In this document: positions 1-64,000 of the stretch, piece after piece
Layout of the letters: every line of letters starts with the position of its first letter
Numbering within the stretch: position 1 is the first letter of the stretch
Source of the DNA: Christensenellaceae bacterium Phil1
Lineage (GTDB): Bacteria; Bacillota; Clostridia; Christensenellales; CAG-138
DNA: 64,000 nucleotides
Direction of reading: 5' to 3'
NCBI GenBank assembly: GCA_001940855.1
Contig: MSGS01000009.1
Coordinates: 64,441-128,440, forward strand
The notes under the pieces: generated by a model
What the model saw: only the letters and a program-made list of their open reading frames with translations
What the model was told of the DNA's origin: nothing
Databases searched by the model: none
Translations under genes and position numbers: made by a program

Positions 1-1899
1 CTCGCCCTTGATGTTGGTTCTCGTGTAATCAATAATATCTTCCTGTCGAAGCAGTTTGCCGTTGGCATCGTAGACAGAAACGGTCTTATTGATAATTTTC
101 ACTCTGCATCCGTCTTTATCGACAATAGGAATTTCAACAGGGTCAACGGGAGGTTCTTTTCCTCCGTCACCATGAACGCCGCCTTTCGGCTTGTTTCCTC
201 CACCACCATGTTGGAAACCTTCGTCCTGTTCAATCGGGCCGTCCCAATCGGGGTCGGTAAAGAGCCTTGTCACGTTTCTAAAGTCCATAACGACAAAATG
301 CGTCTTGCCGTCCTTTTCTCTGATGCGGGTTCCACGACCGATGATCTGCTTAAAGGTGGTCATACTCTCAACTGTCTTATCCAAAACAATCAGCTTTGTC
401 ATCTTGCAGTCTGCTCCGGTGGAAAGCAGTTCGGATGTCGTAGCGATAACCGGATAAGGGCTGGACACAGAGATGAAATAGTCAAGTTTGGATTTGCCAT
501 AAACATCGGAGCCGGTGATTCTGACACAGTAGTCCGGATTTTCCTTGACCATATCAGCGTTATGGTTGATTAGGGCAATTCTCATGCGTTCGGCATGATC
601 TTCGGAAGCGCAGAACACAATGGTTTTCTGCATCCTGTCGGTGCTTTTCAGATATTCAGTGATCTCCCTTGCAACCTCGTCAATACGGTCTTGGAGAATG
701 ATGCTGTAGTCGTAGTCCCTGTTGTTGTAGATGCGGTCTTCAATCTCGTTGCCATAGATGTCGGTTTGACCTTTGTGCGGCCTCCAGCCGTCACCGATGT
801 TGGTCGTGATATTGATAACCTTGAAAGGAGCAAGAAATCCATCCTCGATACCCTGTTTCAAGCTATAAGTATAGACAGGATTTCCAAAATAATCGATATT
901 CGATACCTTTTCGCTTTCCTTTGGTGTCGCAGTCATGCCAATCTGTGTAGCAGAAGAAAAGTACTCCAGCACTTTTCGCCAGTTACTATCCTCCTTGGCA
1001 CTTCCACGATGACACTCGTCCACAATAATGAGGTCAAAGTATTCTGCGGGAATCTGTTTGAAGTGTTCTTCATCATTCTGCCCGACCATCTGATGATAGA
1101 GGGCAAAGTTTACTTCATGGGATGCGATCTTGCTCAAACACTCCTTGTCGGAAAAGTCCACTTTATAAATGGTCTTTTCAAGCGGTGCAAAATCCTGCAA
1201 AATACTCTGGTCAACAAGAATGTTCCTGTCAGCCAAATACAGAATTCTCTTTTTAAGGTCAGAGCGGAGCAGCCGATACACTATCTGGAATGCAGTATAC
1301 GTTTTGCCCGTTCCCGTTGCCATCACAAGCAACAATCTCTGCTGCCCTCTGGCGATTGCTTCCACGGTTCTGTTTACAGCGTTTCTTTGATAATAGCGTG
1401 GAGGATATGTGCTTTGAGACGAGTAGTACGGCTGGGAGACTATTTTCTTTTCCAAATCGGATACGCCCTTGCCGCCGTTCAGTTCAGCGTAATATCTTGC
1501 TACAAGCTCATCCTGTGTTGGAAATTGCTCTAAAGCAATCTGCCGTTCCTGCCCGGTAAAGAAGTCATGCTCATAGAAAGCATCTCCGTTTGAGGAATAT
1601 GCGAACGGGAGATCCATCATCTGTGCATATGTCATCGCCTGCTGCAAGCCGTGAGATACAGAATGATTATTATCCTTTGCTTCAACTACGGCAATTGGCT
1701 TCCCATCGTTGAGATAAAGCATATAGTCGGCAAATTTCGGCTTACTGCGAGCCACAATATTGCCGCTGATGTTGATTCTGCCATCAGTAATCTTGGTCTC
1801 CATTGTTATGTGACCTTTCCAACCATTCAGAATGACCGGAGTGATATAATTCAATTTGATGTCTTCTTCAGACATCTGTTTCTTGCCCAATATGGTCAT
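1..1899 (-). CDS. hsdR: Type I restriction enzyme R subunit (HsdR), first ~633 codons; the C-terminus lies beyond the window start
   Basis: Absent from the ORF track because it runs off the window. My reverse-complement translation starts at ATG (cat at 1897-1899, AGGAGG 7 nt upstream) and reads MTILGKKQMSEEDIKLNYITPVILNGWKG... It then shows QQRLLLVMATGTGKTYTAFQ (Walker A), DLIIVDECHRGS (DEAH-like box), QIGMTATP and QIIGRGTRI, with no stop down to nt 1. The + strand ORFs here are antisense shadows. Confidence 0.85.
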   Translation of the reverse strand, partial: MTILGKKQMSEEDIKLNYITPVILNGWKGHITMETKITDGRINISGNIVARSKPKFADYMLYLNDGKPIAVVEAKDNNHSVSHGLQQAMTYAQMMDLPFAYSSNGDAFYEHDFFTGQERQIALEQFPTQDELVARYYAELNGGKGVSDLEKKIVSQPYYSSQSTYPPRYYQRNAVNRTVEAIARGQQRLLLVMATGTGKTYTAFQIVYRLLRSDLKKRILYLADRNILVDQSILQDFAPLEKTIYKVDFSDKECLSKIASHEVNFALYHQMVGQNDEEHFKQIPAEYFDLIIVDECHRGSAKEDSNWRKVLEYFSSATQIGMTATPKESEKVSNIDYFGNPVYTYSLKQGIEDGFLAPFKVINITTNIGDGWRPHKGQTDIYGNEIEDRIYNNRDYDYSIILQDRIDEVAREITEYLKSTDRMQKTIVFCASEDHAERMRIALINHNADMVKENPDYCVRITGSDVYGKSKLDYFISVSSPYPVIATTSELLSTGADCKMTKLIVLDKTVESMTTFKQIIGRGTRIREKDGKTHFVVMDFRNVTRLFTDPDWDGPIEQDEGFQHGGGGNKPKGGVHGDGGKEPPVDPVEIPIVDKDGCRVKIINKTVSVYDANGKLLRQEDIIDYTRTNIKGE

Positions 1900-1933
1900 A
1901 TCAAAACCTCCTAATCAAATTCTTTAGTGTTGG

Positions 1934-2137
1934 TTAGTCACGAACCGTTTCGAGAATATCTTCAATCCGACAATCCATTGCCTCGCAAATACGAAGCAGA
2001 ACATCTGTGGTAATGTTGTCTCCCTTGCCAAGCTTTGCAAGGGACGCAGAACTGATGCCGGCTTTTTCTTTCAAATCACTCTTTTTCATATTTTTATCAA
2101 TAAGCATCTTCCAGAGCTTGTTATAGCTGATGCGCAT
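1934..2137 (-). CDS. XRE-family helix-turn-helix transcriptional regulator (67 aa)
   Basis: From the ORF track. SDLKEKAGISSASLAKLGKGDNITTDVLLRICEAMDC is a typical Cro/C1-type HTH. It lies 35 nt upstream of hsdR on the same strand. Confidence 0.8.
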   Translation of the reverse strand: MRISYNKLWKMLIDKNMKKSDLKEKAGISSASLAKLGKGDNITTDVLLRICEAMDCRIEDILETVRD

Positions 2138-2572
2138 ATTGAGAAGTCCCCCTTATCAAAATACATAGTCACATTATAGCACACATTTGTGAAGATTGCC
2201 ACCAGATTCGCAAATTGAAAATCTGTAAACGCAAATGAATTTTTGCATTTACAAATCAGATGTTTATATGCCATGTGCAATGCGTGTTCTACGCCTGCAA
2301 CATATTTTGGATATTGAAGATATACCGGCGTGGCGGTGCTTCTATGTGTTGTTGCGGTCAAAACATTCCGATTATTGGTAAGCCCTGTTCTCATGCAAGC
2401 TCCTTTCTGCGTCCCTGTTACGCAATAGGAGTGTTTTTCGGCTGTTTTCTCCGGCTCATGACTTGGGGAAAACGGAGATTTTCAAACAGGAGCACGCCGG
2501 ACAACGCCCGGGTTCGTCCGACGCGCTCCTGTTGGCTATTTTCGTATTTTTACGGCTCTACACCGTAGTTGC

Positions 2573-3808
2573 TCACAGCTCCATGTCGCGCTTCTTGCGG
2601 CGCGGCATATCACGGTTTCCGGACTGTTCAGGTTTCTCCGGCTCGGTGTGGAGCATGAATTGTATGAACTCCTTGACCTTGCGGGGCGCTCGTTTGAGTG
2701 CCGCCATGAAGTCCTTTGTCTGCTCTTGCAGCTTTTCATATTTGCGTTTCCATACGCTGACATCGCGCTTGAGCGTTTCCACTTTATTCTTCAAATCTCC
2801 GATCAGCCCGCGAGAAGCGACTCCCTCCTTGGCAAGCTCCTTGAGAAACTGCGCGTCCTGCGGCGTCATGGAGATATTGCCGGAGATGGTCTTTTTCCCA
2901 ATGCTGTCGATTTCGTGGAAGGAAGCTGCCGCGCCCTTTTGCTCCCTAATCTTCTCGTTGTACTTTTCCAGCGTCTGCTTCCTCCTGTCAATCGTATCCT
3001 CAATCGATTCCAACCGCGCCTGCTCCTGCTGCACTTTGAACTGCGTCACGGTCAGGTGTTCCTCCGAGCTGCCGCGTTCGCCGCGCTCCACATCGTCATA
3101 CCCTGCCTTTCGCATGGCGGCGAAGAAATCATCTTGCAGAATGGAATAGGATTTTCGGAGCACAGTTTTCCCGTTTGCGTTCAGCAGCGGCTTCCCATGC
3201 TCGTCCAGTGCGGGCTTGGAATCCCACTTTTTGCTCATACTGACCTGCTGAATCGTCTCCTTAACTGTCCCTACCAGAGATTTATCCTTGCAGCGTTTCG
3301 TCCATAGAATCTGTTTTTCCACGACGGGGATATAGACCACATGAAGGTGATAGTGGTACACGTCCTGCCCCAGCGCGTCGGACATGGCGCGGTTGCGCTC
3401 GTCGGCGTGCATAACCGCCGAAAGGATATACTGCTCGCCGCCGACGATTTCTATTGCGGATTTGTAAGCATCGGTGTAAAATTGTTTTGCGAAGTCATAG
3501 CCGCCATGATTGTGAAAATAGGCGGTGTTTACGTCAAAGACCAGCTCGCCGTATAGAAAAGCGTCCTCTTTCAGTCCACGGGTGGAGATCACGCCGTCCT
3601 CTTTCAGCTTTTGGAACATCTCGGCATAACTTCCCGTCGGTTCCTTGAAATGGACGTTGAGCCGCGTTCTTTCCGGGACAATATCCTGATTGACATAGGA
3701 TCCCTTTTCCCGTTCGTTGTGTTGCTGCGCGTTGCCGATTCTGGCAGCGGTCAGCCTCATATTTCTTGCGTTGGTACGATGGATACCGTCGCCTCTTGCC
3801 ATGGGCAT
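2573..3808 (-). CDS. MobV-family relaxase (plasmid recombination enzyme / Mob_Pre type)
   Basis: From the ORF track. The N-terminus MPMARGDGIHRTNARNMRLTAARIGNAQQHNERE, plus AVMHADERN and HYHLHVVYIPV (HxDE and HxH motifs), is typical of MobV relaxases. The C-terminal half looks coiled-coil. Confidence 0.85.
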   Translation of the reverse strand: MPMARGDGIHRTNARNMRLTAARIGNAQQHNEREKGSYVNQDIVPERTRLNVHFKEPTGSYAEMFQKLKEDGVISTRGLKEDAFLYGELVFDVNTAYFHNHGGYDFAKQFYTDAYKSAIEIVGGEQYILSAVMHADERNRAMSDALGQDVYHYHLHVVYIPVVEKQILWTKRCKDKSLVGTVKETIQQVSMSKKWDSKPALDEHGKPLLNANGKTVLRKSYSILQDDFFAAMRKAGYDDVERGERGSSEEHLTVTQFKVQQEQARLESIEDTIDRRKQTLEKYNEKIREQKGAAASFHEIDSIGKKTISGNISMTPQDAQFLKELAKEGVASRGLIGDLKNKVETLKRDVSVWKRKYEKLQEQTKDFMAALKRAPRKVKEFIQFMLHTEPEKPEQSGNRDMPRRKKRDMEL

Positions 3809-3869
3809 TTACCTCCTGATTTCAGATTTCGCAGGACAAGGTGGCTTTCGGGGGAGCACTTCTGCGGAA

Positions 3870-3920
3870 GTGTAATAACCCACTATGATACTTTCATCCT
3901 GCGGCTGCAAAGTATCGTGG
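3870..3920 (-). other. Candidate oriT for the MobV relaxase
   Basis: Inverted repeat GATACTTT (3887-3894) / AAAGTATC (3909-3916). On the minus strand the sequence reads GAAAGTATCATAGTGGGTTATTACAC. This resembles the pMV158-type oriT core (AAAGTATAGTGTG/TTATAC, recalled from memory). It lies about 65-110 nt upstream of the relaxase start. Confidence 0.4.
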
Positions 3921-4196
3921 GCTCTCCGAGGGGGAACGGGGAATGCGGCTTCTCTGGAAGCCTCTGCCGTGGCTTGCAAGTAGTACCCACTTTGCAAAAT
4001 CCACGGCGTGACCGCCAGCCTTTCAGCAATCGAATTTGCTTCAACGTTGCCGCCCACAGGCAGAGAGAATTTTGAAAATCCTCTCCGCCATCCATCTCAA
4101 AATCTGCGGGTTTTTCGATGGGGACGGGGATGCGAGGGGCTGTGTCAGCCAATGCTTTGCCTTGTCCTCCAGCAACAGGAGCGTGGCACGCTCCTG

Positions 4197-4451
4197 TCAC
4201 AGCTCCCATGGAGGAGTAGTCCAGCGATAGCTTCGCGGCACTCCACGCCGGTCAAGATACTCCTGCCGCGCCTGCTCCCGTTCTTCTTCGTTGGGAGCGG
4301 TTTTGTACCGGGAATAGAGCTGCCGGTTCAGCATGGCGTCGAGCTTCTTCTCCAAGCCCTGCCGGATTTCTTCTTCAAAATCATCCTCGCCCCGCAGATG
4401 ATACATGGCGAGGTCGATGAACAGATCATAGGGGATTTGTACGCTTTTCAT
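4197..4451 (-). CDS. Hypothetical small protein of the mobile element (84 aa if started at MKSVQIPYDLF; the ORF track start is 4520)
   Basis: From the ORF track, with the internal ATG at 4451 preceded by AGGAAA. The product is charged and helical-looking, with no recognised family. Confidence 0.45.
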   Translation of the reverse strand: MKSVQIPYDLFIDLAMYHLRGEDDFEEEIRQGLEKKLDAMLNRQLYSRYKTAPNEEEREQARQEYLDRRGVPRSYRWTTPPWEL

Positions 4452-4471
4452 TTTCCTATCCTTTCCTATCC

Positions 4472-4545
4472 GCGACGGTCGCAACGATTGCGACGGTTGC
4501 TTTGATGGCATCATTTCCACCGTCGCGACCGTCGCAGCCGTCGCG
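4472..4545. repeat. Inverted octamer array: GCGACGGT x2, then ACCGTCGC x2 plus GCCGTCGC x1
   Basis: GCGACGGT occurs at 4472 and 4490. ACCGTCGC occurs at 4519 and 4528, and GCCGTCGC at 4538. The two groups flank a 21-bp spacer. The array lies between the RepA-like gene stop (4552) and the next gene. Confidence 0.6.
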
Positions 4546-4551
4546 CTGTCC

Positions 4552-5565
4552 TCAGTCGATTACTTCGTACTCAACATTGTCAATTATCATATAGGTGAGC
4601 TTCACCTGCCGCCCGGAGTGTTTGGCCCTGTTCTCATACCTCACATGGTACTCGTCCAGCAGCCTGCCGGATTTAACGTTCAGGTATTTGGTGAGGGCAT
4701 TTGCCGCCATGCCCGTATTCACCGCTTCCGCAAGCTCGGTCGGACTGCCTGCCCATTCTCTGCTTTCGGAGGAAACAAGCTGGGAAACCGTATCCAATAC
4801 CGGGTCGGGCGGCTCCTGATACGGCTCGTTCTCTGTCCGTTCAAGGCTCCATATCTGCGTGTCGGCATCTTTTTTCAGATATAGAATCTGATCCTGTTGA
4901 TCTCGCCCCACCGCATCGACCGTGGCCTCCAATGCTGTCCGTTTCTTCTTCTGCATCAGGAGTGCTCCGTCTGCACAACCGAGAAGTCCTGTTGTGCCGG
5001 AGATCGTTTCAAAGCTGTCTCCGGCTGGCTGTTTTCTTGTGTGATGAACGGTAACGATGCAAATGCTGTGTCTGTCCGCAAAACGCTTGAGCTTTCCGAT
5101 GATCTCATAGTCGCTGGCGTAGCTGTAAGCCTCGCCGCCAGCTTCTCTGATCTTCTGCATGGTGTCAATGATAACCAGCTTCGTGTCGGAGTGTTCCTTT
5201 ATGAAATTCTCAAGCTGCTCGTCAAGACCGTTTCCGATTTTGTTTGCTGCCGTTGCAAAATGCAGGCTGGCGGTATCCGCCACGCCGTACATCATAAACA
5301 TCCGGCTCTGGATTCTCTGGAAATCATCCTCCAGCGCAAGGTACAGAACCGTACCCTGGTGGACTTCATAGCCCCACAGCCTTTGCCCTGTGCTGACATG
5401 GTAGGCAAGCTGCGCTACCAGAAATGATTTTCCGATTTTGGGCGCTCCTGCGAGGATATATGCCCCGGAGTAGAGCAGACCGTCTATGACGGGCGGTCTG
5501 CTCTTGTATGCGGTCTGATACAGCTCTGCCATGGAAACGGTATGAAGATAACGCGGATCGTTCAT
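4552..5565 (-). CDS. RepA-like / AAA_25-type RecA-fold ATPase (putative replicative or primase-associated helicase of the element)
   Basis: From the ORF track. Walker A is ILAGAPKIGKSFL and Walker B is KLVIIDTM, followed by IVTVHHTRK. This is the typical layout of AAA_25 proteins on IMEs and satellites. Confidence 0.75.
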   Translation of the reverse strand: MNDPRYLHTVSMAELYQTAYKSRPPVIDGLLYSGAYILAGAPKIGKSFLVAQLAYHVSTGQRLWGYEVHQGTVLYLALEDDFQRIQSRMFMMYGVADTASLHFATAANKIGNGLDEQLENFIKEHSDTKLVIIDTMQKIREAGGEAYSYASDYEIIGKLKRFADRHSICIVTVHHTRKQPAGDSFETISGTTGLLGCADGALLMQKKKRTALEATVDAVGRDQQDQILYLKKDADTQIWSLERTENEPYQEPPDPVLDTVSQLVSSESREWAGSPTELAEAVNTGMAANALTKYLNVKSGRLLDEYHVRYENRAKHSGRQVKLTYMIIDNVEYEVID

Positions 5566-5577
5566 ACGCCGGATTTT

Positions 5578-5724
5578 CTAACGCATTTCCTCAATATTTT
5601 CCTCCAGGGGATTGCTTTCGCAGGTTTCATGTGGTATGCTCTGGTTAGTTGAATCGTGAAGCGGCTGCCCTCCATCTGCGCCAACAGATGGGATGAGGGC
5701 GGTCGTTTTCTCATTTCCCGTCAT
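5578..5724 (-). CDS. Small hypothetical protein (48 aa, MTGNEKTTALIPS...)
   Basis: An internal ATG of ORF 5578..5796 is preceded by GGAGGTG. It overlaps the end of the upstream HTH gene, suggesting translational coupling. It has no family match. Confidence 0.3.
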   Translation of the reverse strand: MTGNEKTTALIPSVGADGGQPLHDSTNQSIPHETCESNPLEENIEEMR

Positions 5725-5917
5725 TTCGCTCACCTCCGGGAATCTGGAAGCCGTAGAACTTCTGCTTGAAATACTGGGCAGGGCATTTTCCGGCAACGGT
5801 CAGATAGCCTTGGGCTTTCAGTTCTCTGTTCATTTCCCGGACGATCTGATACGCCTTGCTGCGGCTGATGCCCATGATCTCCGCCACCTCTGACGCTGTG
5901 ATAAACTGTGCTCTCAT
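5711..5917 (-). CDS. Excisionase-like / MerR-type HTH DNA-binding protein
   Basis: The start at MRAQFITASEVAEIMGISRSKAYQIVREMN is preceded by AGGAGG, whereas the ORF track start is 5968. The HTH_17-like signature is common next to IME replication and mobilisation genes. Confidence 0.65.
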   Translation of the reverse strand: MRAQFITASEVAEIMGISRSKAYQIVREMNRELKAQGYLTVAGKCPAQYFKQKFYGFQIPGGERNDGK

Positions 5918-6118
5918 AGTACCTCCTGTTTCAAAGTATTTTTCTCGGGTTACGTATCTTCCATTCATTCTCGCTCTGCCAGTTCTGTTGAAAAGCGTAT
6001 CCTAAGTACATATTTATTATACGCATACAAGATGCATCTGTCGAGCCTTTGCGAAATAAAAATATGTACTTACAATTCGCTTTATCCTGTGGTACGATAT
6101 GTACGAGGTGAATCAGAT

Positions 6119-6724
6119 ATGGACAATTTCGATTATCCCACCATCGGGCAGAGAATCAAGCAACTCCGAAAACGGAAGGGGCTGAACCAGACCGAGCTGG
6201 CACAAATGCTTAAAAAATCCCTCCGCACCGTACAGAAGTACGAAACCGGAGAGATTGAAGTGTCGATTGCCGTTGTCAATCAGATCGCAGACCTGCTGGA
6301 CACGACCTCAACCTATATTCTTGGGTATGAATCCAGCACGACGCAGATCAGGACGCTTGCCGACGTGATGGACTTCCTCTTTAAGCTGGAAACGGTAGAG
6401 GGCATCGACTTCAAGATCAATGTACAGAAGCCGCCCCGCAGCAAGCAATGGGAGTGCTCGGTTTCCTTTGATGGAAAGAGCACGGCGGAGTTCAATGCGG
6501 ATATGTGCCTCTTTCTTGAACAGTGGGAGGACGAGCGTAGCGAGCTTCGCGCCTATAACTCCACGCAGGCAGCATATAAGCGCTGGAAGGAGCAGACTTT
6601 GGCATATTACGCCGCGAACGCAGTCAAATGCACAGAGCCGGAGGAGCTTGACCGCGATGAGCGAATCGCAAAGCGGACGGAGTTTCTGGAAAAGGAATAC
6701 GGTAAAAGCGAGAGTAACGAGTGA
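6119..6724 (+). CDS. XRE-family HTH regulator with a C-terminal extension
   Basis: The start at MDNFDYPTIGQRIKQLRKRKGLNQTELAQMLKKSLRTVQKYETGE (ATG 6119, GAGGTG upstream) is a classic Cro/C1 HTH. It is divergent from the excisionase-like gene. Confidence 0.75.
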   Translation: MDNFDYPTIGQRIKQLRKRKGLNQTELAQMLKKSLRTVQKYETGEIEVSIAVVNQIADLLDTTSTYILGYESSTTQIRTLADVMDFLFKLETVEGIDFKINVQKPPRSKQWECSVSFDGKSTAEFNADMCLFLEQWEDERSELRAYNSTQAAYKRWKEQTLAYYAANAVKCTEPEELDRDERIAKRTEFLEKEYGKSESNE

Positions 6725-6766
6725 ATAACCTGATCAAAGCCTGATTCTTGAGGGAAGGAGGTAAAA

Positions 6767-7840
6767 ATGTCAGTAACAAAAGACGGCGACACCGGTCGCT
6801 GGATGTCCCAGATCCGGGTAACGGACTGGACAGGCAAGACCATCCACAAAAAGAAGCGTGGCTTTGCCACCAAGAAGGAAGCCCTGCAATGGGAACGTGA
6901 CTTTATCAGTCAATCTACGGGCAGCCTCGGCATGACCTTCGGTGACTTCATCTCTCTGTATGTCAAGGATATGGAGCACCGCCTCAAGCCCTCAACCGTT
7001 GCCAGCAAGAAATGGCTGATCGACCTGAAGGTAACGCCTTTCTTCAAGAAAATCCCGCTGAACGAGATCAAGCCCACTCACGTGCGCCAATGGCAGAACT
7101 CCCTGACCAGCTACCGGGATGAAAACGGCAAGCCTTACGCCCAGACCTATCTCAAGTGCATCAACAACCAGCTCACGGCGATTTTCAACTACGCAGTCAA
7201 GTATTATGGACCGGAAGAGAACCCATGCCATAAAGCGGGAAGTATGGGTAAGAAACACGCCGATGAGATGCTGTTCTGGACAAGGCAGGAGTTTCAGACA
7301 TTCATTGAGGTCATGAAAGACCGGCCTGCCAGCTACGCGGTATTTATGACCTTGTACTTCACCGGGATCCGTGAGGGAGAGCTATTGGCACTTACGCCGT
7401 CGGACATCGGCTTTGAAAAGAAAACCCTGACGGTAAACAAGAGCTATCAGCGCCTCGGCAAAGAGGATATTATCACCACTCCGAAAACACCGAAAAGCAT
7501 CCGTACTATCCCTATTCCCGACGACCTTTGCAACTGTTTGCAGGAGTATATGTCCCATTGCTACGGGCTGCAAAAGGACGACAGGCTCTTTCCCTACACC
7601 AAGAGCTTTCTATACCACGAAATGGAGTATGGCTGCAAGGCTTCGGGCGTGAAGCGGATACGGGTGCATGACATTCGACACAGCCACGCCAGCCTGTTGG
7701 TGGAGATGGGCTTCTCTCCGCTGCTGATCGCGGAGCGGCTCGGACATGAAAAGGTACAGACAACGATGGACACGTACAGTCACCTGTACCCCAACAAGCA
7801 GGTGGAGGTAGCCAGACAGCTTGACGGCATTATGCCGTGA
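6767..7840 (+). CDS. int: Tyrosine site-specific integrase
   Basis: From the ORF track. It has an N-terminal arm-binding-like domain (RGFATKKEALQWE). The C-terminal catalytic signature is HDIRHSHASLLVEMG...LGHEKVQTTMDTYSHLY (R..HxxR..Y). Confidence 0.9.
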   Translation: MSVTKDGDTGRWMSQIRVTDWTGKTIHKKKRGFATKKEALQWERDFISQSTGSLGMTFGDFISLYVKDMEHRLKPSTVASKKWLIDLKVTPFFKKIPLNEIKPTHVRQWQNSLTSYRDENGKPYAQTYLKCINNQLTAIFNYAVKYYGPEENPCHKAGSMGKKHADEMLFWTRQEFQTFIEVMKDRPASYAVFMTLYFTGIREGELLALTPSDIGFEKKTLTVNKSYQRLGKEDIITTPKTPKSIRTIPIPDDLCNCLQEYMSHCYGLQKDDRLFPYTKSFLYHEMEYGCKASGVKRIRVHDIRHSHASLLVEMGFSPLLIAERLGHEKVQTTMDTYSHLYPNKQVEVARQLDGIMP

Positions 7841-7899
7841 GCCTCTGGCTACAAAAATCGCTGCAAATGTAGCCAATTTGTAGCCGCTAAAAAAGAAAA

Positions 7900-7937
7900 A
7901 TCCTGAAAAACGCTGTATTACCAACGCTTTTCAGGAT
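7900..7937 (-). terminator. Rho-independent terminator of guaA
   Basis: On the minus strand the sequence reads AATCCTGAAAAGCG-loop-CGTTTTTCAGGATT followed by TTTCTTTTTT. Confidence 0.7.
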
Positions 7938-7955
7938 TCAGAAAACACTAAATAT

Positions 7956-9488
7956 TTATTCCCACTCCACCGTTCCCGGGGGCTTGGAGGTTATGTCGTA
8001 GACTACGCGGTTGACATGGGAAACTTCGTTTATTATGCGGTTGGATACGCGGCCGAGTATTTCATATGGGATGTGCGCCCAGTCGGCCGTCATGAAATCG
8101 ACCGTGGTGACAGCGCGGATGGCTATAAGCTCATCATATGTGCGGCCGTCTCCCATTACGCCGACTGTCTTTACGCCGGGCAATACGGCGAAGAACTGGC
8201 TCATCTTGTCCGCATAGCCGCATTTGTCCATTTCGTCGCGCAGCACCGCGTCCGCGTCCTGCAGTATGCGCACCTTCTCGGGCGTGACTTCGCCTATTAT
8301 ACGCACGCCGAGGCCGGGACCGGGGAACGGCTGCCGCCACACAAGCTCATGCGGAATGCCCAGCATTTCGCCCACGCGGCGCACTTCATCCTTGAAAAGA
8401 TCCTTCAGCGGCTCTATCGTGCCAAGGAACTTTATATCGTCAGGTTGCTTGACCTGGTTATGATGCGTCTTTATAACGGCGGCGTCGCCCTTGCCGCTTT
8501 CTATGCGGTCGGGGTATATCGTTCCCTGTGCAAAGAAGCCGTCGCCATAGCTTTCGCGTATCTTGTCCCAGAATACGCGGTAAAACTCCGTGCCGATTAT
8601 CTTGCGCTTCTGTTCGGGATCGCTTACTCCCTTCAGGCAATCATAGAAATGCTGCTGGCAGTTTATGCGGACAAAGTTCATGTCGAACAGCTTTGTGAAC
8701 GTCTGCTCAACCATATCCCCTTCATCCTTGCGCATAAGGCCCTGATCCACAAATACGCAGGTGAGCTGCTTGCCGACGGCCTTTGAAAGCAGCGCCGCCG
8801 CAACGGACGAATCCACACCGCCGCTGAGGCCCAGCACAACGCCCTTGTCGCCAATGGTGCGCTTAAGCTCGGCAACGGTGGTATCGATAAAGCTGTCCAT
8901 CTTCCATTCGCCCTTGCAGCCGCAAACATCGAACAGGAAGCGGCGGAGCATATCTGTGCCGCCTACGGTATGGTTCACCTCAAGGTGGAACTGCACGCCG
9001 TAAAGCCGCTTTTCATCGCACTCCATGGCCGCAACGGGGCATACCGGCGTTTTGGCCGTTATCTTAAATCCCTCCGGAACTTTTGAAATATAATCGCCAT
9101 GGCTCATCCATGTTATGCCGTGGCCTTCGTCAAACAGCTTCGAGCCCGTAAGATAGTCCGTTTCCGTTTTGCCGTATTCGCGCGCAGCCGCCGTCTCCGC
9201 GGGGGACACGGTGCCGCCCAGCATATACGCCAATATCTGGCAGCCGTAGCATATGCCCAAAATTGGCACGTTAAGGCCGAATATTTCATCGGATATATGC
9301 GGGGAGGTTTCAAGATACACGCTGTTCGGCCCGCCGGTAAATATCAAGCCCGCGGGCTGCATGGCAGCGAGCTTTGCCATGTCTATTGTGTATGGGACTA
9401 TTTCGCAGTATACGCCAAGATCACGCACACGGCGGGCGATCAGCTGATTATACTGACCGCCAAAGTCCACAACGATAATTTTCTCCAT
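7956..9488 (-). CDS. guaA: GMP synthase (glutamine-hydrolysing)
   Basis: From the ORF track. It is 510 aa, with a GATase start (IIVVDFGGQYNQLIARRVR), the SGGVDSSVAA PP-loop, and a conserved C-terminus ending in PPGTVEWE. Confidence 0.95.
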   Translation of the reverse strand: MEKIIVVDFGGQYNQLIARRVRDLGVYCEIVPYTIDMAKLAAMQPAGLIFTGGPNSVYLETSPHISDEIFGLNVPILGICYGCQILAYMLGGTVSPAETAAAREYGKTETDYLTGSKLFDEGHGITWMSHGDYISKVPEGFKITAKTPVCPVAAMECDEKRLYGVQFHLEVNHTVGGTDMLRRFLFDVCGCKGEWKMDSFIDTTVAELKRTIGDKGVVLGLSGGVDSSVAAALLSKAVGKQLTCVFVDQGLMRKDEGDMVEQTFTKLFDMNFVRINCQQHFYDCLKGVSDPEQKRKIIGTEFYRVFWDKIRESYGDGFFAQGTIYPDRIESGKGDAAVIKTHHNQVKQPDDIKFLGTIEPLKDLFKDEVRRVGEMLGIPHELVWRQPFPGPGLGVRIIGEVTPEKVRILQDADAVLRDEMDKCGYADKMSQFFAVLPGVKTVGVMGDGRTYDELIAIRAVTTVDFMTADWAHIPYEILGRVSNRIINEVSHVNRVVYDITSKPPGTVEWE

Positions 9489-9492
9489 CCAA

Positions 9493-10071
9493 TTACTCCT
9501 CGTTACGGAATACTATGCCGTTTTCGTCGGCCTTTTCGATTATTGCAAGGGAATGCAGGTTCACGCCTTCGCTCCTCAGGCGCGCGCCGCCGGGCTGAAA
9601 GCCCTTTTCAACCGCAACGCCCATGCCTATCAGCTGCGCGCCGGCCTGCTCTATTATATCCACCAAGCCATGCAGCGCTTCGCCGTTGGCAAGGAAATCG
9701 TCTATAATGAGCACCTTATCGTTGGGGCCGAGCCATTGCTTGCTCATCAGCAGCGTTACTTTCTTTTTATATGTATAGGAGAATATCTCGCTTTTGTACA
9801 GGCCGCCTTCGATATTGTCGCTCTTGGCCTTTTTGGCGAAAATCATGGGCACGCCGAATTCCTCGGCACAGATGGTGGCAAGCGCTATGCCGCTGGCCTC
9901 AACCGTAAGCACGGCGGTAATGCCGGTCAAATCAAAAAGCCGACCGAATTCCTTTGCCATTTCCCGCATAAGCTTAACGTCCACGCGGTGGTTCAAAAAT
10001 CCGTCGACCTTAATAATGTTGCCGGGCAGGACTTTGCCCTCTTTCCTGATGCGCTCCTGAAGTACGTTCAT
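9493..10071 (-). CDS. xpt: Xanthine phosphoribosyltransferase
   Basis: From the ORF track. MNVLQERIRKEGKVLPGNIIKVDGFLNH and the PRPP motif KVLIIDDFLANGEA are present. It lies 4 nt upstream of guaA on the same strand. Confidence 0.9.
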   Translation of the reverse strand: MNVLQERIRKEGKVLPGNIIKVDGFLNHRVDVKLMREMAKEFGRLFDLTGITAVLTVEASGIALATICAEEFGVPMIFAKKAKSDNIEGGLYKSEIFSYTYKKKVTLLMSKQWLGPNDKVLIIDDFLANGEALHGLVDIIEQAGAQLIGMGVAVEKGFQPGGARLRSEGVNLHSLAIIEKADENGIVFRNEE

Positions 10072-10237
10072 AGTGGGGTATATCTCCTATCAAAAGTAAT
10101 CAAAATAATTACTACTAATTATCGCCCAAAACCGCCATTAATTCAATAGGCAAATAGGCTAAATGTTTTTTTGACAAACAATAATGTTTTCTTTCTCCCC
10201 TTCACAATTATTTCAAATTAGCATTACAATGACTCCA

Positions 10238-10265
10238 TTGCTTATTTTTCGGTTAAGACTATAAT
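10238..10265 (+). promoter_or_regulatory. Putative sigma-A promoter of clpB
   Basis: TTGCTT (10238-10243), a 16-nt spacer, then TATAAT (10260-10265). Confidence 0.4.
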
Positions 10266-10278
10266 AGTATTGTAATCG

Positions 10279-10298
10279 ACGGGAACAAAAGTTCCCGT
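10279..10298 (+). other. 8-bp hairpin in the clpB 5' leader
   Basis: ACGGGAAC-AAAA-GTTCCCGT lies 4 nt upstream of the AGGAGG (10303-10308). Function is unknown. Confidence 0.4.
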
Positions 10299-10316
10299 GG
10301 GCAGGAGGTAACCCCT

Positions 10317-12908
10317 ATGAACATAAACAAACTTACGCAAAGATCGCTTGAGGCGGTGCAGTCCGCCCAAAGCATAGCGGTATCGCATAACAATCAGCAG
10401 GTGGATCAGGAGCATTTGTGCGCGGCGCTCCTTGGTCAGGAGGATTCGCTCATAAAGAGCCTTATCGAGCGCATGGGTTCCGATGCGGAGGGCTTCGCGG
10501 GCGCAGTAGGCGCGGCGATAGCAAGGCTGCCGCAGGTAACCGGTTCCAGCCGCGAGGCGGATAGGATATACGTTACGCAGGATCTTGACAAGGCGCTGAA
10601 CAAGGCCGAGGAAATAGCCATCCATATGAAGGACGAGTATGTTTCCGTGGAGCATTTGTTCCTTGGCATGATGGAGCAGCCGAACTCCGCCATGAGGGAA
10701 TTGTTTTCCCGCTACAACATAAAAAAGAACGACTTCCTTAAAGCCCTTGAAGAAGTGCGCGGCGGCGCGAGGGTAACAACCGATAATCCAGAAGGCACAT
10801 ACGATGCGCTGAATAAATACGCGCAGGACCTTGTTGAACTTGCGCGCAGGCAGAAGCTCGATCCCGTTATCGGCCGTGATGACGAAGTGAGGAACGTTAT
10901 ACGCATACTGTCGCGCAAAACCAAGAACAATCCTGTGCTGATAGGTGAGCCTGGCGTTGGTAAAACGGCAATAGCCGAAGGCCTTGCGCAGAGGATAGTG
11001 CGCGGGGACGTACCGGCTAACCTGAAGGAGCGCAAAATATATTCGCTGGATATGGGCGCGCTGATAGCCGGCGCAAAGTTCCGCGGCGAATTTGAAGAAA
11101 GGCTGAAGGCCGTGCTTGGCGAGGTCAAGCGCAGCGAAGGCAAGATAATACTGTTTATCGATGAGCTGCACACAATAGTTGGCGCGGGCAAAACCGAAGG
11201 CAGCATGGATGCCGGCAATCTGCTCAAGCCCATGCTTGCGCGCGGCGAGCTGCACTGCATAGGCGCAACCACGCTTGACGAATACCGCAAGTACATCGAA
11301 AAAGATGCCGCCCTCTCCCGCCGTTTCCAGCCGGTAATGGTGGACGAGCCGAGCGTTGAGGATACAATATCCATACTGCGCGGCCTGAAGGAGCGCTACG
11401 AGGTTTACCACGGCGTTAAGATAAACGACAACGCGCTTATAGCCGCGGCAACCCTTTCGCACAGATATATAAGCGACCGTTTCCTGCCGGACAAGGCGAT
11501 AGACCTTGTGGATGAAGCATGTGCGCTGATAAGGACGGAAATGGACTCTATGCCCACGGAGCTTGACGAACTTTCCCGCAAGATAATGCAGCTTGAAATT
11601 GAAGAAGCGGCATTGAAAAAGGAATCCGACAAGCTGAGCGAGGAGCATCTGAAAGAGATACAGAAAACCCTTGCCGACGACCGCGAGAAATTCAAGCAGC
11701 TCAAGGCCAAATGGGACAAGGAAAAGGATTCCATCAAGAACGTGCAGCGCATACGCGGCGAGATAGAAGACCTTAATGCGCAGATGGAGCGCGCCGAACG
11801 CGAATATGACCTCAATAAGGCGGCCGAACTGAAATACGGCAAGCTGCCGAAGCTGAAGGAAGAGCTTGACCATGCCGAAAAGGAAATGGAGAAGGGCAAA
11901 GCGAGCGGACTGCTGCGCGACCGTGTGACGGAAGACGAAATTGCCCGCATAGTTGCCCGCTGGACCGGCATACCGGTAGCAAGACTGATGGAGGGTGAAC
12001 GCGAAAAGCTGCTGCGCCTTGAAGATATTCTGCATCAGCGCGTGATAGGTCAGGATGAGGCCGTAAAGACCGTATCCAACGCCATTCTGCGCACAAGGGC
12101 CGGCCTGAAGGATCCTTCAAAGCCCATAGGCAGTTTCCTGTTCCTCGGCCCCACTGGCGTGGGCAAGACGGAGCTCGCAAAAGCGCTTGCCGAGGCGCTG
12201 TTTGACGACGAGAACAACATGGTGCGTATAGACATGAGCGAATACATGGAGAAATACTCCGTGGCTCGCCTGATAGGCGCACCTCCGGGATACGTTGGCT
12301 ATGATGATGGCGGCCAGCTTACCGAGGCCGTGCGCAGGAAGCCTTACTGCGTTGTGCTGTTCGACGAGATTGAAAAGGCGCATCCGGACGTTTTCAACGT
12401 GCTGCTGCAGGTGCTTGACGACGGTCGCATGACCGATTCGCAGGGCCGCACGGTGGACTTCAAGAATACCGTAATAGTAATGACCAGCAACCTTGGCAGC
12501 CAGTACATACTGGACGGCATAAAGGACGGCAAGATAACCGAGGAAGCGCGCAATCAGGTAAACGCGCTGCTTAAGCAGAGCTTCCGCCCCGAGTTCCTTA
12601 ACAGGATAGACGACATAGTGTTCTATAAGCCGCTTGATAAGCAGGAGATATTTGCCATAACCGAGCTTATGCTCAAGGATATCCGCCACCGCCTTGCCGA
12701 GCGCAGGCTGGATGTGCAGCTTACGGATGCCGCGAAGCACTATATTGCCGATGCCGGTTACGACCCGCATTACGGTGCAAGGCCGCTCAAGAGACTGCTT
12801 CAGTCCAAGCTTGAAACGCTGCTTGCCCGCAAGATAATCGAATCCGACCCAGAGCCCGGTACGGTTTACACCGTGGACTGCGTAAACGGCGAATTGGTGG
12901 TTAAATAA
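10317..12908 (+). CDS. clpB: ATP-dependent chaperone ClpB
   Basis: From the ORF track. It is 863 aa with a Clp_N start, two Walker A motifs ([10 protein letters not shown] and [12 protein letters not shown]) and a long middle coiled coil. Confidence 0.95.
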
Positions 12909-12923
12909 TCTTATACAGCAAAA

Positions 12924-12956
12924 GACCGCATAGAAATATGCGGCCTTTTGTTGTTT
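12924..12956 (+). terminator. Rho-independent terminator after clpB
   Basis: GACCGCATA-GAAA-TATGCGGCC followed by TTTTGTTGTTTT. Confidence 0.8.
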
Positions 12957-12976
12957 TGGGCTATATGCCTGTTTGC

Positions 12977-13120
12977 TTAGCTGCGGAGCGGCTCCTCACG
13001 GCGGGTATCATCGCCGGGCTGATGCTCCGCATCGCCCTCCCCTGCGCTGTCTTGCGCGGCAAGCGTACCGGTCAGGTTCTTTTTAAGAGGCAGATAGCTC
13101 TCGTCATAGCTGAACTTCAT
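12977..13120 (-). CDS. Possible small ORF (47 aa, MKFSYDESYLPLKKNLTG...)
   Basis: Not in the ORF track because it is under 60 aa. The ATG at 13120 is preceded by GGGAG. It has no family match. Confidence 0.25.
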   Translation of the reverse strand: MKFSYDESYLPLKKNLTGTLAAQDSAGEGDAEHQPGDDTRREEPLRS

Positions 13121-13265
13121 CTCTTAATCTCCCTTTCACTTTTCGCTCACCAATAGCATTTGCCCAAAGCGCATTTGATATGCTATGATAAAGAATGGTA
13201 TTTTGCATAAAGAAAACGCGGCATTCCCGAAGGAACGCCGCGCATATGCACAGAAATCGCTTTTA

Positions 13266-13457
13266 TTAGAAGCTGCGCTCAACCTTGCCGGAACGAAGGC
13301 AGCGAGTGCAAACATTCACCTTGCGCACAGTGCCGTTAACCACCGCGTGAACGGTCTGAATGTTGGGAGCCCAAGTGGTCCTGGTCTTTCTGTTGGAATG
13401 GCTTACCAGATTACCGCTCATAACGCCCTTCTTGCATATTTCGCAGTACTTACCCAT
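13266..13457 (-). CDS. rpmB: 50S ribosomal protein L28
   Basis: From the ORF track. MGKYCEICKKGVMSGNLVSHSNRKTRTTWAPNIQ is the L28 signature. Confidence 0.95.
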   Translation of the reverse strand: MGKYCEICKKGVMSGNLVSHSNRKTRTTWAPNIQTVHAVVNGTVRKVNVCTRCLRSGKVERSF

Positions 13458-13656
13458 GCATTACACCTCCTTACGACGGTAGCGTGCGTTTTTACTCAAA
13501 CAGATAGTATTTTAACACGGTGTTCAGGCTTTTGCAAGCAAAAAATAATTTATTTTATGCATTTGCATAAATAGTCGGTTTGACAAGGACATATCGGCGG
13601 TGTTACAATCGGTTGTCCGCAAAAATTGCGAGCGCGCAAAGGAGGATATTTTACAT

Positions 13657-14526
13657 ATGACGGCTGAAAGAAAAGCAAAGTTGAAAGAGATTTTGATGGA
13701 TCTGCTGTTCGATATAATTGGCGGCATTCTTTACGCCGCGGGAATATACAGCTTCGCCTCGCAGGCGGAGTTCGCCCCGGGCGGCATATCCGGTCTTGCC
13801 ATAATCATAAACCACTTTACCCGGTGGCCCATCGGTATATGCACGCTGGTGCTGAACATTCCGATAGTTATAATATGCATAAAGACGCTTGGCAAAAAGT
13901 TTTTCTTCAAGTCTATAAAAACAATGGTCATAAGCACCGTTATAATAGACTTTGTGTTCCCGCTGCTGCCCGTATATAAGGGCGATGCGCTCATGGCGGC
14001 GCTGTTCGCTGGCGCGCTGAGCGGCGCAGGGCTTGCGCTGGTATATTGGCGCGGTTCTTCCACCGGCGGCACGGATTTTCTTATAATGAGCCTTAGGAAA
14101 AAGTTCCCCCATCTTTCCATAGGCACCATATCCATATGCATTGACGGCATGGTAATACTGCTGGGTGGCGTTGTGTTCGGCAGGATAGACGCCGTGCTGC
14201 AGGGCATTGTTATGACAGCCGTAAGCACCACGGTAATTGATAAGATAACCGCCGGCTTCATGACGGGCCAGGTAACTTTCATAGTGACCGGCAAGCCGAA
14301 GGAAATATCCGATGAAATAATGCACAACATAGGCCGCGGCGTAACGAGCATAAAGGGCACGGGCATGTTCTCCGGCTCAGACCGGACTATACTCATGTGC
14401 GCCTGCTCCCGCGCGGAGGCCTGCCATATCCGCGGCATAGCATACAGTGTGGATAAATCCGCGCTTGTGCTGCTTTGCCCTTACGACACGGCATACGGGC
14501 TTGGCTTCCAGCAGCTATCCGATTAA
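13657..14526 (+). CDS. YitT-family membrane protein (DUF2179 C-terminal domain)
   Basis: Start at ATG 13657 with AAGGAGG upstream. LLFDIIGGILYAAGIYSFASQAEFAPGGISGLAIIINHFT is a typical YitT N-terminus. Confidence 0.85.
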   Translation: MTAERKAKLKEILMDLLFDIIGGILYAAGIYSFASQAEFAPGGISGLAIIINHFTRWPIGICTLVLNIPIVIICIKTLGKKFFFKSIKTMVISTVIIDFVFPLLPVYKGDALMAALFAGALSGAGLALVYWRGSSTGGTDFLIMSLRKKFPHLSIGTISICIDGMVILLGGVVFGRIDAVLQGIVMTAVSTTVIDKITAGFMTGQVTFIVTGKPKEISDEIMHNIGRGVTSIKGTGMFSGSDRTILMCACSRAEACHIRGIAYSVDKSALVLLCPYDTAYGLGFQQLSD

Positions 14527-14537
14527 AGGAGGAAAAG

Positions 14538-15113
14538 ATGGAACTTATACTTGCATCCGCTTCCCCGCGGCGCAGGGAAATGCTTACCCTTATGGGTTAC
14601 GACTTTACCGTTAAGCCAAGCCGCGCCGAAGAAAAAATCGGCCATTGCGCTCCGGGCGAATACGTGAGCCGCCTTGCGCGGATAAAGGCCGCAGCCGTTG
14701 CGGAGGAATTCCCCGGCTGCTGCGTGCTTGGATCGGATACTATAGTTCACCTTGACGGCGAAATTCTGGGCAAACCGCGGGACGAGGAAGATGCTTTCCG
14801 CATACTGTCCACGCTCAGCGGCCGCACGCACACCGTGTTCACGGGCGTTGCCATAATGGCCGGCGATAATGAAATCGTATTCTATGACAAGGCCGAGGTA
14901 ACCTTCAAAACACTTGAGCCGGACGAAATACGCGACTATATAGCCACAGGCGAGCCTATGGACAAGGCCGGCGCGTACGGCATACAGGGGCCGGCAACGG
15001 TGCTGGTGGAGAAGATAGACGGTTGCTACTTCACGGTAATAGGGCTGCCCAATCCCAAGGTATACGATGCGCTGAAGGCCATGGGCATACTGCCCAAGTG
15101 GCGGCAGCATTAG
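14538..15113 (+). CDS. maf: Maf-like nucleoside triphosphate pyrophosphatase / septum formation protein
   Basis: Start MELILASASPRRREML at ATG 14538, preceded by AAGGAGG. DKAGAYGIQG is also present. Confidence 0.9.
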   Translation: MELILASASPRRREMLTLMGYDFTVKPSRAEEKIGHCAPGEYVSRLARIKAAAVAEEFPGCCVLGSDTIVHLDGEILGKPRDEEDAFRILSTLSGRTHTVFTGVAIMAGDNEIVFYDKAEVTFKTLEPDEIRDYIATGEPMDKAGAYGIQGPATVLVEKIDGCYFTVIGLPNPKVYDALKAMGILPKWRQH

Positions 15114-15344
15114 CAAAAATGCTCTATTTTTGCCGAAAAAGCACCGCCTTTGGCGAAAGGCTTGATTTAGGGCCGCGGCAATAGTATCATACGCTCACAG
15201 GCCGCAAACAAAAAATGCGGAAGGTCGAATGGGCGCGGCAATATCCCGGCAGCATATGTCGGGATATTGTATTTGTAAAAAATGCCCGTTTAGCCGAAAA
15301 AATTAACCCTTCAAAAAAACTTTTAACTTTTTTGAAAAAAGGGG

Positions 15345-15373
15345 TTGCCAAATACGGAATCACGCGCTATAAT
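15345..15373 (+). promoter_or_regulatory. Putative promoter of tRNA-Asn
   Basis: TTGCCA (15345-15350), a 17-nt spacer, then TATAAT (15368-15373). This is 15 nt upstream of the tRNA. Confidence 0.5.
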
Positions 15374-15387
15374 AACACTCGTTCCGT

Positions 15388-15463
15388 TCCTCCTTAGCTC
15401 AGTCGGTAGAGCATGCGGCTGTTAACCGCAGTGTCGTTGGTTCGAGTCCAACAGGGGGAGCCA
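15388..15463 (+). tRNA. tRNA-Asn (anticodon GTT), CCA encoded
   Basis: Hand-folded cloverleaf. The acceptor is TCCTCCT/AGGGGGA (one G-U pair), with D arm GCTC..GAGC, anticodon loop CTGTTAA and T arm GTTGG-TTCGAGT-CCAAC. Confidence 0.93.
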
Positions 15464-15492
15464 TCATTGGTTGATAAAAAGGAAACCACCTG

Positions 15493-15523
15493 AAAACACC
15501 ACAAGAAATTGTGGTGTTTTCTC
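15493..15523 (+). terminator. Rho-independent terminator after tRNA-Asn
   Basis: AAAACACCACAA-GAAA-TTGTGGTGTTTT followed by CTCGTTT. Confidence 0.75.
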
Positions 15524-15735
15524 GTTTGTTAGGCGTTTTATTACTACATATAGTGTTCTTCTGCGTCTTTTATGACCTAAATTGTTTAGGGAAACTTTTT
15601 CCGACCTTATAGACTTGTACCTGTGACAATTAAGTCATTTCTTCCATTATTACATAGGAAAACGATACAGACCGTATTTTCATCAATGAATTTACGGTCT
15701 TTTTCTTTTCCTCAAAAACTGTAAAGGAGTATATT

Positions 15736-16665
15736 GTGGAAGAAGAAAAGAGAAACACAGAGCCTACTGATCCGAAACGAGAAAAGGTCCGAGTCATTCC
15801 TCTATCCCAAATCGTTGATGCACCCGATCACCCTTTCCAAGTCAGAGACGATGATGAAATGATGTCTTTGATTGAAAGCGTAGCAACATTCGGAGTGATC
15901 TCACCTGTTATTGCAAGAAGAGTGGATGAGGATAAGTACGAACTAATATCCGGGCATCGACGAAAGTATGCTTGCGTGAAGCTGGGTAAAGATTCACTCC
16001 CTGCTATTGTCCGAGATATGACAAGGGAACAAGCCATTATATATATGGTAGATTCCAATCTACAAAGGGAACACATCCTACCTTCCGAAAGAGCTTGGGC
16101 TTATAGGATGAAGATGGATGCTATGAGAAAAACAGCTGGCAGACCGCCAAAGAATAATTTATCGCCAATGGCGACAAATATTCCAATTGATACTGCGGCT
16201 ATACTTGCTGAAGGTATGGGTGAGAGTCGAGATCAAGTATTTCGTTATATTCGTCTCACCTACCTTGTTCCTGAACTGCTTGAAGATGTGGACATTGGGA
16301 AACTCTCCTTTAGACCTGCCGTTGAATTATCTTACCTTTCCGAAGAAGAACAGAAGGATGTCTCTTATGTTATTGACGAGGAAGAAGCAACCGTGTCACT
16401 CGCACAGGCTTGTGAGCTGAAAAAGCAAAGCCAGGCAGGTATCCTTGATATGGAGCACATTGAAATGATACTCGGAGAGGACAAAAAGAACGAAAAGCAT
16501 AAGATCAAACTGCCCACTGAAAGAATTGTGAAGTATTTTGCGAAAGGGACGTCATCGCAAGAGATGGAAGAAACAATTATCAAGGCACTCGATCTTTACC
16601 GCCGGATGCAGGAAAAGGCAAGGCAACAGGCTCAGGATAGGAGCCGTAAAGGAGAAGCAAGATAG
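15736..16665 (+). CDS. ParB/Srx-family N-terminal domain protein (ParB-like, 309 aa); no ParA partner adjacent
   Basis: From the ORF track, with a GTG start after AAAGGAG. IPLSQIVDAPDHPFQVRDD and YELISGHRRKYAC (the GxRR box of ParB N-terminal domains) are present. The C-terminal half is helical. Confidence 0.8.
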   Translation: MEEEKRNTEPTDPKREKVRVIPLSQIVDAPDHPFQVRDDDEMMSLIESVATFGVISPVIARRVDEDKYELISGHRRKYACVKLGKDSLPAIVRDMTREQAIIYMVDSNLQREHILPSERAWAYRMKMDAMRKTAGRPPKNNLSPMATNIPIDTAAILAEGMGESRDQVFRYIRLTYLVPELLEDVDIGKLSFRPAVELSYLSEEEQKDVSYVIDEEEATVSLAQACELKKQSQAGILDMEHIEMILGEDKKNEKHKIKLPTERIVKYFAKGTSSQEMEETIIKALDLYRRMQEKARQQAQDRSRKGEAR

Positions 16666-16816
16666 GTATTCGATTACCAAGGGAGTAGTCTACCCTTTTA
16701 GGGGTTGGAGGTGGACTTCTTTTTTTCGGAAACTTGCTTTCGGCTTCCCCTTCCTTACCAACCAACCCCTCGTACATACCGTTATACTATCCGAAAGAGA
16801 GAATTATATGGAAAAT

Positions 16817-16844
16817 TTGAACTGCTGACGGATTTCAGTATAAT
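16817..16844 (+). promoter_or_regulatory. Putative promoter P1 (TTGAAC-16-TATAAT)
   Basis: TTGAAC lies at 16817-16822 and TATAAT at 16839-16844. The 13-mer AGTATAATATAGG (16837-16849) is repeated at 17265-17277. Confidence 0.5.
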
Positions 16845-16878
16845 ATAGGTGAAAAGAAAACAGATCGGAGGAACTGTT

Positions 16879-17247
16879 ATGGAAGTCAAAACACAAAGAA
16901 TAATCGGTATATCTCTTGTAGTGTTCTGTGCAATCGTCATTACCGTTTCGCTTTGCTTTGGAGATAGGCTGCCGAAGTCTCCACCGCCGCAGGGAATTAC
17001 CCACGGTTACTTGTTTGCCTTTGATGTGAACTGTGTAGATGAAAGCGGCGATCTTATTAAGACAGTGAAGATGGAAGGAAACGGAACATTGTGGAGCTTT
17101 GAACCGCCTGAGATTGAAGGCTATACCACCGAGAGAATGTCTATCACAAGAGACGATATCACCAACTGGAGTTATCCCGCATCCAACTATATAAGGAAAG
17201 CAGGAGGCTCAATCGTAGTTCAGTACAAGGCAGATACGCAAAATTGA
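16879..17247 (+). CDS. Membrane-anchored hypothetical protein (122 aa), possibly with a MucBP-like fold
   Basis: ATG 16879 lies 7 nt after GGAGG. The ORF track start at 16849 would precede the predicted transcription start. The N-terminal TM segment is IIGISLVVFCAIVITVSLCF. The LWSFEPPEIEGYTTE pattern is reminiscent of MucBP, but this is weak. Confidence 0.5.
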   Translation: MEVKTQRIIGISLVVFCAIVITVSLCFGDRLPKSPPPQGITHGYLFAFDVNCVDESGDLIKTVKMEGNGTLWSFEPPEIEGYTTERMSITRDDITNWSYPASNYIRKAGGSIVVQYKADTQN

Positions 17248-17272
17248 TTCTCTTTCCGGAATGTAGTATAAT
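17244..17272 (+). promoter_or_regulatory. Putative promoter P2 (TTGATT-17-TATAAT), a twin of P1
   Basis: TTGATT lies at 17244-17249 and TATAAT at 17267-17272. The extended region AGTATAATATAGG is the same as in P1. Confidence 0.5.
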
Positions 17273-17312
17273 ATAGGCGTAAAGAGAACAAGAACATAAG
17301 GAGGGCATCAAG

Positions 17313-17477
17313 ATGTTCGGATTTAAGAAGAAAAAGAGAATGGTCAAGCAGATCCCCGTCAGCGAATATGAGTACCACATTATGTTGGATGCTCTCTTGA
17401 AGCTGAGAGACAAGCTCATTGCCGAGGGACGGTACACAGACGGAGTGGACGAAACCATCTTGGCAGTTTGCAGATAA
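17313..17477 (+). CDS. Small hypothetical protein (54 aa, MFGFKKKKRMVKQIPVSEYEYHIMLDALLKLRDKLIAEGRY...)
   Basis: Not in the ORF track because it is under 60 aa. The ATG is preceded by AAGGAGG and the gene is followed by a strong terminator. Confidence 0.5.
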   Translation: MFGFKKKKRMVKQIPVSEYEYHIMLDALLKLRDKLIAEGRYTDGVDETILAVCR

Positions 17478-17496
17478 ATGAACTGAATACCATAAT

Positions 17497-17531
17497 GGAC
17501 ACCGAAACAAAAAGCGGTGTCCTTTTCTTTT
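17497..17531 (+). terminator. Rho-independent terminator
   Basis: GGACACCG-loop-CGGTGTCC followed by TTTTCTTTTT. Confidence 0.75.
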
Positions 17532-17535
17532 TCGG

Positions 17536-17667
17536 GCAGTCTTGTTGCAGTCTTGAAAAGGTCATTAACACAATATATTGATGTAGATAAACGAAAGAAA
17601 TACAAGATAAAGCGTTTGCAGACTTAAATCCCTCCCCATATTGCAGTCTTGCATTTTTGCAGTCTTG
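17536..17667 (+). promoter_or_regulatory. Five copies of (TT)GCAGTCTTG upstream of the pilin genes (candidate operator array)
   Basis: GCAGTCTTG occurs at 17536, TTGCAGTCTTG at 17545, TTGCAGACTTA at 17616, and TTGCAGTCTTG at 17641 and 17657. Confidence 0.6.
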
Positions 17668-17675
17668 CCTTACAT

Positions 17676-17727
17676 AGCCGCCGAAGCGACATTTTTTGGA
17701 ATGAAACTTCGACGGCTTTTTCTATTT
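17676..17727 (+). terminator. Terminator/attenuator-like hairpin in the leader of the pilin operon
   Basis: AGCCGCCGAAG pairs with CTTCGACGGCT in 10 of 11 positions, with a 20-nt loop, followed by TTTTCTATTTT. It lies about 30 nt upstream of the first pilin start. Confidence 0.45.
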
Positions 17728-17757
17728 TCGGGAGGTGGTTGCCTTTGGTTGTATTGA

Positions 17758-17970
17758 ATGACTCAGAGAAAGGAGGATAGCAACACGAAGCTCATCAAAA
17801 AAGAAAGCAAGTCGTTATTGAATGGCAGAAAGGCAGAAGGATATATCGACACGGCAATAAAACTGATTATTGGCGTAGTTGTAGGTTCGCTTCTTCTTGC
17901 CGGATTGTATGCCATTATCAACAACACCGTGTTACCCGGGCTTGCGGACAGGATTCAATCCATGTTCTAA
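17758..17970 (+). CDS. Flp-like short prepilin, divergent paralog 1 (70 aa)
   Basis: From the ORF track. The sequence is ...GRKA-EGYIDTAIKLIIGVVVGSLLLAGLYAII.... It shares the EGYID plus hydrophobic-helix motif with the next three genes. The SD for this start is weak, so the start is uncertain. Confidence 0.6.
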   Translation: MTQRKEDSNTKLIKKESKSLLNGRKAEGYIDTAIKLIIGVVVGSLLLAGLYAIINNTVLPGLADRIQSMF

Positions 17971-18067
17971 ACGGGATACACAAGATTCATCGTGTAATGG
18001 CGGTGCGATGAACTTGATCGGAAACGCCAAAAACAAATATTCTAATTATCGAAAGGAAAAAAACAAA

Positions 18068-18298
18068 ATGAAGAAGTTTATCAACAAGATTACCGGCAAG
18101 GCAAACGAGCTTGCCATCCGTGCAAAGACTGCCCTCACCGCAAAGGAAGGTGAAGGCTATATCGACACTGCCGTCAAGATCATCATCGGCGTGGTAGTCG
18201 GCGGCGTCATCCTCGCAGGACTTTACGCACTCTTTAAGAATGTCGTTCTTGTCAATCTGAACGACCAGATCGGCGATATGTTCAGCTACACCGCCTAA
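18068..18298 (+). CDS. Flp-like short prepilin, paralog 2 (76 aa)
   Basis: Start at MKKFINKITGKANELAIRAKTALTAKEG-EGYIDTAVKIIIGVVVGGVILAGLYALF. It has a basic leader, the motif, a single hydrophobic helix and a short tail. Confidence 0.75.
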   Translation: MKKFINKITGKANELAIRAKTALTAKEGEGYIDTAVKIIIGVVVGGVILAGLYALFKNVVLVNLNDQIGDMFSYTA

Positions 18299-18347
18299 TC
18301 AGTAACCAACAACACACATTTTTTGAATTAAGAAAGGAACTATCAGA

Positions 18348-18578
18348 ATGAAGAAATTTATCAACAAGATCAACAACAAGGCAAATGAACTTGCCATCCG
18401 TGCAAAGACCGCCCTCACCGCAAGGGAAGGCGAAGGCTATATCGACACTGCCGTCAAGATCATCATCGGCGTTGTGGTCGGTGGTGTTATCCTTGTCGGT
18501 CTGTATGCTCTCTTTAAGAATGTCGTTCTTGTCAACCTGAACGACCAGATCGGCGATATGTTCAGCTACACCGCCTAA
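18348..18578 (+). CDS. Flp-like short prepilin, paralog 3 (76 aa)
   Basis: From the ORF track. It is near-identical to paralog 2 at both protein and DNA level. Confidence 0.75.
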   Translation: MKKFINKINNKANELAIRAKTALTAREGEGYIDTAVKIIIGVVVGGVILVGLYALFKNVVLVNLNDQIGDMFSYTA

Positions 18579-18628
18579 TCAGTAACCAACAACACACATT
18601 TTTTTGAATTATGAAAGGAATTATCGAA

Positions 18629-18859
18629 ATGAAGAAGATTATGAACAAGATCACCGGCAAGGCAAACGAGCTTGCCATCCGTGCAAAGACTGCCCTCACC
18701 GCAAAGGAAGGCGAAGGCTATATCGACACTGCCGTCAAAATCATTATCGGCGTAGTAGTCGGCGGCGTTATCCTCGTCGGTTTGTATGCACTCTTTGATA
18801 ATGTTGTTCTCCCCAAGCTGAACACCGAGATCACGGATATGTTCAACTACTCTGCTTAA
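18629..18859 (+). CDS. Flp-like short prepilin, paralog 4 (76 aa)
   Basis: Start at MKKIMNKITGK. It has the same leader and motif as paralogs 2 and 3, with a divergent C-terminal 25 aa. Confidence 0.75.
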   Translation: MKKIMNKITGKANELAIRAKTALTAKEGEGYIDTAVKIIIGVVVGGVILVGLYALFDNVVLPKLNTEITDMFNYSA

Positions 18860-18873
18860 TCCGGTAAGAAAGC

Positions 18874-19473
18874 ATGATGATTACAACGCATAATTTCATC
18901 GTGCTTTCACTTATTGTATGTGCTACTCTCGGCGTAACCTATCTGCTTACCCGTGTCATGCAGGGGAAAGGGTACAAGGTTAATACCTTACTGAATATCC
19001 TTTTGATGCTTGCGATCTCTACGGTTCTCGTATTGGTCGGAAGCTCTTTTTCATGGATTCTCAAGGGGATTGCCTTTGCCTTGATCCTGCTTTATGCGTC
19101 TTGCGAGGACTATTCCAAAAGAGAGGCAGACGATTTCCTGTGGGTGATGATCCTCCTTCTTTGCATTTGTAATGCCAGCAGTTTAAGCCTTTGGTCAATG
19201 CTCGGCGGTGTGTTTGTCACATTTGTGCCGACATTCGCCATTGCCATTCTCGGTCGTGTTGGAGGAATCGGAGGTGCAGATATCAAGATAGCAGGTGCGT
19301 GTGGGCTGATGCTCGGCTTCATGGGTGGTTCCATCGGTTATGCGGTGGGACTGCTCAGCGCCGTGCTATTCAATATCATATACAATAAAGTGAAGCATCG
19401 TAAAAACAGTAAGTCATTCCCGATGCTGCCGTTCCTCTCGATTGGCTTTATGCTCGGGTACTTTATTTTCTAA
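18874..19473 (+). CDS. A24-family prepilin peptidase (TadV/CpaA-like)
   Basis: From the ORF track. It is a polytopic membrane protein with CEDYSKRE and GGIGGADIKIAGACGLMLG, the two-Asp motifs of A24 peptidases. Confidence 0.85.
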   Translation: MMITTHNFIVLSLIVCATLGVTYLLTRVMQGKGYKVNTLLNILLMLAISTVLVLVGSSFSWILKGIAFALILLYASCEDYSKREADDFLWVMILLLCICNASSLSLWSMLGGVFVTFVPTFAIAILGRVGGIGGADIKIAGACGLMLGFMGGSIGYAVGLLSAVLFNIIYNKVKHRKNSKSFPMLPFLSIGFMLGYFIF

Positions 19474-19493
19474 CCAATAGGAGGATTTGAACA

Positions 19494-20237
19494 TTGAAAA
19501 AAATGAAAATCAATAACAGAACGGTCATCGGTGTAATTTGTATCGTTCTGGCTTTGGTGGTGACATTCGGTGTGTCACCCCTTGTAAACAGACTCTCCGA
19601 CCTGAAAACCGATGTGGTCAGAGTCAAGAACCCCATTGAAAGAGGTCAGCTTATCACAGCCAACGACCTTGAAATCGCAAAGGTTGGTTCATATAACCTT
19701 CCCGAAGGAGTTATCAAGGACGGAACCACCGTTGTCGGCAAGTATGCCACTACCAACATGAGTAAGGGAGATTACCTTTTTGCTGAGAAGCTGACAGGGG
19801 AGAGTAACAGCCCTGAAGATATTCTTGCTTCACTTGATGGCTCAAAGGTGGTCATTTCCGTGTCTATCGGCTCATATGCCGAAGGCCTTTCCAATAAGCT
19901 CCAGAACGGGGACATCATCTCCATTATCATCTACAATAAGGATGAATACCGTTCATATATCCCGGCAGAGCTGAAATATGTTCGTGTTATTACCACTACA
20001 ACAGATGATGGCATTGATCAGGATGAAAACAGGGAAGGCGGTAAGGCAACTACTGTAACGCTTCTTGTAACACCCGAACAGGCAGAAATGCTTTCTGAGT
20101 ATCAGAGCGTTACTTCGATGCACTTCATCCTCGTTTACCGTGGAGACAAGGCAACAGCAGATAAGTTCATTAAGGCACAGGACGATTATCTCAAAGCCGC
20201 ACCTGCCAAGACAACGGAGGCGAGCGATAATGAGTAA
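19494..20237 (+). CDS. CpaB/RcpC-like Flp pilus assembly protein (SAF domain)
   Basis: From the ORF track, with a TTG start 9 nt after AGGAGG. It has an N-terminal TM segment. VVRVKNPIERGQLITANDLE is a SAF-like start. Confidence 0.75.
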   Translation: MKKMKINNRTVIGVICIVLALVVTFGVSPLVNRLSDLKTDVVRVKNPIERGQLITANDLEIAKVGSYNLPEGVIKDGTTVVGKYATTNMSKGDYLFAEKLTGESNSPEDILASLDGSKVVISVSIGSYAEGLSNKLQNGDIISIIIYNKDEYRSYIPAELKYVRVITTTTDDGIDQDENREGGKATTVTLLVTPEQAEMLSEYQSVTSMHFILVYRGDKATADKFIKAQDDYLKAAPAKTTEASDNE

Positions 20238-20982
20238 AGTAATAGCAGTATGGGGAACGCCGGGAAGCGGAAAGACCACTTTTGCGGCGAAGCTCGCTTC
20301 TTCTCTCAATATGGGAGGAAAGGGCAAGTCGATCCATTCCGCTATTGCTGTCTTTCCCGATTTTACGGCACCTGTTGTTCCGACAATCTTTCCAAACAAA
20401 AAGAGTGATGAGCTGTTCTCGCTTGGTTCGGTTCTGCAAAAGCCCGACCTGACAAAGAACCTCATCGTCTCTAATACCATCTTCATCAAGGACAGAACGA
20501 ACCTCGGTTTTCTCGGGTATACGGCAGGAGAGAACCGCTTTTCTTATGCCGAGTACACAAGGGACAAGGCAGATGCTTTTCTCGACTGTATTACGGGTGT
20601 GTCCGAATATGTGGTTGTAGATTGTTCCTCAAATCCCGAGGATAACATGCTCACAATGGCTACTCTTGAAAGGGCAGATATAGCGATCAGACTTCTGTCA
20701 CCTGATCTCAAAGGGCTGAGTTATCATCTGTCGCAGACACCTATCTATATCCGCTTCGGATATATGAAGGATGACTGTATTCAGGCAATCAATGTAACAA
20801 CACCCGAGTATCAGTATTCGGCGGCAGATATGAAGGGACATTTCGGAAAGGTCGAATATATCGTGCCTTACAGTCAAACATTGAAGGAACAGTATATGCA
20901 GGGAACACTCACCGAAACAACGAAGGATAAGAAGTACACTTCTGCCGTGGAAGCTATCCGTGAAAGGGTGGTGAAGGTATGA
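20230..20982 (+). CDS. TadZ/CpaE-like ParA/MinD-superfamily ATPase
   Basis: ATG 20230 overlaps the cpaB-like stop. MSKVIAVWGTPGSGKTTFAAKLA is a P-loop. The position between CpaB and TadA matches Tad loci. Confidence 0.7.
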   Translation: MSKVIAVWGTPGSGKTTFAAKLASSLNMGGKGKSIHSAIAVFPDFTAPVVPTIFPNKKSDELFSLGSVLQKPDLTKNLIVSNTIFIKDRTNLGFLGYTAGENRFSYAEYTRDKADAFLDCITGVSEYVVVDCSSNPEDNMLTMATLERADIAIRLLSPDLKGLSYHLSQTPIYIRFGYMKDDCIQAINVTTPEYQYSAADMKGHFGKVEYIVPYSQTLKEQYMQGTLTETTKDKKYTSAVEAIRERVVKV

Positions 20983-22292
20983 GAATCGAAATGTACGACC
21001 TTCTTTGTAAGGCACAGGAAACCATTGCAAGACAGTATCCGGCAATTCTTACGGATAAGTCCAAGCGTGGGGAAATGAAGAACTACCTTGCACAATATCT
21101 GTATAACACGGGATATACCGTAGACGGATATACCATGCAACAGACGGTGGACAGGCTATTTGAGGAAATGGCGGATTACTCAATCCTTACGAAGTATCTT
21201 GCAGATTCCAATATCGAGGAAATCAATATCAACGGTTGGGATGATGTGGCTTTGACCTATCTTGACGGGCGTATTGAGAAATCAAAGGAACACTTCTTCT
21301 CTCCCGGTCACGCAACGGATATTATAAAGAAGCTGCTTCAACATTCGGGAATGATCATTGACAACTCCATGCCGATGGCACAGGGACACTTGCCCGGCAA
21401 TACCCGTATTACCGTTCTGAAATCACCCATTGTTGATGATGAAAGAGGCATTGCGGCTTCTATCCGTATGCTTCATCCGCAGAGAGTGGACAGAGAGAAC
21501 CTTTTGAACACCGATTCCATTACAGACGAAATGCTGAGATTCTTGGAAATGTGTCTCCGATATGGCGTGTCCTTTGTTGTTGCAGGCAGAACAAGCTCGG
21601 GTAAGACAACCTTGCTCAATAGCTTGCTCGGCTCTGTTCCCGATAACAAGCGTATTTATACCATTGAATCGGGTGCAAGAGAGTTGGCACTTGTGAAAAG
21701 GGACACAAACGGAGCTGTGATAAACAATGTTGTTCATACACTTTCCCGTCCTTCCGAGAAAGACCAATCCAATGTGACACAAGAGGACTTGGTGATAGCG
21801 TCCTTGCGTTTTGATCCCGATGTGATATGCGTCGGAGAAATGCGAGATAGTGAAGCGGCATCGGCAATAGAGGCAAGCTCCACAGACCACACAGTCGTGA
21901 CTACCGTACACGGTGCTGGAGGAAAGTATGCTCACCAAAGAATAGCTTTTCTTGCCTTGAAGGGTATGAAAAGTAACGATATCCACATCGCCTTGCAACA
22001 GGCGGCACTTGCTTTTCCCGTGGTTGTGTTCGCACACAAGCTGGAGAACAATACCCGTAAGGTAATGGATATCTCGGAATGTATCGTAGAGGATAACGGC
22101 GAGCTTTCGTACAGAGTGCTTTATCGGTATAAGATCAAGAGCAACACTTATCGCAACGGTGAATTTTTCATTGACGGCGAGTTTGTGAAGGAGAATAATC
22201 TCTCGGATAATCTGAAAGAAAAACTGCTCCGTGGCGGTGTGCCGAATCCGTTGCTTGAACAATTCTTAGGGAAGGAGATGATGACGGCATGA
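20979..22292 (+). CDS. TadA/CpaF-type secretion ATPase (T2SS/T4P/T4SS ATPase family)
   Basis: From the ORF track. Walker A is AGRTSSGKTTLLNSL, Walker B is DPDVICVGEMRD, and the His box is VVTTVHG. There is a 4-nt start/stop overlap with both neighbouring genes. Confidence 0.9.
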   Translation: MRIEMYDLLCKAQETIARQYPAILTDKSKRGEMKNYLAQYLYNTGYTVDGYTMQQTVDRLFEEMADYSILTKYLADSNIEEININGWDDVALTYLDGRIEKSKEHFFSPGHATDIIKKLLQHSGMIIDNSMPMAQGHLPGNTRITVLKSPIVDDERGIAASIRMLHPQRVDRENLLNTDSITDEMLRFLEMCLRYGVSFVVAGRTSSGKTTLLNSLLGSVPDNKRIYTIESGARELALVKRDTNGAVINNVVHTLSRPSEKDQSNVTQEDLVIASLRFDPDVICVGEMRDSEAASAIEASSTDHTVVTTVHGAGGKYAHQRIAFLALKGMKSNDIHIALQQAALAFPVVVFAHKLENNTRKVMDISECIVEDNGELSYRVLYRYKIKSNTYRNGEFFIDGEFVKENNLSDNLKEKLLRGGVPNPLLEQFLGKEMMTA

Positions 22293-23215
22293 TTATCATA
22301 CAACTTGTAGCGTTCTTTTTGCTGACAATCGGCATTGTATGGACACTTGGATTGACACCCGAACAGATCAATAACGACCTTTCGGGATTATTCGATAAAC
22401 AGCAGTCCTTACAGGATATGTCCAAAGCGGCAAGAGGAAAAAAGAAACAGAGCAAGATCATCACGAACTTGCTTAAAACCCGCAGAGTATTGAAAGAGAC
22501 GGGAAAAGAGAAATCCTTTTCGGTGGCACTTGCGTTATCCATGCTCCTTATGGTTATTGGATGTGTCATTGCCATTGTACTGGATAATATCTTCCTCGCT
22601 CCCGTGCTCGGTATCTTCTTTGCATTATTGCCTTTTCTGTACCTCATGCGAAGCGTGAATATCTACAATAAGCACGTGCGTGAGGACATGGAGATGTCGC
22701 TGTCCCTTATCACTACGGCATATATCGACTGCGATAACATCAAAATGGCAATCGGTCATTATGTTGAAGAACTTCGACCTTCTATGCAGGGTATCTTCCG
22801 AGAATTTCTCGGTGAGGTTGACAATATATCCCCCAATATGGAAGAAGCTATCTACCACATGAAAGCAAAGATCGACAACGGTATTTGGAGAGAATGGTGC
22901 GATCAGCTTGTAGCCTGCCAGAGCGACAGCGGACTCAAGGACACGCTCCCTGCAATCGTATCAAAACTCCGTGATGAAAGACTTGTAAACTCGGAACTCA
23001 GAACAGCACTCTCTGAGGTGCGACGTGAGTATTACTTCATGGTAGCCTTTGTTGTGGGTAACATCCCACTTCTGTATTGTATCAACCGAGACTGGTATGA
23101 TGCCCTTATGAATACCGTGTTCGGTAAGATGGTGCTTGGTATTACGGGCATCGTGATTCTCGTCACATGGCTTCGTATGAGTAAGCAGACAAAGCCGATT
23201 GAGTATAAAGGGTAA
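22289..23215 (+). CDS. TadB-like platform protein (T2SS F-domain family)
   Basis: From the ORF track. Its membrane topology and position after the ATPase fit this call. Confidence 0.75.
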   Translation: MIIIQLVAFFLLTIGIVWTLGLTPEQINNDLSGLFDKQQSLQDMSKAARGKKKQSKIITNLLKTRRVLKETGKEKSFSVALALSMLLMVIGCVIAIVLDNIFLAPVLGIFFALLPFLYLMRSVNIYNKHVREDMEMSLSLITTAYIDCDNIKMAIGHYVEELRPSMQGIFREFLGEVDNISPNMEEAIYHMKAKIDNGIWREWCDQLVACQSDSGLKDTLPAIVSKLRDERLVNSELRTALSEVRREYYFMVAFVVGNIPLLYCINRDWYDALMNTVFGKMVLGITGIVILVTWLRMSKQTKPIEYKG

Positions 23216-23229
23216 GGAGGGAAAAGAGC

Positions 23230-24108
23230 ATGATTATAGTACAGTTATTTATCGGAATCATATTCGCCCTCGGTGCCGGAATGATTCTGTGTGACATTTT
23301 CAAGATACCAACCTTGAAGGTCAGCCGAGCAACACACAACCTCGGCAAGAAGGGGGACAAGAAGGTCAGCCCCGTAAAACTTTTCCTCGACGGATTTGCA
23401 GAGGAATTTGCACAGAAGATCAAGCTGAACGAATGGAAGAAGAAAGAACTGGAGAAGGATCTGCTTTCCGCAGGACTTGGGGATGTAACGCCCGAGCAGT
23501 TCACAGCAAGAGCCATGACAAAAGCGTTTGCTGTGGGTATCTTTGCCATTCCCGCATTTTTTGTTTTCAAGGTTCTCGGTATTCTTTTCATCGGACTTGC
23601 GTTTTTCGTTTACTTCATGGAAACAAGGAGCATTACAAGCAAGATCAAGAAGAAAAGAGCCAAGATCGAAGCCGAGCTTCCGAGATTTGTGGGAACGGTA
23701 AATAATAAGCTAACCCACACAAGAGATGTGATCGAGATTCTGACCGCATACAAGGAAACGGCAGGCGAAGAGTTCAAAGAAGAACTGACCATTACCGTTG
23801 CGGAAATGAACATCGGTGCCAATAAGACCGAAGCTCTCACCCACCTTGAAGAAAGAGTTGGATCATCACTCTTGAGTGAAGTAACACTAAAGCTCAAAGC
23901 GGTGATTGAGGGTAACTACTCAGAGGCAAGCTGGACGATGCTTGCATCTACCTTCGCACAGCTTCAAAAGGACAACCTGAAAAAGCAAGCGAATACCATT
24001 CCACGAAAGTGCAGAAAGAACTCGATTGCGTTGCTTATCTGCTTTATCCTTATCTATGTGGTCGTTCTCGGTCAGGTGCTTATAAGCTCCCTCGGCGGCA
24101 TTTTCTAA
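23230..24108 (+). CDS. TadC-like platform protein (T2SS F-domain family)
   Basis: From the ORF track. It is a second polytopic protein with a cytoplasmic helical domain. AAGGAGGG lies upstream. Confidence 0.75.
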   Translation: MIIVQLFIGIIFALGAGMILCDIFKIPTLKVSRATHNLGKKGDKKVSPVKLFLDGFAEEFAQKIKLNEWKKKELEKDLLSAGLGDVTPEQFTARAMTKAFAVGIFAIPAFFVFKVLGILFIGLAFFVYFMETRSITSKIKKKRAKIEAELPRFVGTVNNKLTHTRDVIEILTAYKETAGEEFKEELTITVAEMNIGANKTEALTHLEERVGSSLLSEVTLKLKAVIEGNYSEASWTMLASTFAQLQKDNLKKQANTIPRKCRKNSIALLICFILIYVVVLGQVLISSLGGIF

Positions 24109-24120
24109 GGAGGGATGCGT

Positions 24121-24531
24121 ATGAGAAAAGTATTATGCAACAAGCGTGGAGAAGGGTATATTGATATTGCGGTGGCGGTTCTCGTCATCGTTTTTCTTTT
24201 GATCTTCTCAGTCAGCATCTTCTCAAAGATCGCCGTCAAGCAGGACATTGACTATATGTGCCGTGAGCTTGTGGAAACCGCAACCACCACAGGCAGGATC
24301 GGTCCTGAGTTCGACGCACGGTATGAGGAATTGTGTGATGAGATCGGCTTCCGTCCCACACTCAGCTATTCGGCAACCTACTTCAGTGCATCCGCAAAGA
24401 AGGTTCAGCTCGGCGATGTGATTACCGTCAAGCTGACATACCATACAAGTCTGTTTGGCTTCGGCGGTACGGTATTCCCATTCGATGTGAGTGTTATGGA
24501 ATCGGGGCTGTCGAGAGTTTATTGGAAGTAA
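24121..24531 (+). CDS. TadE-like pseudopilin / minor pilin (DUF4320-like)
   Basis: MRKVLCNKRG-EGYIDIAVAVLVIVFLLIF carries the same G-EGYID motif as the pilins. ATG 24121 lies 6 nt after AAGGAGGG. The ORF track start is 24115. Confidence 0.65.
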   Translation: MRKVLCNKRGEGYIDIAVAVLVIVFLLIFSVSIFSKIAVKQDIDYMCRELVETATTTGRIGPEFDARYEELCDEIGFRPTLSYSATYFSASAKKVQLGDVITVKLTYHTSLFGFGGTVFPFDVSVMESGLSRVYWK

Positions 24532-24540
24532 GGTGAGAGC

Positions 24541-24996
24541 GTGAAAAAGAATAGAGTCAAAGCTGTTCTTACGAATAAGGACGGCTTTTCATATATCCTC
24601 GTTTGCGTTATCATTCTTGTTTCCATGATGGTCATTTCCGTCTTGATGCAGTATGCCCATGTCTATCACACAGCAAGAGTGCATGAGGATGATATGCAAC
24701 TGCGGCTGGACAGCTATGTGACAAAGGAAGCCATTGAGAATTACGATGCTTTCAAACAGGGCGAACCGTACTGGAAATATATCAATGAGATTGATCTGAT
24801 CGGCGGTGCGAGAGGCGTTATCAGCGGAACGCCCGGAAGAAAAACAGGATTGACCGTAACACCTATCAAGGGAAAAAGCGTCGGTGTGTGTGTCAGTTAC
24901 ACATTGACGGTTCCCTTTGAACTATGGGGAAGAAAGGTTGCGGATATTGAGATCCCCATAGAGATTATTTCAAAACTGACAGAAAGGAACGGATAA
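24541..24996 (+). CDS. Second pseudopilin-like protein (TadF-like?)
   Basis: From the ORF track, with a GTG start. It has a short basic leader, KDG-FSYILVCVIILVSMMVISVL, then a globular part. Confidence 0.5.
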   Translation: MKKNRVKAVLTNKDGFSYILVCVIILVSMMVISVLMQYAHVYHTARVHEDDMQLRLDSYVTKEAIENYDAFKQGEPYWKYINEIDLIGGARGVISGTPGRKTGLTVTPIKGKSVGVCVSYTLTVPFELWGRKVADIEIPIEIISKLTERNG

Positions 24997-25335
24997 ATGA
25001 GTAAAAAGAACCTTATCACCACGATTGTGTGTATTGCGGTTGCAGTGCTTATGATCGTGGTAATCGTTGTTTCTGTTATTAAGGGCAGGGAAAAGAACCC
25101 CGAATTGCCTCCCGATACCACAATAACAGAGACAGAAAACACAACAGAACCTGAAGATACGGATATTCCGATCATCCCCATTCCACCGGACACGGATGAG
25201 GACACAGGCAAACAGGGTGAGGTTTATATTGATGTGATAAAGGAAAACGAAAAGCACACAAGACCTACAGAGCCAACGATTGAGGGTGAGCCGTATGTCG
25301 GGGATGATGTAAAGGAGGACGGAAATGCGGAGTAA
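24997..25335 (+). CDS. Small membrane-anchored acidic Pro/Thr/Glu-rich protein
   Basis: From the ORF track. The TM segment is LITTIVCIAVAVLMIVVIVVSVI, followed by PPDTTITETENTTEPEDTD.... It overlaps the next gene by 11 nt. Confidence 0.5.
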   Translation: MSKKNLITTIVCIAVAVLMIVVIVVSVIKGREKNPELPPDTTITETENTTEPEDTDIPIIPIPPDTDEDTGKQGEVYIDVIKENEKHTRPTEPTIEGEPYVGDDVKEDGNAE

Positions 25336-28300
25336 GATTAAGATCATTTCGCTGTTATTGGTTGTCGTAACGCTTGTGTCAATGCTGGCTTTGCCTGCAT
25401 CGGCAGAGTATTCCTATCCGATGGCAATTTCAATCTATTACAAGAATGAAGCAGGTCAGCAAGTAGCTCCCACATTATCGGCATCAGTTAATGCGTCAAG
25501 CTCCACGAAACCTTCTTGGAGTTCACCGACAGTATCCGGATATGTTTTGAAAAATGATGGAGATGCGGTTGTCACTTATGGTATGCTAAAGCTTAGCTTT
25601 CCTGCATCACATTATGTAAGAAACGGTTCGGGTACCTATACTGTATACTACACAGATCAAGGAACCGTGAATGTCAATTATATCTATGGTTCCAGTATGA
25701 GAACTGCGGCGGCACAAAAACAGTTAATGGGGAAAATAGGAAGCTCATATTATATTTATTCTCCGACTGTAACCGGCTACACACCGACATCCACAAGTAT
25801 CTCCGGCACGTATAATTCAAAGTCTACCACAAAAAATGTGTACTATTATGAAAAAAGCTATACGATTTCATTTAACGCAAACGGTGGTAGCGGTGCACCT
25901 CCTGCACAAACAAAAATGCACTTCACAGACTTTACTTTCCCATCTACGATTCCCACAAGAACAGGTTACTCATTTCTTGGCTGGGCAAATCTGTCCAACG
26001 CAACAAAGGCAGATTATTCCCCAGGTCAAAAGTACTCGGTAAACTGTTCTTCAACCATGTACGCTGTATGGCAAGCAAACACCTATACGGTATCTTTTAA
26101 TGCAAACGGCGGTAGTGGTGCACCAAGCAGTCAGACCAAGACCTATGGTAAGAATCTGACACTTTCAAGCACAAAACCGACACGAAGCGGATATACCTTT
26201 GCAGGGTGGTCAACTTCATCAACGGGTTCTGTTTCGTATCAGCCCGGTGGCACTTACTCGTCCAATTCAAGTGCAACACTTTATGCCGTATGGACGAAGA
26301 ATGCCGCAACTTACACGGTTTCGTATAATGCTAATGGCGGTAGCGGAGCACCTTCTTCGCAAACCAAAACGGAGAATGTAACACTGAAGCTTTCGACTAC
26401 GAAGCCTACCCGAAGCGGATATACCTTCCTTGGTTGGAATACAAGCAGTACGGCAACTTATGCGACCTACTCTGCCGGTGGTAATTACACTTCAAACAGC
26501 AGTGTAACCTTGTATGCGGTATGGCAGAAGAATCCTTCAACCTATACCGTTTCGTATAACGCTAACGGTGGTAGTGGTGCTCCGAGCAGTCAGACAAAGA
26601 CAGAGGATGTGGTACTGACACTATCAAGTACAACACCGTATCGAAGCGGATATACCTTTCAGGGATGGGGTACAAGCAGTTCATCCTCTTATGTGTCCTA
26701 TTCTCCCGGTGATAGGTATTATTCAAACAGTAGTGTGACACTTTATGCCGTATGGAGCAAAGACACACAGTATTACTATGTCTACTACAATGCCAATGGC
26801 GGTTCGGGTGCACCTTCCTATCAGACAAAAACCGAGAATGTGGCTTTGACTCTTTCGTCTACTAAGCCTACCCGAAGTGGATATACCTTCCTTGGTTGGT
26901 CAACGAGTTCGACTGCTTCCTATGCATCATACTCTGCGGGCAGTAAGTATACGACAAATGCGTCTGCTACACTTTATGCGGTATGGGAAAGGAACTTTGA
27001 AACTTATACGGTGTCCTACAACGCCAACGGCGGTAGCGGTGCTCCGAGCAGTCAAACAAAAGTGGAAGGCACGAACCTGACACTTTCAAGTACCGTGCCG
27101 ACAAGAAGCAAATACAGCTTTGTCGGTTGGGGTACTTCATCCACTTCGACATCTCCTTCGTATTATCCCGGAAGCACCTATTCGACAGACTCGGGAATCA
27201 CTCTCTATGCCATCTGGAGCAGAGTGTACGATTCCTACACCGTATCGTATAACGCCAACGGCGGTAGTAACGCACCTGCGTCACAGACAAAGATTGAGGG
27301 AACAACCTTAACTTTGTCGAGTCAGATCCCCGGCAGACTTGGGTATACCTTCCTCGGTTGGAGTACAAGCAGTACGGCAACCTCTCCCACCTATTATGTG
27401 GGCGGTAGCTATACAGCAAACAGCGGTGCAACACTCTATGCCGTGTGGTCAAGAGATGTTTATACCATTTCGTATAATGCAAACGGTGGTACGGGCGCTC
27501 CCACAAGCCAGAGCAAGTATTACGATCAGGCAATCAGTATTACAACGGCAACTCCTGCAAGGGACAGCTATAAGTTCCTCGGTTGGGCAGAAACGGCTTC
27601 CGCTACTATACCAACCTACTACGCAGGGGACACCTATGATGCCAACAAATCCACAACGCTTTATGCGGTATGGCAAGAGGTTAACTATGATTTCTCGGTC
27701 AGCAACCTAACTGCGGCACCGAGCGAGGTTTCACAGTATGATACTGTTTCAGTGGCATTCCGTATTGACAGTTGGGACAGATATAACCCTTATACGAATA
27801 TCCCCGTTGCAGTGCTGATGAACGGAAAAACCGTTTACTCTACTACTGTGAACATTGCGGCATACGGCGTGAAGAACATCAGCTTCAACCTCAATGTGGG
27901 TGCATCCGAGGGAACACAGCGGCTTGAAGCAAGAGTGAACTGGGCAGACCACAATAATGAAACAAGAACAGGCAACAATACCGTATCAACTACCTTTGAG
28001 GTTATCAAGGTAATTGAAACATCGGTAGATGCCGCAACCACAAACGGTGAGTATGTGGAAGGTCAGGAGGTTATCACGAGCTTTTATGTGAGAAACGATA
28101 ACAACCGAGATATTCTTCCCACAGACAATCTGACCTTCGACTTCAAGGTGTATACTGTCGGAAACGGCGGTAATGAGGTTGCAGTTGTCAATCAGACAAA
28201 GACAGGTATTGTTATCCCTGCCAACGGAACGAACCTTGTGTACTTCAAGTGGAAAGTCCCCGAAGGAAGTGCCGGAACACCCTATTGGTGCAGAGGCAGT

Positions 28301-28981
28301 ATTACACCGAGCAGAGGTGAGGCGAATACAAGCAATAATGCCACAGAGTTTGCCATCGTCTCGGCTCCCAAGTATGTTTCACAGACCGAGAACACAAGAT
28401 ATGAGGACAAGGCTCCTGCAAGCTACAATGCAAGCGTATCCGCACCTACCGACAAAGCCGGAAGTGCCACATGGAATGAGTGGACTTATGAAAACGGTGC
28501 GTTTGTTTTGAAAACCTACGGTATTACCGTGTCAAGCGATAATCCCGTGATTACACCGAGTTCGGGTTGTACGACCGCAGAGAAGTACGGCACATCTTGG
28601 AAAATGAAATCGGGTTACGGTATTGCATTGTCTTGGAATCCTACCATCCGCAGTTATTCGGGCTATTCTATGCCCACAAGTGATGCCTATACGGGTGTTC
28701 AGACAGCCTATGCAACATTCCCCGAGTTCTCATACAATGTGGCTTACGGCAAGTACAGAACACTTGAATATGCAGGTGGCAAGTATCAGTTTGAAGTCAA
28801 TACCGATGCAGACAAGAACGAGAGAGTCCACTTTATCCCCGTATATGTCAAGGACGGAAGCTATACCGTTTCCGTGACAGCGGGTGGTATTTGGACACCT
28901 GCCGGACTGGTTACGGCAACGAGAAGTGCGAATACGGTTGTTATTAACGGTACGATCTATTCGGACTGGTATCAGGGATGA
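25325..28981 (+). CDS. Large secreted repeat protein (1218 aa): signal peptide, 8 Listeria-Bacteroides (Flg_new-type) repeats, two CARDB-like domains and a C-terminal domain; no LPXTG or TM anchor
   Basis: From the ORF track. The signal peptide is LLLVVVTLVSMLALPASA. The repeat core is YTVSYNANGGSGAPSSQTK...LSSTKPTRSGYTFLGW...TLYAVW, present 8 times. The CARDB-like endings are ...ETRTGNNTVSTTFEV and ...EANTSNNATEFAI. AAGGAGG lies 7 nt upstream. Confidence 0.85.
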   Translation: MRSKIKIISLLLVVVTLVSMLALPASAEYSYPMAISIYYKNEAGQQVAPTLSASVNASSSTKPSWSSPTVSGYVLKNDGDAVVTYGMLKLSFPASHYVRNGSGTYTVYYTDQGTVNVNYIYGSSMRTAAAQKQLMGKIGSSYYIYSPTVTGYTPTSTSISGTYNSKSTTKNVYYYEKSYTISFNANGGSGAPPAQTKMHFTDFTFPSTIPTRTGYSFLGWANLSNATKADYSPGQKYSVNCSSTMYAVWQANTYTVSFNANGGSGAPSSQTKTYGKNLTLSSTKPTRSGYTFAGWSTSSTGSVSYQPGGTYSSNSSATLYAVWTKNAATYTVSYNANGGSGAPSSQTKTENVTLKLSTTKPTRSGYTFLGWNTSSTATYATYSAGGNYTSNSSVTLYAVWQKNPSTYTVSYNANGGSGAPSSQTKTEDVVLTLSSTTPYRSGYTFQGWGTSSSSSYVSYSPGDRYYSNSSVTLYAVWSKDTQYYYVYYNANGGSGAPSYQTKTENVALTLSSTKPTRSGYTFLGWSTSSTASYASYSAGSKYTTNASATLYAVWERNFETYTVSYNANGGSGAPSSQTKVEGTNLTLSSTVPTRSKYSFVGWGTSSTSTSPSYYPGSTYSTDSGITLYAIWSRVYDSYTVSYNANGGSNAPASQTKIEGTTLTLSSQIPGRLGYTFLGWSTSSTATSPTYYVGGSYTANSGATLYAVWSRDVYTISYNANGGTGAPTSQSKYYDQAISITTATPARDSYKFLGWAETASATIPTYYAGDTYDANKSTTLYAVWQEVNYDFSVSNLTAAPSEVSQYDTVSVAFRIDSWDRYNPYTNIPVAVLMNGKTVYSTTVNIAAYGVKNISFNLNVGASEGTQRLEARVNWADHNNETRTGNNTVSTTFEVIKVIETSVDAATTNGEYVEGQEVITSFYVRNDNNRDILPTDNLTFDFKVYTVGNGGNEVAVVNQTKTGIVIPANGTNLVYFKWKVPEGSAGTPYWCRGSITPSRGEANTSNNATEFAIVSAPKYVSQTENTRYEDKAPASYNASVSAPTDKAGSATWNEWTYENGAFVLKTYGITVSSDNPVITPSSGCTTAEKYGTSWKMKSGYGIALSWNPTIRSYSGYSMPTSDAYTGVQTAYATFPEFSYNVAYGKYRTLEYAGGKYQFEVNTDADKNERVHFIPVYVKDGSYTVSVTAGGIWTPAGLVTATRSANTVVINGTIYSDWYQG
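25859..27680 (+). repeat. Eight tandem ~228-nt coding repeats inside the adhesin-like gene
   Basis: The AATGC.AA.GG.GGTAG.GG.GC.CC blocks (NANGGSGAP) and TATGC.GTATGG blocks (YAVW) recur periodically. Confidence 0.8.
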
Positions 28982-28988
28982 GGTGCCT

Positions 28989-29300
28989 ATGAGAGATTAC
29001 GACGAATACGATGAGTATGAGAACGAACCAGAAGAACAGAAGGAAGTCATTGAAGGGTACACCGTTCAGGCTTCCTTATGGATTAACGGAAAAAGGCTGA
29101 TTTACGCAAAGGATGAAACGGGGGAAAAGGATATGCCGTATATGAAGGTCATTCAAGTTCCAGATCCTTTATTCGGTCACTACGAAAACGGCATTATCTC
29201 TGACAGCTATACCGAGATCATGAAGCAGTTTGCCGATGATATTAAGGCTGAGGCAATGAACAGCATATTAAAAGTGAAATATTCTTCGAATGTGAAATAA
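28989..29300 (+). CDS. Hypothetical protein (103 aa) with an acidic N-terminus (MRDYDEYDEYENEPEEQKE...)
   Basis: ATG 28989 follows GAGGTG. It is the last gene of the island operon. Its last codons overlap the first two GTGAAAT repeats. Confidence 0.5.
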   Translation: MRDYDEYDEYENEPEEQKEVIEGYTVQASLWINGKRLIYAKDETGEKDMPYMKVIQVPDPLFGHYENGIISDSYTEIMKQFADDIKAEAMNSILKVKYSSNVK

Positions 29301-29444
29301 TGCCCTACCGGGCATTGTGAAATTTGATGTTTCCCATCAAGTGAAATGAAATAAAACCCCACGCGCCGCAGCGCATTTCACATGGCGAAGCCATATTTCA
29401 CATGCTTCAGCATATTTCACAAATCCGCAAGGATTTATTTCACA
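29274..29444. repeat. 4+4 inverted array of the heptamer GTGAAAT / ATTTCAC, with short variable hairpins in the spacers
   Basis: GTGAAAT occurs at 29274, 29292, 29317 and 29341. ATTTCAC occurs at 29375, 29395, 29414 and 29437. Spacing is 18-25 bp. TGGCGA lies at 29383-29388. Confidence 0.85.
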
Positions 29445-29445
29445 G

Positions 29446-29472
29446 AAAAAGCAGTCCAAAGGACTGCTTTTT
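29446..29472. terminator. Bidirectional terminator between the island operon and the tRNA operon
   Basis: AAAAAGCAGTCC-AAA-GGACTGCTTTTT is a perfect 12-bp stem with A and T runs on both sides. Confidence 0.8.
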
Positions 29473-29473
29473 C

Positions 29474-29547
29474 TGGAGCGGGTAAAGGGACTCGAACCCT
29501 CTATCTCAGCTTGGAAGGCTAATGTGTTACCATTACACTATACCCGC
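29474..29547 (-). tRNA. tRNA-Gly (anticodon TCC)
   Basis: The reverse complement is GCGGGTATAGTGTAATGGTAACACATTAGCCTTCCAAGCTGAGATAGAGGGTTCGAGTCCCTTTACCCGCTCCA. The anticodon loop is CTTCCAA. Confidence 0.9.
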
Positions 29548-29562
29548 ATGATATTCTGTTTT

Positions 29563-29648
<86 letters not shown>

Positions 29649-29671
29649 AATTTGCGCCGCAAATGCAAAAA

Positions 29672-29747
29672 TGGTGACCCGTCGGAGATTCGAACTCCGG
29701 ACACCTTGATTAAAAGTCAAGTGCTCTACCGACTGAGCTAACGGGTC
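29672..29747 (-). tRNA. tRNA-Lys (anticodon TTT)
   Basis: The reverse complement is GACCCGTTAGCTCAGTCGGTAGAGCACTTGACTTTTAATCAAGGTGTCCGGAGTTCGAATCTCCGACGGGTCACCA. Confidence 0.92.
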
Positions 29748-29752
29748 ATACT

Positions 29753-29828
29753 TGGCTGGGGTGGCAGGATTCGAACCTGCGTATACCGGAATCAAAATCC
29801 GGGGCCTTAGCCGCTTGGCGACACCCCA
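29753..29828 (-). tRNA. tRNA-Gln (anticodon TTG)
   Basis: The reverse complement is TGGGGTGTCGCCAAGCGGCTAAGGCCCCGGATTTTGATTCCGG...GGTTCGAATCCTGCCACCCCAGCCA. Confidence 0.9.
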
Positions 29829-29860
29829 ATCCTGCGCAAAAAGCGCCTTGGGGAAGTAAA

Positions 29861-29938
29861 TGGGGTGGGTAGTGGGACTCGAACCCACGACCTCCAGAGC
29901 CACAATCTGGCATTCTAACCAACTGAACTATACCCACC
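29861..29938 (-). tRNA. tRNA-His (anticodon GTG) with an encoded G-1
   Basis: The reverse complement is GGTGGGTATAGTTCAGTTGGTTAGAATGCCAGATTGTGGCTCTGGAGGTCGTGGGTTCGAGTCCCACTACCCACCCCA. Confidence 0.9.
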
Positions 29939-29945
29939 ATATACT

Positions 29946-30022
29946 TGGCGCGCCCGCAGGGATTCGAACCCTGGACCTACGGCTTAGAAGGCCGTTGCTC
30001 TATCCAGCTGAGCTACAGGCGC
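29946..30022 (-). tRNA. tRNA-Arg (anticodon TCT)
   Basis: The reverse complement is GCGCCTGTAGCTCAGCTGGATAGAGCAACGGCCTTCTAAGCCGTAGGTCCAGGGTTCGAATCCCTGCGGGCGCGCCA. Confidence 0.92.
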
Positions 30023-30096
30023 TCACGCACCCCTTAGGCGCTGTATCGTATCGGCGTCGCCGGAAACGGCTTTCCGCTCTCTGCCGACATTTATGC

Positions 30097-30125
30097 ATTT
30101 TATCAGAAAGCTCGCTTCCTGTCAA
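30097..30125 (-). promoter_or_regulatory. Putative promoter of the six-tRNA operon
   Basis: On the minus strand: TTGACA (30125-30120), a 17-nt spacer, then TAAAAT (30102-30097). Confidence 0.5.
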
Positions 30126-30170
30126 TGCCGTATTTGCCATATCATGCAGATTGTTCAAAAATAATTTTGC

Positions 30171-31124
30171 TCAATCGCTTATATTTACGTCCAGCCCAAA
30201 CTCCTCCGGCAAAAATCTCGGGCACACGTTTTCGGATGTGCAAATAACGCTCGCTGCAAGGCGCGTGCCTATTTCGCAGGCTTCCGCTATGTTCTTCCCG
30301 TATGTAAGCCCTATTACCGTGCCGGAGAAGAAAGCATCGCCCGCGCCGGTAGTATCCTTAACGTCAACATGCTTCGCCGGGCAAACGCCGCTTTCGCCAT
30401 CCGTCGTGGCGTATACAGCGCCCTGCTCGCCCATCGTTACCACCATGCGCGGTATCTGCGCCGCCTTTATGCGGCGGGATAGTATATCCGCCATTTCAGC
30501 CGGAGTCTTATCATCGTAATCGTCGCTGAAAAGAATGCCCGCCTCCTGCTGATTGCATACGAAGCACTGCGTGGAGCGCAAAAAGTCGCGCCGTTCAAAC
30601 GCTATGCGCATATTGGACACAACGGCGTAAACGGGCTTATTATGCTTTTCCGCCAGGGCGAAAACCAGCTTAACGATATCCTTATCTATATCTATTTCAA
30701 TTGCTATACTGTCCGCCTTTTCAAATATTTCATCGCCATGCTGCGCCAATATGTCGTATATCGGGTGCAGATCGGGCCGTTTTGATATTGCCGCCACCAC
30801 GTCGCCGTTGTTGCCGAAAACGGCCAGCCATGTGCCCATTCCGTCCGGCGTAACGCGTATGTAATCCGTGTTCACCTTGTGCGCATTCAGCTTTTTTATA
30901 ACGTCCGCGCCAACGCCCGTGTCGTCCACAAGGCTTATAAACGTCGGTCTCAGTTCAACGTTTGCAATGTCCTCGGCTATGTTTCGGCTCACGCCGCCAT
31001 GCACCTGCTCCACCCTGCCCGCGTTCCTGCCGCCGGGAATATACACCTCCGACGGGTAGCCCTTTATATCAACGAATATTGCGCCTATAACAACAATGCC
31101 CAATCCTATTCCCTCCGTATTCAC
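30171..31124 (-). CDS. PfkB-family carbohydrate/nucleoside kinase
   Basis: From the ORF track. IVVIGAIFVDIKGYP, GGVSRNIAEDIA and the C-terminal DTTGAGDAFFSG motif are present. Confidence 0.85.
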   Translation of the reverse strand: MNTEGIGLGIVVIGAIFVDIKGYPSEVYIPGGRNAGRVEQVHGGVSRNIAEDIANVELRPTFISLVDDTGVGADVIKKLNAHKVNTDYIRVTPDGMGTWLAVFGNNGDVVAAISKRPDLHPIYDILAQHGDEIFEKADSIAIEIDIDKDIVKLVFALAEKHNKPVYAVVSNMRIAFERRDFLRSTQCFVCNQQEAGILFSDDYDDKTPAEMADILSRRIKAAQIPRMVVTMGEQGAVYATTDGESGVCPAKHVDVKDTTGAGDAFFSGTVIGLTYGKNIAEACEIGTRLAASVICTSENVCPRFLPEEFGLDVNISD

Positions 31125-31251
31125 AAAAAGCTGAGGTTATTATATCATATATCGTAAAAACATGAAAGTTCTTGCCTGCGCGTCGCAACGCTGATATAAT
31201 ACCGCGTTGGCGGCATGCCGCACATATGCAGCGTTACAGGGAGCGTATCCT

Positions 31252-32310
31252 ATGAAAAAGCTTAGTACCACGCAGTTGGCAATGTCTTACACCGGCATAT
31301 TCCTTGGCGCCGGTTTCGTATCCGGTCAGGAGCTTTGGCAGTTTTTCGCCTGCTTCGGCCCCGTCGGGCTTATTGGCTTCATAGGCACGGCTGCGCTGTT
31401 TTTCTATGTAAACTATGCTAACCTGAGGCTTATACAATTGACCGGTCAGGAGGACATGGGCCGCCTTATGACATGTGGCGATCATCCGAAGCTGCGCGCC
31501 GCCGTAAGCGCCATGCAAAACCTGCTGCTGGTCGGCGTATGCATAATCATGATAGCCGGCGCATCTACGCTTATCCATCAGCTTTTGCCCATACCCGCAT
31601 GGTTGGGCGGGCTTATTTTCACGGTTATAGTCGCAGCGGTGGCCCTGCTCGGCATGCAGGGGTTGGTTGCTGTGTTTTCGCTGCTTGTTCCCGTTACCAC
31701 GGTAATGGCCGTGCTGCTTGCCGCATGGGTGCTTATAAAAAACGGCTTCAGCTTTGCGCCCGCAAACGGCAGCGTATCCGCATTGATGCCGAACTGGATA
31801 ATAGGCTTCGTTACCTATGCGGCATATAATCTTTTCGGGACAATATCCATACTTGTGCCCACGGCAAAGCTTATGGATGGCAAAAAAACCGTCCGCCGCG
31901 GCCTTAGCATGGGCAGCGTGCTTCTTATAGTACTTGCATGGAGCATGATAGCCGCAATTTCTGTTCTCCCCTCCTCCGGGCAAAACGAGCTGCCTATGTC
32001 CGCCCTTGCAAGCGGACTTCACCCCACGCTCAGCGTGGCATACAGTTTATTGATGGGCTTTGGCATGTTCGGTGCGTGCCTTTCGTCCATATGCGCCGTT
32101 GTCAGCCAAACCGAGCTGCATTTTGCCGGCATAAACAAACACGGAAAGCTTTTCACTACCGTGCTGCTGCTTGTGTCCTTCGCGCTCAGTCTGCTTGGTT
32201 TCGGCAATCTTATAGGCATAATTTATCCTGTTTTCGGCTATGCAAGCATACCGTTCCTCATTTGCCTTGTGCTCAATTACCATAAAGTAAAAAAGACCGG
32301 CACGCTGTGA
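31252..32310 (+). CDS. YkvI-like polytopic membrane protein (putative transporter)
   Basis: Start at MKKLSTTQLAMSYTGIFLGAGFVSGQELWQFF. The protein has about 10-11 hydrophobic segments. Confidence 0.65.
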   Translation: MKKLSTTQLAMSYTGIFLGAGFVSGQELWQFFACFGPVGLIGFIGTAALFFYVNYANLRLIQLTGQEDMGRLMTCGDHPKLRAAVSAMQNLLLVGVCIIMIAGASTLIHQLLPIPAWLGGLIFTVIVAAVALLGMQGLVAVFSLLVPVTTVMAVLLAAWVLIKNGFSFAPANGSVSALMPNWIIGFVTYAAYNLFGTISILVPTAKLMDGKKTVRRGLSMGSVLLIVLAWSMIAAISVLPSSGQNELPMSALASGLHPTLSVAYSLLMGFGMFGACLSSICAVVSQTELHFAGINKHGKLFTTVLLLVSFALSLLGFGNLIGIIYPVFGYASIPFLICLVLNYHKVKKTGTL

Positions 32311-32346
32311 TTCAGCGTACCGGCACCGCCCCTTTCCGGGGCTTTT

Positions 32347-32640
32347 TTAATACTGTTTTAGTTTATCCACCGTTGTGGATATAACATAGCGCTCTTTTAT
32401 GCTTTTAAGCTGCTGCATATGTTCCCGCGCAAGGTGCGCCTGCTGCAATGCTTCGCTTGCCCAGCGCTCTATCAATATCAGCTCATCCTCATCCGTTGCG
32501 CTCATTGCGTATTTATACGCCATGCAGCCTTCTTCCTGCAATATTTTATCCAGTATGCCCTGCGCCGCCACGTCGCGCACAAAGCTGCCGCGCTTGCCGT
32601 CCTTGCAGCGGTAAGTTACTATCAGCGTGATTTCGTCCAT
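32347..32640 (-). CDS. ABM-domain (antibiotic biosynthesis monooxygenase-like) protein
   Basis: From the ORF track. It is 97 aa, and LILIERWASEALQQAHLAREHM fits the ABM ferredoxin-like fold signature. Confidence 0.7.
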   Translation of the reverse strand: MDEITLIVTYRCKDGKRGSFVRDVAAQGILDKILQEEGCMAYKYAMSATDEDELILIERWASEALQQAHLAREHMQQLKSIKERYVISTTVDKLKQY

Positions 32641-32674
32641 GTTAGGCCGCTCCTTCCTGTTTTATGGTGCTATT

Positions 32675-34585
32675 TTACACCATTTGCTCCATTTCCGCAG
32701 CCCTTTTCTTCTGCTCGGCATAATATTGCGCCTGTGCATACCAAAGTTCGTGGTATTTGCCGCCTTCGTCGGCAAGCAGCTCTTCATGCGTGCCGAACTG
32801 TATCATCCTCCCGCCGTCGAATACGGCGATCTCGTCGCAGAATTTGCAGCTTGACAGCCTGTGGCTTATGTATATCGCCGTTTTATCGCCGGCAATATCG
32901 TTGAATTTTTCGTATATCTCCGCCTCCGCCACCGGATCAAGCGCAGCCGTGGGCTCATCCAGCACTATGAACGGCGCATCCTTATATAATGCCCTTGCTA
33001 TGGCTATTTTCTGTTCCTCCCCGCCGGACATTTCCACGCCGTCCTTATCAAGCTGCTTATACAAATATGTATCAAGCCCCTTTTCAAGCGTTTTAAGCCT
33101 TTCCCCGAAGCCCGCCTTTATAAGGCAGTCCGTAACGCGCTTTTCGTCATATGTACTGCTTGTTGCAACGTTTTGGCCAAGCGGCAGGGCAAAAAGCTTA
33201 AAATCCTGGAACACTACCGAGAATATGTTCATGTATTCATCGTAGCGGTATTTGCGAATATCTATGCCGTTGAGCAGTATTTCGCCCTCCGTCGGGTCGT
33301 ATAGGCGGCACAGCAGCTTTATGAACGTTGTTTTGCCGCTGCCGTTCATGCCCACAACCGCAAGGCGGCTGCCCACGCGGAACTTTATGTTCATATTTTT
33401 GAGCGCATAGGCATCGTTGCCCGGATATTTGAAGGACACGTTGCGGAATTCCACGCTGTATTTCCTGTCGCTGCGCTTCTCCGTAGTAAGGCTGCCCTTA
33501 TACATTGTATTGGGCATATCCAGCAATTCGCCCACCTTTTCAAGGAAGGCCGCGTTCACCTTAAGCTTGCCGAGCTGCTCTATGAACTGGTTTAGCCCGC
33601 CGAACAGCGCCGTTATTGCGCCGATGTACTGCGTAACCTCGCCAAGGCCGAATGCCCCGCCGTAGGCTTTAAGGCACACGAACAGATATACCGCGCCGTT
33701 GAGCAGCACCGCAATGCAGGCGGAAAGCACATAGAACGCGCCCATTTTGCCCTTTGCATCCTTTGCAAGGCCGGACCTTACGCCGAACATGTTTGTATTC
33801 TTCAAATACGGGCCGCACACATTTTGCTGCTGGGCATACATGCGCATATCCGCCCGCCTGTTCGGCAGCCTTGCAATAAAGCCGAAAAAGCTGAAAATAC
33901 GGTTGCCGAGCGTTGCCGTCGGCGCATAATCGCTCCAGAATCTATCCGCCCTGTTGTAGCATGCCGGCGCAGCTATTGCCGCGCCTATCAGCAGCGCAAG
34001 CATTATTGCCGCGGCAATGGGACTGTTAAGCATAATAAGCCCCTTTGAATTATCGGGTATTCTGCTTGCAAAAAGGCTTACGGTAAGCGCAGCGCCGCCG
34101 ATTATTCTGAAGCCGGCTTCAACGGACACCTGAAATATCTCAAACACCCGCGACAAACCGAGCCCAGAATAGTTTTCGTTCTGCTCTATTCCCGATCTAA
34201 GGTCGAACACATGCTGGCTGTCCGCATCCACAAAGTCCATGCTCAGCATCTTCTTTATTAGTATGTTCCGCATGCCGAAATATTTTGTTTCATCCTCCGC
34301 TTCCACCCGGCGCGACGCCATGGCCTTCAGCAGCATAAGCAGCGCGGAGCTTGCCAATATCAAAATAACATAGCGCGTCAGCACGTTTACGTCCCGTCCT
34401 CCGCAAAGCTCGGCAATCAGCCGTGCGGAGAACCATATTGCGGCGTACGGCGCGGCGGCTGCGAGCAGTCCGTTAATTATCGTTGCCGTAAACCAGCCCG
34501 GCATTTCGCCATGCAGCAGCTTCAATGCCCGCATGTTCAGCTTCCATGCCCGTATAAATGATTTATTCTCGGTTTTCGCTTTCAT
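32675..34585 (-). CDS. ABC transporter, fused permease/ATP-binding exporter subunit
   Basis: Start at MKAKTENKSF (ATG 34585, AGGAGG upstream, overlapping the upstream gene's end). Walker A is GMNGSGKTT, the signature is MSGGEEQK, and Walker B is FIVLDEPTAALD. Confidence 0.85.
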   Translation of the reverse strand: MKAKTENKSFIRAWKLNMRALKLLHGEMPGWFTATIINGLLAAAAPYAAIWFSARLIAELCGGRDVNVLTRYVILILASSALLMLLKAMASRRVEAEDETKYFGMRNILIKKMLSMDFVDADSQHVFDLRSGIEQNENYSGLGLSRVFEIFQVSVEAGFRIIGGAALTVSLFASRIPDNSKGLIMLNSPIAAAIMLALLIGAAIAAPACYNRADRFWSDYAPTATLGNRIFSFFGFIARLPNRRADMRMYAQQQNVCGPYLKNTNMFGVRSGLAKDAKGKMGAFYVLSACIAVLLNGAVYLFVCLKAYGGAFGLGEVTQYIGAITALFGGLNQFIEQLGKLKVNAAFLEKVGELLDMPNTMYKGSLTTEKRSDRKYSVEFRNVSFKYPGNDAYALKNMNIKFRVGSRLAVVGMNGSGKTTFIKLLCRLYDPTEGEILLNGIDIRKYRYDEYMNIFSVVFQDFKLFALPLGQNVATSSTYDEKRVTDCLIKAGFGERLKTLEKGLDTYLYKQLDKDGVEMSGGEEQKIAIARALYKDAPFIVLDEPTAALDPVAEAEIYEKFNDIAGDKTAIYISHRLSSCKFCDEIAVFDGGRMIQFGTHEELLADEGGKYHELWYAQAQYYAEQKKRAAEMEQMV

Positions 34586-36410
34586 ATTCGCGCCCTCCTT
34601 CCCGATAATACTTGCTTTGCACGGCAAACAGCTTTGCGTATTCCCCGCCGCGGCGCATAAGCTCATCATGCGTGCCTTCCTCGCTTATGCAGCCATCCTT
34701 CAGCATTATTATCCTGTCGCAGAATCTTGTTGATGCAAGGCGGTGCGATATGAAAAGCGACGTTCTGCCCTGCGTCATGCTGCTGTGTTTTTGATATATA
34801 TCGTTTTCGGCAATTGGGTCAAGCGCGGCCGTGGGTTCATCCAGCGCTATTATCGGCCCATCCTTATACAGCGCCCGCGCAAGCATCAGCCGCTGCGTTT
34901 CGCCGCCGGAAAGCTCCGCCCCGTCCTCATATACGCTGCGGCCAAAGTGGGTATACATGCCCTTCGGCAATGACTTTATCTTTTCCGTAAGGCCGGCCTT
35001 TTCGGCGCAGTCCCACGCGCGCCGCTCGTCTATGCCGTCTATCCTTTGGGCAATGTTTTCTATTATGTTTGTATCAAGCAGCGAAAACTGCTGGAACACC
35101 GCCGAAAACAGCGCGTAATAATCCCGCCTGTTCAGCGTTTTAACGTCCTTTTCGTTGAACAGCACCCTGCCCTCCGTCGGGTCAAGGAAGCCGCATATAA
35201 GCTTTACAAGCGTTGTTTTGCCCGCGCCGTTAAGGCCGACTATTGCAAGCTTTTCGCCCGCGTGAATGGTCAAATCAAGGCCCTTTATGGTATCCTTCTC
35301 TGCCCCTATGTAGCGATAGCGCACGTTTTCAAGCCGTATTTCGCAGGGCATATCGCTGCGCTTTTCAATGCGCTCCCCGCCTTCAAGGTCAAAGGGTTCC
35401 TCCCATTCAAGGTAATCGCGCAGCTCGCTTATATCAAGGCTTTGCCTATGCAGCGTGCCGAATTTATCCAGTATGCCCGTTACCCATTGGGCAAAGCCGC
35501 TAACCGCGCCGAAATAGAGCAGGAACTGCGCCGCGCCAAGGCCGTGCTCAAGCGTGTACCATATGAGGTAGGCATAGGCCGCGCCGTTGCGCAAAAACGT
35601 AAGCGCAATGTCTATCACGTTGCCCCATATCTGCACCCTTCCCTGCCTTACGGCAAACGCACGGTACAGCCCCAGCGTCTTAACGTACAGCTCCTCTATC
35701 CAGTTGGCAAGGCCGAACATGCGAATATCTTTGGCGTAGCTCCGCTCTATGGCAACGCTGTTTATATATTCAAGCTTTTCGTTGTATTCCATGCGCTCCT
35801 TGCGGTGGCGGTAGCCCCATTCGTTTATGCGCTTGGATGCAAGGTAGCTCACCGCCGCCGTTGCCGCAACAAGCAGCACAAGCCATGCGTCAAGCTCAAG
35901 CAGCAGTATTATATATACCGCAAAGCCTATAACGTTGGTCAGTATATCCGTCCATGTTTTCCATATGGCCTCCGTCGCCTGGCTGTTGCTTGAAACAACG
36001 CGGTAGGCATTGTTCATATGCTCAATAAAGCGGGTATCAAGCATATTGGAATACGATGTTGCCGCCGACTTTAGCGCAATGCGGTTCAATATAGCGGTTC
36101 GCGTTTCTATGCGGCCGAAAAGCGTGTTTATATCCACATAGGTTCTACCCGCGCGCAGCACAAGCAGCACGCCCATGCAGGCAGCTATTGCGGCAATCAG
36201 CTCTCCCACCGCCGCGGCGGATTCTATTTTGCCGAGTATTATTGGCGTTATAAGCATTTCCGCCGCGGCATACGCCGCGCCCAACACCGCAAGCGCAATG
36301 CACATTGGCACCACCGGCTTATACGCTGCCCACGCCGTCTGCACCATATACCATGTGTTCTGCCACATATTGTATTTGGGTTTGGTTTTCTTTTTTTCTG
36401 TCGCTTCCAT
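34563..36410 (-). CDS. ABC transporter, fused permease/ATP-binding exporter subunit (partner)
   Basis: Start at MEATEKKKTKPKYNMWQN. Walker A is GLNGAGKTT, the signature is LSGGETQR, and Walker B is IIALDEPTAALD. Confidence 0.85.
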   Translation of the reverse strand: MEATEKKKTKPKYNMWQNTWYMVQTAWAAYKPVVPMCIALAVLGAAYAAAEMLITPIILGKIESAAAVGELIAAIAACMGVLLVLRAGRTYVDINTLFGRIETRTAILNRIALKSAATSYSNMLDTRFIEHMNNAYRVVSSNSQATEAIWKTWTDILTNVIGFAVYIILLLELDAWLVLLVAATAAVSYLASKRINEWGYRHRKERMEYNEKLEYINSVAIERSYAKDIRMFGLANWIEELYVKTLGLYRAFAVRQGRVQIWGNVIDIALTFLRNGAAYAYLIWYTLEHGLGAAQFLLYFGAVSGFAQWVTGILDKFGTLHRQSLDISELRDYLEWEEPFDLEGGERIEKRSDMPCEIRLENVRYRYIGAEKDTIKGLDLTIHAGEKLAIVGLNGAGKTTLVKLICGFLDPTEGRVLFNEKDVKTLNRRDYYALFSAVFQQFSLLDTNIIENIAQRIDGIDERRAWDCAEKAGLTEKIKSLPKGMYTHFGRSVYEDGAELSGGETQRLMLARALYKDGPIIALDEPTAALDPIAENDIYQKHSSMTQGRTSLFISHRLASTRFCDRIIMLKDGCISEEGTHDELMRRGGEYAKLFAVQSKYYREGGREYESENRE

Positions 36411-36522
36411 TACGGATGCAGCACCCCTTCCGTTTTCAACTTGGCTGTATGATAGCATAAATGCGCCATGTGCGGCGCATTTGGGGGACGAATTGTTAAA
36501 ATCGGGTGACGAAATGCATTTT

Positions 36523-37185
36523 TTACTCCTGCGGGATGAGTATTTCGGTTGTAAAGGCGCCGTCCTCGCTGTTCCGGCTCAGATACCCGCCAAGGCGTTC
36601 AACAATCGTATCCACCCTTACAAGGCCGAAGCCGTGGCCCTCGCCCTTTGTTGTGGCAAAGCGCGCGCCTATCTTTTTCTGCTTGCCTACGGCCGTAAAG
36701 TTGGTGAAGGATATATAAAGCTGAGTATTCTTCATGTCCATATATACGCGGATAAGCCTGTCCTTTTCGTCAAGCGGAAGGCTTGCCTCTATCGCGTTGT
36801 CAAATAAATTGCCTATTATACAGCACAAATCAAGCTCGCTCATTTTAAGCTTAACGGGAATATGCGCGTCTATTTCCACCTTTATGCCCTTGGCCTTGGC
36901 AAGGGATACCTTGCTGTTTATTATCGCGTCCGCCATCGGGTTACCCGTTTTTATTGCCAGATCAACCGTGTTCAAATCGGTATCCAGCATATTCAGATAA
37001 TCGTTTATGCCGTTCATGTCGCCCTTTGCCGCAAGCGCCTTCAGCATTTGTATGTGGTTGCGGTAATCGTGCCGCCAGCCGCGCATTTGGCGATACATAT
37101 TGTCCACCTCTTTATAATGCGTGTCTATCAGTTCCCGCTGATATGCGGCTATGCGCTTATCTATTTGCCTTGATATGAACTTCAT
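36523..37185 (-). CDS. GHKL-type sensor kinase lacking any transmembrane sensor region (LytTR-associated, HATPase_c_5-like)
   Basis: Start at MKFISRQ, 6 nt after GAGGTG. The His region is WRHDYRNHIQML, the N-box-like motif is IGNLFDNAIEA, and the G-box is KGEGHGFGL. No hydrophobic segment is present. Confidence 0.75.
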   Translation of the reverse strand: MKFISRQIDKRIAAYQRELIDTHYKEVDNMYRQMRGWRHDYRNHIQMLKALAAKGDMNGINDYLNMLDTDLNTVDLAIKTGNPMADAIINSKVSLAKAKGIKVEIDAHIPVKLKMSELDLCCIIGNLFDNAIEASLPLDEKDRLIRVYMDMKNTQLYISFTNFTAVGKQKKIGARFATTKGEGHGFGLVRVDTIVERLGGYLSRNSEDGAFTTEILIPQE

Positions 37186-37195
37186 GCCGTTCACC

Positions 37196-37894
37196 TCATG
37201 TATTCTGGATTATTGCGCGGTTCAGCGGCTCATATGCGCCGCGTGGCAGCGGCAGCGCCGTGCCGTCGTTGAGTACAACCTCCGCCTTGGTAACGCGGCG
37301 TATGCGGTTAAGATTGACTATCATGCTGCGCCCAACGCGAGTAAAGCCGCTGTCAAGCTCCTTTTCAAATTCGTTCAGCGTGCGCTTAACGGTATACTCA
37401 TGCTCCGCATGCACGGTAACGTAATTCTGCCTCACGTCGATATAGCGTATTTCATAAAGCGGTATGCGCACCATCTCCCCACCCATGTCCAAATTAAGGC
37501 AGCGTTGGCTTGTTTTAAGCCGCTCCGCGGCGCGGTCAAGCACGCCGAACAGCTTTTCCCTGTTCACGGGCTTCATAAGGTAATGCAGCGCCGCAACGTC
37601 GTACCCTTCGGCAATATAGTCGCTGTATCCCGTTATGAATATTATCTGCACGGTTTTGTTCCCCGCGCGCACGCGCCGCGCCATGCTCACGCCGTCCATG
37701 CCGCCCATCTCAATATCCAGCAGCAGCATGTCGTAAGCCTTGTTTTCGTCATACGCAAACAAAAAGCTTTCGGCGGACGGATATATTTCCGCATTCACCT
37801 CCGCCCCGCGCTCATCTGCCCAGGCTTTCAGTATTTCACTCACAAATTGCGCGTCCGCTGCGCAGTCGTCGCATATGGCGGCGCGGTATGCCAT
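37196..37894 (-). CDS. LytR/AlgR-family response regulator (receiver + LytTR DNA-binding domain)
   Basis: From the ORF track. The receiver contains MLLLDIEMGGMDG. The LytTR C-terminus contains IRYIDVRQNYVTVHAEH...GFTRVGRSMIVNLNRI. Confidence 0.9.
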   Translation of the reverse strand: MAYRAAICDDCAADAQFVSEILKAWADERGAEVNAEIYPSAESFLFAYDENKAYDMLLLDIEMGGMDGVSMARRVRAGNKTVQIIFITGYSDYIAEGYDVAALHYLMKPVNREKLFGVLDRAAERLKTSQRCLNLDMGGEMVRIPLYEIRYIDVRQNYVTVHAEHEYTVKRTLNEFEKELDSGFTRVGRSMIVNLNRIRRVTKAEVVLNDGTALPLPRGAYEPLNRAIIQNT

Positions 37895-38079
37895 GGCTCA
37901 TCCTCCAATTATAATTCCGGCTTTGGATTTATTATAGCATATGCAGCGGCGCATAAAAAGAGCAGCTCTCCACCAATACGCCACCTGCCCCGATGGCATT
38001 TTAAGCAAAGAGCCGCAAAATCTATTGTGTCCGTTCAGTTTATTCAGGAGGATCTGAGTACGGACGCCTATTGTTCTCC

Positions 38080-38337
38080 TTAGCCTCCGAACAGGCCGAG
38101 GAAACCTTTTTTCTTATATTTTTCGGAATTGAGTGACTTCAGTTCGTATCCCGTGCCGGCTATTGCCGCGCGCAGGGCGGTTTCGTCCAAAGCCTCTTCG
38201 GACAGTATTACGCATTCGCCCTTGGCATGGGACGATGTTACCTTTTTCACGTTGAAGCGAGCGCGGATAGCGTCATTCACATGCGCTTCGCACATGCCGC
38301 ACATCATTCCGCCTATTCTGAGTGTGGTCTTTATCAT
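38080..38337 (-). CDS. Heavy-metal-associated (HMA) domain protein, CopZ-like
   Basis: From the ORF track. It carries the GMMCGMCEAHV (MxCxxC) motif. Confidence 0.8.
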   Translation of the reverse strand: MIKTTLRIGGMMCGMCEAHVNDAIRARFNVKKVTSSHAKGECVILSEEALDETALRAAIAGTGYELKSLNSEKYKKKGFLGLFGG

Positions 38338-38762
38338 AATGAATACATCTCCTTCATTGGGTATGCGGTATTTCCAGTGTTAAGGCTTTCGGCAAGCTCG
38401 TCTATTCTTTCATAGGACTGCGAAAGCACGTTCAGCGCAACGCTGCGGCAAAGCTCCTCGTCCAGCGCAAGCGCCGCATGCATCCGCTCGTACAGCGGTG
38501 CGTAGCACGCTTCGCACAGCTTGGCCTGCGCCTCGCCTTCCGGCGTAAGGCGCACTATGCCATAGCGCTTTTTGGTGGCAAGGCCAAGCGAGCAAAGATT
38601 CTGTATCATTGCGTGTGCGCTGGGCTTTGATACGTTCAGCCGCGCCGCCACGTCCACGCAGCGGGCGCCTTCACCGGCGCTGCAAAGCTGAGCCGTTGCC
38701 ATAAGATATTTGATTGCGGAGGGCGTAAGCTGCTTTGCCTGTTCGTTTATGCATTTTTCCAT
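38334..38762 (-). CDS. DtxR-type (iron/manganese-dependent repressor N-terminal HTH) regulator
   Basis: From the ORF track. SAIKYLMATAQL..EGARCVDVAARLNVSKPSAHAMIQNLCSLGLA...VRLTPEGEAQA follows the DtxR N-domain pattern. Confidence 0.6.
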   Translation of the reverse strand: MEKCINEQAKQLTPSAIKYLMATAQLCSAGEGARCVDVAARLNVSKPSAHAMIQNLCSLGLATKKRYGIVRLTPEGEAQAKLCEACYAPLYERMHAALALDEELCRSVALNVLSQSYERIDELAESLNTGNTAYPMKEMYSL

Positions 38763-38847
38763 GTGGCTCTATGTCCTCCTTCAGCCTGTTTTGTGTTATA
38801 GAGCGCGAGGGAGACGCCGCGAATCGCATCTCCCCCGCATTTTGGTT

Positions 38848-39021
38848 TTACTGCCGGGAATGGCACTTGCCGTGCATGGCGCAATTTGCGCAATTACAGC
38901 CGCAGGAGGACTTCCCCTTCTTCCTTTGGCCTATCAGGTAGGCGCATATAAGCGCGACCACACCCGCAATCACAAGCGTAATGATTATTGTTCCAAGGTT
39001 TTCTGCAAACCAGTTCATCAT
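38848..39021 (-). CDS. FeoB-associated Cys-rich small membrane protein (57 aa)
   Basis: Not in the ORF track. My translation is MMNWFAENLGTIIITLVIAGVVALICAYLIGQRKKGKSSCGCNCANCAMHGKCHSRQ. GGAGGGA lies upstream, and the gene is immediately downstream of feoB. Confidence 0.7.
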   Translation of the reverse strand: MMNWFAENLGTIIITLVIAGVVALICAYLIGQRKKGKSSCGCNCANCAMHGKCHSRQ

Positions 39022-39078
39022 GAGAATCCCTCCTTCTTTTAGAATAATGATCGTGGTGATTTATATCGTTTGGGCCTA

Positions 39079-41571
39079 TCAGACCTTTACGTTGGTGGTC
39101 AGCTTGGTAGCTTCCTTATAGGGCTTCACAAGCATGTAGATCATGCCGGCCAGCAGCGCAAGAGTGAATACAAGGCCGATAACATTGGTGTTGCCGGTTA
39201 TGGCATTGCCAAACTGGTTTATCATAAGGGCGATGGCATAGGCGAAGCCACACTGATAACCGATGGCGAACCAGGTCCACTTGGCGCTGTTCATCTCGCG
39301 CTTGATGGCGCCGATGGCGGCGAAGCAAGGCGCGCAGAGCAGGTTGAATACCAGGAAGGAGTAGGCGCTGATGCCGGTGAAGGCAGCCGCTATGTTCTGA
39401 TAGGTGGTGCCGTCGCCGCCGCCGTACAGTATGCCCATGGTACCGACTATGTTTTCCTTAGCAACAAGGCCGGTGATGGAAGCGACGGTAGCCTGCCAGT
39501 TGCCCCATCCGAGCGGAGTGAATATCCAGGCGATGGTGTTGCCGATGGCAGCCAGTATGGAGTAGTCTATCTCGTCCTCAGCAAGCATCCTGAACGTGCC
39601 GTCCACTACTCCGAAGTAAGTGGTGAACCAAACCAGTATGGTGGAGAGCAGTATTATCGTGCCGGCCTTCTTTATGAAGCTCCAGCCGCGCTCCCACATG
39701 CTCCTGAGCACGTTAGCAAGGGTGGGCCAATGGTAAGCAGGCAGCTCCATAACGAAGGGAGCGGGTTCGCCTGCGAACATTTTGGTCTTTTTGAGCATTA
39801 TGCCGGATACGACTATCGCGGCCATGCCGATGAAGTAAGCGCTGGTGGATACCAGGGCGGAGCCGCCGAACATGGCGCCGGCTATCATGGCTATGAAGGG
39901 CACCTTAGCGCCGCAGGGGATAAAGGTGGTGGTCATTATGGTCATGCGCCTGTCGCGCTCGTTCTCTATGGTCCTGCTGGCCATTACGCCGGGAACGCCG
40001 CAGCCAACGCCGATGAGCATAGGAATGAAGGACTTACCGGAAAGGCCGAACTTGCGGAACACCCTATCCAGTACGAATGCGATACGGGCCATGTAGCCGC
40101 AGGCCTCAAGGAAGGCGAGCAGCAGGAAAAGCACCAGCATCTGAGGCACGAAGCCAAGCACCGCGCCAACGCCGGCAACGATACCGTCAAGTATCAGGCC
40201 CTGCAGCCACTCGGCGGCGTTTGCGTTTTCAAGCGCGTTGCCTACCAGCACCGGTACGCCGGGCACCCACACGCCGTAGTTAGCGGGATCGGGCTCTTCA
40301 AAGCCGTTTTTTTCAATGTAAGCAGCCGCGTCAACATAGGTCACGGGAACAACATTGTCGTTTTCTTCCTCTCCGGCGGGGATCGCGTCGTAGTAAGCGG
40401 TCAGCTCATCAACGGCCAGGGTCTCCTCATCCTCAACCTCAACGGTGCCGGTGGTGGATTCGGGAACGAAGTTCTTTATCTCCTCAAGGGCAGCGGCTTC
40501 GTCGAAGTCATCAGCCTCGGTATCGATCTCAACGAAGGCGTTGATGGCGTTCATGGCGTTGCCGTATTCTTCGCTCACCTCTTCATACTGAGCGCTGCCA
40601 ATGCCGAACAGATGGAAACCATCGCCGAACAGGCCGTCGTTTGCCCAGTCCGTAGCCGCAGCACCTACGGTGACCATGGAGATGTAATAAACAAGGAACA
40701 TTACCAGCGCGAATATGGGCAGGCCCAGCCAGCGGTTGGTCACTATCTTGTCTATCTTATCGGAGGTGGAAAGGCTGCCGGCATTCTTTTTCTTGTAGCA
40801 GCTCTTTATTATCTCCGCAATGTAGACGTAACGCTCGTTGGTGATTATGGATTCGGCGTCGTCGTCCAGCTCTTTTTCAGCCGCCGCTATGTCCTGCTCG
40901 ATATGGTTCATGGTATCGGCGGGAATGTTCAGCTTCTCAAGCACCTTATCATCGCGCTCGAAAATCTTTATGGCGTACCAGCGCTGCTGCTCGGCGCTCA
41001 TGTTATGCACAGCCGCTTCTTCAATATGCGCAATGGCATGCTCCACGGGGCCGGAGAAGGTGTGCATCGGCACGGTCTTGGTGGACTTGGCGGCCTTTAC
41101 CGCGGCCTCCGCCGCTTCCATAACGCCGGTGCCCTTCAGGGCGGATATTTCAACTATCTCACAGCCAAGCTGGCGGGAAAGTTCGCTCACGTTTATCTTG
41201 TCGCCGTTCTTCTTTACAACGTCCATCATGTTGATGGCTATCACCACGGGGATACCGAGTTCGGTAAGCTGGGTGGTGAGGTAAAGGTTACGCTCAAGGT
41301 TGGTGCCGTCGATAATGTTCAGTATCGCGTCCGGCCTTTCGGTTATCAAATAGTTACGCGCAACAACTTCCTCAAGGGTGTAAGGGGAAAGGGAGTAAAT
41401 GCCGGGCAGGTCCATTATGATAACGTCGTCGTGCTTCTTCAGCCTGCCTTCCTTCTTTTCAACCGTTACGCCCGGCCAGTTACCCACGAACTGGTTGGAG
41501 CCGGTGAGCGCGTTGAACAGCGTCGTTTTGCCGCTGTTCGGGTTGCCCGCAAGGGCTATTTTTATTGCCAT
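39079..41571 (-). CDS. feoB: Ferrous iron transporter FeoB
   Basis: From the ORF track. It is 830 aa, with the N-terminal G domain MAIKIALAGNPNSGKTTLFNALTG followed by a polytopic membrane domain. Confidence 0.95.
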   Translation of the reverse strand: MAIKIALAGNPNSGKTTLFNALTGSNQFVGNWPGVTVEKKEGRLKKHDDVIIMDLPGIYSLSPYTLEEVVARNYLITERPDAILNIIDGTNLERNLYLTTQLTELGIPVVIAINMMDVVKKNGDKINVSELSRQLGCEIVEISALKGTGVMEAAEAAVKAAKSTKTVPMHTFSGPVEHAIAHIEEAAVHNMSAEQQRWYAIKIFERDDKVLEKLNIPADTMNHIEQDIAAAEKELDDDAESIITNERYVYIAEIIKSCYKKKNAGSLSTSDKIDKIVTNRWLGLPIFALVMFLVYYISMVTVGAAATDWANDGLFGDGFHLFGIGSAQYEEVSEEYGNAMNAINAFVEIDTEADDFDEAAALEEIKNFVPESTTGTVEVEDEETLAVDELTAYYDAIPAGEEENDNVVPVTYVDAAAYIEKNGFEEPDPANYGVWVPGVPVLVGNALENANAAEWLQGLILDGIVAGVGAVLGFVPQMLVLFLLLAFLEACGYMARIAFVLDRVFRKFGLSGKSFIPMLIGVGCGVPGVMASRTIENERDRRMTIMTTTFIPCGAKVPFIAMIAGAMFGGSALVSTSAYFIGMAAIVVSGIMLKKTKMFAGEPAPFVMELPAYHWPTLANVLRSMWERGWSFIKKAGTIILLSTILVWFTTYFGVVDGTFRMLAEDEIDYSILAAIGNTIAWIFTPLGWGNWQATVASITGLVAKENIVGTMGILYGGGDGTTYQNIAAAFTGISAYSFLVFNLLCAPCFAAIGAIKREMNSAKWTWFAIGYQCGFAYAIALMINQFGNAITGNTNVIGLVFTLALLAGMIYMLVKPYKEATKLTTNVKV

Positions 41572-41616
41572 GTTCTGCTCCTTTCGGTTAAATTCATCTA
41601 ACCTTGTAACAAAAAA

Positions 41617-41841
41617 TTATTCCTGAACTTCTATCATTTCGGTGTCCGCCTTGCGCAGGCTCAGTTCGTAGCCGCGCACGGTAACCTCCATCGGGTCACC
41701 CAGCGGCGCCACCTTGCGCACGAAAACTTCCGTGCCTTTGGTGATGCCCATGTCCATGATGCGGCGCTTCACGGGGCCTTCGCCGTGCAGCTTCACTACC
41801 TTCGCAGTCTCGCCGATCTTAACGTCTCTAAGCGTTTTCAT
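41617..41841 (-). CDS. feoA: FeoA-family protein
   Basis: From the ORF track. It is 74 aa with an SH3-like FeoA pattern (GETAKVVKL...RRIMDMGITKGTEV). Confidence 0.85.
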   Translation of the reverse strand: MKTLRDVKIGETAKVVKLHGEGPVKRRIMDMGITKGTEVFVRKVAPLGDPMEVTVRGYELSLRKADTEMIEVQE

Positions 41842-41892
41842 TGCTGTCCTCTCCTTTTGTCAGTTTGGTTTGGTTGATTTATTTAAATTTAA

Positions 41893-42105
41893 TCAAATCA
41901 TTATTTTGCGCGCCATCTCTTCACTTATGGCTACGCGGGCTTCCTTTACCTTAACTATTACGTTGCCGCCCAATGCGGACACCACCGTAACGTTCCCGCC
42001 GGGGACAAAGCCCATATCCTCAAGGTGCTTCTTCACCTCCGGGCTTCCGCCCACCTTATGGATTATCTGTTCTTCGCCCATATTTGCAAGCGTAAGCGGC
42101 ATCAT
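41893..42105 (-). CDS. feoA: FeoA-family protein (second copy)
   Basis: From the ORF track. It is 70 aa and contains KKHLEDMGFVPGGNVTVV. Confidence 0.8.
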   Translation of the reverse strand: MMPLTLANMGEEQIIHKVGGSPEVKKHLEDMGFVPGGNVTVVSALGGNVIVKVKEARVAISEEMARKIMI

Positions 42106-42192
42106 GTTCTCTCCTCCTCATCCCAAGGTTAGTGTACGCTAACCGTTGATGAAAAAATAATGGTTAATTTCGTTTAACTAATGTTAATTTCA

Positions 42193-42241
42193 TTAGGTTA
42201 AGCTTCTTTAACCGTGGCATAGTTTAGCACCTCTAACCTTA
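42193..42241. promoter_or_regulatory. Candidate DtxR/IdeR-type operators in the divergent feoA / regulator promoter region
   Basis: TTAGGTTAAGCTTCTTTAACC (42193-42213) and TTTAGCACCTCTAACCTTA (about 42222-42241) resemble the TTAGGTTAGCCTAACCTAA consensus, which I recall from memory. Confidence 0.35.
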
Positions 42242-42353
42242 TATGTCAACCCCTTTTTTAAACATTTTTTGCATTATTGTTTGAACGCTTGCTTTTTCAC
42301 CGAGTGTGTGTTAATTTAATAAGTAATTTATTGAGAGGACGGCGCAAAGCTGC

Positions 42354-42734
42354 ATGAAAATACTTAGGGCATCAGAGGACTACCTTGAGGCTATGCTTAT
42401 AATGAAAAACAGGCGCGGTTACATTCGCTCCATAGACATTGCCGAATATTTGGGCGTGACCAAGCCGAGCGTTACCTATACCACCAAGCGTTTGAGGGAA
42501 AACGGCTACATCACAATGGATGTAGACGGGCTTATAACGCTGACAGACAGCGGCATGGAGATAGCATCAAAAATGCTGGACAGGCACCATACTTTGACCA
42601 AGTTCCTTGTGAGCCTGGGTATAGATGAGATAACCGCGGAAAAAGACGCCTGCAAAATAGAGCACGACATAAGCCAGGAAACCTACGAAGCCATCTGCGC
42701 CCATGCAATGAAGCACGGCGCGGGAAACAACTGA
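42354..42734 (+). CDS. DtxR/MntR-family metal-dependent transcriptional repressor
   Basis: From the ORF track. SEDYLEAMLIM...IRSIDIAEYLGVTKPSVTYTTKRLRENGYI...DRHHTLTKFLVSLGI is present. Confidence 0.85.
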   Translation: MKILRASEDYLEAMLIMKNRRGYIRSIDIAEYLGVTKPSVTYTTKRLRENGYITMDVDGLITLTDSGMEIASKMLDRHHTLTKFLVSLGIDEITAEKDACKIEHDISQETYEAICAHAMKHGAGNN

Positions 42735-42756
42735 TTAAAGCAGCGCTTAACGCACG

Positions 42757-42792
42757 CAAAAGGAGCGGGGATATTTGCCCCCGCTCTTTGTA
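42757..42792. terminator. Bidirectional terminator
   Basis: GAGCGGGG-loop-CCCCGCTC is flanked by AAAAG and TTTG. Confidence 0.6.
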
Positions 42793-42823
42793 TATTCCGC
42801 GCGTATGCCGCGCAGGGATATGC

Positions 42824-43066
42824 TTAGTTGCAGCCGCAGCCGCAGCCGGAATTATTGTTGTTGCAGCCGCAGCCGTTGTCGCAGCCGCAGCCATTGTTGC
42901 TGAAACCGCCGGCGAGCAGGATAAGTATTATTATCCACCACCAGTTGTTCCCGTTGCAGCCGCAGTCATTGTTGCAGCCGCAGCCGCAGTCGTTGCTGAA
43001 GCCGCCGGCAAGCAGGATAAGTATTATTATCCACCACCAGTTGTTTCCGTTGCAAGAGCTACACAT
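42824..43066 (-). CDS. Tiny Cys/Gly/Asn-rich double-TM protein made of two tandem modules (YjcZ-like?)
   Basis: From the ORF track. AGGAGG lies 7 nt upstream of the ATG and a terminator lies downstream. The sequence is MCSSCNGNNWWWIIILILLAGGFSNDCGCGCNNDCGCNGNNWWWIIILILLAGGFSNNGCGCDNGCGCNNNNSGCGCGCN. Confidence 0.65.
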   Translation of the reverse strand: MCSSCNGNNWWWIIILILLAGGFSNDCGCGCNNDCGCNGNNWWWIIILILLAGGFSNNGCGCDNGCGCNNNNSGCGCGCN

Positions 43067-43161
43067 ATGCTTTCCTCCTTGTTATTCGCCCCGATGGGCA
43101 ATTCTAAGATATAGTACTCATCGGGAGCGAAATGTGTGCATATGCGGCGAAAGAAAACGAC

Positions 43162-43680
43162 TTATGCGTTCTTGCTCTCTTCTTTCTCCTCCTGCGCCTT
43201 TATGTATGCCAATATCTTCTCCTGCTGTGAGAGTATGCGGTTAAGCTTATTGTGCATATCCTCTATCATTATTTCGGTTTTAAGGTTAACCTTATAATCG
43301 TTCTCGGCGCGGCGGCGATCCTTTTCCTCCTGCCGGTTCTGGCTCATCATTATCAGCGGCGCCTGTATTGCCGCCACGCAGGACAGCACAAGGTTGAGCA
43401 ATATAAACGGATATGCGTCAAACGCGCCGTCTGCCAATAATATGTTCACCGCCATCCAAAGTATCAGCACCGCTACAAATGAGAATATGAAGCCCCAGCT
43501 TCCCGCGAACCTTGCTATTTTGTCCGCCGCTCGCTGGCCGAAGGAGTAGCCGTCCTTTGCTGCCTTGCTCGTGTTTTCGGATACTTTGCTGCTTGCAAGC
43601 AGGCTAAGTATCTCCTCGTCCGTCATGTCGTGCTCTATGTCCTTTATAACTTCGCTTACAAGCCTCTTGTTTTCCTTCAT
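43162..43680 (-). CDS. DUF1003-family membrane protein
   Basis: From the ORF track. It has two TM segments after FGQRAADKIARFAGSWGF, followed by QNRQEEKDRRRAENDYKVNLKTE. Confidence 0.75.
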   Translation of the reverse strand: MKENKRLVSEVIKDIEHDMTDEEILSLLASSKVSENTSKAAKDGYSFGQRAADKIARFAGSWGFIFSFVAVLILWMAVNILLADGAFDAYPFILLNLVLSCVAAIQAPLIMMSQNRQEEKDRRRAENDYKVNLKTEIMIEDMHNKLNRILSQQEKILAYIKAQEEKEESKNA

Positions 43681-43695
43681 GCCCGTTCCCCCCCC

Positions 43696-45225
43696 TTATT
43701 TTATTGAGCCGAATATGCCCCGTATTATGGAGCGGCCAAGCTCGCGGCCTATGGTGCTCATGGCGCTGTTTGTAACGCGGGTCATTGCCTTGCTTGCGGC
43801 GGACTTGGTCTTTTTCGCAGCCTTTGTCGCGGCGGAGGTTCGCTTGGTCGTTGTGGTCTTTGCGGATTTTGCGGCCTTCTTTTCTTCCTTAGCTGCCTGC
43901 TTTGCCGCCTTTTCGGCAGCCTCCTGCTCCTCCTTCTCCTGTTCTTCGTTCTGCTGTTCAAAGTATTCATAGGCGGAGAAGTTGTCTATCGCCTTGTCGT
44001 ATTTATGCTTCATGTCGCTTGCGTCTATAACAGCGCGGCGCTCCTCGTCCGTAATGGTGCCCATGCGGCTTTGCGGCGGCAGTATGAACGCGCGCTGCAC
44101 TATGCCCGGCACGCCGTTTTCATCCAGGCAGGATACAAGCGCCTCGCCAACGCCAAGTTCCATTATGGCCGTTTGCGTATCGAACGCGGGATTTGCGCGG
44201 AATGTTTGCGCGGCGGTCTTTACGGCCTTCTGCTCGCTTGGCGTATATGCCCTGAGCGCATGCTGCACGCGGTTTGAAAGCTGCGCAAGCACGCTGTCCG
44301 GAATATCGGACGGGCTTTGCGAAATGAAATATATGCCAACGCCCTTTGAGCGGATAAGCTTCACCACCTGCTCGATTTTCTGCACAAGCACCTTCGGCGC
44401 GTCGCTGAACAAAAGATGCGCCTCATCAAAAAAGAACACCATCTCCGGCTTTTCGGCGTCTCCGCGCTCCGGCAGTTTTTCAAACAGCTCGCTCATCAAA
44501 AACAGCATGAACGTTGCATACAGCGTAGGATTCTGCACAAGCTTCACGCTGTGCAGCACGTTTATGTATCCCCTGCCCTGCTCATCGCGCTGCATCCAGT
44601 CGCGTATATCTATCGCCGGTTCGCCGAAGAATTCCACGCCGCCTTCATCCTCAAGCGCTATAAGGCTCCTTTGTATCGCGCCCAGGCTCTGCGCGCTCAT
44701 GTTTCCGTATTCCGCGGAAAACTCCGCCCGGTTTTCGCCAACGTAGCGCAGCATGGCCTTAAGATCCTTTATGTCTATGAGCAGCAGCCCCTTATCGTCC
44801 GCAATTTTGAACACAAGGTTCAATACGTCGCTCTGCACGTCGCTCAGGTCCATCAGCCTGCTCAAAAGCATCGGCCCCATTTCGCTTACGGTTGTCCTTA
44901 CGGGGTGGCCGTATTCGCCGTATATATCCCAAAACCGCGTTGGAAACACGCGGTAGCGCCAATCCTCTATCCCAAGCTTATTTATGCGCTTTTCCATGCT
45001 TTCGCTGTGCACGCCCGCCTTGCACATGCCGGCAAGGTCTCCCTTTATGTCCGCAAGGAACACCGGCACACCCAGCTGAGAAAAGGACTCCGCCAGCACC
45101 TTGAGCGTTATTGTTTTGCCCGTGCCGCTTGCGCCGGCAATAAAGCCGTGTCGGTTGGCCATTTTGGGCTCAAGAAACACCTTTTCGTCCGACTTTGCAA
45201 GCCATATTTTTCCGTTCAGTTCCAT
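43696..45225 (-). CDS. HerA-like ATPase (DUF853 / YjgR family)
   Basis: Start at [11 protein letters not shown]. Walker A is [12 protein letters not shown] and Walker B is [11 protein letters not shown]. The tail is Lys/Ala-rich. Confidence 0.8.
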
Positions 45226-45319
45226 TTTTACGCTTCTCCTTCTTCCCTGCTGAATATCGTGCGATTTTTTGAAATTATACCGCACAACGCATGTCTGTGC
45301 AATGCGCCGTGCCGCTGTT

Positions 45320-45841
45320 TTATTTTGTTTTGTCTCTTACCGCTTCAAGAAACTCCTCCGCCTCCGCGCGTGTCTTGAAAACAACCTTGGGCTTATCGCG
45401 GTATTTTTCAAGCAGGGCGTATATTTGCGGGCAGCGCTCCGTTTTGAAGCTCCTTATGAATTGAATAAACTCCTCGTCATATTCCTGCTCTATCCACGGC
45501 ATATCAGGCCGCGGCTCGCCCATGCGCGTGCGCACCCCGTCAAGGCATACCTTCGCCGGGTAATCCAAAAAGAACACCGCATCGCATTCCTTCAGCCGCA
45601 TTTCCATTGAAAAGCTGTAATTGCCGTCTATAATCCAACGGTCTTTTTCAAGCACGCTGCCAAGCCGTAAAAGGAACGTTTCCCTGTCTACGTTTGTCTT
45701 GTCCGCATTCCAGAAAAGCATATCCAAATGATATACCGGCAGCTTGGTTATTTCGCCCAATGCCCTTGCAAACGTGCTTTTGCCGCCGCCCGGGCAGCCT
45801 ATAACCATTATTTTATTGCATTTCAGTATGCCGTTCACCAT
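45320..45841 (-). CDS. P-loop NTPase (adenylate-kinase-like / topology-modulation-type AAA protein)
   Basis: From the ORF track. [18 protein letters not shown] is present. The start could instead be at 45808. Confidence 0.65.
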
Positions 45842-47130
45842 GCTCTCAAGCCCTTTGGAAGATGGTTCTTCATCCTGCCGCCAACCGCCTTGCCCCAGCC
45901 TATCGGGTGGTTACGATACGCCACGGCGCAATACCCGCGCCAAGCCTCAGGGCAGTTTATCTCCTCCCCGCGCATATATGCCGCAAGGCGTGCGTCGCTT
46001 TCGTCAAGCGACAGCATACGGGCGTATTCGCCGCCGTGCTCCGCCATAACCAGCGTGTGGTGCGGCACAAAGCGGCCCTTTTGCAGCTCTCCGGCATAAA
46101 CTCCAACGCTGCGCCTGAGCATGGGCGCTATCGCTTCAGGCAGCTCCGCAGAAATTATGTTCACACCGTTTTGATAAGCATATGCCGTGCCCTTGGGCGG
46201 CACCGTGAACGTATCTTTAATAAATTCGGCATACGCCTTATCTTTGCACGGGGTAAGCTTCAGCGGCGCATAAGGGCGCACGCTGCCGCCCTTTCGTCTA
46301 AGCACCGCGGCAAAGTGCCCTTCCCCCGCGAACGTGTGCGGATAAAGCCTGCGCTGCTCAGCAAGTTCAAAATCCGTATGCGTTTTAAGGAACCACTCTA
46401 TATTGTCCTCGTTTTCCTCGCGTGAGAAAGTGCAGGTGGAATATATCAGCATGCCGTCTTTGGCAACGCATTGCGCGCTGCTTTCAAGTATAAGCCGCTG
46501 CCTGTTGGCGCAGGAAGAAACATGCTCCGCGCTCCATTCTTCTATTGCGCGCTCATCTTTCCTGAACATGCCTTCCCCGCTGCACGGCGCATCGACTATC
46601 ACCCTGTCGAAATACTCCGGCATCGCTTTTGCAATCTCGTCCGGCCTGCGGCTTATCACCGCCGCGTTAGCTATACCCATGCGCTCAACGGTGGATTCGA
46701 GTATTTTGGCGCGGCTTGGCACTATTTCATTGGATACTATAAGCCCCTGCCCGTTTAGCCTTGCCGCTGCGGCTCCCGTTTTGCCGCCGGGTGCCGCGCA
46801 CATATCCAGCACCTTCATGCCCGGGTGTATATCCGCAATGGCAATGGTCAGCATGGCGCTCGGCTCCTGCATATATATAAGCCCTGCCATGTGTACGGGA
46901 CTTAAACCCACTCCTTCCCATGCTTCCGTAAGGCGGAAACCGTCCGCCGTATTATCCACCCTTTCAAGCTTAACGGGGCAAAGCGCGGCTATTGCAGCCG
47001 CGTTCCCTTTGAGCGTATTCGCCCTCAGCCCGCGCACGCTTTCATTATTATAGCTTTCTAAAAATGCCGCGTAGTCGCCCTTCAGCTCCGCCTGCATACG
47101 GGATAGAAATTCGCCCGGTAACGCCTTCAT
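45835..47130 (-). CDS. RsmB/RsmF-family SAM-dependent rRNA cytosine-C5 methyltransferase
   Basis: From the ORF track, which gives a TTG start at 47154. I prefer ATG 47130 (MKALPGEFLSRM). VLDMCAAPGGKT and DAPCSGEGMFRK are present. Confidence 0.8.
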   Translation of the reverse strand: MKALPGEFLSRMQAELKGDYAAFLESYNNESVRGLRANTLKGNAAAIAALCPVKLERVDNTADGFRLTEAWEGVGLSPVHMAGLIYMQEPSAMLTIAIADIHPGMKVLDMCAAPGGKTGAAAARLNGQGLIVSNEIVPSRAKILESTVERMGIANAAVISRRPDEIAKAMPEYFDRVIVDAPCSGEGMFRKDERAIEEWSAEHVSSCANRQRLILESSAQCVAKDGMLIYSTCTFSREENEDNIEWFLKTHTDFELAEQRRLYPHTFAGEGHFAAVLRRKGGSVRPYAPLKLTPCKDKAYAEFIKDTFTVPPKGTAYAYQNGVNIISAELPEAIAPMLRRSVGVYAGELQKGRFVPHHTLVMAEHGGEYARMLSLDESDARLAAYMRGEEINCPEAWRGYCAVAYRNHPIGWGKAVGGRMKNHLPKGLRAW

Positions 47131-47221
47131 GCCGTTTGCCGCCTTTCCGTTCAATATGCTTGCATTTTATCATGCGGAAAAGCCATATGCAAATGCGTTA
47201 TGAAAATATGCCGTTTTCGGC

Positions 47222-47250
47222 TTGACAAAGCAGGCATCAGCGCATAGAAT
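47222..47250 (+). promoter_or_regulatory. Promoter of the valS leader
   Basis: TTGACA (47222-47227), a 17-nt spacer, then TAGAAT (47245-47250). Confidence 0.6.
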
Positions 47251-47254
47251 ACAA

Positions 47255-47493
47255 TTATAGCGTAGAAAAAGAGGAGTACGCCAAACTTCTTTGCAAAAGA
47301 GATGCGGCTTCACCGGCTGAAAGGGCTGCTTGCGAAGATTGGCGGAAGGTCGCTTTGGAGCTGTTTTGGGTGAAGTAGCAGTAATCCGGAACGCGCGCGC
47401 CGCGTTAAGGCGCATAGAGCGGGGCATATTATGCCCAACAAAGGTGGTACCGCGGAGCTTCCGTCCTTTAATCAGGGACAGAAGCTCCTTTTA
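47255..47493 (+). ncRNA. T-box leader (tRNA-Val-responsive riboswitch) upstream of valS
   Basis: The conserved T-box core AAAGGTGGTACCGCGG lies at about 47440-47456. It overlaps the 5' arm of the terminator GGAGCTTCCGTCC / GGACAGAAGCTCC plus TTTT (47454-47493). The specifier is not assigned with certainty; one candidate is GTC at 47349-47351. Confidence 0.8.
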
Positions 47494-47533
47494 ATTTACC
47501 AAACAAACTATTTTTTCAGGAGGAGAGAGTACC

Positions 47534-50170
47534 ATGAAGGAGATGCCAAAGTCTTACGACCATCAGGGCGTGGAAGACAGGCTGTATGAAAAATGGGAAA
47601 AGAACGGCTATTTCCATGCCGAGCCTAATCCCGACAAGGAGCCGTATTGCATAGTCATACCCCCACCGAACATAACCGGTCAGCTGCACATAGGCCACGC
47701 AATAGACGAAACGCTGCAGGATGCGCTTATCCGTTACAAGCGCATGGCCGGGTTTGAAACGCTGTGGCTGCCCGGCACCGACCATGCGTCCATAGCCACC
47801 GAGGTAAAGATAATCGAACAGATGGCCAAGGAAGGCCTTGACAAGCGCGACATAGGACGCGAGGCGTTTTTGCAGCGCGCGTGGGACTGGAAAAAGGAAT
47901 ACGGCGGAAGGATAGTAAAGCAGCTCAGGAAGCTTGGCGCCAGCTGCGACTGGGACCGCGAACGCTTCACAATGGACGAAGGATGCTCCAAGGCCGTTAC
48001 CAAGGTGTTCGTTGACCTTTACAACAAGGGCCTTATTTACCGCGGGGACAGGATAATAAACTGGTGCCCGCATTGCAAGACCGCGCTGAGCGACGCGGAG
48101 GTTGAATACGAAGAACAGCAGAGCCATCTTTGGCACGTGCGTTACGATGCGCCGGACAAGAGCTATTCCATAACCGTGGCTACCACCCGCCCCGAAACCA
48201 TTCTTGGCGATACGGCGATAGCCGTGCATCCGGACGACGAACGCTATGCCGGCATAGTTGGTAAAACCGTAGTTATCCCCGTTGTGGGGCGCGAAATACC
48301 CATCGTAGCAGACGAATACGTTGAAAAGGAATTCGGCACCGGCGCCGTGAAGATCACCCCCGCGCACGATCCCAACGACTTTGAGGTCGGCGTAAGGTGC
48401 AACCTGCCCGTTATGCGCGTGTTCACGGACGATGGGCATATAAACGAGCTTGGCGGCGCATACGAAGGGCTGACCACCATGGAATGCCGCAAGAAGCTGG
48501 TGGCGGATATTGAAGCGGCCGGCAATCTGGTAAAGATAGAGCCTTACGGCCACAACGTTGGCACCTGCTACCGCTGCCACAGCACGGTTGAGCCGCTGGT
48601 GAGCAAGCAGTGGTTCGTGAGCATGAAGCCCCTTGCAAAGCCCGCGATAGACGTTGTTAAGAGCGGCGAAGTGAAATTCGTGCCCGAGCGATTCGACAAG
48701 ACCTATTATAACTGGATGGAGAACATACGCGACTGGTGCATTTCCCGCCAGCTTTGGTGGGGCCACAGGATCCCTGCCTACTACTGCGACGATTGCGGCG
48801 AAACCATAGTTGCCGAATCCGCGCCCGCGTGCTGCCCCAAGTGCGGCGGCCATATGCATCAAGATGAGGACGTGCTGGATACCTGGTTCTCCAGCGGCAT
48901 GTGGCCGTTCTCAACGCTTGGGTGGCCCGAGCATACAAAGGAGCTTGAATACTTCTATCCTACAAGCACACTTGTTACCGGCTACGACATAATATTCTTC
49001 TGGGTAGCCAGAATGATAGTGTTCGGCATGGAAGTGATGCATCAAAAGCCGTTCTCCCATGTTTACATTCACGGCCTTGTTAGGGACGAATTGGGCCGCA
49101 AGATGTCCAAATCCCTTGGCAACGGCGTGGATCCGCTTGAAATAATAAAGCAATACGGCGCGGACAGCCTGCGCTTCAGCCTTGTTACCGGCAACGGAGC
49201 GGGCGGAGATATGCGCTTCGGCACAAAGAAGGTTGAAGCTGCGCGCAACTTCTGCAACAAGCTTTATAACGCAACGCGCTTCGTGCTTATGAACATAGGC
49301 GATGCAAAGGTTGGCGAAATAGACATAGCCAAGCTTGACATAGCCGATAAGTGGCTGCTGAACAGGCTCAATACCATAATCCGCGAGATAACCGCCAACA
49401 TGGACGGCTTTGACCTTAACCTTGCGGCGCAGAAGATATACGACTTCGTATGGACCGAATTCTGCGACTGGTACATTGAGCTTGCCAAGCCCCGCATGAA
49501 TGGCGACGACGAGGAGCAGAAGGCCAACGTGCGCGCAATACTTTGCCGTGCGCTCACCGATTCGCTCAAGCTGCTGCATCCGTTCATGCCGTTCATAACG
49601 GAAGAGCTTTACCTTAACCTGCCCAACAGCGAGGAAACCATTATGCGTTCCGCATGGCCAACAGCGCAGGCGGAGTGGGACTTCCCCGAGGAGGCGGAGA
49701 CCATGGAAGAGGTTATGGACCTTATCCGCGCCACGCGCAACATTCGCGCGGAGATGAGCGTTGCGCCCAGCCGCAAGCTGAGCATGACCCTGGTTACGCA
49801 CGGCGCGAAGGCCGAAGCGCTTGAAGCAAGCATACCCTATATAATGAAGCTTGCCGGCGCGGAGCACGTTGCCATTCAGCAGGATAAGACCGGCATACCC
49901 GAAAACGCTGTTTCCGCCGTGGCACAGGCCGCGGAAGCGTTCATCCCCCTGAGCGACCTTATAGACGTGGACAAGGAGCGCGAACGCCTGAACAAGGAAG
50001 CCGCCAAGGTTCGCGCGGACATAGAGCGCAGCAGCGGCAAGCTGAATAACGCAGGCTTCGTGGCCAAGGCCCCCGAAAAGGTAATAGCCGAAGAGCGCAA
50101 AAAGCTCGCCGCAGCGGAAGATATGCTGGGCAAGCTTGAAGCAAGGCTTGAACAGCTAAACAAAATGTAA
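47534..50170 (+). CDS. valS: Valine--tRNA ligase
   Basis: From the ORF track. It is 878 aa with PPPNITGQLHIGHA (HIGH), KMSKSLGN (KMSKS) and a C-terminal coiled coil. Confidence 0.97.
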   Translation: MKEMPKSYDHQGVEDRLYEKWEKNGYFHAEPNPDKEPYCIVIPPPNITGQLHIGHAIDETLQDALIRYKRMAGFETLWLPGTDHASIATEVKIIEQMAKEGLDKRDIGREAFLQRAWDWKKEYGGRIVKQLRKLGASCDWDRERFTMDEGCSKAVTKVFVDLYNKGLIYRGDRIINWCPHCKTALSDAEVEYEEQQSHLWHVRYDAPDKSYSITVATTRPETILGDTAIAVHPDDERYAGIVGKTVVIPVVGREIPIVADEYVEKEFGTGAVKITPAHDPNDFEVGVRCNLPVMRVFTDDGHINELGGAYEGLTTMECRKKLVADIEAAGNLVKIEPYGHNVGTCYRCHSTVEPLVSKQWFVSMKPLAKPAIDVVKSGEVKFVPERFDKTYYNWMENIRDWCISRQLWWGHRIPAYYCDDCGETIVAESAPACCPKCGGHMHQDEDVLDTWFSSGMWPFSTLGWPEHTKELEYFYPTSTLVTGYDIIFFWVARMIVFGMEVMHQKPFSHVYIHGLVRDELGRKMSKSLGNGVDPLEIIKQYGADSLRFSLVTGNGAGGDMRFGTKKVEAARNFCNKLYNATRFVLMNIGDAKVGEIDIAKLDIADKWLLNRLNTIIREITANMDGFDLNLAAQKIYDFVWTEFCDWYIELAKPRMNGDDEEQKANVRAILCRALTDSLKLLHPFMPFITEELYLNLPNSEETIMRSAWPTAQAEWDFPEEAETMEEVMDLIRATRNIRAEMSVAPSRKLSMTLVTHGAKAEALEASIPYIMKLAGAEHVAIQQDKTGIPENAVSAVAQAAEAFIPLSDLIDVDKERERLNKEAAKVRADIERSSGKLNNAGFVAKAPEKVIAEERKKLAAAEDMLGKLEARLEQLNKM

Positions 50171-50181
50171 TGCGATAAGCC

Positions 50182-50209
50182 ATGAAGGGACGCGGTATCG
50201 TCCCTTCAT
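50182..50209. terminator. Hairpin between the convergent valS and Cys-rich genes
   Basis: ATGAAGGGACG-loop-CGTCCCTTCAT is an 11-bp stem with weak T runs. Confidence 0.55.
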
Positions 50210-50248
50210 AATTTCAGCACATCATACTTCAGCATTTGTTCTGCTGGT

Positions 50249-50554
50249 TCACTCTTGTGCTTCTGTAATGCATGAATACTCCGTAAGCGCGGCCATAGCC
50301 GTGATGTGTTCATTCACCATACTATGGAAGCATTTCGGCAGATGATCGCGATGGGCGCGATGCATTGCTACGCATTCCTGGCAGCGGCCATGGTATTTAC
50401 ATGCAACCTTGCAGGGGCAAATGTTTTCCCTGTTGGCAATTGCTTGGCGAACTTCTTCAACAAATTCATCCTGCAGTTTACGATATGTTTCTTTATCTCC
50501 CGCATAGTAAGCCGCAAGGGCTCTTTTTTCCTTCTCGTTACCATCGATTTTCAT
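50249..50554 (-). CDS. Small Cys/His-rich hypothetical protein (101 aa)
   Basis: Start at MKIDGNEKEK, 4 nt after GGGAGGAAG. CPCKVACKYHGRCQECVAMHRAHRDHLPKCFH suggests metal binding. Confidence 0.55.
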   Translation of the reverse strand: MKIDGNEKEKRALAAYYAGDKETYRKLQDEFVEEVRQAIANRENICPCKVACKYHGRCQECVAMHRAHRDHLPKCFHSMVNEHITAMAALTEYSCITEAQE

Positions 50555-51480
50555 GTTTCTTCCTCCCATTTATTTTGTTTATGTTTTGCACCGGATGTTC
50601 CTTCCTTTCCGCTAAGCACCAATCCCGCTATTATAAGGGCCATGCCGGTAGCAGCTAATGCCGTTATCCGTTCATGCAGAACCACAGCCGATGCTGCAAC
50701 GCTTATTACCGGGATAATATAAATATATGTGGTAGTTTTCACAGGGCCTAAAATGCCTATTGCAGTATTCCATGTTACAAAGCAAAGCGCTGAGGCACAT
50801 ATTCCCAGGAACAACAAGTTTAGCATGTTTACACTGTTGCAAAGCTTTGACATGTCAAAATTCAGTTCTGAAAAAGCCAATATTGGCGTCATGCACAGAA
50901 GTCCATATTCAAATATTCTCCTTGTCGTAAGTATTACGTTATACCCAAATGAGTTTATCTTTTTGACTACCAGCGAATACGCCGCCCAACATACCGCCGC
51001 AAAAAGGGCAAGTATGTCTCCAAGCGGATTTAACTCCAGTTTTTTGCCATTAAACACGATTAAAATAATTCCGCATACCGCAACAACAAAGCCTATGTAA
51101 AAAGCACTTTTCGGACTCTCATCACCCTTCAAAAGCAGTTTACCCAGCAGTGCAGTAAAAAGCGGCGATGCCGAGATAATAACGCTTACATTTGACGCCA
51201 TGGAGTAAGCGAGCGCAACATTCTCCAGCATGTAATACATGCATACACCTAAAAGCCCTGCTAAAAACAGCATACCTTCTTGCTTAAATGTCGTTCCCTT
51301 GAGCCGGCATGGGTAGACTATCACAAGCGAAATCGCGCCAAGTATAAAGCGAAGTAACAAAATCTCAATAGGCTTAAAGTCATTCAAAAGCACCTTAGTT
51401 GAAACCATGGTTGTGCCCCATATCAATATCGTGATCGCAGCGGCAATATGTCCGTATACTTGCTTAACTTCTGTTTTCAT
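50551..51480 (-). CDS. DMT-superfamily (EamA-type) transporter
   Basis: Start at MKTEVKQVYGHIAAAITILIWGTT. It has ten TM segments arranged as two EamA repeats. Confidence 0.85.
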   Translation of the reverse strand: MKTEVKQVYGHIAAAITILIWGTTMVSTKVLLNDFKPIEILLLRFILGAISLVIVYPCRLKGTTFKQEGMLFLAGLLGVCMYYMLENVALAYSMASNVSVIISASPLFTALLGKLLLKGDESPKSAFYIGFVVAVCGIILIVFNGKKLELNPLGDILALFAAVCWAAYSLVVKKINSFGYNVILTTRRIFEYGLLCMTPILAFSELNFDMSKLCNSVNMLNLLFLGICASALCFVTWNTAIGILGPVKTTTYIYIIPVISVAASAVVLHERITALAATGMALIIAGLVLSGKEGTSGAKHKQNKWEEET

Positions 51481-51490
51481 AATGTTTTTT

Positions 51491-53143
51491 TCAACGTACC
51501 CAAGTGTCCTTACCGGCAAGCATTGTGCGCTCCACCTTCACATTCAGTATTTCATCGTGCGGAATCGAAAACATATCTCTATCGAGTACAGCTAAGTCAG
51601 CATATTTACCAACTTCAAGCGTGCCGATATAAGCGTTCTCGCCTGTTGCATATGGAATATTCTTACTAAAAAGGCAAATCGCCTGATATACACTTAGCCG
51701 CTCCTCAGGCTGCATTCCGCCTCTTGGCAGCCCGTTTAAATCTTCCCGAGTAACAGCGCTGTAAATAGCCGGCATTGGGTCAAATGATTCAACAGGGGCA
51801 TCAGATCCCCCCGTAAGCAGCAACCCATTTTCAATATATGTGCGCCAGAGATATCCGTTTTTCTTTCTTTCGGCTCCAAGGCGCTCCTCAACCCAATGCA
51901 TATCCGTCAAGAAAAAAGCTGGCTGTACATCCAATACAACGGGCAGTTTTCGCATGCGTTCAATCAGCGCTTTTGTTGCAAGTTGAGCATGTATAATGCG
52001 AAACTTTGGCAAAGAATCAATTTTCTCTTGCGCCCATCCCTCCATTTTCAGTGCTGCACGAGTATTTTCAATAGCCGTAACAACAATATCCAATGCCCTG
52101 TCGCCGATTGCATGTATGGCGCATTGTATTCCGGCGCGCGACGCGCGCAGCATCTTACTTTCTAATGCTTCTCCGTCTTCAACAACTATTCCCATTGTCG
52201 TTGGATCATCCGCATACGGAGAATACAGTGCAGCACTGCGAGAGCCAAGGCTGCCATCACAGAACAGCTTATATCCCCCAGTATGTACTTTCCCGTCACC
52301 GTCTCCGTATGTATACTGTCTTTCAGGCCGGTTTCCCATCAGCTTTTCCAGCTTATCCTGATAAACAGTTACCCGCAGTGGGAGCTTGCCTTCTGCATCA
52401 AGTTCAGCATAATCTTCAACGGACTCTATATACTTCCATATATCAGCAGCATATGTATGCATCGATGTCATACCCAGCGATGCCATTTTTTGTAATTCCG
52501 CTGCCATTATGTTTCGCTTATATTCAGGATTCGAAAGCGGATCAGGTATTATTTCATCAAAAACCTTAGTGGCCTGTTCGCGCAAAATCCCGTTAGGGTA
52601 GCCATCTTCTTCAAATTCCACAACGCCGCCCGGTTCCGGTGTATATCCTTTTCCTATACCCGCCTTTTCCAAGGCCATTGTATTTGCAACCACCGTGTGT
52701 AGGCATGTCCGCTTTATCACTATCGGATGTTCCGTACTTACAGCGTCCAGCTCTTTGCGCGTAGGCAGCGCATCAGCAGAATCACGCCACTTTGACTGAT
52801 CGAAATTCGACCCGCGTATCCATTCGCCCCTCGTTGTAGAAACAGCTTTTTCCTTAAGGCGCAACAAGGCTTCTCTCTTTGATCTGCACCCTCCAAGGTC
52901 CACTGTTGTAAGAGCCTGACACGTTGCATAAAAATGCATATGGCTGTCCCCCAGACCCGGTATTACAGTCTTTCCTTTCAGATCAAGCATCTCCAGCGGT
53001 TCATATAGCAAAAATGCTTCACAATCTCTCCCTACAAAAACAATTTTGCCATCATTAATGCCAAGTGCTTCCACTACATCATTTTCACTTTTTAGCGTAT
53101 GAATGCTGCCGTTGTAAAGTAGTCTGTCCAGCTTCTCTTTCAT
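51491..53143 (-). CDS. Amidohydrolase-family metallo-hydrolase (Amidohydro_3 type)
   Basis: From the ORF track. PGLGDSHMHFY (HxH), CAIHAIGD and GGSDAPVE are present. Confidence 0.85.
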   Translation of the reverse strand: MKEKLDRLLYNGSIHTLKSENDVVEALGINDGKIVFVGRDCEAFLLYEPLEMLDLKGKTVIPGLGDSHMHFYATCQALTTVDLGGCRSKREALLRLKEKAVSTTRGEWIRGSNFDQSKWRDSADALPTRKELDAVSTEHPIVIKRTCLHTVVANTMALEKAGIGKGYTPEPGGVVEFEEDGYPNGILREQATKVFDEIIPDPLSNPEYKRNIMAAELQKMASLGMTSMHTYAADIWKYIESVEDYAELDAEGKLPLRVTVYQDKLEKLMGNRPERQYTYGDGDGKVHTGGYKLFCDGSLGSRSAALYSPYADDPTTMGIVVEDGEALESKMLRASRAGIQCAIHAIGDRALDIVVTAIENTRAALKMEGWAQEKIDSLPKFRIIHAQLATKALIERMRKLPVVLDVQPAFFLTDMHWVEERLGAERKKNGYLWRTYIENGLLLTGGSDAPVESFDPMPAIYSAVTREDLNGLPRGGMQPEERLSVYQAICLFSKNIPYATGENAYIGTLEVGKYADLAVLDRDMFSIPHDEILNVKVERTMLAGKDTWVR

Positions 53144-53164
53144 GGCGTCTCCCTTTTATGTATG

Positions 53165-54343
53165 CTAATGCTTCTCCTTCATACTGTTGAAGGATTTTCG
53201 TATTGCATCAAGATTCTCAGGCGATGAAACAATATCATAAGCCGTAGCTGCCAATATTTTGCTTGCATATATTATTGCAGCATGGCTTTCTTCGCTTTTC
53301 CCCTGTGCTGCCGCTTCTTTACTATGGCTTGGTGCCGGATGATCGCCGTCGCTCGCAACACGAATGCAAGCGCCCGGAGTACAATAACATACGTTGCCAA
53401 AGTCTGTAGAGCCTGTTTTTTCCCGCGGCGGAGCTATCTTGGGCGCATTAACAAGCTCCGCATTATTCATCAGCAGTGCATTAAGTTCCGGCACCGGGAT
53501 GCTGTTATCTATATCCCTTGCTCTTTTTACTGTGTATGTTGTTTCTGTCATCAATGCTGCCCCGTCAAGTATTTTCATAAGGCGTTCTATTACATTTTCA
53601 AGCATTACGCGGTCATACGAGCGAACTATAATCTGCGCCGCCGCATGCGCCGGAACTGCATTCGGCGGCATTCCTCCATCCGTTATCGCATAGTGCATAC
53701 GCACATCATCCGCTACATGTTCGCGCATGAATTCAATTGCATTAAATGCTAATATGAGCGCGTCAAGAGCACTGCGACCGCATTCAGGCCGTATAGCTGC
53801 ATGTGAGCTTTGTCCTTTATATTCCACAGAGAACGTGCTCAATGCCATAGTGCGAAGATCTACGCCAGTGGCACCAGAGCTCGCATGCGTCATCATTGCC
53901 AGATCTATATCCTTGAAGCAGCCATTTTCAAGCATGATTATTTTTCCGCCCTCTGTTTCCTCCGCCGGTGTGCCATAAACAACTATACGGCAAGGCATGC
54001 TGCGCGGCAAATTATTCTTTAACGCTATGGCTGCACCGACGATAGCGGGTCCCTGAAGATGATGACCGCATCCGTGGCCTATTCCCTCCAGAGCATCATA
54101 TTCGCACAAAAGTCCGATTGACGGTCCCCCATCTCCGTTTTTCCACTCAGCCCTGAATGCGGTGTCAAGCCCGCCAATACCAAGCTGCGTTTCATATCCG
54201 TTCTGTCTGAGGTATTCAGAAAGCAACGCGCTCGCTTTATATTCCTTCAGCCCTATTTCCGGATTGTCGCATATATAGTCTCCCATGCGCAGCAGGTCAT
54301 TTTTTTGCTTATCAACAGCGTCAAACAAATCATTTTTGTTCAT
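53165..54343 (-). CDS. M20D-family amidohydrolase/peptidase
   Basis: From the ORF track. EYDALEGIGHGCGHHL and GTPAEETEGGK are present. Confidence 0.8.
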   Translation of the reverse strand: MNKNDLFDAVDKQKNDLLRMGDYICDNPEIGLKEYKASALLSEYLRQNGYETQLGIGGLDTAFRAEWKNGDGGPSIGLLCEYDALEGIGHGCGHHLQGPAIVGAAIALKNNLPRSMPCRIVVYGTPAEETEGGKIIMLENGCFKDIDLAMMTHASSGATGVDLRTMALSTFSVEYKGQSSHAAIRPECGRSALDALILAFNAIEFMREHVADDVRMHYAITDGGMPPNAVPAHAAAQIIVRSYDRVMLENVIERLMKILDGAALMTETTYTVKRARDIDNSIPVPELNALLMNNAELVNAPKIAPPREKTGSTDFGNVCYCTPGACIRVASDGDHPAPSHSKEAAAQGKSEESHAAIIYASKILAATAYDIVSSPENLDAIRKSFNSMKEKH

Positions 54344-54355
54344 GATGCTCTCCTA

Positions 54356-55309
54356 TTATTCATATAGCGCACATGCTACGAAATGCCCCGGTTCAGCCTC
54401 TACCAGCCTTAATTCCTCACTAAGGCAGCGTTCGCTTGCATTGGGGCAGCGTGATGCAAAACGGCATCCCGGCTTAGGATCGATAGGATTTGATACCTCT
54501 CCTTTTATTATCCCGGCTCCGCGTTTACGCGGCATCAGTTTCGGTATAGGTATAGCCGCCAAAAGAGCTTTTGTATAAGGATGTAACGGGTTTTCAAACA
54601 ATCTATCCGAGTTCACACGTTCTACGCATTGGCCCAGATACATAACAGCAATTTCGTTTGAAATATGCTTTACTACCGACAAATCATGCGTGATAAACAT
54701 ATATGTAAGCCCCATATCGCTTTGCAGATCCATAAGAAGATTAAGTATCTGTGCCTGAATCGAAACATCTAATGCGCTTACAGGTTCATCGCAAACAATA
54801 AACTTTGGTTCAACAGCAAGTGCCCGGGCGATGCCTATACGCTGTCTTCTGCCGCCATCCAACTCATGCGGGTATGCGTTTTCAAAGCGGCTGGCAAGCC
54901 CGACCGTGTCCATCAATTTATTTACTCGCTCATATATTTCCGCATTGCCATGGCAGAGTTTGCATACCCTTATCGGCTCCGCAATAATATCCCTTACCGT
55001 CATACGGGGATTAAGCGATGAAAACGGATCCTGGAATATTATCTGCATATCGCGACGTATAGATGCCATCTGTCTTTCATTGTATCCGGCAATGTTCTGC
55101 CCGTTATACAGCACCTCTCCGCTGGTAGGTTTAATAAGCTGAAGTATGGTCCTTCCCAGTGTAGATTTGCCGCATCCGCTCTCGCCTACAACGCCAAGTG
55201 TGTTACCGGCCTGTATGGATATATTTACGCCATCAACAGCGTGAAGCATTCCGCGCGGAGTGTCAAAGTATTTTTTCAGATTTCTGGTCTCTATCAACGG
55301 TATGCTCAT
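54356..55309 (-). CDS. Oligopeptide/dipeptide ABC transporter ATP-binding protein (OppF/DppF-like)
   Basis: Start at MSIPLIETRNLKKYF, an ATGA overlap with the upstream gene. GESGCGKST and FIVCDEPVSALD are present, with a C-terminal oligo_HPY domain. Confidence 0.88.
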   Translation of the reverse strand: MSIPLIETRNLKKYFDTPRGMLHAVDGVNISIQAGNTLGVVGESGCGKSTLGRTILQLIKPTSGEVLYNGQNIAGYNERQMASIRRDMQIIFQDPFSSLNPRMTVRDIIAEPIRVCKLCHGNAEIYERVNKLMDTVGLASRFENAYPHELDGGRRQRIGIARALAVEPKFIVCDEPVSALDVSIQAQILNLLMDLQSDMGLTYMFITHDLSVVKHISNEIAVMYLGQCVERVNSDRLFENPLHPYTKALLAAIPIPKLMPRKRGAGIIKGEVSNPIDPKPGCRFASRCPNASERCLSEELRLVEAEPGHFVACALYE

Positions 55310-56301
55310 TCCCAAGCTTCTCCTTTCCCTCCCGCAGCCATAAGATGGCAGCGTATCATATGACTGCCTTCTCGTATAGCCGGCGCATTTTGTGTACGAC
55401 AGATATCCATGCAATACGGACAGCGATCATGGAACTTACAACCGGCCGGCAAATCTGTAGGATCCGGCATAAGCCCTTCTATTGGCGACAATCTGTATGC
55501 TTTCTTCGTAAAATCAGGAATTGAACCAAACAATCCCTTTGTATACGGATGTTTATTTTTCCCGTTAAAGACGTCTTCCGCAGTACCATATTCAACTATT
55601 TCACCAGCATACATAATAGCAACCTTATCACAAGTTTGCGCCACTACGCCAAGGTCGTGGGTTATCAAAATCATAGATGTATCAAGCTTATCTTTAAGTT
55701 CATTCATCATTTCAAGAACCTGTGCCTGTATCGTAACATCCAGTGCAGTAGTAGGCTCATCAGCAAGCAGCAGTTTGGGTTCGCACGCAAGCGCAATGGC
55801 TATCACGATGCGCTGCTTCATTCCTCCCGAAAACTGGTGTGGGTAATCGTTCTTCCTACCTGCGGGGATACCCACCATTTCAAGTATATTGTCTACTCCC
55901 GCCTCAATATCGGCATGGCTTATACCCGGACGATGCAAATAAAGCACCTCTCCTATTTGGTTTCCAACCGTAATTGTTGGATTCAAGCTCGTCATAGGAT
56001 CCTGAAATATCATTGATACCGTACTACCACGAAGCAGGCGCATATCTGCTTCCGTTGCTGTCAGCACATCTGTTCCCTCAAGAGTTATGCTGCCATGTAC
56101 AACTTTGCCTATCTTATCCGGGAGCAATCGCATTATGCTCAGTGCCGTCGTAGTTTTACCTGCCCCTGTTTCACCCACAAGTCCAAGTGTTTCACCAGAG
56201 AACAACTCAAGGTCTACGCCATTTACTGCGTATACTGTGCTCTCATCTGTTTTATATATAACGTGAAGGTTCTCTATCTTCAAAATCGGTTCAGACATCA
56301 T
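55306..56301 (-). CDS. Oligopeptide/dipeptide ABC transporter ATP-binding protein (OppD/DppD-like)
   Basis: From the ORF track. GETGAGKTT, FSGGMKQR and LLLADEPTTALD are present. Confidence 0.88.
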   Translation of the reverse strand: MMSEPILKIENLHVIYKTDESTVYAVNGVDLELFSGETLGLVGETGAGKTTTALSIMRLLPDKIGKVVHGSITLEGTDVLTATEADMRLLRGSTVSMIFQDPMTSLNPTITVGNQIGEVLYLHRPGISHADIEAGVDNILEMVGIPAGRKNDYPHQFSGGMKQRIVIAIALACEPKLLLADEPTTALDVTIQAQVLEMMNELKDKLDTSMILITHDLGVVAQTCDKVAIMYAGEIVEYGTAEDVFNGKNKHPYTKGLFGSIPDFTKKAYRLSPIEGLMPDPTDLPAGCKFHDRCPYCMDICRTQNAPAIREGSHMIRCHLMAAGGKGEAWE

Positions 56302-56310
56302 GATTTCTCC

Positions 56311-57186
56311 TTAGTTTTTCAGCCGCGGGTCCAATGCATCTCTAAGCCCATCACCTATAAGGTTAAGTGACATAACCGCAAGTGCAATCGCTGCGCCCGG
56401 TATCAGTATAAGATGGGGATAATACCGCATCATTGTTTTTCCTTCAGATAGCATAGATCCCCATTCAGGAGTCGGCGGTGAAATACCAAGGCCAACAAAG
56501 CTGAGCGACGATATACCCAGTATAGTACGCGCTATATTAAGCGTCGCCTGTACTATTATAGGGCCCATTGCATTTGGCAGAATATGTCTTAATATAATGC
56601 GGCCTCCGCGCATTCCGCATGCGCGGGCAGCTTCAATATAATCTTGCCCCTTTACCGTAAGAATAGCCGAGCGGACTACGCGGGCAAATGCAGGTATCTG
56701 CGATACAGCCGTCGCCAGTAACAGATTAAACATACCCTGTCCAAGCGCTGCAACAATCGATATGGCAAGCAGTGTGCTGGGTATTGCCAAGAACACATCC
56801 ATTATGCGCATAAGCAGATTGTCCACCTTACCTCCGTAATAACCTGCCGCTGCCCCTATAAGCGATCCTACCACAAGTGAAAGCACCATTGTGAGCAAGC
56901 CTACCGAAAGAGATATTCTCGCGCCAAACATCATACGCATCAGTATATCCCGCCCGAATTGGTCTGTTCCAAATAGGTGTGCCGCACTTGGCGTTTGCAG
57001 CTTATTCGGCATGTCCATCGTTATCGCCTTTTCATAATCGCCAAAAATGCTTACATAAGCTGCCATAAATATCATCATCAGGAATATTATAAGGCCAAGC
57101 ATTGCCAATTTGTTTTTCCTAAATCGAAACCATATCAATGAAAGCTGACTGCGTTTACGCCGTTTCGCTTTTCCCGCTGTACTCAT
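56311..57186 (-). CDS. Peptide ABC transporter permease (OppC/DppC-like)
   Basis: From the ORF track. It contains the EAA-loop region YIEAARACGMRGGRIILRHILPN. Confidence 0.85.
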   Translation of the reverse strand: MSTAGKAKRRKRSQLSLIWFRFRKNKLAMLGLIIFLMMIFMAAYVSIFGDYEKAITMDMPNKLQTPSAAHLFGTDQFGRDILMRMMFGARISLSVGLLTMVLSLVVGSLIGAAAGYYGGKVDNLLMRIMDVFLAIPSTLLAISIVAALGQGMFNLLLATAVSQIPAFARVVRSAILTVKGQDYIEAARACGMRGGRIILRHILPNAMGPIIVQATLNIARTILGISSLSFVGLGISPPTPEWGSMLSEGKTMMRYYPHLILIPGAAIALAVMSLNLIGDGLRDALDPRLKN

Positions 57187-57198
57187 TTCTATTACCTC

Positions 57199-58131
57199 CT
57201 ATCCCTTCGTGTATTGTGTTTTCACCCGCGGATCAATATAGGTATAAAGAATATCCACAAGAAGATTCATAAGTCCTGCCACAACAGCCACAAATATAAT
57301 TGATGCCATTACGACCGGCGTATCCTTCTGGCGTACAGCCGTGACCATATGGGAGCCGAGCCCCGGAATCGCAAAAACAGCTTCTATCATTACCGTACCG
57401 CCAAGTTGGTGCGCAAAATTCATACCTATAACCGTAATTATCGGCAGCAGCGCATTACGAAGGCAATGCCGAAAAACTATACGTGACTCACTTGCGCCCT
57501 TTGCTCTGGCTGTGCGGACATAGTCCTGGCGGATAACCTCAAGCATGGTAGATCTTGTCATTCGAATAAACGTTGCCATAGTTACAGAAGCTACAGCCAA
57601 AGAGGGCAGTACAAAATGCTTCCAGCTTGAGATACCAGTAGCCGGCAATATATTCAGTTTTAATGCGAACAGCAAAATGAGAAGCATTCCAACGAAAAAT
57701 CCCGGCATCGCCGTAAGCAGCATAGCACCTATCGTGCTGATGGTATCTATAATGCTGTATTGTTTTACAGCTGATAAAATGCCGATAGGCACACCTATAA
57801 ACACTGCAATCAGTATACCGAAAAACGCTACCTTAAACGTTGTCGGGAACCTATCAAATATTTCATTAAACACCGGTTGGCGATTACGATATGACGTTCC
57901 GAAATCACCCTGTACGGCATTTATAACATATCGTGCGAAGCGTACCAAAAACGGATCATCAAGTCCAAGTTCGGTGCGCAGCTTAGCAACGTCCTCAGCC
58001 GTTGCTTCCTCGCCGAGTATAAGCTTGGCCGGGTCACCCGGAGTAAAGTTCATTATCGCAAAGATGATAAATGTGATGCCTAATATCACCGGTATCATCA
58101 TAAGAAAGCGTTTCATTATATAGCGCAGCAT
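57199..58131 (-). CDS. Peptide ABC transporter permease (OppB/DppB-like)
   Basis: Start at MLRYIMKRFLMMIPVILGITFIIF. DYVRTARAKGASESRIVFRHCLRNA is present. Confidence 0.85.
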   Translation of the reverse strand: MLRYIMKRFLMMIPVILGITFIIFAIMNFTPGDPAKLILGEEATAEDVAKLRTELGLDDPFLVRFARYVINAVQGDFGTSYRNRQPVFNEIFDRFPTTFKVAFFGILIAVFIGVPIGILSAVKQYSIIDTISTIGAMLLTAMPGFFVGMLLILLFALKLNILPATGISSWKHFVLPSLAVASVTMATFIRMTRSTMLEVIRQDYVRTARAKGASESRIVFRHCLRNALLPIITVIGMNFAHQLGGTVMIEAVFAIPGLGSHMVTAVRQKDTPVVMASIIFVAVVAGLMNLLVDILYTYIDPRVKTQYTKG

Positions 58132-58271
58132 TATTTTCTCCTTACCATAAAGGCTTTTGCAGTCCGCTGCCAATAGCGGCGTCACAGCTGCAACATGCAA
58201 ATTCTTAATAAACTGCGGGGCGCACAGGCAATCGTGCGCCCACGCAGGCTGTAATGTTTTATTCTACGGCG

Positions 58272-59813
58272 TTATTCCGCCCAGCTGTAATCGAACACAT
58301 AGTGGCACTCACCTATGTTCGCCTGCACGCCTTTAAGGGCGCTATTTGCTGCAATGCAAACATTATCGGTCATCAGCGGTATAAACGGCACGTCATCTCT
58401 TACATACTCGCTGATTTTGTAATAAAGCTCCTTGCGCTCTTTTTCATCGCTGGAGGACCTTGCCTTGTCAAGCAGAGCATCTACATCGGGGTTATTATAC
58501 CTGATATAATTTGTTCCGCCTATGTTGCTGCTGTGCATACGGCCGTAGAGCACATAGTCAGCATCAGGGTAACCCGCCGTAAACATAAACAGCGTTATAT
58601 CGTAATTAGCATCAGTAGTCACATCCGAAAGGAATGCAGCGCGTTCCATCAGCTCAAACTCAAGGTTAACGCCTATTTGGCGCAGCTGAGCCTGCACTAT
58701 TTCGGCAGGGCGAGTGTAGGTAGAACTCTGATTTAGCTTTATTGTCACAGTAAGTCCATCGGGATATCCGGCTTCAGCCAGCAGCTGCTTTGCTTTTTCA
58801 AGATCGTATTCCTGATTCTTAAACTCCGGATCAAAACCGAATACGCTGGGAACGATGGGCATTTCAACCGGCATTCCGAAGCCGTTAAGCGCACCGTCAA
58901 CTATTTCTTCGCGGTTTATCGCATGGCTTATTGCTTCCCTTACACGCTGATCTGAGAAAATGCTGCTTTCATTATTAAATGCTATCACCCACATATATAC
59001 AGATCCATTGCCTGGAATGAACGCTACATTTTCAAGTGATTCAAGATGCTCCCTGTCCGCAAGATCGGGAGAATAAAGTACATCGACTTCGTTGTTTTCA
59101 AGTGCTATAGCCGCCGTGTTACGGTCGGTCATTATCATGAACGTAAGATCCTTTATTTCAGGTGCTCCGCGCCAATAGTCCTCAAACCCCTGAAGAACTA
59201 TCTTTTCTCCGCTGCTCCGTTCAACAAATTTGTATGCACCGGTGCCTACGGGAGAATTTGCAAAGCCCTCGTCGCCCAATTCTTCAACAGCGCGTTTGCT
59301 TACTATGCCAAGGCACGGCACAGACAGGCACTGCAACACGGGACCAAATGCCTGCTTCATGCAAAGTTTCACATGAGTGTCGTCCACCACTTCCGCATGG
59401 TCCATAGTTCCGCTATAACTTGTGGTAAACGATGAAGCAATAGCTCTGTTCAAAGAAAACGCTACGTCTTCAGCAGTCATGATATCTCCGTTATGAAATT
59501 TAACATTCTCTCGTATTTTGAACGTGATTTCCGTGTTATCATCCGAAAATTCCCAGTTTTCTGCAAGTCCTGGTACAAGACCCTCGCCCGGCTGGTTGCG
59601 CACCAATGTTTCGTATACCTGGTAGTGGATTATAGATGTGACCGTATCCCTTGCCATGTGGCAGTCCATACTGACTATGTCAGCATTGATACTGAAAATC
59701 AAGGAATCCTTGGTACCGGTGGTTTCATCCTGCTTCTCTCCGCAGCCTGCAAGCAGACTTGCCAGCATAAGCATGGCAACGGCTAAAGAAAGCACTTTAC
59801 TTAGCGTTTTCAT
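58272..59813 (-). CDS. Family-5 peptide/nickel ABC substrate-binding lipoprotein (OppA/DppA-like)
   Basis: Start at MKTLSKVLSLAVAMLMLASLLAGCGEKQ, which includes a lipobox LAGC. Confidence 0.85.
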   Translation of the reverse strand: MKTLSKVLSLAVAMLMLASLLAGCGEKQDETTGTKDSLIFSINADIVSMDCHMARDTVTSIIHYQVYETLVRNQPGEGLVPGLAENWEFSDDNTEITFKIRENVKFHNGDIMTAEDVAFSLNRAIASSFTTSYSGTMDHAEVVDDTHVKLCMKQAFGPVLQCLSVPCLGIVSKRAVEELGDEGFANSPVGTGAYKFVERSSGEKIVLQGFEDYWRGAPEIKDLTFMIMTDRNTAAIALENNEVDVLYSPDLADREHLESLENVAFIPGNGSVYMWVIAFNNESSIFSDQRVREAISHAINREEIVDGALNGFGMPVEMPIVPSVFGFDPEFKNQEYDLEKAKQLLAEAGYPDGLTVTIKLNQSSTYTRPAEIVQAQLRQIGVNLEFELMERAAFLSDVTTDANYDITLFMFTAGYPDADYVLYGRMHSSNIGGTNYIRYNNPDVDALLDKARSSSDEKERKELYYKISEYVRDDVPFIPLMTDNVCIAANSALKGVQANIGECHYVFDYSWAE

Positions 59814-59872
59814 GATTCTTCTCCTTGCTTCTTTATTTTTGTTGCTGTAAAGCAAAATCCAATTCTCCGTTT

Positions 59873-61237
59873 TTACTTGCCCGCCTCAAACAGGGTTGCT
59901 ATAGTGAATTTTATTCCGTTGATATAGTTCTGTATAGTAACATTTTCCCTTGCTGAATGGTGGCCTGAATCCAGTGCCGCAACACCGCATGAACATATAA
60001 TCGGCAGTTCCGGCCGCACAGTTCTAAGCAGATATGCAGGGCCGCTGCCGAGCTGAGTTATTGACGGCGTCAACGGTTTTTCATACACATTAGCTGCTGC
60101 GCGGCTCAACACATCTCTCCATGGCGTATCAACCGGAGTACGTATCGGAAACCCTTCCGCATCAGCATTCACTTCTATATCCGCAAATCCGTTTGCTTCA
60201 AGATGTTTGCGTATTTTAAGCAGTATATCGTCTGCTTTTTGGTATGGCACCAGTATTACAGAAAACCGCGCCGATGCTTCATTTGGAATTATATGTCTGA
60301 AGCCTTTCCATGGTTCGCCCGACTCAATGCCGTTTATATTGAGCGACGGTTGAAGGAATATCTTCTTTTTCAATTCCAATCCACTCAATCCAAGAAGAAA
60401 TTCCGATATTTCCTTGCGCTTCAGCATACCGTTCTCATCATACGGGTAGTTTTGAAGTACGTCTATATCTGCCTGCGTCGGATGCGCTACATCATCATAA
60501 AAGCCATCTATAAGTATGTTTTCATTTATGTCCTTCAATGTAGCCAATGCCCAAACCAACCGCCACGCGGCATTCGGAAGTTCTGCACCCATTCGGCCAT
60601 GCTCTTCCCCGTTAGACGATTTGACTTTTAAGGTTACTGTAAGTGTCGATCGTACGCCGAATGCCGCCTCAGGGCTGCCATCAGGCAACGTGCGCCCATT
60701 TTCCCATAGGCACAGATCAGCGTCAGTAATTTTTCTAACTGTTTCCGCTTCTTCTTCGACCATGCGGCTCAGGGTAATACTGCCGGTCTCCTCATCTCCA
60801 TCAAACAAAAACGCCACGCCCGCAGGAAGGGAGCCTTTTACAGCCAGTATCGCTTCTATTGCTTGAAGCCTTGCCATAAGCGCACCCTTGTTATCCGATA
60901 CACCCCTTGCATAAAGCCTTTCGCCACGCTCTGTAAGCGTGAATGGCGGCGCTATCCAGGCATTTTCATTTCCTTCCGGAACAATATCGTAATGATTATA
61001 GAATAAAACAAGCTTCTTTTTGTCAATAGTACGTCGTCCAAATACTATACTTGCTTCATCTGCTTTACCATATTCTTCAGGAGAAAACCCCATACCATCA
61101 AGCTTTTCCTTGATCATTCGCCGCGCGTTGCCAAGGCCGTTTTCATCGCCTTTAACGCTGCGCATTGAGCAAAGCCGTGCCAACTCATCTATATATCGAG
61201 TCGACATTCTATCTACATACTTGAATACTTGTTCCAT
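59873..61237 (-). CDS. M20-family dipeptidase / metallo-hydrolase
   Basis: Start at MEQVFKYVDRM, 9 nt after AAGGAA; the ORF track start is 61282. LFYNHYDIVP, ARGVSDNKG and LFDGDEETGS are present. Confidence 0.8.
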   Translation of the reverse strand: MEQVFKYVDRMSTRYIDELARLCSMRSVKGDENGLGNARRMIKEKLDGMGFSPEEYGKADEASIVFGRRTIDKKKLVLFYNHYDIVPEGNENAWIAPPFTLTERGERLYARGVSDNKGALMARLQAIEAILAVKGSLPAGVAFLFDGDEETGSITLSRMVEEEAETVRKITDADLCLWENGRTLPDGSPEAAFGVRSTLTVTLKVKSSNGEEHGRMGAELPNAAWRLVWALATLKDINENILIDGFYDDVAHPTQADIDVLQNYPYDENGMLKRKEISEFLLGLSGLELKKKIFLQPSLNINGIESGEPWKGFRHIIPNEASARFSVILVPYQKADDILLKIRKHLEANGFADIEVNADAEGFPIRTPVDTPWRDVLSRAAANVYEKPLTPSITQLGSGPAYLLRTVRPELPIICSCGVAALDSGHHSARENVTIQNYINGIKFTIATLFEAGK

Positions 61238-61297
61238 AAATCGCATTTCCTTTTGCGGAATTAAACTGTGTATAGTATACATAAAGCATTGATAAAA

Positions 61298-61314
61298 ATA
61301 AAATATTATTTTAT
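61298..61314. promoter_or_regulatory. Perfect palindrome ATAAAATA-T-TATTTTAT in the divergent LysR / M20 promoter region (candidate LysR box)
   Basis: The palindrome is seen directly in the sequence and fits the T-N11-A architecture. It overlaps a TATAAT at 61312-61317. Confidence 0.35.
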
Positions 61315-61356
61315 AATCGTAAGCATAACTTCTTATTAACGAATGGGGGCATTATT

Positions 61357-62271
61357 ATGCAGCTACGCGACATTCAATACGTGGTTACCATTGCGGACAT
61401 GCAAAGTTTCTCTAAGGCCGCCGAGGCACTATATATCAGCCAACCTGCGCTTAGCCAATGTATAAAACGCCTGGAAGCAGATCTTGGCGTAGCGCTTTTT
61501 GCGCGCAAGCGTAAGCATGTTTTGCTCACACGTGCAGGTGAATTATTCCTTCAGGATGCGCGGCAAATTCTTCAGCTTAGCAGTCATATCACATCACAAA
61601 TGGAAAACCTTCACGTTCTAAAGCATGGAAAACTTCACATAGGCATGACGCCTCTGTTTGGCCGCTTTTATTTTGCGCAGTCTTACAACGCCTTTCATAC
61701 ACTATATCCGAACATAGAGATAACCGTCCATGAGGCAACTTCAATTTCTCTGGAGCACTTGCTTGCTGCCGGCAAGATAGATATAGCTCTAATGCCGCTT
61801 CCTCTTGCGGACAAAACATTTGAATACGAGGAAATGGTATCGGAAGAAACATTTCTTGCCGTGCCGCCGGATCATCGCATAAACAGCGTAATCCCCAAGG
61901 CCCCTGATGGATGTTTTGGGACAATAGATATGGCAATGTTTCGTGATGATGACTTTATTATGCTTTATCCCGGTCAAAGATTGCGCCAACTTGGCACGGA
62001 TGCCTGCCGTGCCGCCGGATTTGAACCTCATATAGTATTTGAAACATCTTATGTTGATTCCGCCAATGCTCTTGTTGCTACAGGTATAGGTGTAAGCTTT
62101 GTTCCTTATATGATCTTTGCTACGCGCAAAGATAACGGCGGCGTTGTATACTATCATATAAATGGAATAAATGCCACGCGAAACCTTGTAGCCGCTTACG
62201 AAGATGCTTCGCAGTTATCTCCCGCAGCCAAAGCATTTATCCGTATAACGCGTGATCTTTTGCGTCAATAG
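61357..62271 (+). CDS. LysR-family transcriptional regulator
   Basis: From the ORF track. The HTH is MQSFSKAAEALYISQPALSQCIKRLE, followed by a substrate-binding domain. Confidence 0.9.
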   Translation: MQLRDIQYVVTIADMQSFSKAAEALYISQPALSQCIKRLEADLGVALFARKRKHVLLTRAGELFLQDARQILQLSSHITSQMENLHVLKHGKLHIGMTPLFGRFYFAQSYNAFHTLYPNIEITVHEATSISLEHLLAAGKIDIALMPLPLADKTFEYEEMVSEETFLAVPPDHRINSVIPKAPDGCFGTIDMAMFRDDDFIMLYPGQRLRQLGTDACRAAGFEPHIVFETSYVDSANALVATGIGVSFVPYMIFATRKDNGGVVYYHINGINATRNLVAAYEDASQLSPAAKAFIRITRDLLRQ

Positions 62272-62362
62272 GATAAAACATGTCTAATCGCCATATTTCC
62301 CCCTTGCAAACCCGTGGATTTGTGCTAAAATCTCGGCATAGATTTTGCGGAGGTAATTATAA

Positions 62363-63646
62363 ATGGCTAAGGAAACAAACGCTGCCCTGCAAAAGCAGGT
62401 GATATATTCCGTTTATGTGCGCAACCATACGCCGGAAGGCACCTTTGCCGCCGTGGCGGGCGACCTTGACCGCATACGCGCGCTGGGTACGGACATAATA
62501 TGGTTCATGCCGATTCATCCCATAGGTATAGTGGGCAAGAAGGGCACGCTCGGCTGCCCGTATGCCAACCGTGATTACAGAAGCGTTAACCCCGAATACG
62601 GCACGCTGGACGATTTTAAGGCGCTTGTGGGCGAAATACACGCGCGCGGCATGAAATGCATGATAGACGTTGTATATAACCATACCTCGCCCGATTCCGT
62701 GCTTTATAATGAGCATCCGGAGTTCTTTTACTATAATGCCGCCGGCAAGCCCGGCAACAAGATGGGCGACTGGGCGGACGTTATAGATTTGGATTACAAT
62801 AACCGCGCCCTTTGGCAATACCTTACGGATACGCTCGTTATGTGGGCAAAGATTGTGGACGGCTTCCGCTGCGACGTGGCGTCATTCGTGCCGGTGGAGT
62901 TCTGGCGGCAGGCACGCAACGCCGTGGCTAAGGTCAATCCGGACTGCATATGGCTTGCGGAGACGGTGCATTTAAGCTACGGCTGCCTGGCCCGCAGGCA
63001 GGGCATATATTCAGCGCTTGATTACGACGCTTATTCCGCGTTCGACATGGAATACGAATACGATGTGCGCGAGGTTTTTGATAAATATCTGCGCAATGAG
63101 GCTGCCCTGAGCCATTATACGGACATGCTCAACTTTCAGGAGGGCTGCTACCCGGCCAACTACAATAAGCTGCGCTTCCTTGAAAACCACGACCAGCCGC
63201 GCATATGCTCCTTCGTGCGCGATGAACGCGCGCTTATCAATTACACCGCCATGCTCTATTTCATAAAGGGCACAACTCTCATATACGCCGGTCAGGAGTT
63301 TGAAAACGACCATCTGCCCAGCCTTTTTGACATAGATAAGATGGACCGCAATACCGGGCGCGACATAAGCGGCCTTATGCGCACGCTTTGCGGCATAAAG
63401 CAGCGCTTCGGCGAAGCGGACTGGTTTACCGCAGCGGCGGATGATACAAACGACATTGCCGTTATGCAGCGCGGAAGCCAAGGCAAGCGGTTCGTGGGCA
63501 TATTCTCGCTGAAGGCTAAAGGGGCGGACGTAAGCATAGCCGTGCCGGACGGCGAATACGAAAACCTGATAGACTCCTCTACCGTTACCGTAAGCGGCGG
63601 CATGCTGCATTGCGGCGGCAAGCCCATAATATTCCGGGCTGAGTGA
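62363..63646 (+). CDS. GH13 alpha-amylase-family glycoside hydrolase
   Basis: From the ORF track. DVVYNHTS (region I), GFRCDVASF (region II), WLAETVH (region III) and FLENHDQPR (region IV) are present. Confidence 0.88.
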   Translation: MAKETNAALQKQVIYSVYVRNHTPEGTFAAVAGDLDRIRALGTDIIWFMPIHPIGIVGKKGTLGCPYANRDYRSVNPEYGTLDDFKALVGEIHARGMKCMIDVVYNHTSPDSVLYNEHPEFFYYNAAGKPGNKMGDWADVIDLDYNNRALWQYLTDTLVMWAKIVDGFRCDVASFVPVEFWRQARNAVAKVNPDCIWLAETVHLSYGCLARRQGIYSALDYDAYSAFDMEYEYDVREVFDKYLRNEAALSHYTDMLNFQEGCYPANYNKLRFLENHDQPRICSFVRDERALINYTAMLYFIKGTTLIYAGQEFENDHLPSLFDIDKMDRNTGRDISGLMRTLCGIKQRFGEADWFTAAADDTNDIAVMQRGSQGKRFVGIFSLKAKGADVSIAVPDGEYENLIDSSTVTVSGGMLHCGGKPIIFRAE

Positions 63647-63703
63647 AGCTATAACGCATTATAAAGTCAGGCCCGTGCATAGACGGGTGTCCGTAAAACA
63701 GTT

Positions 63704-63744
63704 AATCCTCCGTATGGCTTAGACCATGCGGAGGATTTGTTTAT
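63704..63744 (+). terminator. Terminator after the GH13 gene
   Basis: AATCCTCCGTATGG-loop-CCATGCGGAGGATT followed by TGTTTAT. Confidence 0.7.
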
Positions 63745-63775
63745 GTCTAATCTTCAAACTTGCCGGCGGCAAGTC

Positions 63776-63931
63776 CACAGGGGATAGCCGCTTTAGCAGC
63801 GCAAGGGGGGTGTAGCCACATTGACGGAACGAAGTGACGCATCATTCTCGGTCATGCAGTATCCTCCTGCTGACGGAGCATGAAGCTCCGCAGGACGCAC
63901 GATACTCCCGTTAGGAGAGTATAGAAGTGCG
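63776..63931 (+). other. Unassigned hairpin-rich intergenic segment (possible leader or sRNA)
   Basis: There is a nested imperfect hairpin AGTATC-CCTGC-GGAGC-ATGAA-GCTCC-CAGG-GATACT at about 63859-63906. There is a second hairpin TACTCCC-GTTA-GGAGAGTA. GGGGATAGCC and GGTGTAGCC form direct repeats. No ORF covers the segment. Confidence 0.25.
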
Positions 63932-63956
63932 CCCTTTAGTTCCTAAAGGGTTTTTA
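63932..63956 (+). terminator. Intrinsic terminator-like hairpin closing the structured segment
   Basis: CCCTTTA-GTTCC-TAAAGGG followed by TTTTT. Confidence 0.55.
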
Positions 63957-64000
63957 TCAGTTCGACAAACTGGAAGTTGTCTCTATCAGAGTCCGTAATG

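Follow-up and report, generated by a model that had tools for sequence, protein, structure and literature searches.

A Tad-like pilus operon at a tRNA-Asn gene in a Christensenellaceae bacterium is probably the remnant of an integrative element

The window analysed here, a 64-kb stretch of the Christensenellaceae bacterium Phil1 genome, contains a 13.8-kb island (15464-29254) that is probably the tRNA-proximal remnant of an integrative, and most likely conjugative, element common in gut Clostridia. The evidence supports assigning its pilus system to the Tad branch, not to Com, T2SS or T4SS systems, in a monoderm Clostridial host.

Results

The left junction (15463/15464) is the exact 3' end of a tRNA-Asn (GTT) gene detected by ARAGORN (15388-15463, + strand), and homology to related genomes without the island ends precisely at 15463. 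Homologous ParB-pilus elements are found at the same tRNA-Asn in three other species, and the tRNA lies directly upstream of ParB in loci L002, L003 and L077; horizontal acquisition at a tRNA gene, which the sequence-only reading had proposed, is borne out. The non-coding left end (15464-15735, +) carries a terminator-like hairpin (15492-15521) and shows weak DNA similarity to the DNA upstream of ParB in L092, L094 and L095. The right junction lies at 29254/29255 and not at 29472, where the island had previously been ended, because contigs without the island share the DNA from 29255 onward.

This right end is a break within a gene. Alignment with eight proteins of family c16, which are about 200-235 aa long, showed that residues 1-89 of a 103-aa ORF (28989-29300, +) correspond to the N-terminal half of the family; the homology stops at the junction, and residues 90-103 (MNSILKVKYSSNVK) are encoded by chromosomal DNA. 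The acidic 103-aa protein listed earlier therefore exists as an ORF but is a chimera of a truncated c16 gene and chromosomal DNA, and the island cannot be called self-contained. Truncation within a gene accounts for the absence of an integrase, a relaxase and an att repeat, which the earlier reading had recognised: domain profile searches of every island ORF found no integrase or relaxase domain, and a repeat search found no direct repeat of the tRNA-Asn end, including on the right side of the island. The same findings, together with a right junction that lies inside the truncated gene and offers no att site, make it very unlikely that the island is still mobile, for example mobilisable in trans by an integrase and transfer machinery encoded elsewhere, even though the same tRNA-Asn is in related genomes (L112, L114) the site of other elements with ParA/ParB or a recombinase, and a separate small integrase-bearing element lies 8 kb away, adjoining guaA.

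The island has a lower GC content (0.453) than its flanks (0.511 and 0.528), as had been noted, and a GC3 of 0.50 versus 0.66. However, a native-looking peptide-ABC operon at 50-62 kb has a GC content just as low (0.457), which counts against our main reading. Beyond the island, the chromosomal backbone at 29446-30022 (-), common to contigs without the island, comprises a G+C-rich inverted repeat between A and T runs (29446-29472), a hairpin that we read from the sequence as a putative bidirectional terminator, and a six-tRNA operon (29474-30022, -; Gly, Leu, Lys, Gln, His, Arg), which confirmed that tRNA genes lie on either side.

Two convergent copies of the Gut-1 RNA motif (29274-29445) lie just outside the island, with heptamers spanning 29274-29347 on the + strand and 29370-29445 on the - strand. 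Each copy consists of three GUGAAAU-hairpin units and a closing GUGAAAU, and the two copies together make up what had been described as a terminal 8-copy array. The heptamers (GTGAAAT/ATTTCAC) are real, with 8 occurrences within 170 bp and 12 in the whole 64 kb. The - strand copy matches Rfam Gut-1 (RF01706) over its full length (71.9 bits against a cut-off of 50, E 1e-14), and the + strand copy reaches 39.7 bits, below that cut-off. The array is thus, to judge from these matches, a known chromosomal small-RNA motif. It had been suggested instead that ParB acts on the array as a set of half-parS sites governing the inheritance or regulation of a self-contained adhesion island. The consensus core of the parS half-site is TTTCAC, which ATTTCAC resembles, and the N-terminal domain of the island ParB is of the ParB/Noc type and includes a GHRR motif, which we take to be the CTP-binding box; the protein also has a ParB helix-turn-helix. 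Yet the array DNA, beyond the junction, is about 98% identical in related contigs that lack both the island and its ParB, no such array was found among loci L001-L095 except in this window, and the window holds no parS-like or Noc-site-like palindrome at up to 3 mismatches. The suggestion is scarcely credible overall and, as a property of the island, is already refuted.

The ParB-family protein itself (309 aa; 15736-16665, +) matches ParB_N (1.9e-16) and HTH_ParB (3.3e-5) in Pfam and TIGR00180 at 84 bits against a cut-off of 58, with Noc and Spo0J as its best PDB matches. No ParA partner is encoded within the island. ParB is nevertheless not an oddity of this locus, as had been thought, but part of the conserved gene content of the parent mobile-element family, often accompanied by ParA, and its gene precedes those of the pilins in about 30 related loci. 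It is followed by a gene for a small membrane-anchored protein (16879-17247, +; 122 aa in the source collection, with the ORF running from 16849), which shows a weak MucBP-like domain below cut-off (E 0.0011) and is kept as a 120-122-aa gene after ParB in L002, L092 and L094, and by a gene for a 54-aa protein of unknown function (17313-17477, +), present as a 52-54-aa gene in the closest relatives. A 57-nt promoter-like segment (TTGnnn-N16/17-TATAAT) is found upstream of both the 54-aa gene and the gene preceding it. The DNA ahead of the first pilin gene holds GCAGTCTTG in four exact copies, the only ones in the window, arranged in two pairs (17536-17667, +). The repeated 11-mer reported previously, TTGCAGTCTTG, is present in three of these copies, all four sharing the shorter GCAGTCTTG. 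This set of repeats occurs only in same-species contigs (L081, L082, L084) and is absent from relatives; it is a candidate operator.

The + strand ORFs listed earlier all exist and are tightly packed, with overlaps of 8, 4, 4 and 11 nt and remaining gaps of 0-20 nt from pilin 4 onward; none of the 14 genes that run from the first pilin to the adhesin is disrupted. All four pilins belong to Pfam DUF6133 (PF19629), which upholds the view that they are not of the Flp type, but neither this family nor DUF4320 is novel, both being curated in Pfam, although uncharacterised. Pilin 1 (70 aa; 17758-17970, +; 6.4e-20) diverges from the other three, with 32-34 identical residues in global alignments of these 70-82-aa proteins, whereas pilins 2-4 (18068-18298, 18348-18578 and 18611-18859, all +; 5e-23 to 2e-25) form a tandem triplication of a unit of about 280 nt at 80-89% identity. 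Pilins 2-4 show the conserved motif (K/R)x(A/G)-E(G/T)Y(V/I)D(T/S)(G/A)VK. An A24 prepilin peptidase (199 aa; 18874-19473, +; Peptidase_A24 8.8e-9), which also gives a weak FlaK match, follows them, and its Asp79 and Asp136, the latter within a GGAD motif, are candidate catalytic residues. The two pseudopilin-like proteins proposed earlier resemble minor pilins, with the N-terminal motifs KRG-EGYID in the DUF4320 protein (24115-24531, +; 1.4e-29, with a weak TadF match at 0.005) and KDG-FSYIL in the 151-aa protein (24541-24996, +). Their genes follow TadC in most related loci that reach that far.

The identification of the machinery as a Tad system was upheld by its ATPase, a CpaB protein, the A24 peptidase and remote TadB/TadC homologues. 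The 437-aa CpaF/TadA-type secretion ATPase (20979-22292, +; T2SSE 7.7e-29) ranks closest in the PDB to CpaF (1.2e-25), ahead of archaeal GspE (1.6e-20), FlaI (1.7e-18) and VirB11 (3.9e-12), and no PilB, GspE or ComGA chain was found at E < 1e-8. A CpaB/RcpC-like protein with SAF and RcpC domains (19494-20237, +; RcpC 3e-12, SAF 2.6e-7) scores 71.7 bits against a cut-off of 71 for TIGR03177 CpaB. The protein in the TadZ/CpaE position (20230-20982, +) is a P-loop NTPase with the Walker A sequence GTPGSGKTT, but its likeness to MinD, ParA or TadZ is weak: Pfam and NCBIfam matches are at P-loop level only, its profile finds MinD at 8.6e-4 in the PDB with ParA and Soj weaker, its hhalign match to canonical TadZ/CpaE is confined to the ATPase part (67% probability, E 5e-5), and it is about 250 aa long as against 370-434 aa in the canonical proteins compared. 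The TadB-like and TadC-like polytopic membrane platform subunits (22289-23215 and 23230-24108, both +) have no match in Pfam, and their assignment stands on profile-profile and fold evidence. They are paralogues (hhalign, 92% probability) and are each matched by canonical TadB/TadC at 95% probability (E 2.6e-8 and 4.9e-8), and with an AF2 model of a platform protein (pLDDT 70.6) the top 11 Foldseek matches were EpsF, PilC or OutF cytoplasmic domains or a PilC chain from a pilus-machine model.

Micrococcus luteus has been described as having Tad-like competence pili, and a Tad-branch machinery in a monoderm might likewise serve DNA uptake. One study deals with com gene expression and natural transformation in M. 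luteus (PMC8467076). We regard DNA uptake as highly improbable here, as no ComEA, ComEC or DprA-type domain was found in any island ORF, the operon is translationally coupled to the gene of a 1218-aa adhesin, and the system travels with conjugation rather than competence genes.

The adhesin (25325-28981, +) has a signal peptide, eight Flg_new repeats of about 77 aa (1.2e-107, 8 stretches) and NANGG repeat spacing. Pfam detected no CARDB domain, which had been claimed, at E <= 0.01. The absence of an LPXTG motif agrees with the anchorless protein described before. Its translational coupling, also described before, takes the form of an 11-nt overlap with the gene for a 112-aa protein (24997-25335, +) that has a single membrane helix at its N terminus and an acidic tail rich in Pro, Thr and Glu, with homologues in the closest loci (cluster c38, tblastn matches). 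In the source collection, this 1218-aa gene (L081) and its homologues carry the labels DUF8195/DUF8194. Comparison by eye with the c21 representative indicated a C-terminal domain common to the terminal large protein of related loci, and tblastn matches to the adhesin are found again in distant loci, where they occupy the same position.

We retrieved 80 related loci, across which, where they are long enough, the order ParB-pilins-A24-CpaB-P-loop-ATPase-TadB-TadC-DUF4320-151aa-adhesin recurs; contrary to what had been proposed, the architecture is not novel, since it is already annotated on sequenced Clostridial plasmids. The module adjoins a VirD4-like protein, a pLS20_p028-family protein and a MobP2 relaxase on pTPHSE1, occurs with ParA-ParB, a TrbL-family protein and DUF87 on CP141730.1, and with a VirD4-like protein on the C. 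difficile plasmid pCd5_2. Proteins of L010 and L018 match the CP141730.1 DUF87 protein, which we read as a VirB4-type ATPase; a relaxase, Toprim and UvrD are encoded in L029, and ArdA in L024. ParA/ParB, orphan methylases, LPD28, YodL/DUF3846, SpoVG or an ArdC-N giant protein were found in 38 of 49 long MAG loci; in most MAG loci the module's neighbours are partition and anti-restriction genes. This gene content indicates that conjugative plasmids and related elements carry the operon family across gut Clostridia. Only 5 contigs contain the exact ATPase sequence, whereas ClpB of the same 90%-identity cluster occurs on hundreds.

Several observations weigh against the remnant reading. No same-species genome with a complete element was found. 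The closest clade (L092, L094, L095; ParB 62-68% identical) has no adjacent tRNA and no T4SS gene in the DNA compared, T4SS linkage being limited to ATPase relatives at 70-72% identity (L010, L018) and plasmids at 31-42%. Clustering of flanking genes found no mobile-element markers around L075, L076 and L079.

Discussion

In the history that we propose, an element inserted at the tRNA-Asn 3' end and its distal part was later lost by deletion or inversion; relatives suggest by analogy that this part held T4SS genes together with genes for a relaxase, a recombinase and an ArdC-N polyvalent protein. Codon 89 would be the last of c16 to survive the break, which would have fused the gene to chromosomal DNA at a point 20 bp short of the Gut-1 pair. 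What was left would be an intact Tad-type (type IVc-like) pilus operon and a secreted modular adhesin, along with two small genes and the ParB of the module that maintained or regulated the element. The A24 peptidase is predicted to cut the prepilins after A/G, at (K/R)x(A/G)↓E(G/T)Y(V/I)D, leaving an acidic residue at +5. The CpaF-like ATPase and the TadB/TadC-like platform would then polymerise the pilins, the DUF4320 and 151-aa minor pilins may prime or cap the fibre, the CpaB-like and P-loop proteins would scaffold the machine, and the Flg_new adhesin would mediate attachment.

By analogy with the thin pilus of IncI plasmids, which brings donor and recipient together, the pilus of intact relatives most likely joins mating cells. 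In the literature we found no experiment tying any DUF6133 pilus to mating, adhesion or fibre formation. Alternatively, and possibly though with less likelihood than the remnant reading, pilus and adhesin are colonisation cargo of mobile elements with no role in DNA transfer, attaching cells to host mucus, food particles or other cells and kept here because adhesion is useful. All the pilus genes remain intact and translationally coupled in a non-transferable remnant that has lost its transfer genes, which favours a function independent of conjugation; adhesin heads vary among loci (Flg_new, MucBP and others), as niche adaptation predicts; and some relatives lack flanking mobile-element marker families. 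Cutibacterium acnes is also known to have tad loci on plasmids (PMC5696575). On the other hand, the module keeps a fixed position, on the same strand, between ParB/anti-restriction and ArdC-N/T4SS genes, in plasmids and MAG loci assigned to different Clostridial families, among them Oscillospiraceae, Lachnospiraceae, Peptostreptococcaceae and a Christensenella MAG, while the identity of the ATPase falls from 77% to 31%. Synteny of such stability is not usual for cargo genes.

On the remnant reading, the pilus of this strain can only serve adhesion or aggregation, or help co-resident elements. Reviews describe the conjugation systems of Gram-positives as carrying no pilus genes, and it is therefore the association of the pilus with transfer genes at the level of the family that is of interest, this copy itself probably being an immobilised remnant.

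A Divergent Pilus Machine of the Tad Branch

Between tRNA-Asn (15388-15463, forward strand) and a six-tRNA operon (29474-30022, reverse strand) lie 18 ORFs, all on one strand, which from the fourth pilin gene onward are separated by gaps of 0-20 nt or overlap by 4-11 nt. The predicted machinery of this island (15464-29254) is of the Tad branch, and the recognisable Tad core proposed by the sequence-only reading was borne out. The ATPase carries a Pfam T2SSE domain and, in a phmmer search of the PDB, has CpaF as its best match (1.2e-25, 93 bits), ahead of archaeal GspE (76 bits), FlaI (70) and VirB11 (49); archaeal GspE apart, no PilB, GspE or ComGA chain was matched at E < 1e-8. Among NCBIfam models FlaI, TadA and VirB11 scored best, each under its own equivalog cut-off, and we assign the protein to the TadA/CpaF clade.

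By hhalign, the TadB- and TadC-like platform proteins form a paralogous pair (92% probability) and align to canonical TadB and TadC from Rhizobium, Serratia and Thioclava with 95.2% and 94.8% probability (E 2.6e-8 and 4.9e-8). Pfam T2SSF was undetected both in them and in 23 relatives, and their 120 homologues have no family on record. An AlphaFold model of a platform protein (AF2; pLDDT 70.6, about 80 in the cytoplasmic domain) was compared with the PDB using Foldseek; the top 11 entries comprised 10 EpsF/PilC/OutF cytoplasmic domains, with target-normalised TM-scores of 0.65-0.75, and the PilC chain of a pilus-machine model. The island thus has the two separate single-domain platform proteins of the T2SS-F family that are found in Tad systems as TadB and TadC.

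A dedicated, TadV-like prepilin peptidase is predicted in the 199-aa A24 protein, in which Peptidase_A24 is the sole Pfam domain (8.8e-9) and Asp79 and Asp136, the latter in a GGAD motif, are the candidate catalytic residues read from the sequence. The CpaB/RcpC-like protein matches RcpC (3e-12) and SAF (2.6e-7) in Pfam, and reaches TIGR03177 CpaB barely (71.7 bits against a cut-off of 71). At the TadZ position stands a protein with a classical Walker A motif, giving weak matches to MinD (8.6e-4), ParA and Soj in profile searches of the PDB. TadZ/CpaE proteins are MinD/ParA-type ATPases with an N-terminal receiver-like domain, and the island protein aligns to them over the ATPase part only (hhalign, 67% probability, E 5e-5). 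A single-sequence AF2 model of it was discarded (pLDDT 32). Profile searches of Pfam and NCBIfam assigned this P-loop protein to no family, and gave no match for the two platform proteins, each of about 300 aa, or for the 151-aa, 112-aa and 103-aa acidic proteins. Secretin, TadD and TadG domains were found in no island ORF, in agreement with the secretin-less machine first described.

Pilins and Adhesin

All four pilins (70-82 aa) match Pfam DUF6133 at 71-89 bits against a cut-off of 27, and match no other Pfam family. Comparison of 63 distinct pilin sequences gave a conserved core of (K/R)x(A/G)-E(G/T)Y(V/I)D(T/S)(G/A)VK, after which comes a hydrophobic helix. Neither the G/XXXXEY motif of Flp-type prepilins nor Pfam Flp_Fap was found, and hhalign against a single Flp sequence, that of Serratia, gave 0.2% probability, so that a pilin signature unlike that of classical Flp was rightly recognised. 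Cleavage after the A/G would yield mature pilins beginning EGY(V/I)D, with Asp at +5; other type IV pilins have Glu at +5, which this residue would echo. Two further proteins have pilin-like N-termini: the DUF4320 protein, a putative minor pilin (103 bits against a cut-off of 25), with KRG-EGYID, and the 151-aa protein, with KDG-FSYIL. Profile searches found no TadE match in either, and a weak match of the DUF4320 protein to TadF (E 0.005) is under cut-off. The pilin family is distinct and curated solely as a DUF; both DUF6133 and DUF4320 are already in Pfam as uncharacterised Clostridial families, and the literature searched held no paper on either.

The 1218-aa protein has a signal peptide and eight Flg_new repeats in Pfam profile searches, and lacks LPXTG, as expected from its initial description as a Flg_new protein without a wall anchor; CARDB, which that description had included, was undetected by profile search. 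The pilins would be assembled into a fibre, and this putative adhesin would be displayed.

The Island Is a Truncated Element

On the left, related genomes, which are 92-96% identical to the window in nucleotide sequence around maf, match it through 15463, the final base of tRNA-Asn, and then diverge, most of them into unrelated chromosomal genes. In three other species (L002, L003 and L077) the homologous ParB gene is preceded, at a distance of about 260-560 bp, by a tRNA-Asn, and other loci use tRNA-Cys (L005, L007) or tRNA-Leu (L043). Since tRNAs stand beside homologous ParB genes elsewhere and divergence begins right after 15463, the ParB end is a genuine tRNA attachment junction. At the same tRNA-Asn beside maf, L114 holds a ParA-ParB element with a 1550-aa SpaA-type adhesin and L112 a serine-recombinase element; both contain duplicated tRNA fragments, as after serial insertions.

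The right end is of a different kind. Six contigs that lack the island (L096 and L098-L102) match the window from 29255 onward, with 97-99% identity to the right flank, and to the left of this point carry an operon for 23S_rRNA_IVP, DUF2087 and ADP-ribosylglycohydrolase that is absent from the window. The 103-aa ORF aligns to the first half of a family of 200-235 aa (c16) located after the adhesin in relatives. This homology stops at codon 89, at nucleotide 29254/5, and the last 14 codons are chromosomal; no repeat of the tRNA-Asn end was found at the right side. From the cut gene, its chromosomal tail and the missing repeat we conclude that the island is a truncated element, and not the self-contained one originally envisaged. 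Recombinase, relaxase and VirB4/T4CP domains occur in no island ORF, the tRNA insertion site being the sole feature of an intact integrative and conjugative element that fits. The absence of integrase, relaxase and direct repeats noted at the outset therefore stands, and of the proposed tRNA-flanked acquisition the left end holds, but the right end is a break inside a gene. The island joins two chromosomal loci that stand apart in other strains, through either a deletion or an inversion. Altogether, a truncated element retaining an intact Tad-like module is a structural reading that we hold with good confidence. The exact ATPase sequence is present on only 5 contigs, compared with hundreds for ClpB of the window's 90%-identity cluster. 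Differences in pilin copy number among contigs of the same species proved to be 100-N scaffold gaps and not biological.

The island has a GC content of 0.453, compared with 0.511 and 0.528 in its flanks, and a GC3 of 0.50 compared with 0.66. The sequence-only reading was correct in calling it compositionally distinct, but composition alone is little proof, because a peptide-transport operon at 50-62 kb is equally low in GC. That second block (50200-62300; GC 0.457, GC3 0.44) is unrelated to the island and was rejected as a second half of the element; its genes specify a LysR regulator, M20 peptidases, an amidohydrolase, and transporters of the peptide ABC and EamA types.

Elsewhere in the window, a small integrated element at 4552-7840 sits directly beside the 3' end of guaA (7956-9488) and carries a tyrosine integrase, an HTH regulator and an AAA_25/DnaB_C-like gene. 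Related genomes hold different elements there (Mob_Pre; a serine recombinase with TnpW; NikA-like genes), which suggests a hotspot for insertion. A T-box leader at 47254-47471 (RF00230, 119 bits) precedes an 878-aa ORF (47534-50170), presumably an aminoacyl-tRNA synthetase from its place downstream of the T-box.

The Heptamer Array Is Gut-1 RNA

Eight copies of GTGAAAT/ATTTCAC, previously read as a terminal parS-like array of the island, lie at 29274-29443, beyond the island junction, in DNA that is 98% identical in contigs without the island. Rfam identifies their reverse-strand part as Gut-1 RNA (RF01706), the model consensus of which (77 nt) itself consists of three hairpins separated by GUGAAAU. 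The reverse-strand copy (29370-29445) belongs to the family, scoring 71.9 bits against a gathering threshold of 50 over the full length of the model (1-77; E about 1e-14); a convergent Gut-1-like copy on the forward strand (29274-29347) reaches 39.7 bits, under the cut-off of 50. Gut-1 was listed as a non-coding RNA from human gut metagenomes only, with no host or function given (Weinberg et al. 2010, PMC2864571). For the present copies, proteins that share 90%-identity clusters with the Maf and ClpB of the window bear source names indicating an uncultured bacterium of Eubacteriales/Christensenellaceae type. Compared with that description, the window holds two convergent copies in a visible setting, just past the hairpin that follows the six-tRNA operon. 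This hairpin, which the pair (29274-29445) adjoins, is terminator-like, and in strains without the island the pair lies directly upstream of the start of the 23S_rRNA_IVP/DUF2087 operon. Among the compared loci L001-L095 no such array was found. The striking array beside the island is thus an unrelated, already catalogued RNA motif.

ParB Belongs to the Element Backbone

The island ParB matches ParB_N, HTH_ParB and TIGR00180, all above cut-off, with Noc and Spo0J as the closest PDB entries. It thus has the N-terminal ParB/Noc-type domain and HTH of a ParABS protein, and contains a GHRR motif that we take to be the CTP-binding box. No ParA gene was found in the island or in the flanks within the window. 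ParA (c15) precedes ParB in the Oscillospiraceae plasmid CP141730.1 and in 15 long loci that are more distant, and in the closest clade (L002, L092, L094 and L095) ParB is solitary. ParB is therefore part of the element backbone and not of the pilus, rather than the local oddity that an orphan gene had suggested. A search of the 64 kb for parS-like or Noc-site-like 16-mer palindromes found none at up to 3 mismatches; the palindrome GTAGATTCCAATCTAC inside parB was dismissed as a codon coincidence, being unconserved at synonymous sites. As the array is Gut-1 RNA outside the island and the window holds no parS-like palindrome, the proposal that ParB and the array together provide an inheritance logic fails.

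Four exact copies of GCAGTCTTG lie upstream of the pilins (17536-17667), and a promoter-like segment of 57 nt occurs twice, at 16806-16862 and 17234-17290, ahead of two small genes. Both are real and confined to the lineage of the window, so that the operator-like repeat first noted before the pilins is present but lineage-specific. In the closest relative (L002, 2762-3035), a 26-nt inverted repeat, 92% complementary, surrounds a 222-bp segment just upstream of the pilins, which from its layout resembles an invertible promoter switch; the window has no equivalent.

Relatives Place the Module in Mobile Elements

We found 242 relatives of the ATPase among GTDB species representatives, the best of them 77% identical; nearly all are from Clostridia MAGs, with a few contigs binned elsewhere. 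The profile of the TadC-like protein gathered 1,372 clusters at 50% identity. In 80 loci analysed by tblastn and clustering, the same order recurs wherever the locus reaches far enough: pilins, A24 peptidase, CpaB, P-loop protein, ATPase, TadB, TadC, DUF4320, the 151-aa protein and a large secreted protein. By tblastn, about 30 loci have ParB upstream of the pilins. Further neighbours are ParA, C5 and D12 DNA methylases, LPD28/DUF1281, YodL/DUF3846, SpoVG, ArdA, a MobA/VirD2 relaxase, DUF3991-Toprim, UvrD and a serine recombinase; the conserved neighbours of the module are typical of mobile elements. At least one mobile-element marker is present in 38 of the 49 loci of at least 14 kb, and several of the remaining 11 have a VirB4-like protein or a recombinase. 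Two loci (L010, L018) encode proteins matching the DUF87 protein of CP141730.1, which we read as a VirB4-type ATPase. The N-terminus of a giant neighbour protein matches SNF2/helicase proteins of Clostridium plasmids. Some homologues of this giant protein carry PF08401 (ArdC-N). A protein search with the c24 N-terminus returned contig-end fragments only, with no long contexts, and PF08401 was present in a few of them.

The module is also annotated on sequenced Clostridial plasmids in PLSDB, and the island is another member of the curated DUF6133 and DUF4320 families, which, together with the recurring order, disposes of an architecture unique to this locus. In pTPHSE1 (Terrisporobacter) the genes immediately after it are for a VirD4-like T4CP, a pLS20_p028-family protein and a MobP2 relaxase; in CP141730.1 it has ParA-ParB on one side and TrbL/DUF87/M23 genes on the other; and in pCd5_2 (C. 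difficile) a VirD4-like gene lies 3' of it. MOB-suite classed all three inspected plasmids as non-mobilizable. The mobility of CP141730.1, NZ_CP154620.1 and NZ_CP037841.1 may be under-called, given their annotated VirD4-like T4CP, TrbL-family and DUF87 proteins and MobP2 relaxase (pTPHSE1). Representatives of the flanking families (c12, c16, c24, c28, c39, c40, c47, c48 and others) had no Pfam or NCBIfam match and, in tblastn against two annotated plasmids, matched VirB4-like proteins only; that c39 and c47 are VirB2/VirB6-like is a guess. A tblastn search of PLSDB with the pilins gave no match.

A phage origin was dropped, IMG/VR viral contigs holding no relative of the ATPase. Module contigs L003, L023 and L058 have been placed in MAGs of Sphaerochaetaceae, Alistipes and Alphaproteobacteria; most simply these are mis-binned mobile DNA, cross-phylum transfer being the alternative. 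In L092, on a contig of 481 kb, the stretch before the ParB-pilus module (2826-9342) holds a run of three large serine recombinases together with a PemK toxin, DUF6551 and a ThsB-like TIR gene, which may be a neighbouring or composite element with defence genes.

Relation to Known Pili and Possible Role

Like the Tad/Flp (type IVc) pili of Caulobacter (CpaA-F) and Aggregatibacter (tad), the island combines a CpaF/TadA-type ATPase, TadB/TadC paralogues, CpaB/RcpC, a short A24 peptidase, small pilins (70-82 aa here) and putative minor pilins after the platform genes in one compact operon. Such pili also occur in monoderms, as in Bifidobacterium breve. The island differs in its DUF6133 pilins, with (A/G)-E(G/T)Y(V/I)D in place of G/XXXXEY, in platform proteins too divergent for Pfam T2SSF, in a TadZ-position protein with a classical Walker A that aligns to the ATPase part of TadZ/CpaE only, in a giant Sec-dependent adhesin coupled to the operon, and in lacking secretin, TadD and TadG domains. 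Another such system is a divergent Tad-like cluster of the uncultured gut order TANB77 (CpaB, TadZ/CpaE, TadA, TadB/C), recognised mainly by structure (PMC11680825). Both are divergent Tad-like gene sets of uncultured gut Clostridia; in contrast to the mobile-element module here, the TANB77 cluster is described as order-wide and order-exclusive, with a fused TadC-TadB and seven larger pilin-like proteins (143-621 aa), and no ParB or mobile-element context is reported for it (PMC11680825). A report on Cutibacterium acnes, of the Actinobacteria, points by its title to a plasmid-borne Flp/Tad pilus locus in a Gram-positive host (PMC5696575). Those loci belong to another phylum, are termed Flp pili, as opposed to the DUF6133 pilins here, and are not known to share the ParB-pilin-adhesin-ArdC-N synteny.

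The IncI R64/TP114 thin pilus and the PAPI-1 pilus resemble the module family in being type IV filament machines within a conjugative plasmid or a tRNA-integrated element. They differ in being type IVb, diderm systems with a secretin and PilV-type tip adhesins, whereas the island is Tad-branch, monoderm and known from genes alone, and the window copy lacks transfer genes. PAPI-1 reportedly combines tRNA insertion with soj/parB-type genes. According to reviews, pili of this kind on Gram-negative conjugative elements help mating or are needed for it (PMC12857230; PMC9045228).

It is tempting to speculate that the module is a mating pilus of a conjugative-element family, given its fixed backbone position beside transfer genes across families and the analogy with the R64/TP114 and PAPI-1 pili (PMC12857230); we regard this as tentative. 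In the competing explanation it is adhesion cargo, which is favoured by the full integrity of the operon in a remnant that is non-transferable. A wider and rather doubtful extension of the mating-pilus reading, by analogy with the IncI thin pilus, is that DUF6133-pilin Tad-like machines could be the long-missing mating pili of monoderms, core to Clostridial conjugative plasmids and tRNA-integrating elements, with a modular adhesin joining donor and recipient, and that the window copy might have been domesticated for cell-cell or host adhesion. The literature searched held nothing specific on a conjugation-linked Tad pilus in Clostridia, nor any description of what is seen at the family level: monoderm conjugative elements whose backbone includes a Tad-derived pilus built on a distinct pilin. 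That finding contradicts review statements (PMC12857230).

The island itself is an immobilised fragment whose value comes mostly from its relatives. These also expose gaps in annotation: no Pfam family covers the platform proteins, the pilins and one putative minor pilin are curated as DUFs, and plasmids are typed as non-mobilizable. The relatives reveal a divergent Tad-derived module with a fixed backbone position in Clostridial conjugative plasmids and related elements of gut microbiomes. If the pilus aids mating, the module would bear on the spread of genes, resistance included, among strict gut anaerobes, and would offer a handle to block or engineer their transfer.

Follow-up and report, generated by a model that had tools for sequence, protein, structure and literature searches.

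The array of eight GTGAAAT/ATTTCAC heptamers in our window, by which we mean the whole 64,000-nucleotide stretch of DNA that was analysed, is one composite copy of the Gut-1 motif, a unit of about 170-200 bp in which two modules stand inverted around a short centre. Gut-1 is already catalogued, having stood in Rfam as an orphan 'RNA' since 2010. What is new here is its anatomy (two modules in inverted orientation, closed by a stem and preceded by a terminator), its genomic address immediately behind tRNA-operon terminators with a fixed polarity, and its hosts, which comprise many Clostridia MAG lineages together with Akkermansia. These data raise concrete doubt that Gut-1 is an RNA made from the annotated strand, and they turn the orphan motif into a choice between readings that can be tested, namely a barrier to transcripts from both directions, an RNA derived from a trailer, a mobile repeat and a site of recombination. 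The best explanation for the whole, which we favour tentatively and rate somewhat short of an even chance, is a composite Gut-1 repeat behind a tRNA terminator that may work as a bidirectional structured barrier. As regards the annotation of the window, the array is best described as neither a partition site nor a part of the Tad/ParB region.

Anatomy of the array and its Gut-1 family

The heptamers start at 29274, 29292, 29317 and 29341 as GTGAAAT on the plus strand and at 29375, 29395, 29414 and 29437 as ATTTCAC. On re-reading the sequence, all eight coordinates given in the first-pass annotation proved correct, and each of the spacer hairpins it had listed is present (AATGCCC/GGGCATT, TTGATG/CATCAA, GCGC/GCGC, ATGGC/GCCAT, ATGC/GCAT and AAATCC/GGATTT). 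The total number of heptamers in the window is ordinary, at 12 counting both strands, where shuffles predict 9.8 +/- 3.0, but their clustering is not, as 8 of these 12 copies fall within 29274-29443, with small hairpins between them, and only about 0.03 would be expected in such a span of 171 bp. The first two boxes overlap the end of the ORF at 28989-29300 (stop codon 29298-29300), as had also been reported.

A cmscan search placed RF01706, the Rfam entry for Gut-1, at 29370-29445 on the minus strand with 71.9 bits over model positions 1-77 of 77, the gathering score being 50 bits. The left half gave a plus-strand Gut-1 match of 39.7 bits (E = 1.8e-6), which is below threshold and mis-registered. 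The defining layout of Gut-1, four (G)UGAAAU boxes with three hairpins of varying but paired sequence, is present, and the model also matches related loci, including both halves of locus L017 and several Akkermansia loci. The motif was described in 2010 from gut metagenomes as a single 77-nt unit and called a non-coding RNA, which its discoverers graded 'certainly' an RNA; on context and function the description (Weinberg et al. 2010, PMC2864571) goes no further than 'human gut only'. Our literature search for Gut-1, RF01706 or a GTGAAAT hairpin repeat found nothing beyond this discovery paper.

The A-half (29370..29445, minus strand) corresponds to the Rfam unit and runs into hairpin H4. It contains four boxes (29443-29437, 29420-29414, 29401-29395 and 29381-29375) and the hairpins H1 (29421-29436), H2 (29402-29413) and H3 (29382-29394). 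The B-half (29274..29347, plus strand) is an inverted, longer-stemmed copy of the unit that includes the four GTGAAAT boxes and the hairpins H7 (29281-29291), H6 (29299-29316) and H5 (29324-29340), and reads on the minus strand as ATTTCAC plus hairpins. The two halves are asymmetric, with short stems and triloops in one versus longer stems and tetraloops in the B-half. The centre (29348..29374) consists of arm s3, GAAATAAAACC (29348-29358), the linker CCAC and H4 (29363-29374, GCGC-CGCA-GCGC). Arm s1 of the closing stem P1, GGATTTATTTC on the plus strand, lies at 29431..29441, and the 11-nt inverted repeat made up of 29348-29358 and 29431-29441 brackets the right half. Outside the B-half, a flank at 29255..29273, AATGAACAGCATATTAAAA, is conserved according to blastn and a junction alignment with the loci L281, L314, L323 and L324. 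The element is intact, and no further repeat of the element or of its junction sequence was found within the window. The Rfam match, the upstream terminator, the asymmetry of the halves and the 11-nt inverted repeat were missing from the first-pass annotation.

Genome and viral scans yielded 36 composites, a number that rose to 153 unique loci once a metagenome scan was added, mostly from gut and rumen Clostridia. The MAG lineages with the element are Oscillospiraceae, Acutalibacteraceae, Christensenellaceae, Ruminococcus and Akkermansia, and the sources now include rumen, other animal guts and viral contigs. The inverted pair is the conserved unit of this family, its commonest box count being 3+4 for the A-half and B-half, respectively (68 elements). 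About 93% of the boxes at composite loci are exactly GTGAAAT while the spacer hairpins vary and covary, which is the pattern that had been proposed as a check on the array. Akkermansia displays single or tandem modules, as well as units with a second, non-complementary box, CGAGATT. The element was unmatched in 72,556 plasmid records, and the sole match among 50,697 phage records was a weak 99-nt alignment in an unannotated faecal phage.

The tRNA-terminator address and the neighbouring Tad/ParB region

On the other side of the array from the Tad region lies a minus-strand tRNA operon (Arg-tct, His, Gln, Lys, Leu and Gly-tcc; 29474..30022), identified with ARAGORN and Rfam, for which the promoter scan found a promoter-like site at 30125-30097 on the minus strand (TTGACA-17-TAAAAT with TG, 11 of 12 matches). 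Between operon and array stands P0, a bidirectional intrinsic terminator at 29445..29473 (A-run, GCAGTCC-AAA-GGACTGC, T-run) that adjoins the array on one side and the 3' end of tRNA-Gly on the other. The terminator scan tool missed P0, probably because the A and T runs lengthen the stem and thereby consume the T tail. The same succession of A-run, hairpin and T-run directly after the CCA ends tRNA operons with or without the element, and a hairpin precedes the element in every locus inspected.

This address recurs across the family. In 50 of the 118 testable loci, the centre is preceded at a distance of 105-141 nt by the end of a co-oriented tRNA. These tRNAs represent 17 identities; no tRNA has the opposite orientation, and only one lies on the other side. 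At the non-tRNA loci, the upstream ORF is co-oriented in a ratio of 25:11. No promoter was seen between P0 and the module, which begins 0-4 nt past the terminator T-run. The promoter of the next gene abuts the B-end in 18 of 114 loci, too few for an outward promoter to be an intrinsic part of the element. A promoter-like call inside the B-half (29274-29301, 9 of 12 matches) was also set aside, its level being that of shuffled sequence. The boxes themselves fitted poorly, or with the wrong spacing, to promoter hexamers, DnaA boxes, NusB/E boxA and primase sites.

In four sister strains (L281, L314, L323 and L324) tRNA-Gly, P0 and the element are found at 98-99% identity without the Tad/ParB region, and similarity to our window stops at 29254/29255. 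This point marks the junction with the Tad region and lies 19 nt beyond the last box. The element is kept at the same tRNA-Gly locus in all five strains; the Tad region has a lower GC content and the opposite GC skew. As far as strain comparison goes, the element is shown to be resident chromosomal DNA outside the Tad/ParB region, and that region to be a strain-specific replacement that happens to abut it. The earlier placement of the array at the end of an island was right in that it lies at the edge of strain-variable DNA (breakpoint 29254/29255), but not in making it a member of the Tad/ParB region. The last Tad-region ORF (28989..29300, plus strand; 103 aa) has no Pfam match and does not belong to the element; conserved element DNA supplies its last 15 codons and its stop, a by-product of the junction. 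No repeat of the att type was found in the window at the bounds of the Tad region, and no integrase among those Tad-region ORFs that were annotated. Relatives at about 85% identity, approached through PfkB, lose synteny exactly at the PfkB end, so that no orthologous tRNA locus could be obtained from them.

The first-pass annotation had read the array as a ParB-type centromere or CTP-clamp loading site for the protein encoded at 15736-16665. This protein does have ParB_N and HTH_ParB domains, in the window the array does stand at the opposite end of the variable region that encodes it, and GTGAAAT resembles half of the chromosomal parS site. Nevertheless, the comparative data already contradict a ParB site, which we regard as extremely improbable: tblastn with the ParB-like protein and all Tad-region proteins returned zero homologues in 63 other Gut-1-type loci, the ParB family was absent among the recurrent neighbours of 147 composite loci in an unbiased ORF clustering, and the ParB/Tad region is missing from the four sister strains, all of which have the element. 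In its build, too, the array lacks any 16-bp palindrome, showing single 7-bp boxes at irregular spacing with covarying hairpins of 11-18 nt between them and an inner inverted box pair that lies 27 nt apart rather than as abutting half-sites. The family, moreover, is a chromosomal multi-copy repeat tied to tRNA terminators, with no match in the plasmid records. The TGGCGA that had been compared with the P1 box B is present at 29383-29388, but as an arm and part of the loop of the variable hairpin ATGGC-GAA-GCCAT (H3), whose sequence differs in nearly every other element. The suggestion of an iteron or arm-site array likewise gained no consistent support, as recombinase genes near the element are sporadic, and the traits of attP or arm sites are missing here: no integrase was found among the annotated Tad-region ORFs, and the element is intact, not split into attL and attR. 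The earlier interpretation thus holds in part, for the edge of variable DNA and for a multi-hairpin structure, and not for a ParB site or an arm-site or iteron array.

Secondary structure, dispersal and possible functions

Thermodynamic folding predicts, on either strand, the multi-hairpin structure with GUGAAAU-AUUUCAC pairing that had been listed as a third possibility for this array, with box-box pairs, branching hairpins and a z of about -9 relative to shuffles, and the hairpins covary. Across 392 distinct spacer hairpins, 96% of the pairing is Watson-Crick. Among 34 diverse elements, 92.7% of cells are paired versus 66% when shuffled and at most 50% with the partners slid, and compensatory changes occur at 20 of 25 pairs. 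Complementarity between the arms s1 and s3 extends over 9 nt or more in 114 of 133 elements, in at least five covarying sequence classes; 98.7% of the P1 stem is paired, and 6 of its 11 positions show compensatory changes. This hairpin structure is under selection. Arm s1 (29431-29441) has two alternative partners: pairing with the nearby 29421-29426 would yield H1, and pairing with the centre at 29348-29358 would close the whole A-half; both the H1 and the P1 pairings covary in the 34 diverse elements, and they are mutually exclusive for the one arm.

The pairs make no call as to strand, with 32 G.U versus 25 A.C in the enlarged set (p = 0.43; 12 versus 5 in the first set), and wobble-type pairs account for 2.7% of all pairs. 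Loops are of the form c-GNA-g or c-GNNA-g on the strand reading ATTTCAC in both halves, which gives the composite a mirror-symmetric polarity, and the tetraloops tallied show no purine preference at position 3 (31 GNRA against 35 non-GNRA). Hairpin stability favours the ATTTCAC-reading strand with both RNA and DNA parameters, at 154-156 versus 33-37 for the B-half and 35-37 versus 11-18 for the A-half. A minus-strand transcript would contain the tandem G.A pairs of H5 and the GNRA-like loops of the B-half. Near-pure Watson-Crick stems, no strand bias and mirror-symmetric loops are odd for an RNA made from one strand. An alternative to selection on both strands would be that G.U pairs are scarce because the palindromes are young and were copied recently.

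Near-identical copies occur in at least three different flanks, at contig ends, in a single MAG, and in the collection there are 89 pairs with at least 95% identity, both flanks differing in 28 of them. Judged by such near-identical copies in unrelated flanks, the element is a dispersed multi-copy repeat. Where the flanks of a pair differ, P0 mostly belongs to what the two copies share, and the polarity of the element tracks GC skew in 60 of 78 loci. Tandem arrays exist, and a second copy lies nearby in about 6 of 153 elements, three of these being plain tandems with no cassettes. At L036 (247 nt, 96% identical, three genes), L072 (211 nt, 98%, one gene) and L243 (two ORFs), genes are bracketed by direct repeats of P0 plus element. 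Two all-versus-all ORF clusterings covering 147 composite loci and 1083 neighbouring ORFs revealed no dedicated partner protein, only generic families; a 23S_rRNA_IVP gene is found near 17 of the 147 loci, and several apparent neighbour 'families' were discarded as artefact ORFs reading through the boxes. A gene for a 279-aa tyrosine recombinase lies directly past the B-end at L080. Apart from it, the recombinase family that recurs is that of a large serine recombinase; its representative at L244 belongs to a different mobile element inserted inside tRNA-Asn. Fragments of tRNA 3' ends precede P0 at L064, L314, L244, L325 and L189, with duplicated tRNA 3' ends at L064 and L314. The idea that the element is part of an integrating element was rejected: other mobile elements had entered the tRNA and left P0 and the element behind on the host side that they displaced.

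Position and symmetry make a barrier function our best guess. The element would act through nucleic-acid structure forming on both strands, so that it would behave in the same way whichever side a polymerase came from. A transcript could enter by leaking through P0 from the tRNA operon or from the other side, here the Tad operon. It would copy the GUGAAAU-hairpin array first and the AUUUCAC-hairpin array second, the latter giving stable hairpins that would each be followed by a short U-stretch, and the two sets of boxes might zip into a branched rod. Such a REP/BIME-like bidirectional barrier and 3'-end structure may insulate tRNA operons from neighbouring genes, with the near-invariant heptamer as the recognition site of a putative conserved host factor. 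Several observations weigh on the other side. P0 already looks strong (a 7-bp GC-rich stem and 5-8 T), and the need for a back-up is not evident. By the usual criteria, a hairpin followed by AUUUC makes a poor intrinsic terminator. Pure structure leaves unexplained both the invariance of the heptamer across phyla and the two covarying partners of the outer arm (H1 or P1), something more usual in a switching RNA, and the single and tandem modules, together with the CGAGATT units of Akkermansia, show that box-box pairing is dispensable for the family.

A small RNA would account for that arm, whose two mutually exclusive pairings covary equally. Each module would be transcribed on its GUGAAAU strand, with four single-stranded boxes binding or titrating a protein or RNA, and the composite would be either two convergent sRNA genes or a tRNA-trailer RNA of about 180 nt in which the AUUUCAC half masks the boxes and H1 and P1 form a switch. 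The Rfam match above threshold, the discoverers' grading, the strong covariation and the co-orientation with the upstream tRNA or gene agree with this, as do the minus-strand features of H5 and of the B-half loops, and single modules at L009 and L068 are followed by terminator-like hairpins in the same direction. We nevertheless consider a small RNA unlikely, as a strong terminator T-run ends 0-4 nt before the module and no promoter was seen in between, G.U pairs are no commoner than A.C, unlike in typical one-strand RNAs, the hairpins are systematically less stable on the annotated strand, GNRA loops make up less than half of the tetraloops tallied, and many near-identical copies per genome with tandem arrays are unusual for an sRNA gene. 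The copy number and the tandem and partial copies would suit a selfish non-autonomous repeat (MITE, PATE or REPIN-like), in which the heptamers would be subterminal sites for a transposase supplied in trans, the hairpins would form in single-stranded lagging-strand template and insertion would be aimed at terminator T-runs; such targeting would explain position and polarity without any benefit to the host. The element starts right after the T-run, its polarity follows GC skew, its ends resemble terminal inverted repeats (CAACGAAAT or YAGTGAAAT facing ATTTCAC-T(TG)), near-identical copies sit in unrelated flanks and assemblies break at it. Its Watson-Crick-only stems with c-GNA-g triloops also fit, such loops making unusually stable DNA mini-hairpins, as in d(GCGAAGC). 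Against this, no target-site duplication was seen, as judged at occupied junctions, no transposase family recurs nearby, and the unit shared between copies mostly includes P0, which is therefore not simply the target; the hairpins within one element all differ, unlike those of REP or IS200/IS605 ends, whose sequence is what a transposase recognises, and the element is stable at the same tRNA-Gly locus in five strains. A mobile repeat is, in our judgement, slightly more doubtful still.

Less probable than either is a recombination site, where the boxes would bind a tyrosine recombinase (Xer-like or integron-like) and form a docking site for cassettes or islands beside tRNA operons. The gene sets bracketed by P0 plus element at L036, L072 and L243, the strain-variable DNA that begins 19 nt from the B-end in this species and the tyrosine recombinase gene beside the B-end at L080 point this way, and GTGAAAT is one base away from the integron core, GTTRRRY, and from the GTTAAAT of the dif XerD arm. 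In integron attC and the attP of CTX phage, folded single strands rebuild duplex sites. However, second copies nearby are rare (about 6 of 153, three of them plain tandems), recombinase genes are not enriched and the serine recombinase at L244 comes from another mobile element, no repeat of the element or its junction bounds the Tad region in the window, and the 12-nt repeat at L080 is within chance expectation. Long direct repeats can also be made by ordinary homologous recombination between dispersed copies. By analogy, the composite might be a folded single-stranded DNA docking site whose boxes re-pair into half-sites for a conserved Xer-like tyrosine recombinase, an integron-like cassette platform. 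This more specific form, which we hold to be quite improbable, would fit the DNA-type loops, the Watson-Crick-only stems, the cassettes bracketed at L036, L072 and L243, the variable DNA at the B-end and the small, recurrent 23S_rRNA_IVP cassette. If true, it would mean that Clostridia capture cassettes and islands next to tRNA operons; to our knowledge, integrons are reported to be absent from their phylum.

Comparison with known systems

The likeness to parS and P1 parS is confined to the 6/7 resemblance of the heptamer to the parS half-site or P1 box A. The composite has no palindromic full site, conserved box B, IHF site or ParB partner, and it is a dispersed chromosomal repeat rather than an origin-proximal or plasmid site like parS. 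With integron attC and pdif it shares imperfect inverted repeats that fold in single-stranded DNA, short boxes that are rebuilt, a variable centre and flanked cassettes. It differs from attC in having four boxes per side rather than two and a cassette-like layout in three loci only; the box matches the GTTRRRY core at 6 of 7 positions, and no IntI-like gene was found nearby.

Among Firmicutes intergenic repeats, BOX of Streptococcus pneumoniae and bcr1 of Bacillus cereus are similarly modular, strongly folding and variable in module number. These repeats are suspected of mobility, and effects on the expression of neighbouring genes have been reported for them. BOX differs in its conserved modules of 45-59 nt, where Gut-1 alternates a heptamer with hairpins of free sequence, with no sequence relation to Gut-1 and no reported association with tRNA terminators. 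REP, BIME and REPIN of Enterobacteria and Pseudomonas are likewise short, structured, extragenic multi-copy repeats. They lie at the 3' ends of transcription units and are mosaics whose palindromic units alternate in orientation, occurring as doublets, singlets and tandem arrays. REP and BIME are thought to act both on transcripts, through 3'-end stabilisation and termination, and on DNA. The many near-identical extragenic copies that mark REP-type repeats were found here, both within one MAG and as the 89 pairs of at least 95% identity. In REPs, however, the hairpin sequence itself stays conserved across a genome, has a GTAG tetranucleotide next to it and is what a RAYT transposase recognises, whereas in the composite the hairpins differ and only the 7-nt linker is constant; a conserved palindrome with a RAYT (Y1) partner is missing here, no Y1 transposase occurring among the recurrent neighbours, and the tight tie to tRNA terminators is not a known REP feature.

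The closest relative is Gut-1 (RF01706) as published, with which the right half agrees over its full length, in its four boxes and three covarying hairpins and in its gut-type bacterial hosts. In our data, this unit makes up half of a larger inverted composite, which P1 closes and a terminator precedes. The pairs of the unit favour neither strand, its stabler hairpins lie opposite the annotated strand, and it is tied to the ends of tRNA operons, present in multiple copies and spread over a wider range of hosts.

Composite architecture of the Gut-1 array

The heptamer GTGAAAT starts at 29274, 29292, 29317 and 29341 and its complement ATTTCAC at 29375, 29395, 29414 and 29437, exactly as the first-pass annotation had listed them; every spacer is a small perfect hairpin, and the first two boxes overlap the final codons of the ORF at 28989-29300, an overlap that had likewise been pointed out, as had short hairpins in most spacers. 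Eight copies within 171 bp, against an expectation of about 0.03, lie far beyond chance; over the whole window the heptamer is not over-represented, with 12 copies compared with 9.8 +/- 3.0 in shuffled sequences. The right half of the array (29370-29445, minus strand) matches the Rfam family RF01706, 'Gut-1 RNA', with 71.9 bits relative to a gathering score of 50 and with the whole model covered, and the left half matches the same model on the plus strand below threshold (39.7 bits, E = 1.8e-6). The RF01706 consensus consists of four (G)UGAAAU boxes with three variable hairpins between them, the very anatomy that had been recognized from the sequence, and the array is identical in kind to Gut-1. 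This motif was first reported by Weinberg et al., 2010 (PMC2864571), and the literature searched contained no later work on it; the element in the window is a new member of a known family that is functionally orphan. The composite form, tRNA-terminator address, dispersal and strand-symmetry of Gut-1 were also absent from the literature searched. To those who work on bacterial RNA motifs or repeats, these features should be moderately surprising; they make an orphan motif testable, and on their own they reveal no new mechanism.

Gut-1 as modelled in Rfam is only part of the real unit. Pattern scanning of one genome per species brought up many gut and rumen Clostridia MAGs that have a '+' array and, 30-40 nt on, a '-' array, and a composite-specific metagenome scan added 120 loci, giving 153 unique composites. 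All composites were oriented alike in the A-direction, which follows the Rfam strand of whichever half matches better and is the minus strand in the window. Read in this direction, an upstream gene and a hairpin, P0, are followed by CAAC-GAAAT (or a full GTGAAAT), X, a loop and X'; by three GTGAAAT boxes, each with a short hairpin after it (median stem 5 bp, mostly triloops); by a centre made of a short linker, X' and ATTTC; and by four ATTTCAC boxes with longer hairpins in between (median stem 7 bp, tetraloops for the most part). About 93% of the boxes are exact GTGAAAT, and the most frequent box counts are 3+4 (68 elements), 3+5, 4+5 and 4+4.

The outer arm GAAAT-X pairs with the nearby X' as hairpin H1. 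Its second complement is the central X'-ATTTC; with this it forms P1, a stem of 11 bp by which the whole A-half is closed and which lies in the window at 29348-29358 with 29431-29441. At least five covarying classes of X occur (AAATCC, CCGTCC, CCACCC, TTGCCC and TCGCC); 114 of 133 elements have P1 over 9 nt or more, and 96 of 114 have H1. The structure of the composite is under selection: in an alignment of 34 diverse elements, P1 was paired to 98.7%, and 6 of its 11 positions showed compensatory changes; all tested helices together were 92.7% paired, as opposed to 66% in shuffles and at most 50% with slid partners, with compensatory changes in 20 of 25 pairs.

A genomic address behind tRNA terminators

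The address of the element is behind tRNA terminators. Among the 118 composites with enough upstream sequence, 50 have a tRNA gene ending 105-141 nt before the centre, directly ahead of P0, and 17 tRNA identities are represented. When tRNA genes ending within 260 nt of the centre were tallied over all 153 elements, those on the upstream side were co-oriented in 70 of 70 cases, with none opposite, and a single tRNA gene lay on the far side. P0 itself is an A-run, GC-hairpin and T-run starting right behind the CCA end; the same layout terminates tRNA operons that carry no element, so P0 looks like an ordinary bidirectional terminator. At loci without a tRNA, a GC-rich hairpin still precedes AACGAAAT, and the nearest upstream ORF is co-oriented in a ratio of 25:11. 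Element polarity follows GC skew in 60 of 78 loci, the minus strand being the leading strand by skew in the window. Downstream genes occur in either orientation (69:40), and a sigma-70-like promoter adjoins the B-end in only 18 of 114 loci.

The promoter and terminator scan did not report P0 (29446-29472), though it is a textbook terminator, and reported instead H4, a hairpin of the centre, with the T-rich centre (29359-29376, minus strand); the A and T runs of P0 were likely absorbed into the stem, leaving no T tail. At another locus (L098:6640-6761), behind the tRNA-His terminator lies a complement of the 3' acceptor end of this tRNA itself (TGGGGTGGGTGA), so that the terminator hairpin could extend into the tRNA.

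The element is resident at this tRNA locus. In four metagenome contigs from sister strains (L281, L314, L323 and L324), tRNA-Gly, P0 and the element are 98-99% identical to the window, and all four diverge from it left of 29255, which makes the Tad region the strain-specific part; no part of their flank was found elsewhere in the window. The array had been placed at the end of an island, which holds as a description of position, but the sister strains assign the element to the tRNA side. The last Tad ORF takes its final 15 codons from conserved element DNA by mere accident of the junction's position. The Tad/ParB region (about 12000-29254) starts near tRNA-Asn (15388-15463), has a GC content of 45-47% compared with 51-53% around it and a GC skew opposite to its surroundings, and is not beside the element in the four sister strains; on these grounds it looks horizontally acquired. 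No integrase was present among its annotated ORFs, and no direct repeat bounding it was found. Pfam searches identified ParB_N and HTH_ParB in the protein of 15736-16665, and a Tad/Flp-type pilus operon with an A24 peptidase, RcpC/CpaB, a T2SSE ATPase, DUF4320 and a 1218-aa Flg_new-repeat protein. The prepilin peptidase gene is preceded by three small paralogous ORFs in tandem (17897-18859, plus strand; core of about 76-82 aa, MKKFINKI...TALTAKEGEGYIDTAVKIIIGVVVGG...), which resemble Flp-type pilin paralogues belonging to the Tad locus.

One neighbour alone is both specific and recurrent: a small four-helix-bundle gene, 23S_rRNA_IVP (PF05635), found in 17 of 147 loci and as the first co-oriented downstream gene in 12 of 147. 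The sister-strain flank also contains a promoter-like sequence and this gene, the usual arrangement. Avd-like and with a promoter of its own, the gene comes first past the B-end more often than any other, sister strains included (for example L323:271-615, L010:4811-5170, L044, L029, L064 and L066). On the other side, synteny with relatives of about 85% identity (L362-L366) stops exactly at the stop codon of a PfkB-family kinase gene (30171-31124, minus strand), beyond which the tRNA cluster, the element and all further DNA are arranged differently in the window's lineage. A full-length T-box leader (RF00230, 119.2 bits, 47254-47471, plus strand) presumably regulates its downstream gene and is unrelated to the array.

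Dispersal and related arrays

The element family is multi-copy and dispersed. One MAG carries near-identical copies at contig ends and in three or more different flanks, and among 89 element pairs at least 95% identical, both flanks differ in 28 and one flank in 20. What such copies share usually begins at the A-run of P0 and ends with the last box or roughly 50 nt further on. Variants include single modules (L002, L007, L018, L068), tandem modules or composites (L009, L277, L338, L339), a convergent pair with both halves above the Rfam threshold (L017), and P0 plus element as direct repeats around one to three genes (L036, L072, L243). The RF01706 model also matches Akkermansia MAGs, one of which (L005:2230-3620) has tandem repeats of about 440 nt, each with a Gut-1 module and then a second module of the same box-plus-hairpin design with the box CGAGATT four times; in L009 and L002, another box, CATCAT/ATATCAT, alternates with hairpins. 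Arrays of the type 'constant heptamer plus variable hairpin' thus seem to form a broader class.

The tRNA 3' fragments ahead of P0 in L064, L314, L244, L325 and L189, duplicated tRNA 3' ends in the first two, come from other mobile elements integrated into the tRNA, so that P0 and the element now stand on the host side displaced by the insertion. In the sister strain L314 (5311-5470), an insert of about 160 nt with its own terminator lies within the tRNA-Gly 3' end, bracketed by a 20-nt direct repeat (TGGAGCGGGTAAAGGGACTC), and resembles an integrative element that targets tRNA genes, in miniature or as a remnant; in L064 this pattern recurs at tRNA-Gln. In L244, a large serine recombinase gene (6454-8193) adjoins a tRNA-Asn 3' half, from the anticodon loop onward (near 5947-6100), fused to unrelated DNA, as also in L325 and L189, pointing to integration of a mobile element in the anticodon loop region of tRNA-Asn. 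Composites occur in viral contigs of IMG/VR as well: L189 itself, L130, L185 and L197. The sole match in the annotated collection was MT835590.1:14883-14980 (99 nt, 75.5% identical), in the genome of an unannotated 'Bacteriophage sp.' of 27 kb from human faeces.

Strand symmetry and possible roles

Across 392 distinct spacer hairpins we counted 2062 Watson-Crick pairs, 32 G.U, 25 A.C and 29 others; G.U and A.C pairs showed no strand asymmetry (p = 0.43), and wobble was scarce on both strands. About 85% of these hairpins are closed by C-G. In both halves, TNC loops on the GTGAAAT strand correspond to c-GNA-g or c-GNNA-g on the ATTTCAC strand, so that loop polarity is mirror-symmetric, outward from the centre. 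Tallied tetraloops were no more often GNRA (31) than non-GNRA (35), and tandem G.A/A.G appeared in H5, another spacer hairpin, on the ATTTCAC strand in 7 of 34 elements. With RNA and DNA energy parameters, hairpins were stabler on the ATTTCAC strand in both the B-half (154-156 vs 33-37) and the A-half (35-37 vs 11-18). Folding predictions for a single strand, whichever its polarity, give the whole element the shape of a rod of GUGAAAU-AUUUCAC box pairs with branching hairpins (z about -9); since the box pairs are invariant, covariation can neither support nor refute them. Strand-neutral pairing and mirror-symmetric polarity together suggest that structure is needed on both strands, which favours a bidirectional barrier or 3'-end role.

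A one-strand sRNA of the Rfam kind, perhaps an RNA from the tRNA trailer that switches between H1 and P1, would suit the shared outer arm and the co-oriented tRNAs, and is set against the lack of strand asymmetry in wobble pairs; we regard it as unlikely. Rather unlikely, too, is a selfish mobile repeat working as single-stranded DNA, for which one may cite the dispersed copies and the c-GNA-g triloops, loops typical of unusually stable mini-hairpins of DNA, for instance d(GCGAAGC). A recombination or docking site for cassettes would fit the direct-repeat arrangements around genes, but we consider it improbable. The ParB centromere proposed in the first-pass annotation is hardly credible: the ParB gene lies in the strain-specific region, the 63 other Gut-1-type loci contained no homologues of the window's ParB-like and Tad proteins, no ParB family appeared among the clustered neighbouring ORFs of the composites, and any ParB link of the element is absent. 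We lean, tentatively, towards a bidirectional barrier or 3'-end structure whose heptamer would serve as the recognition site for a putative conserved host factor, and which would act on transcripts leaking past P0 or coming from the other side, in a manner that may resemble REP/BIME elements.
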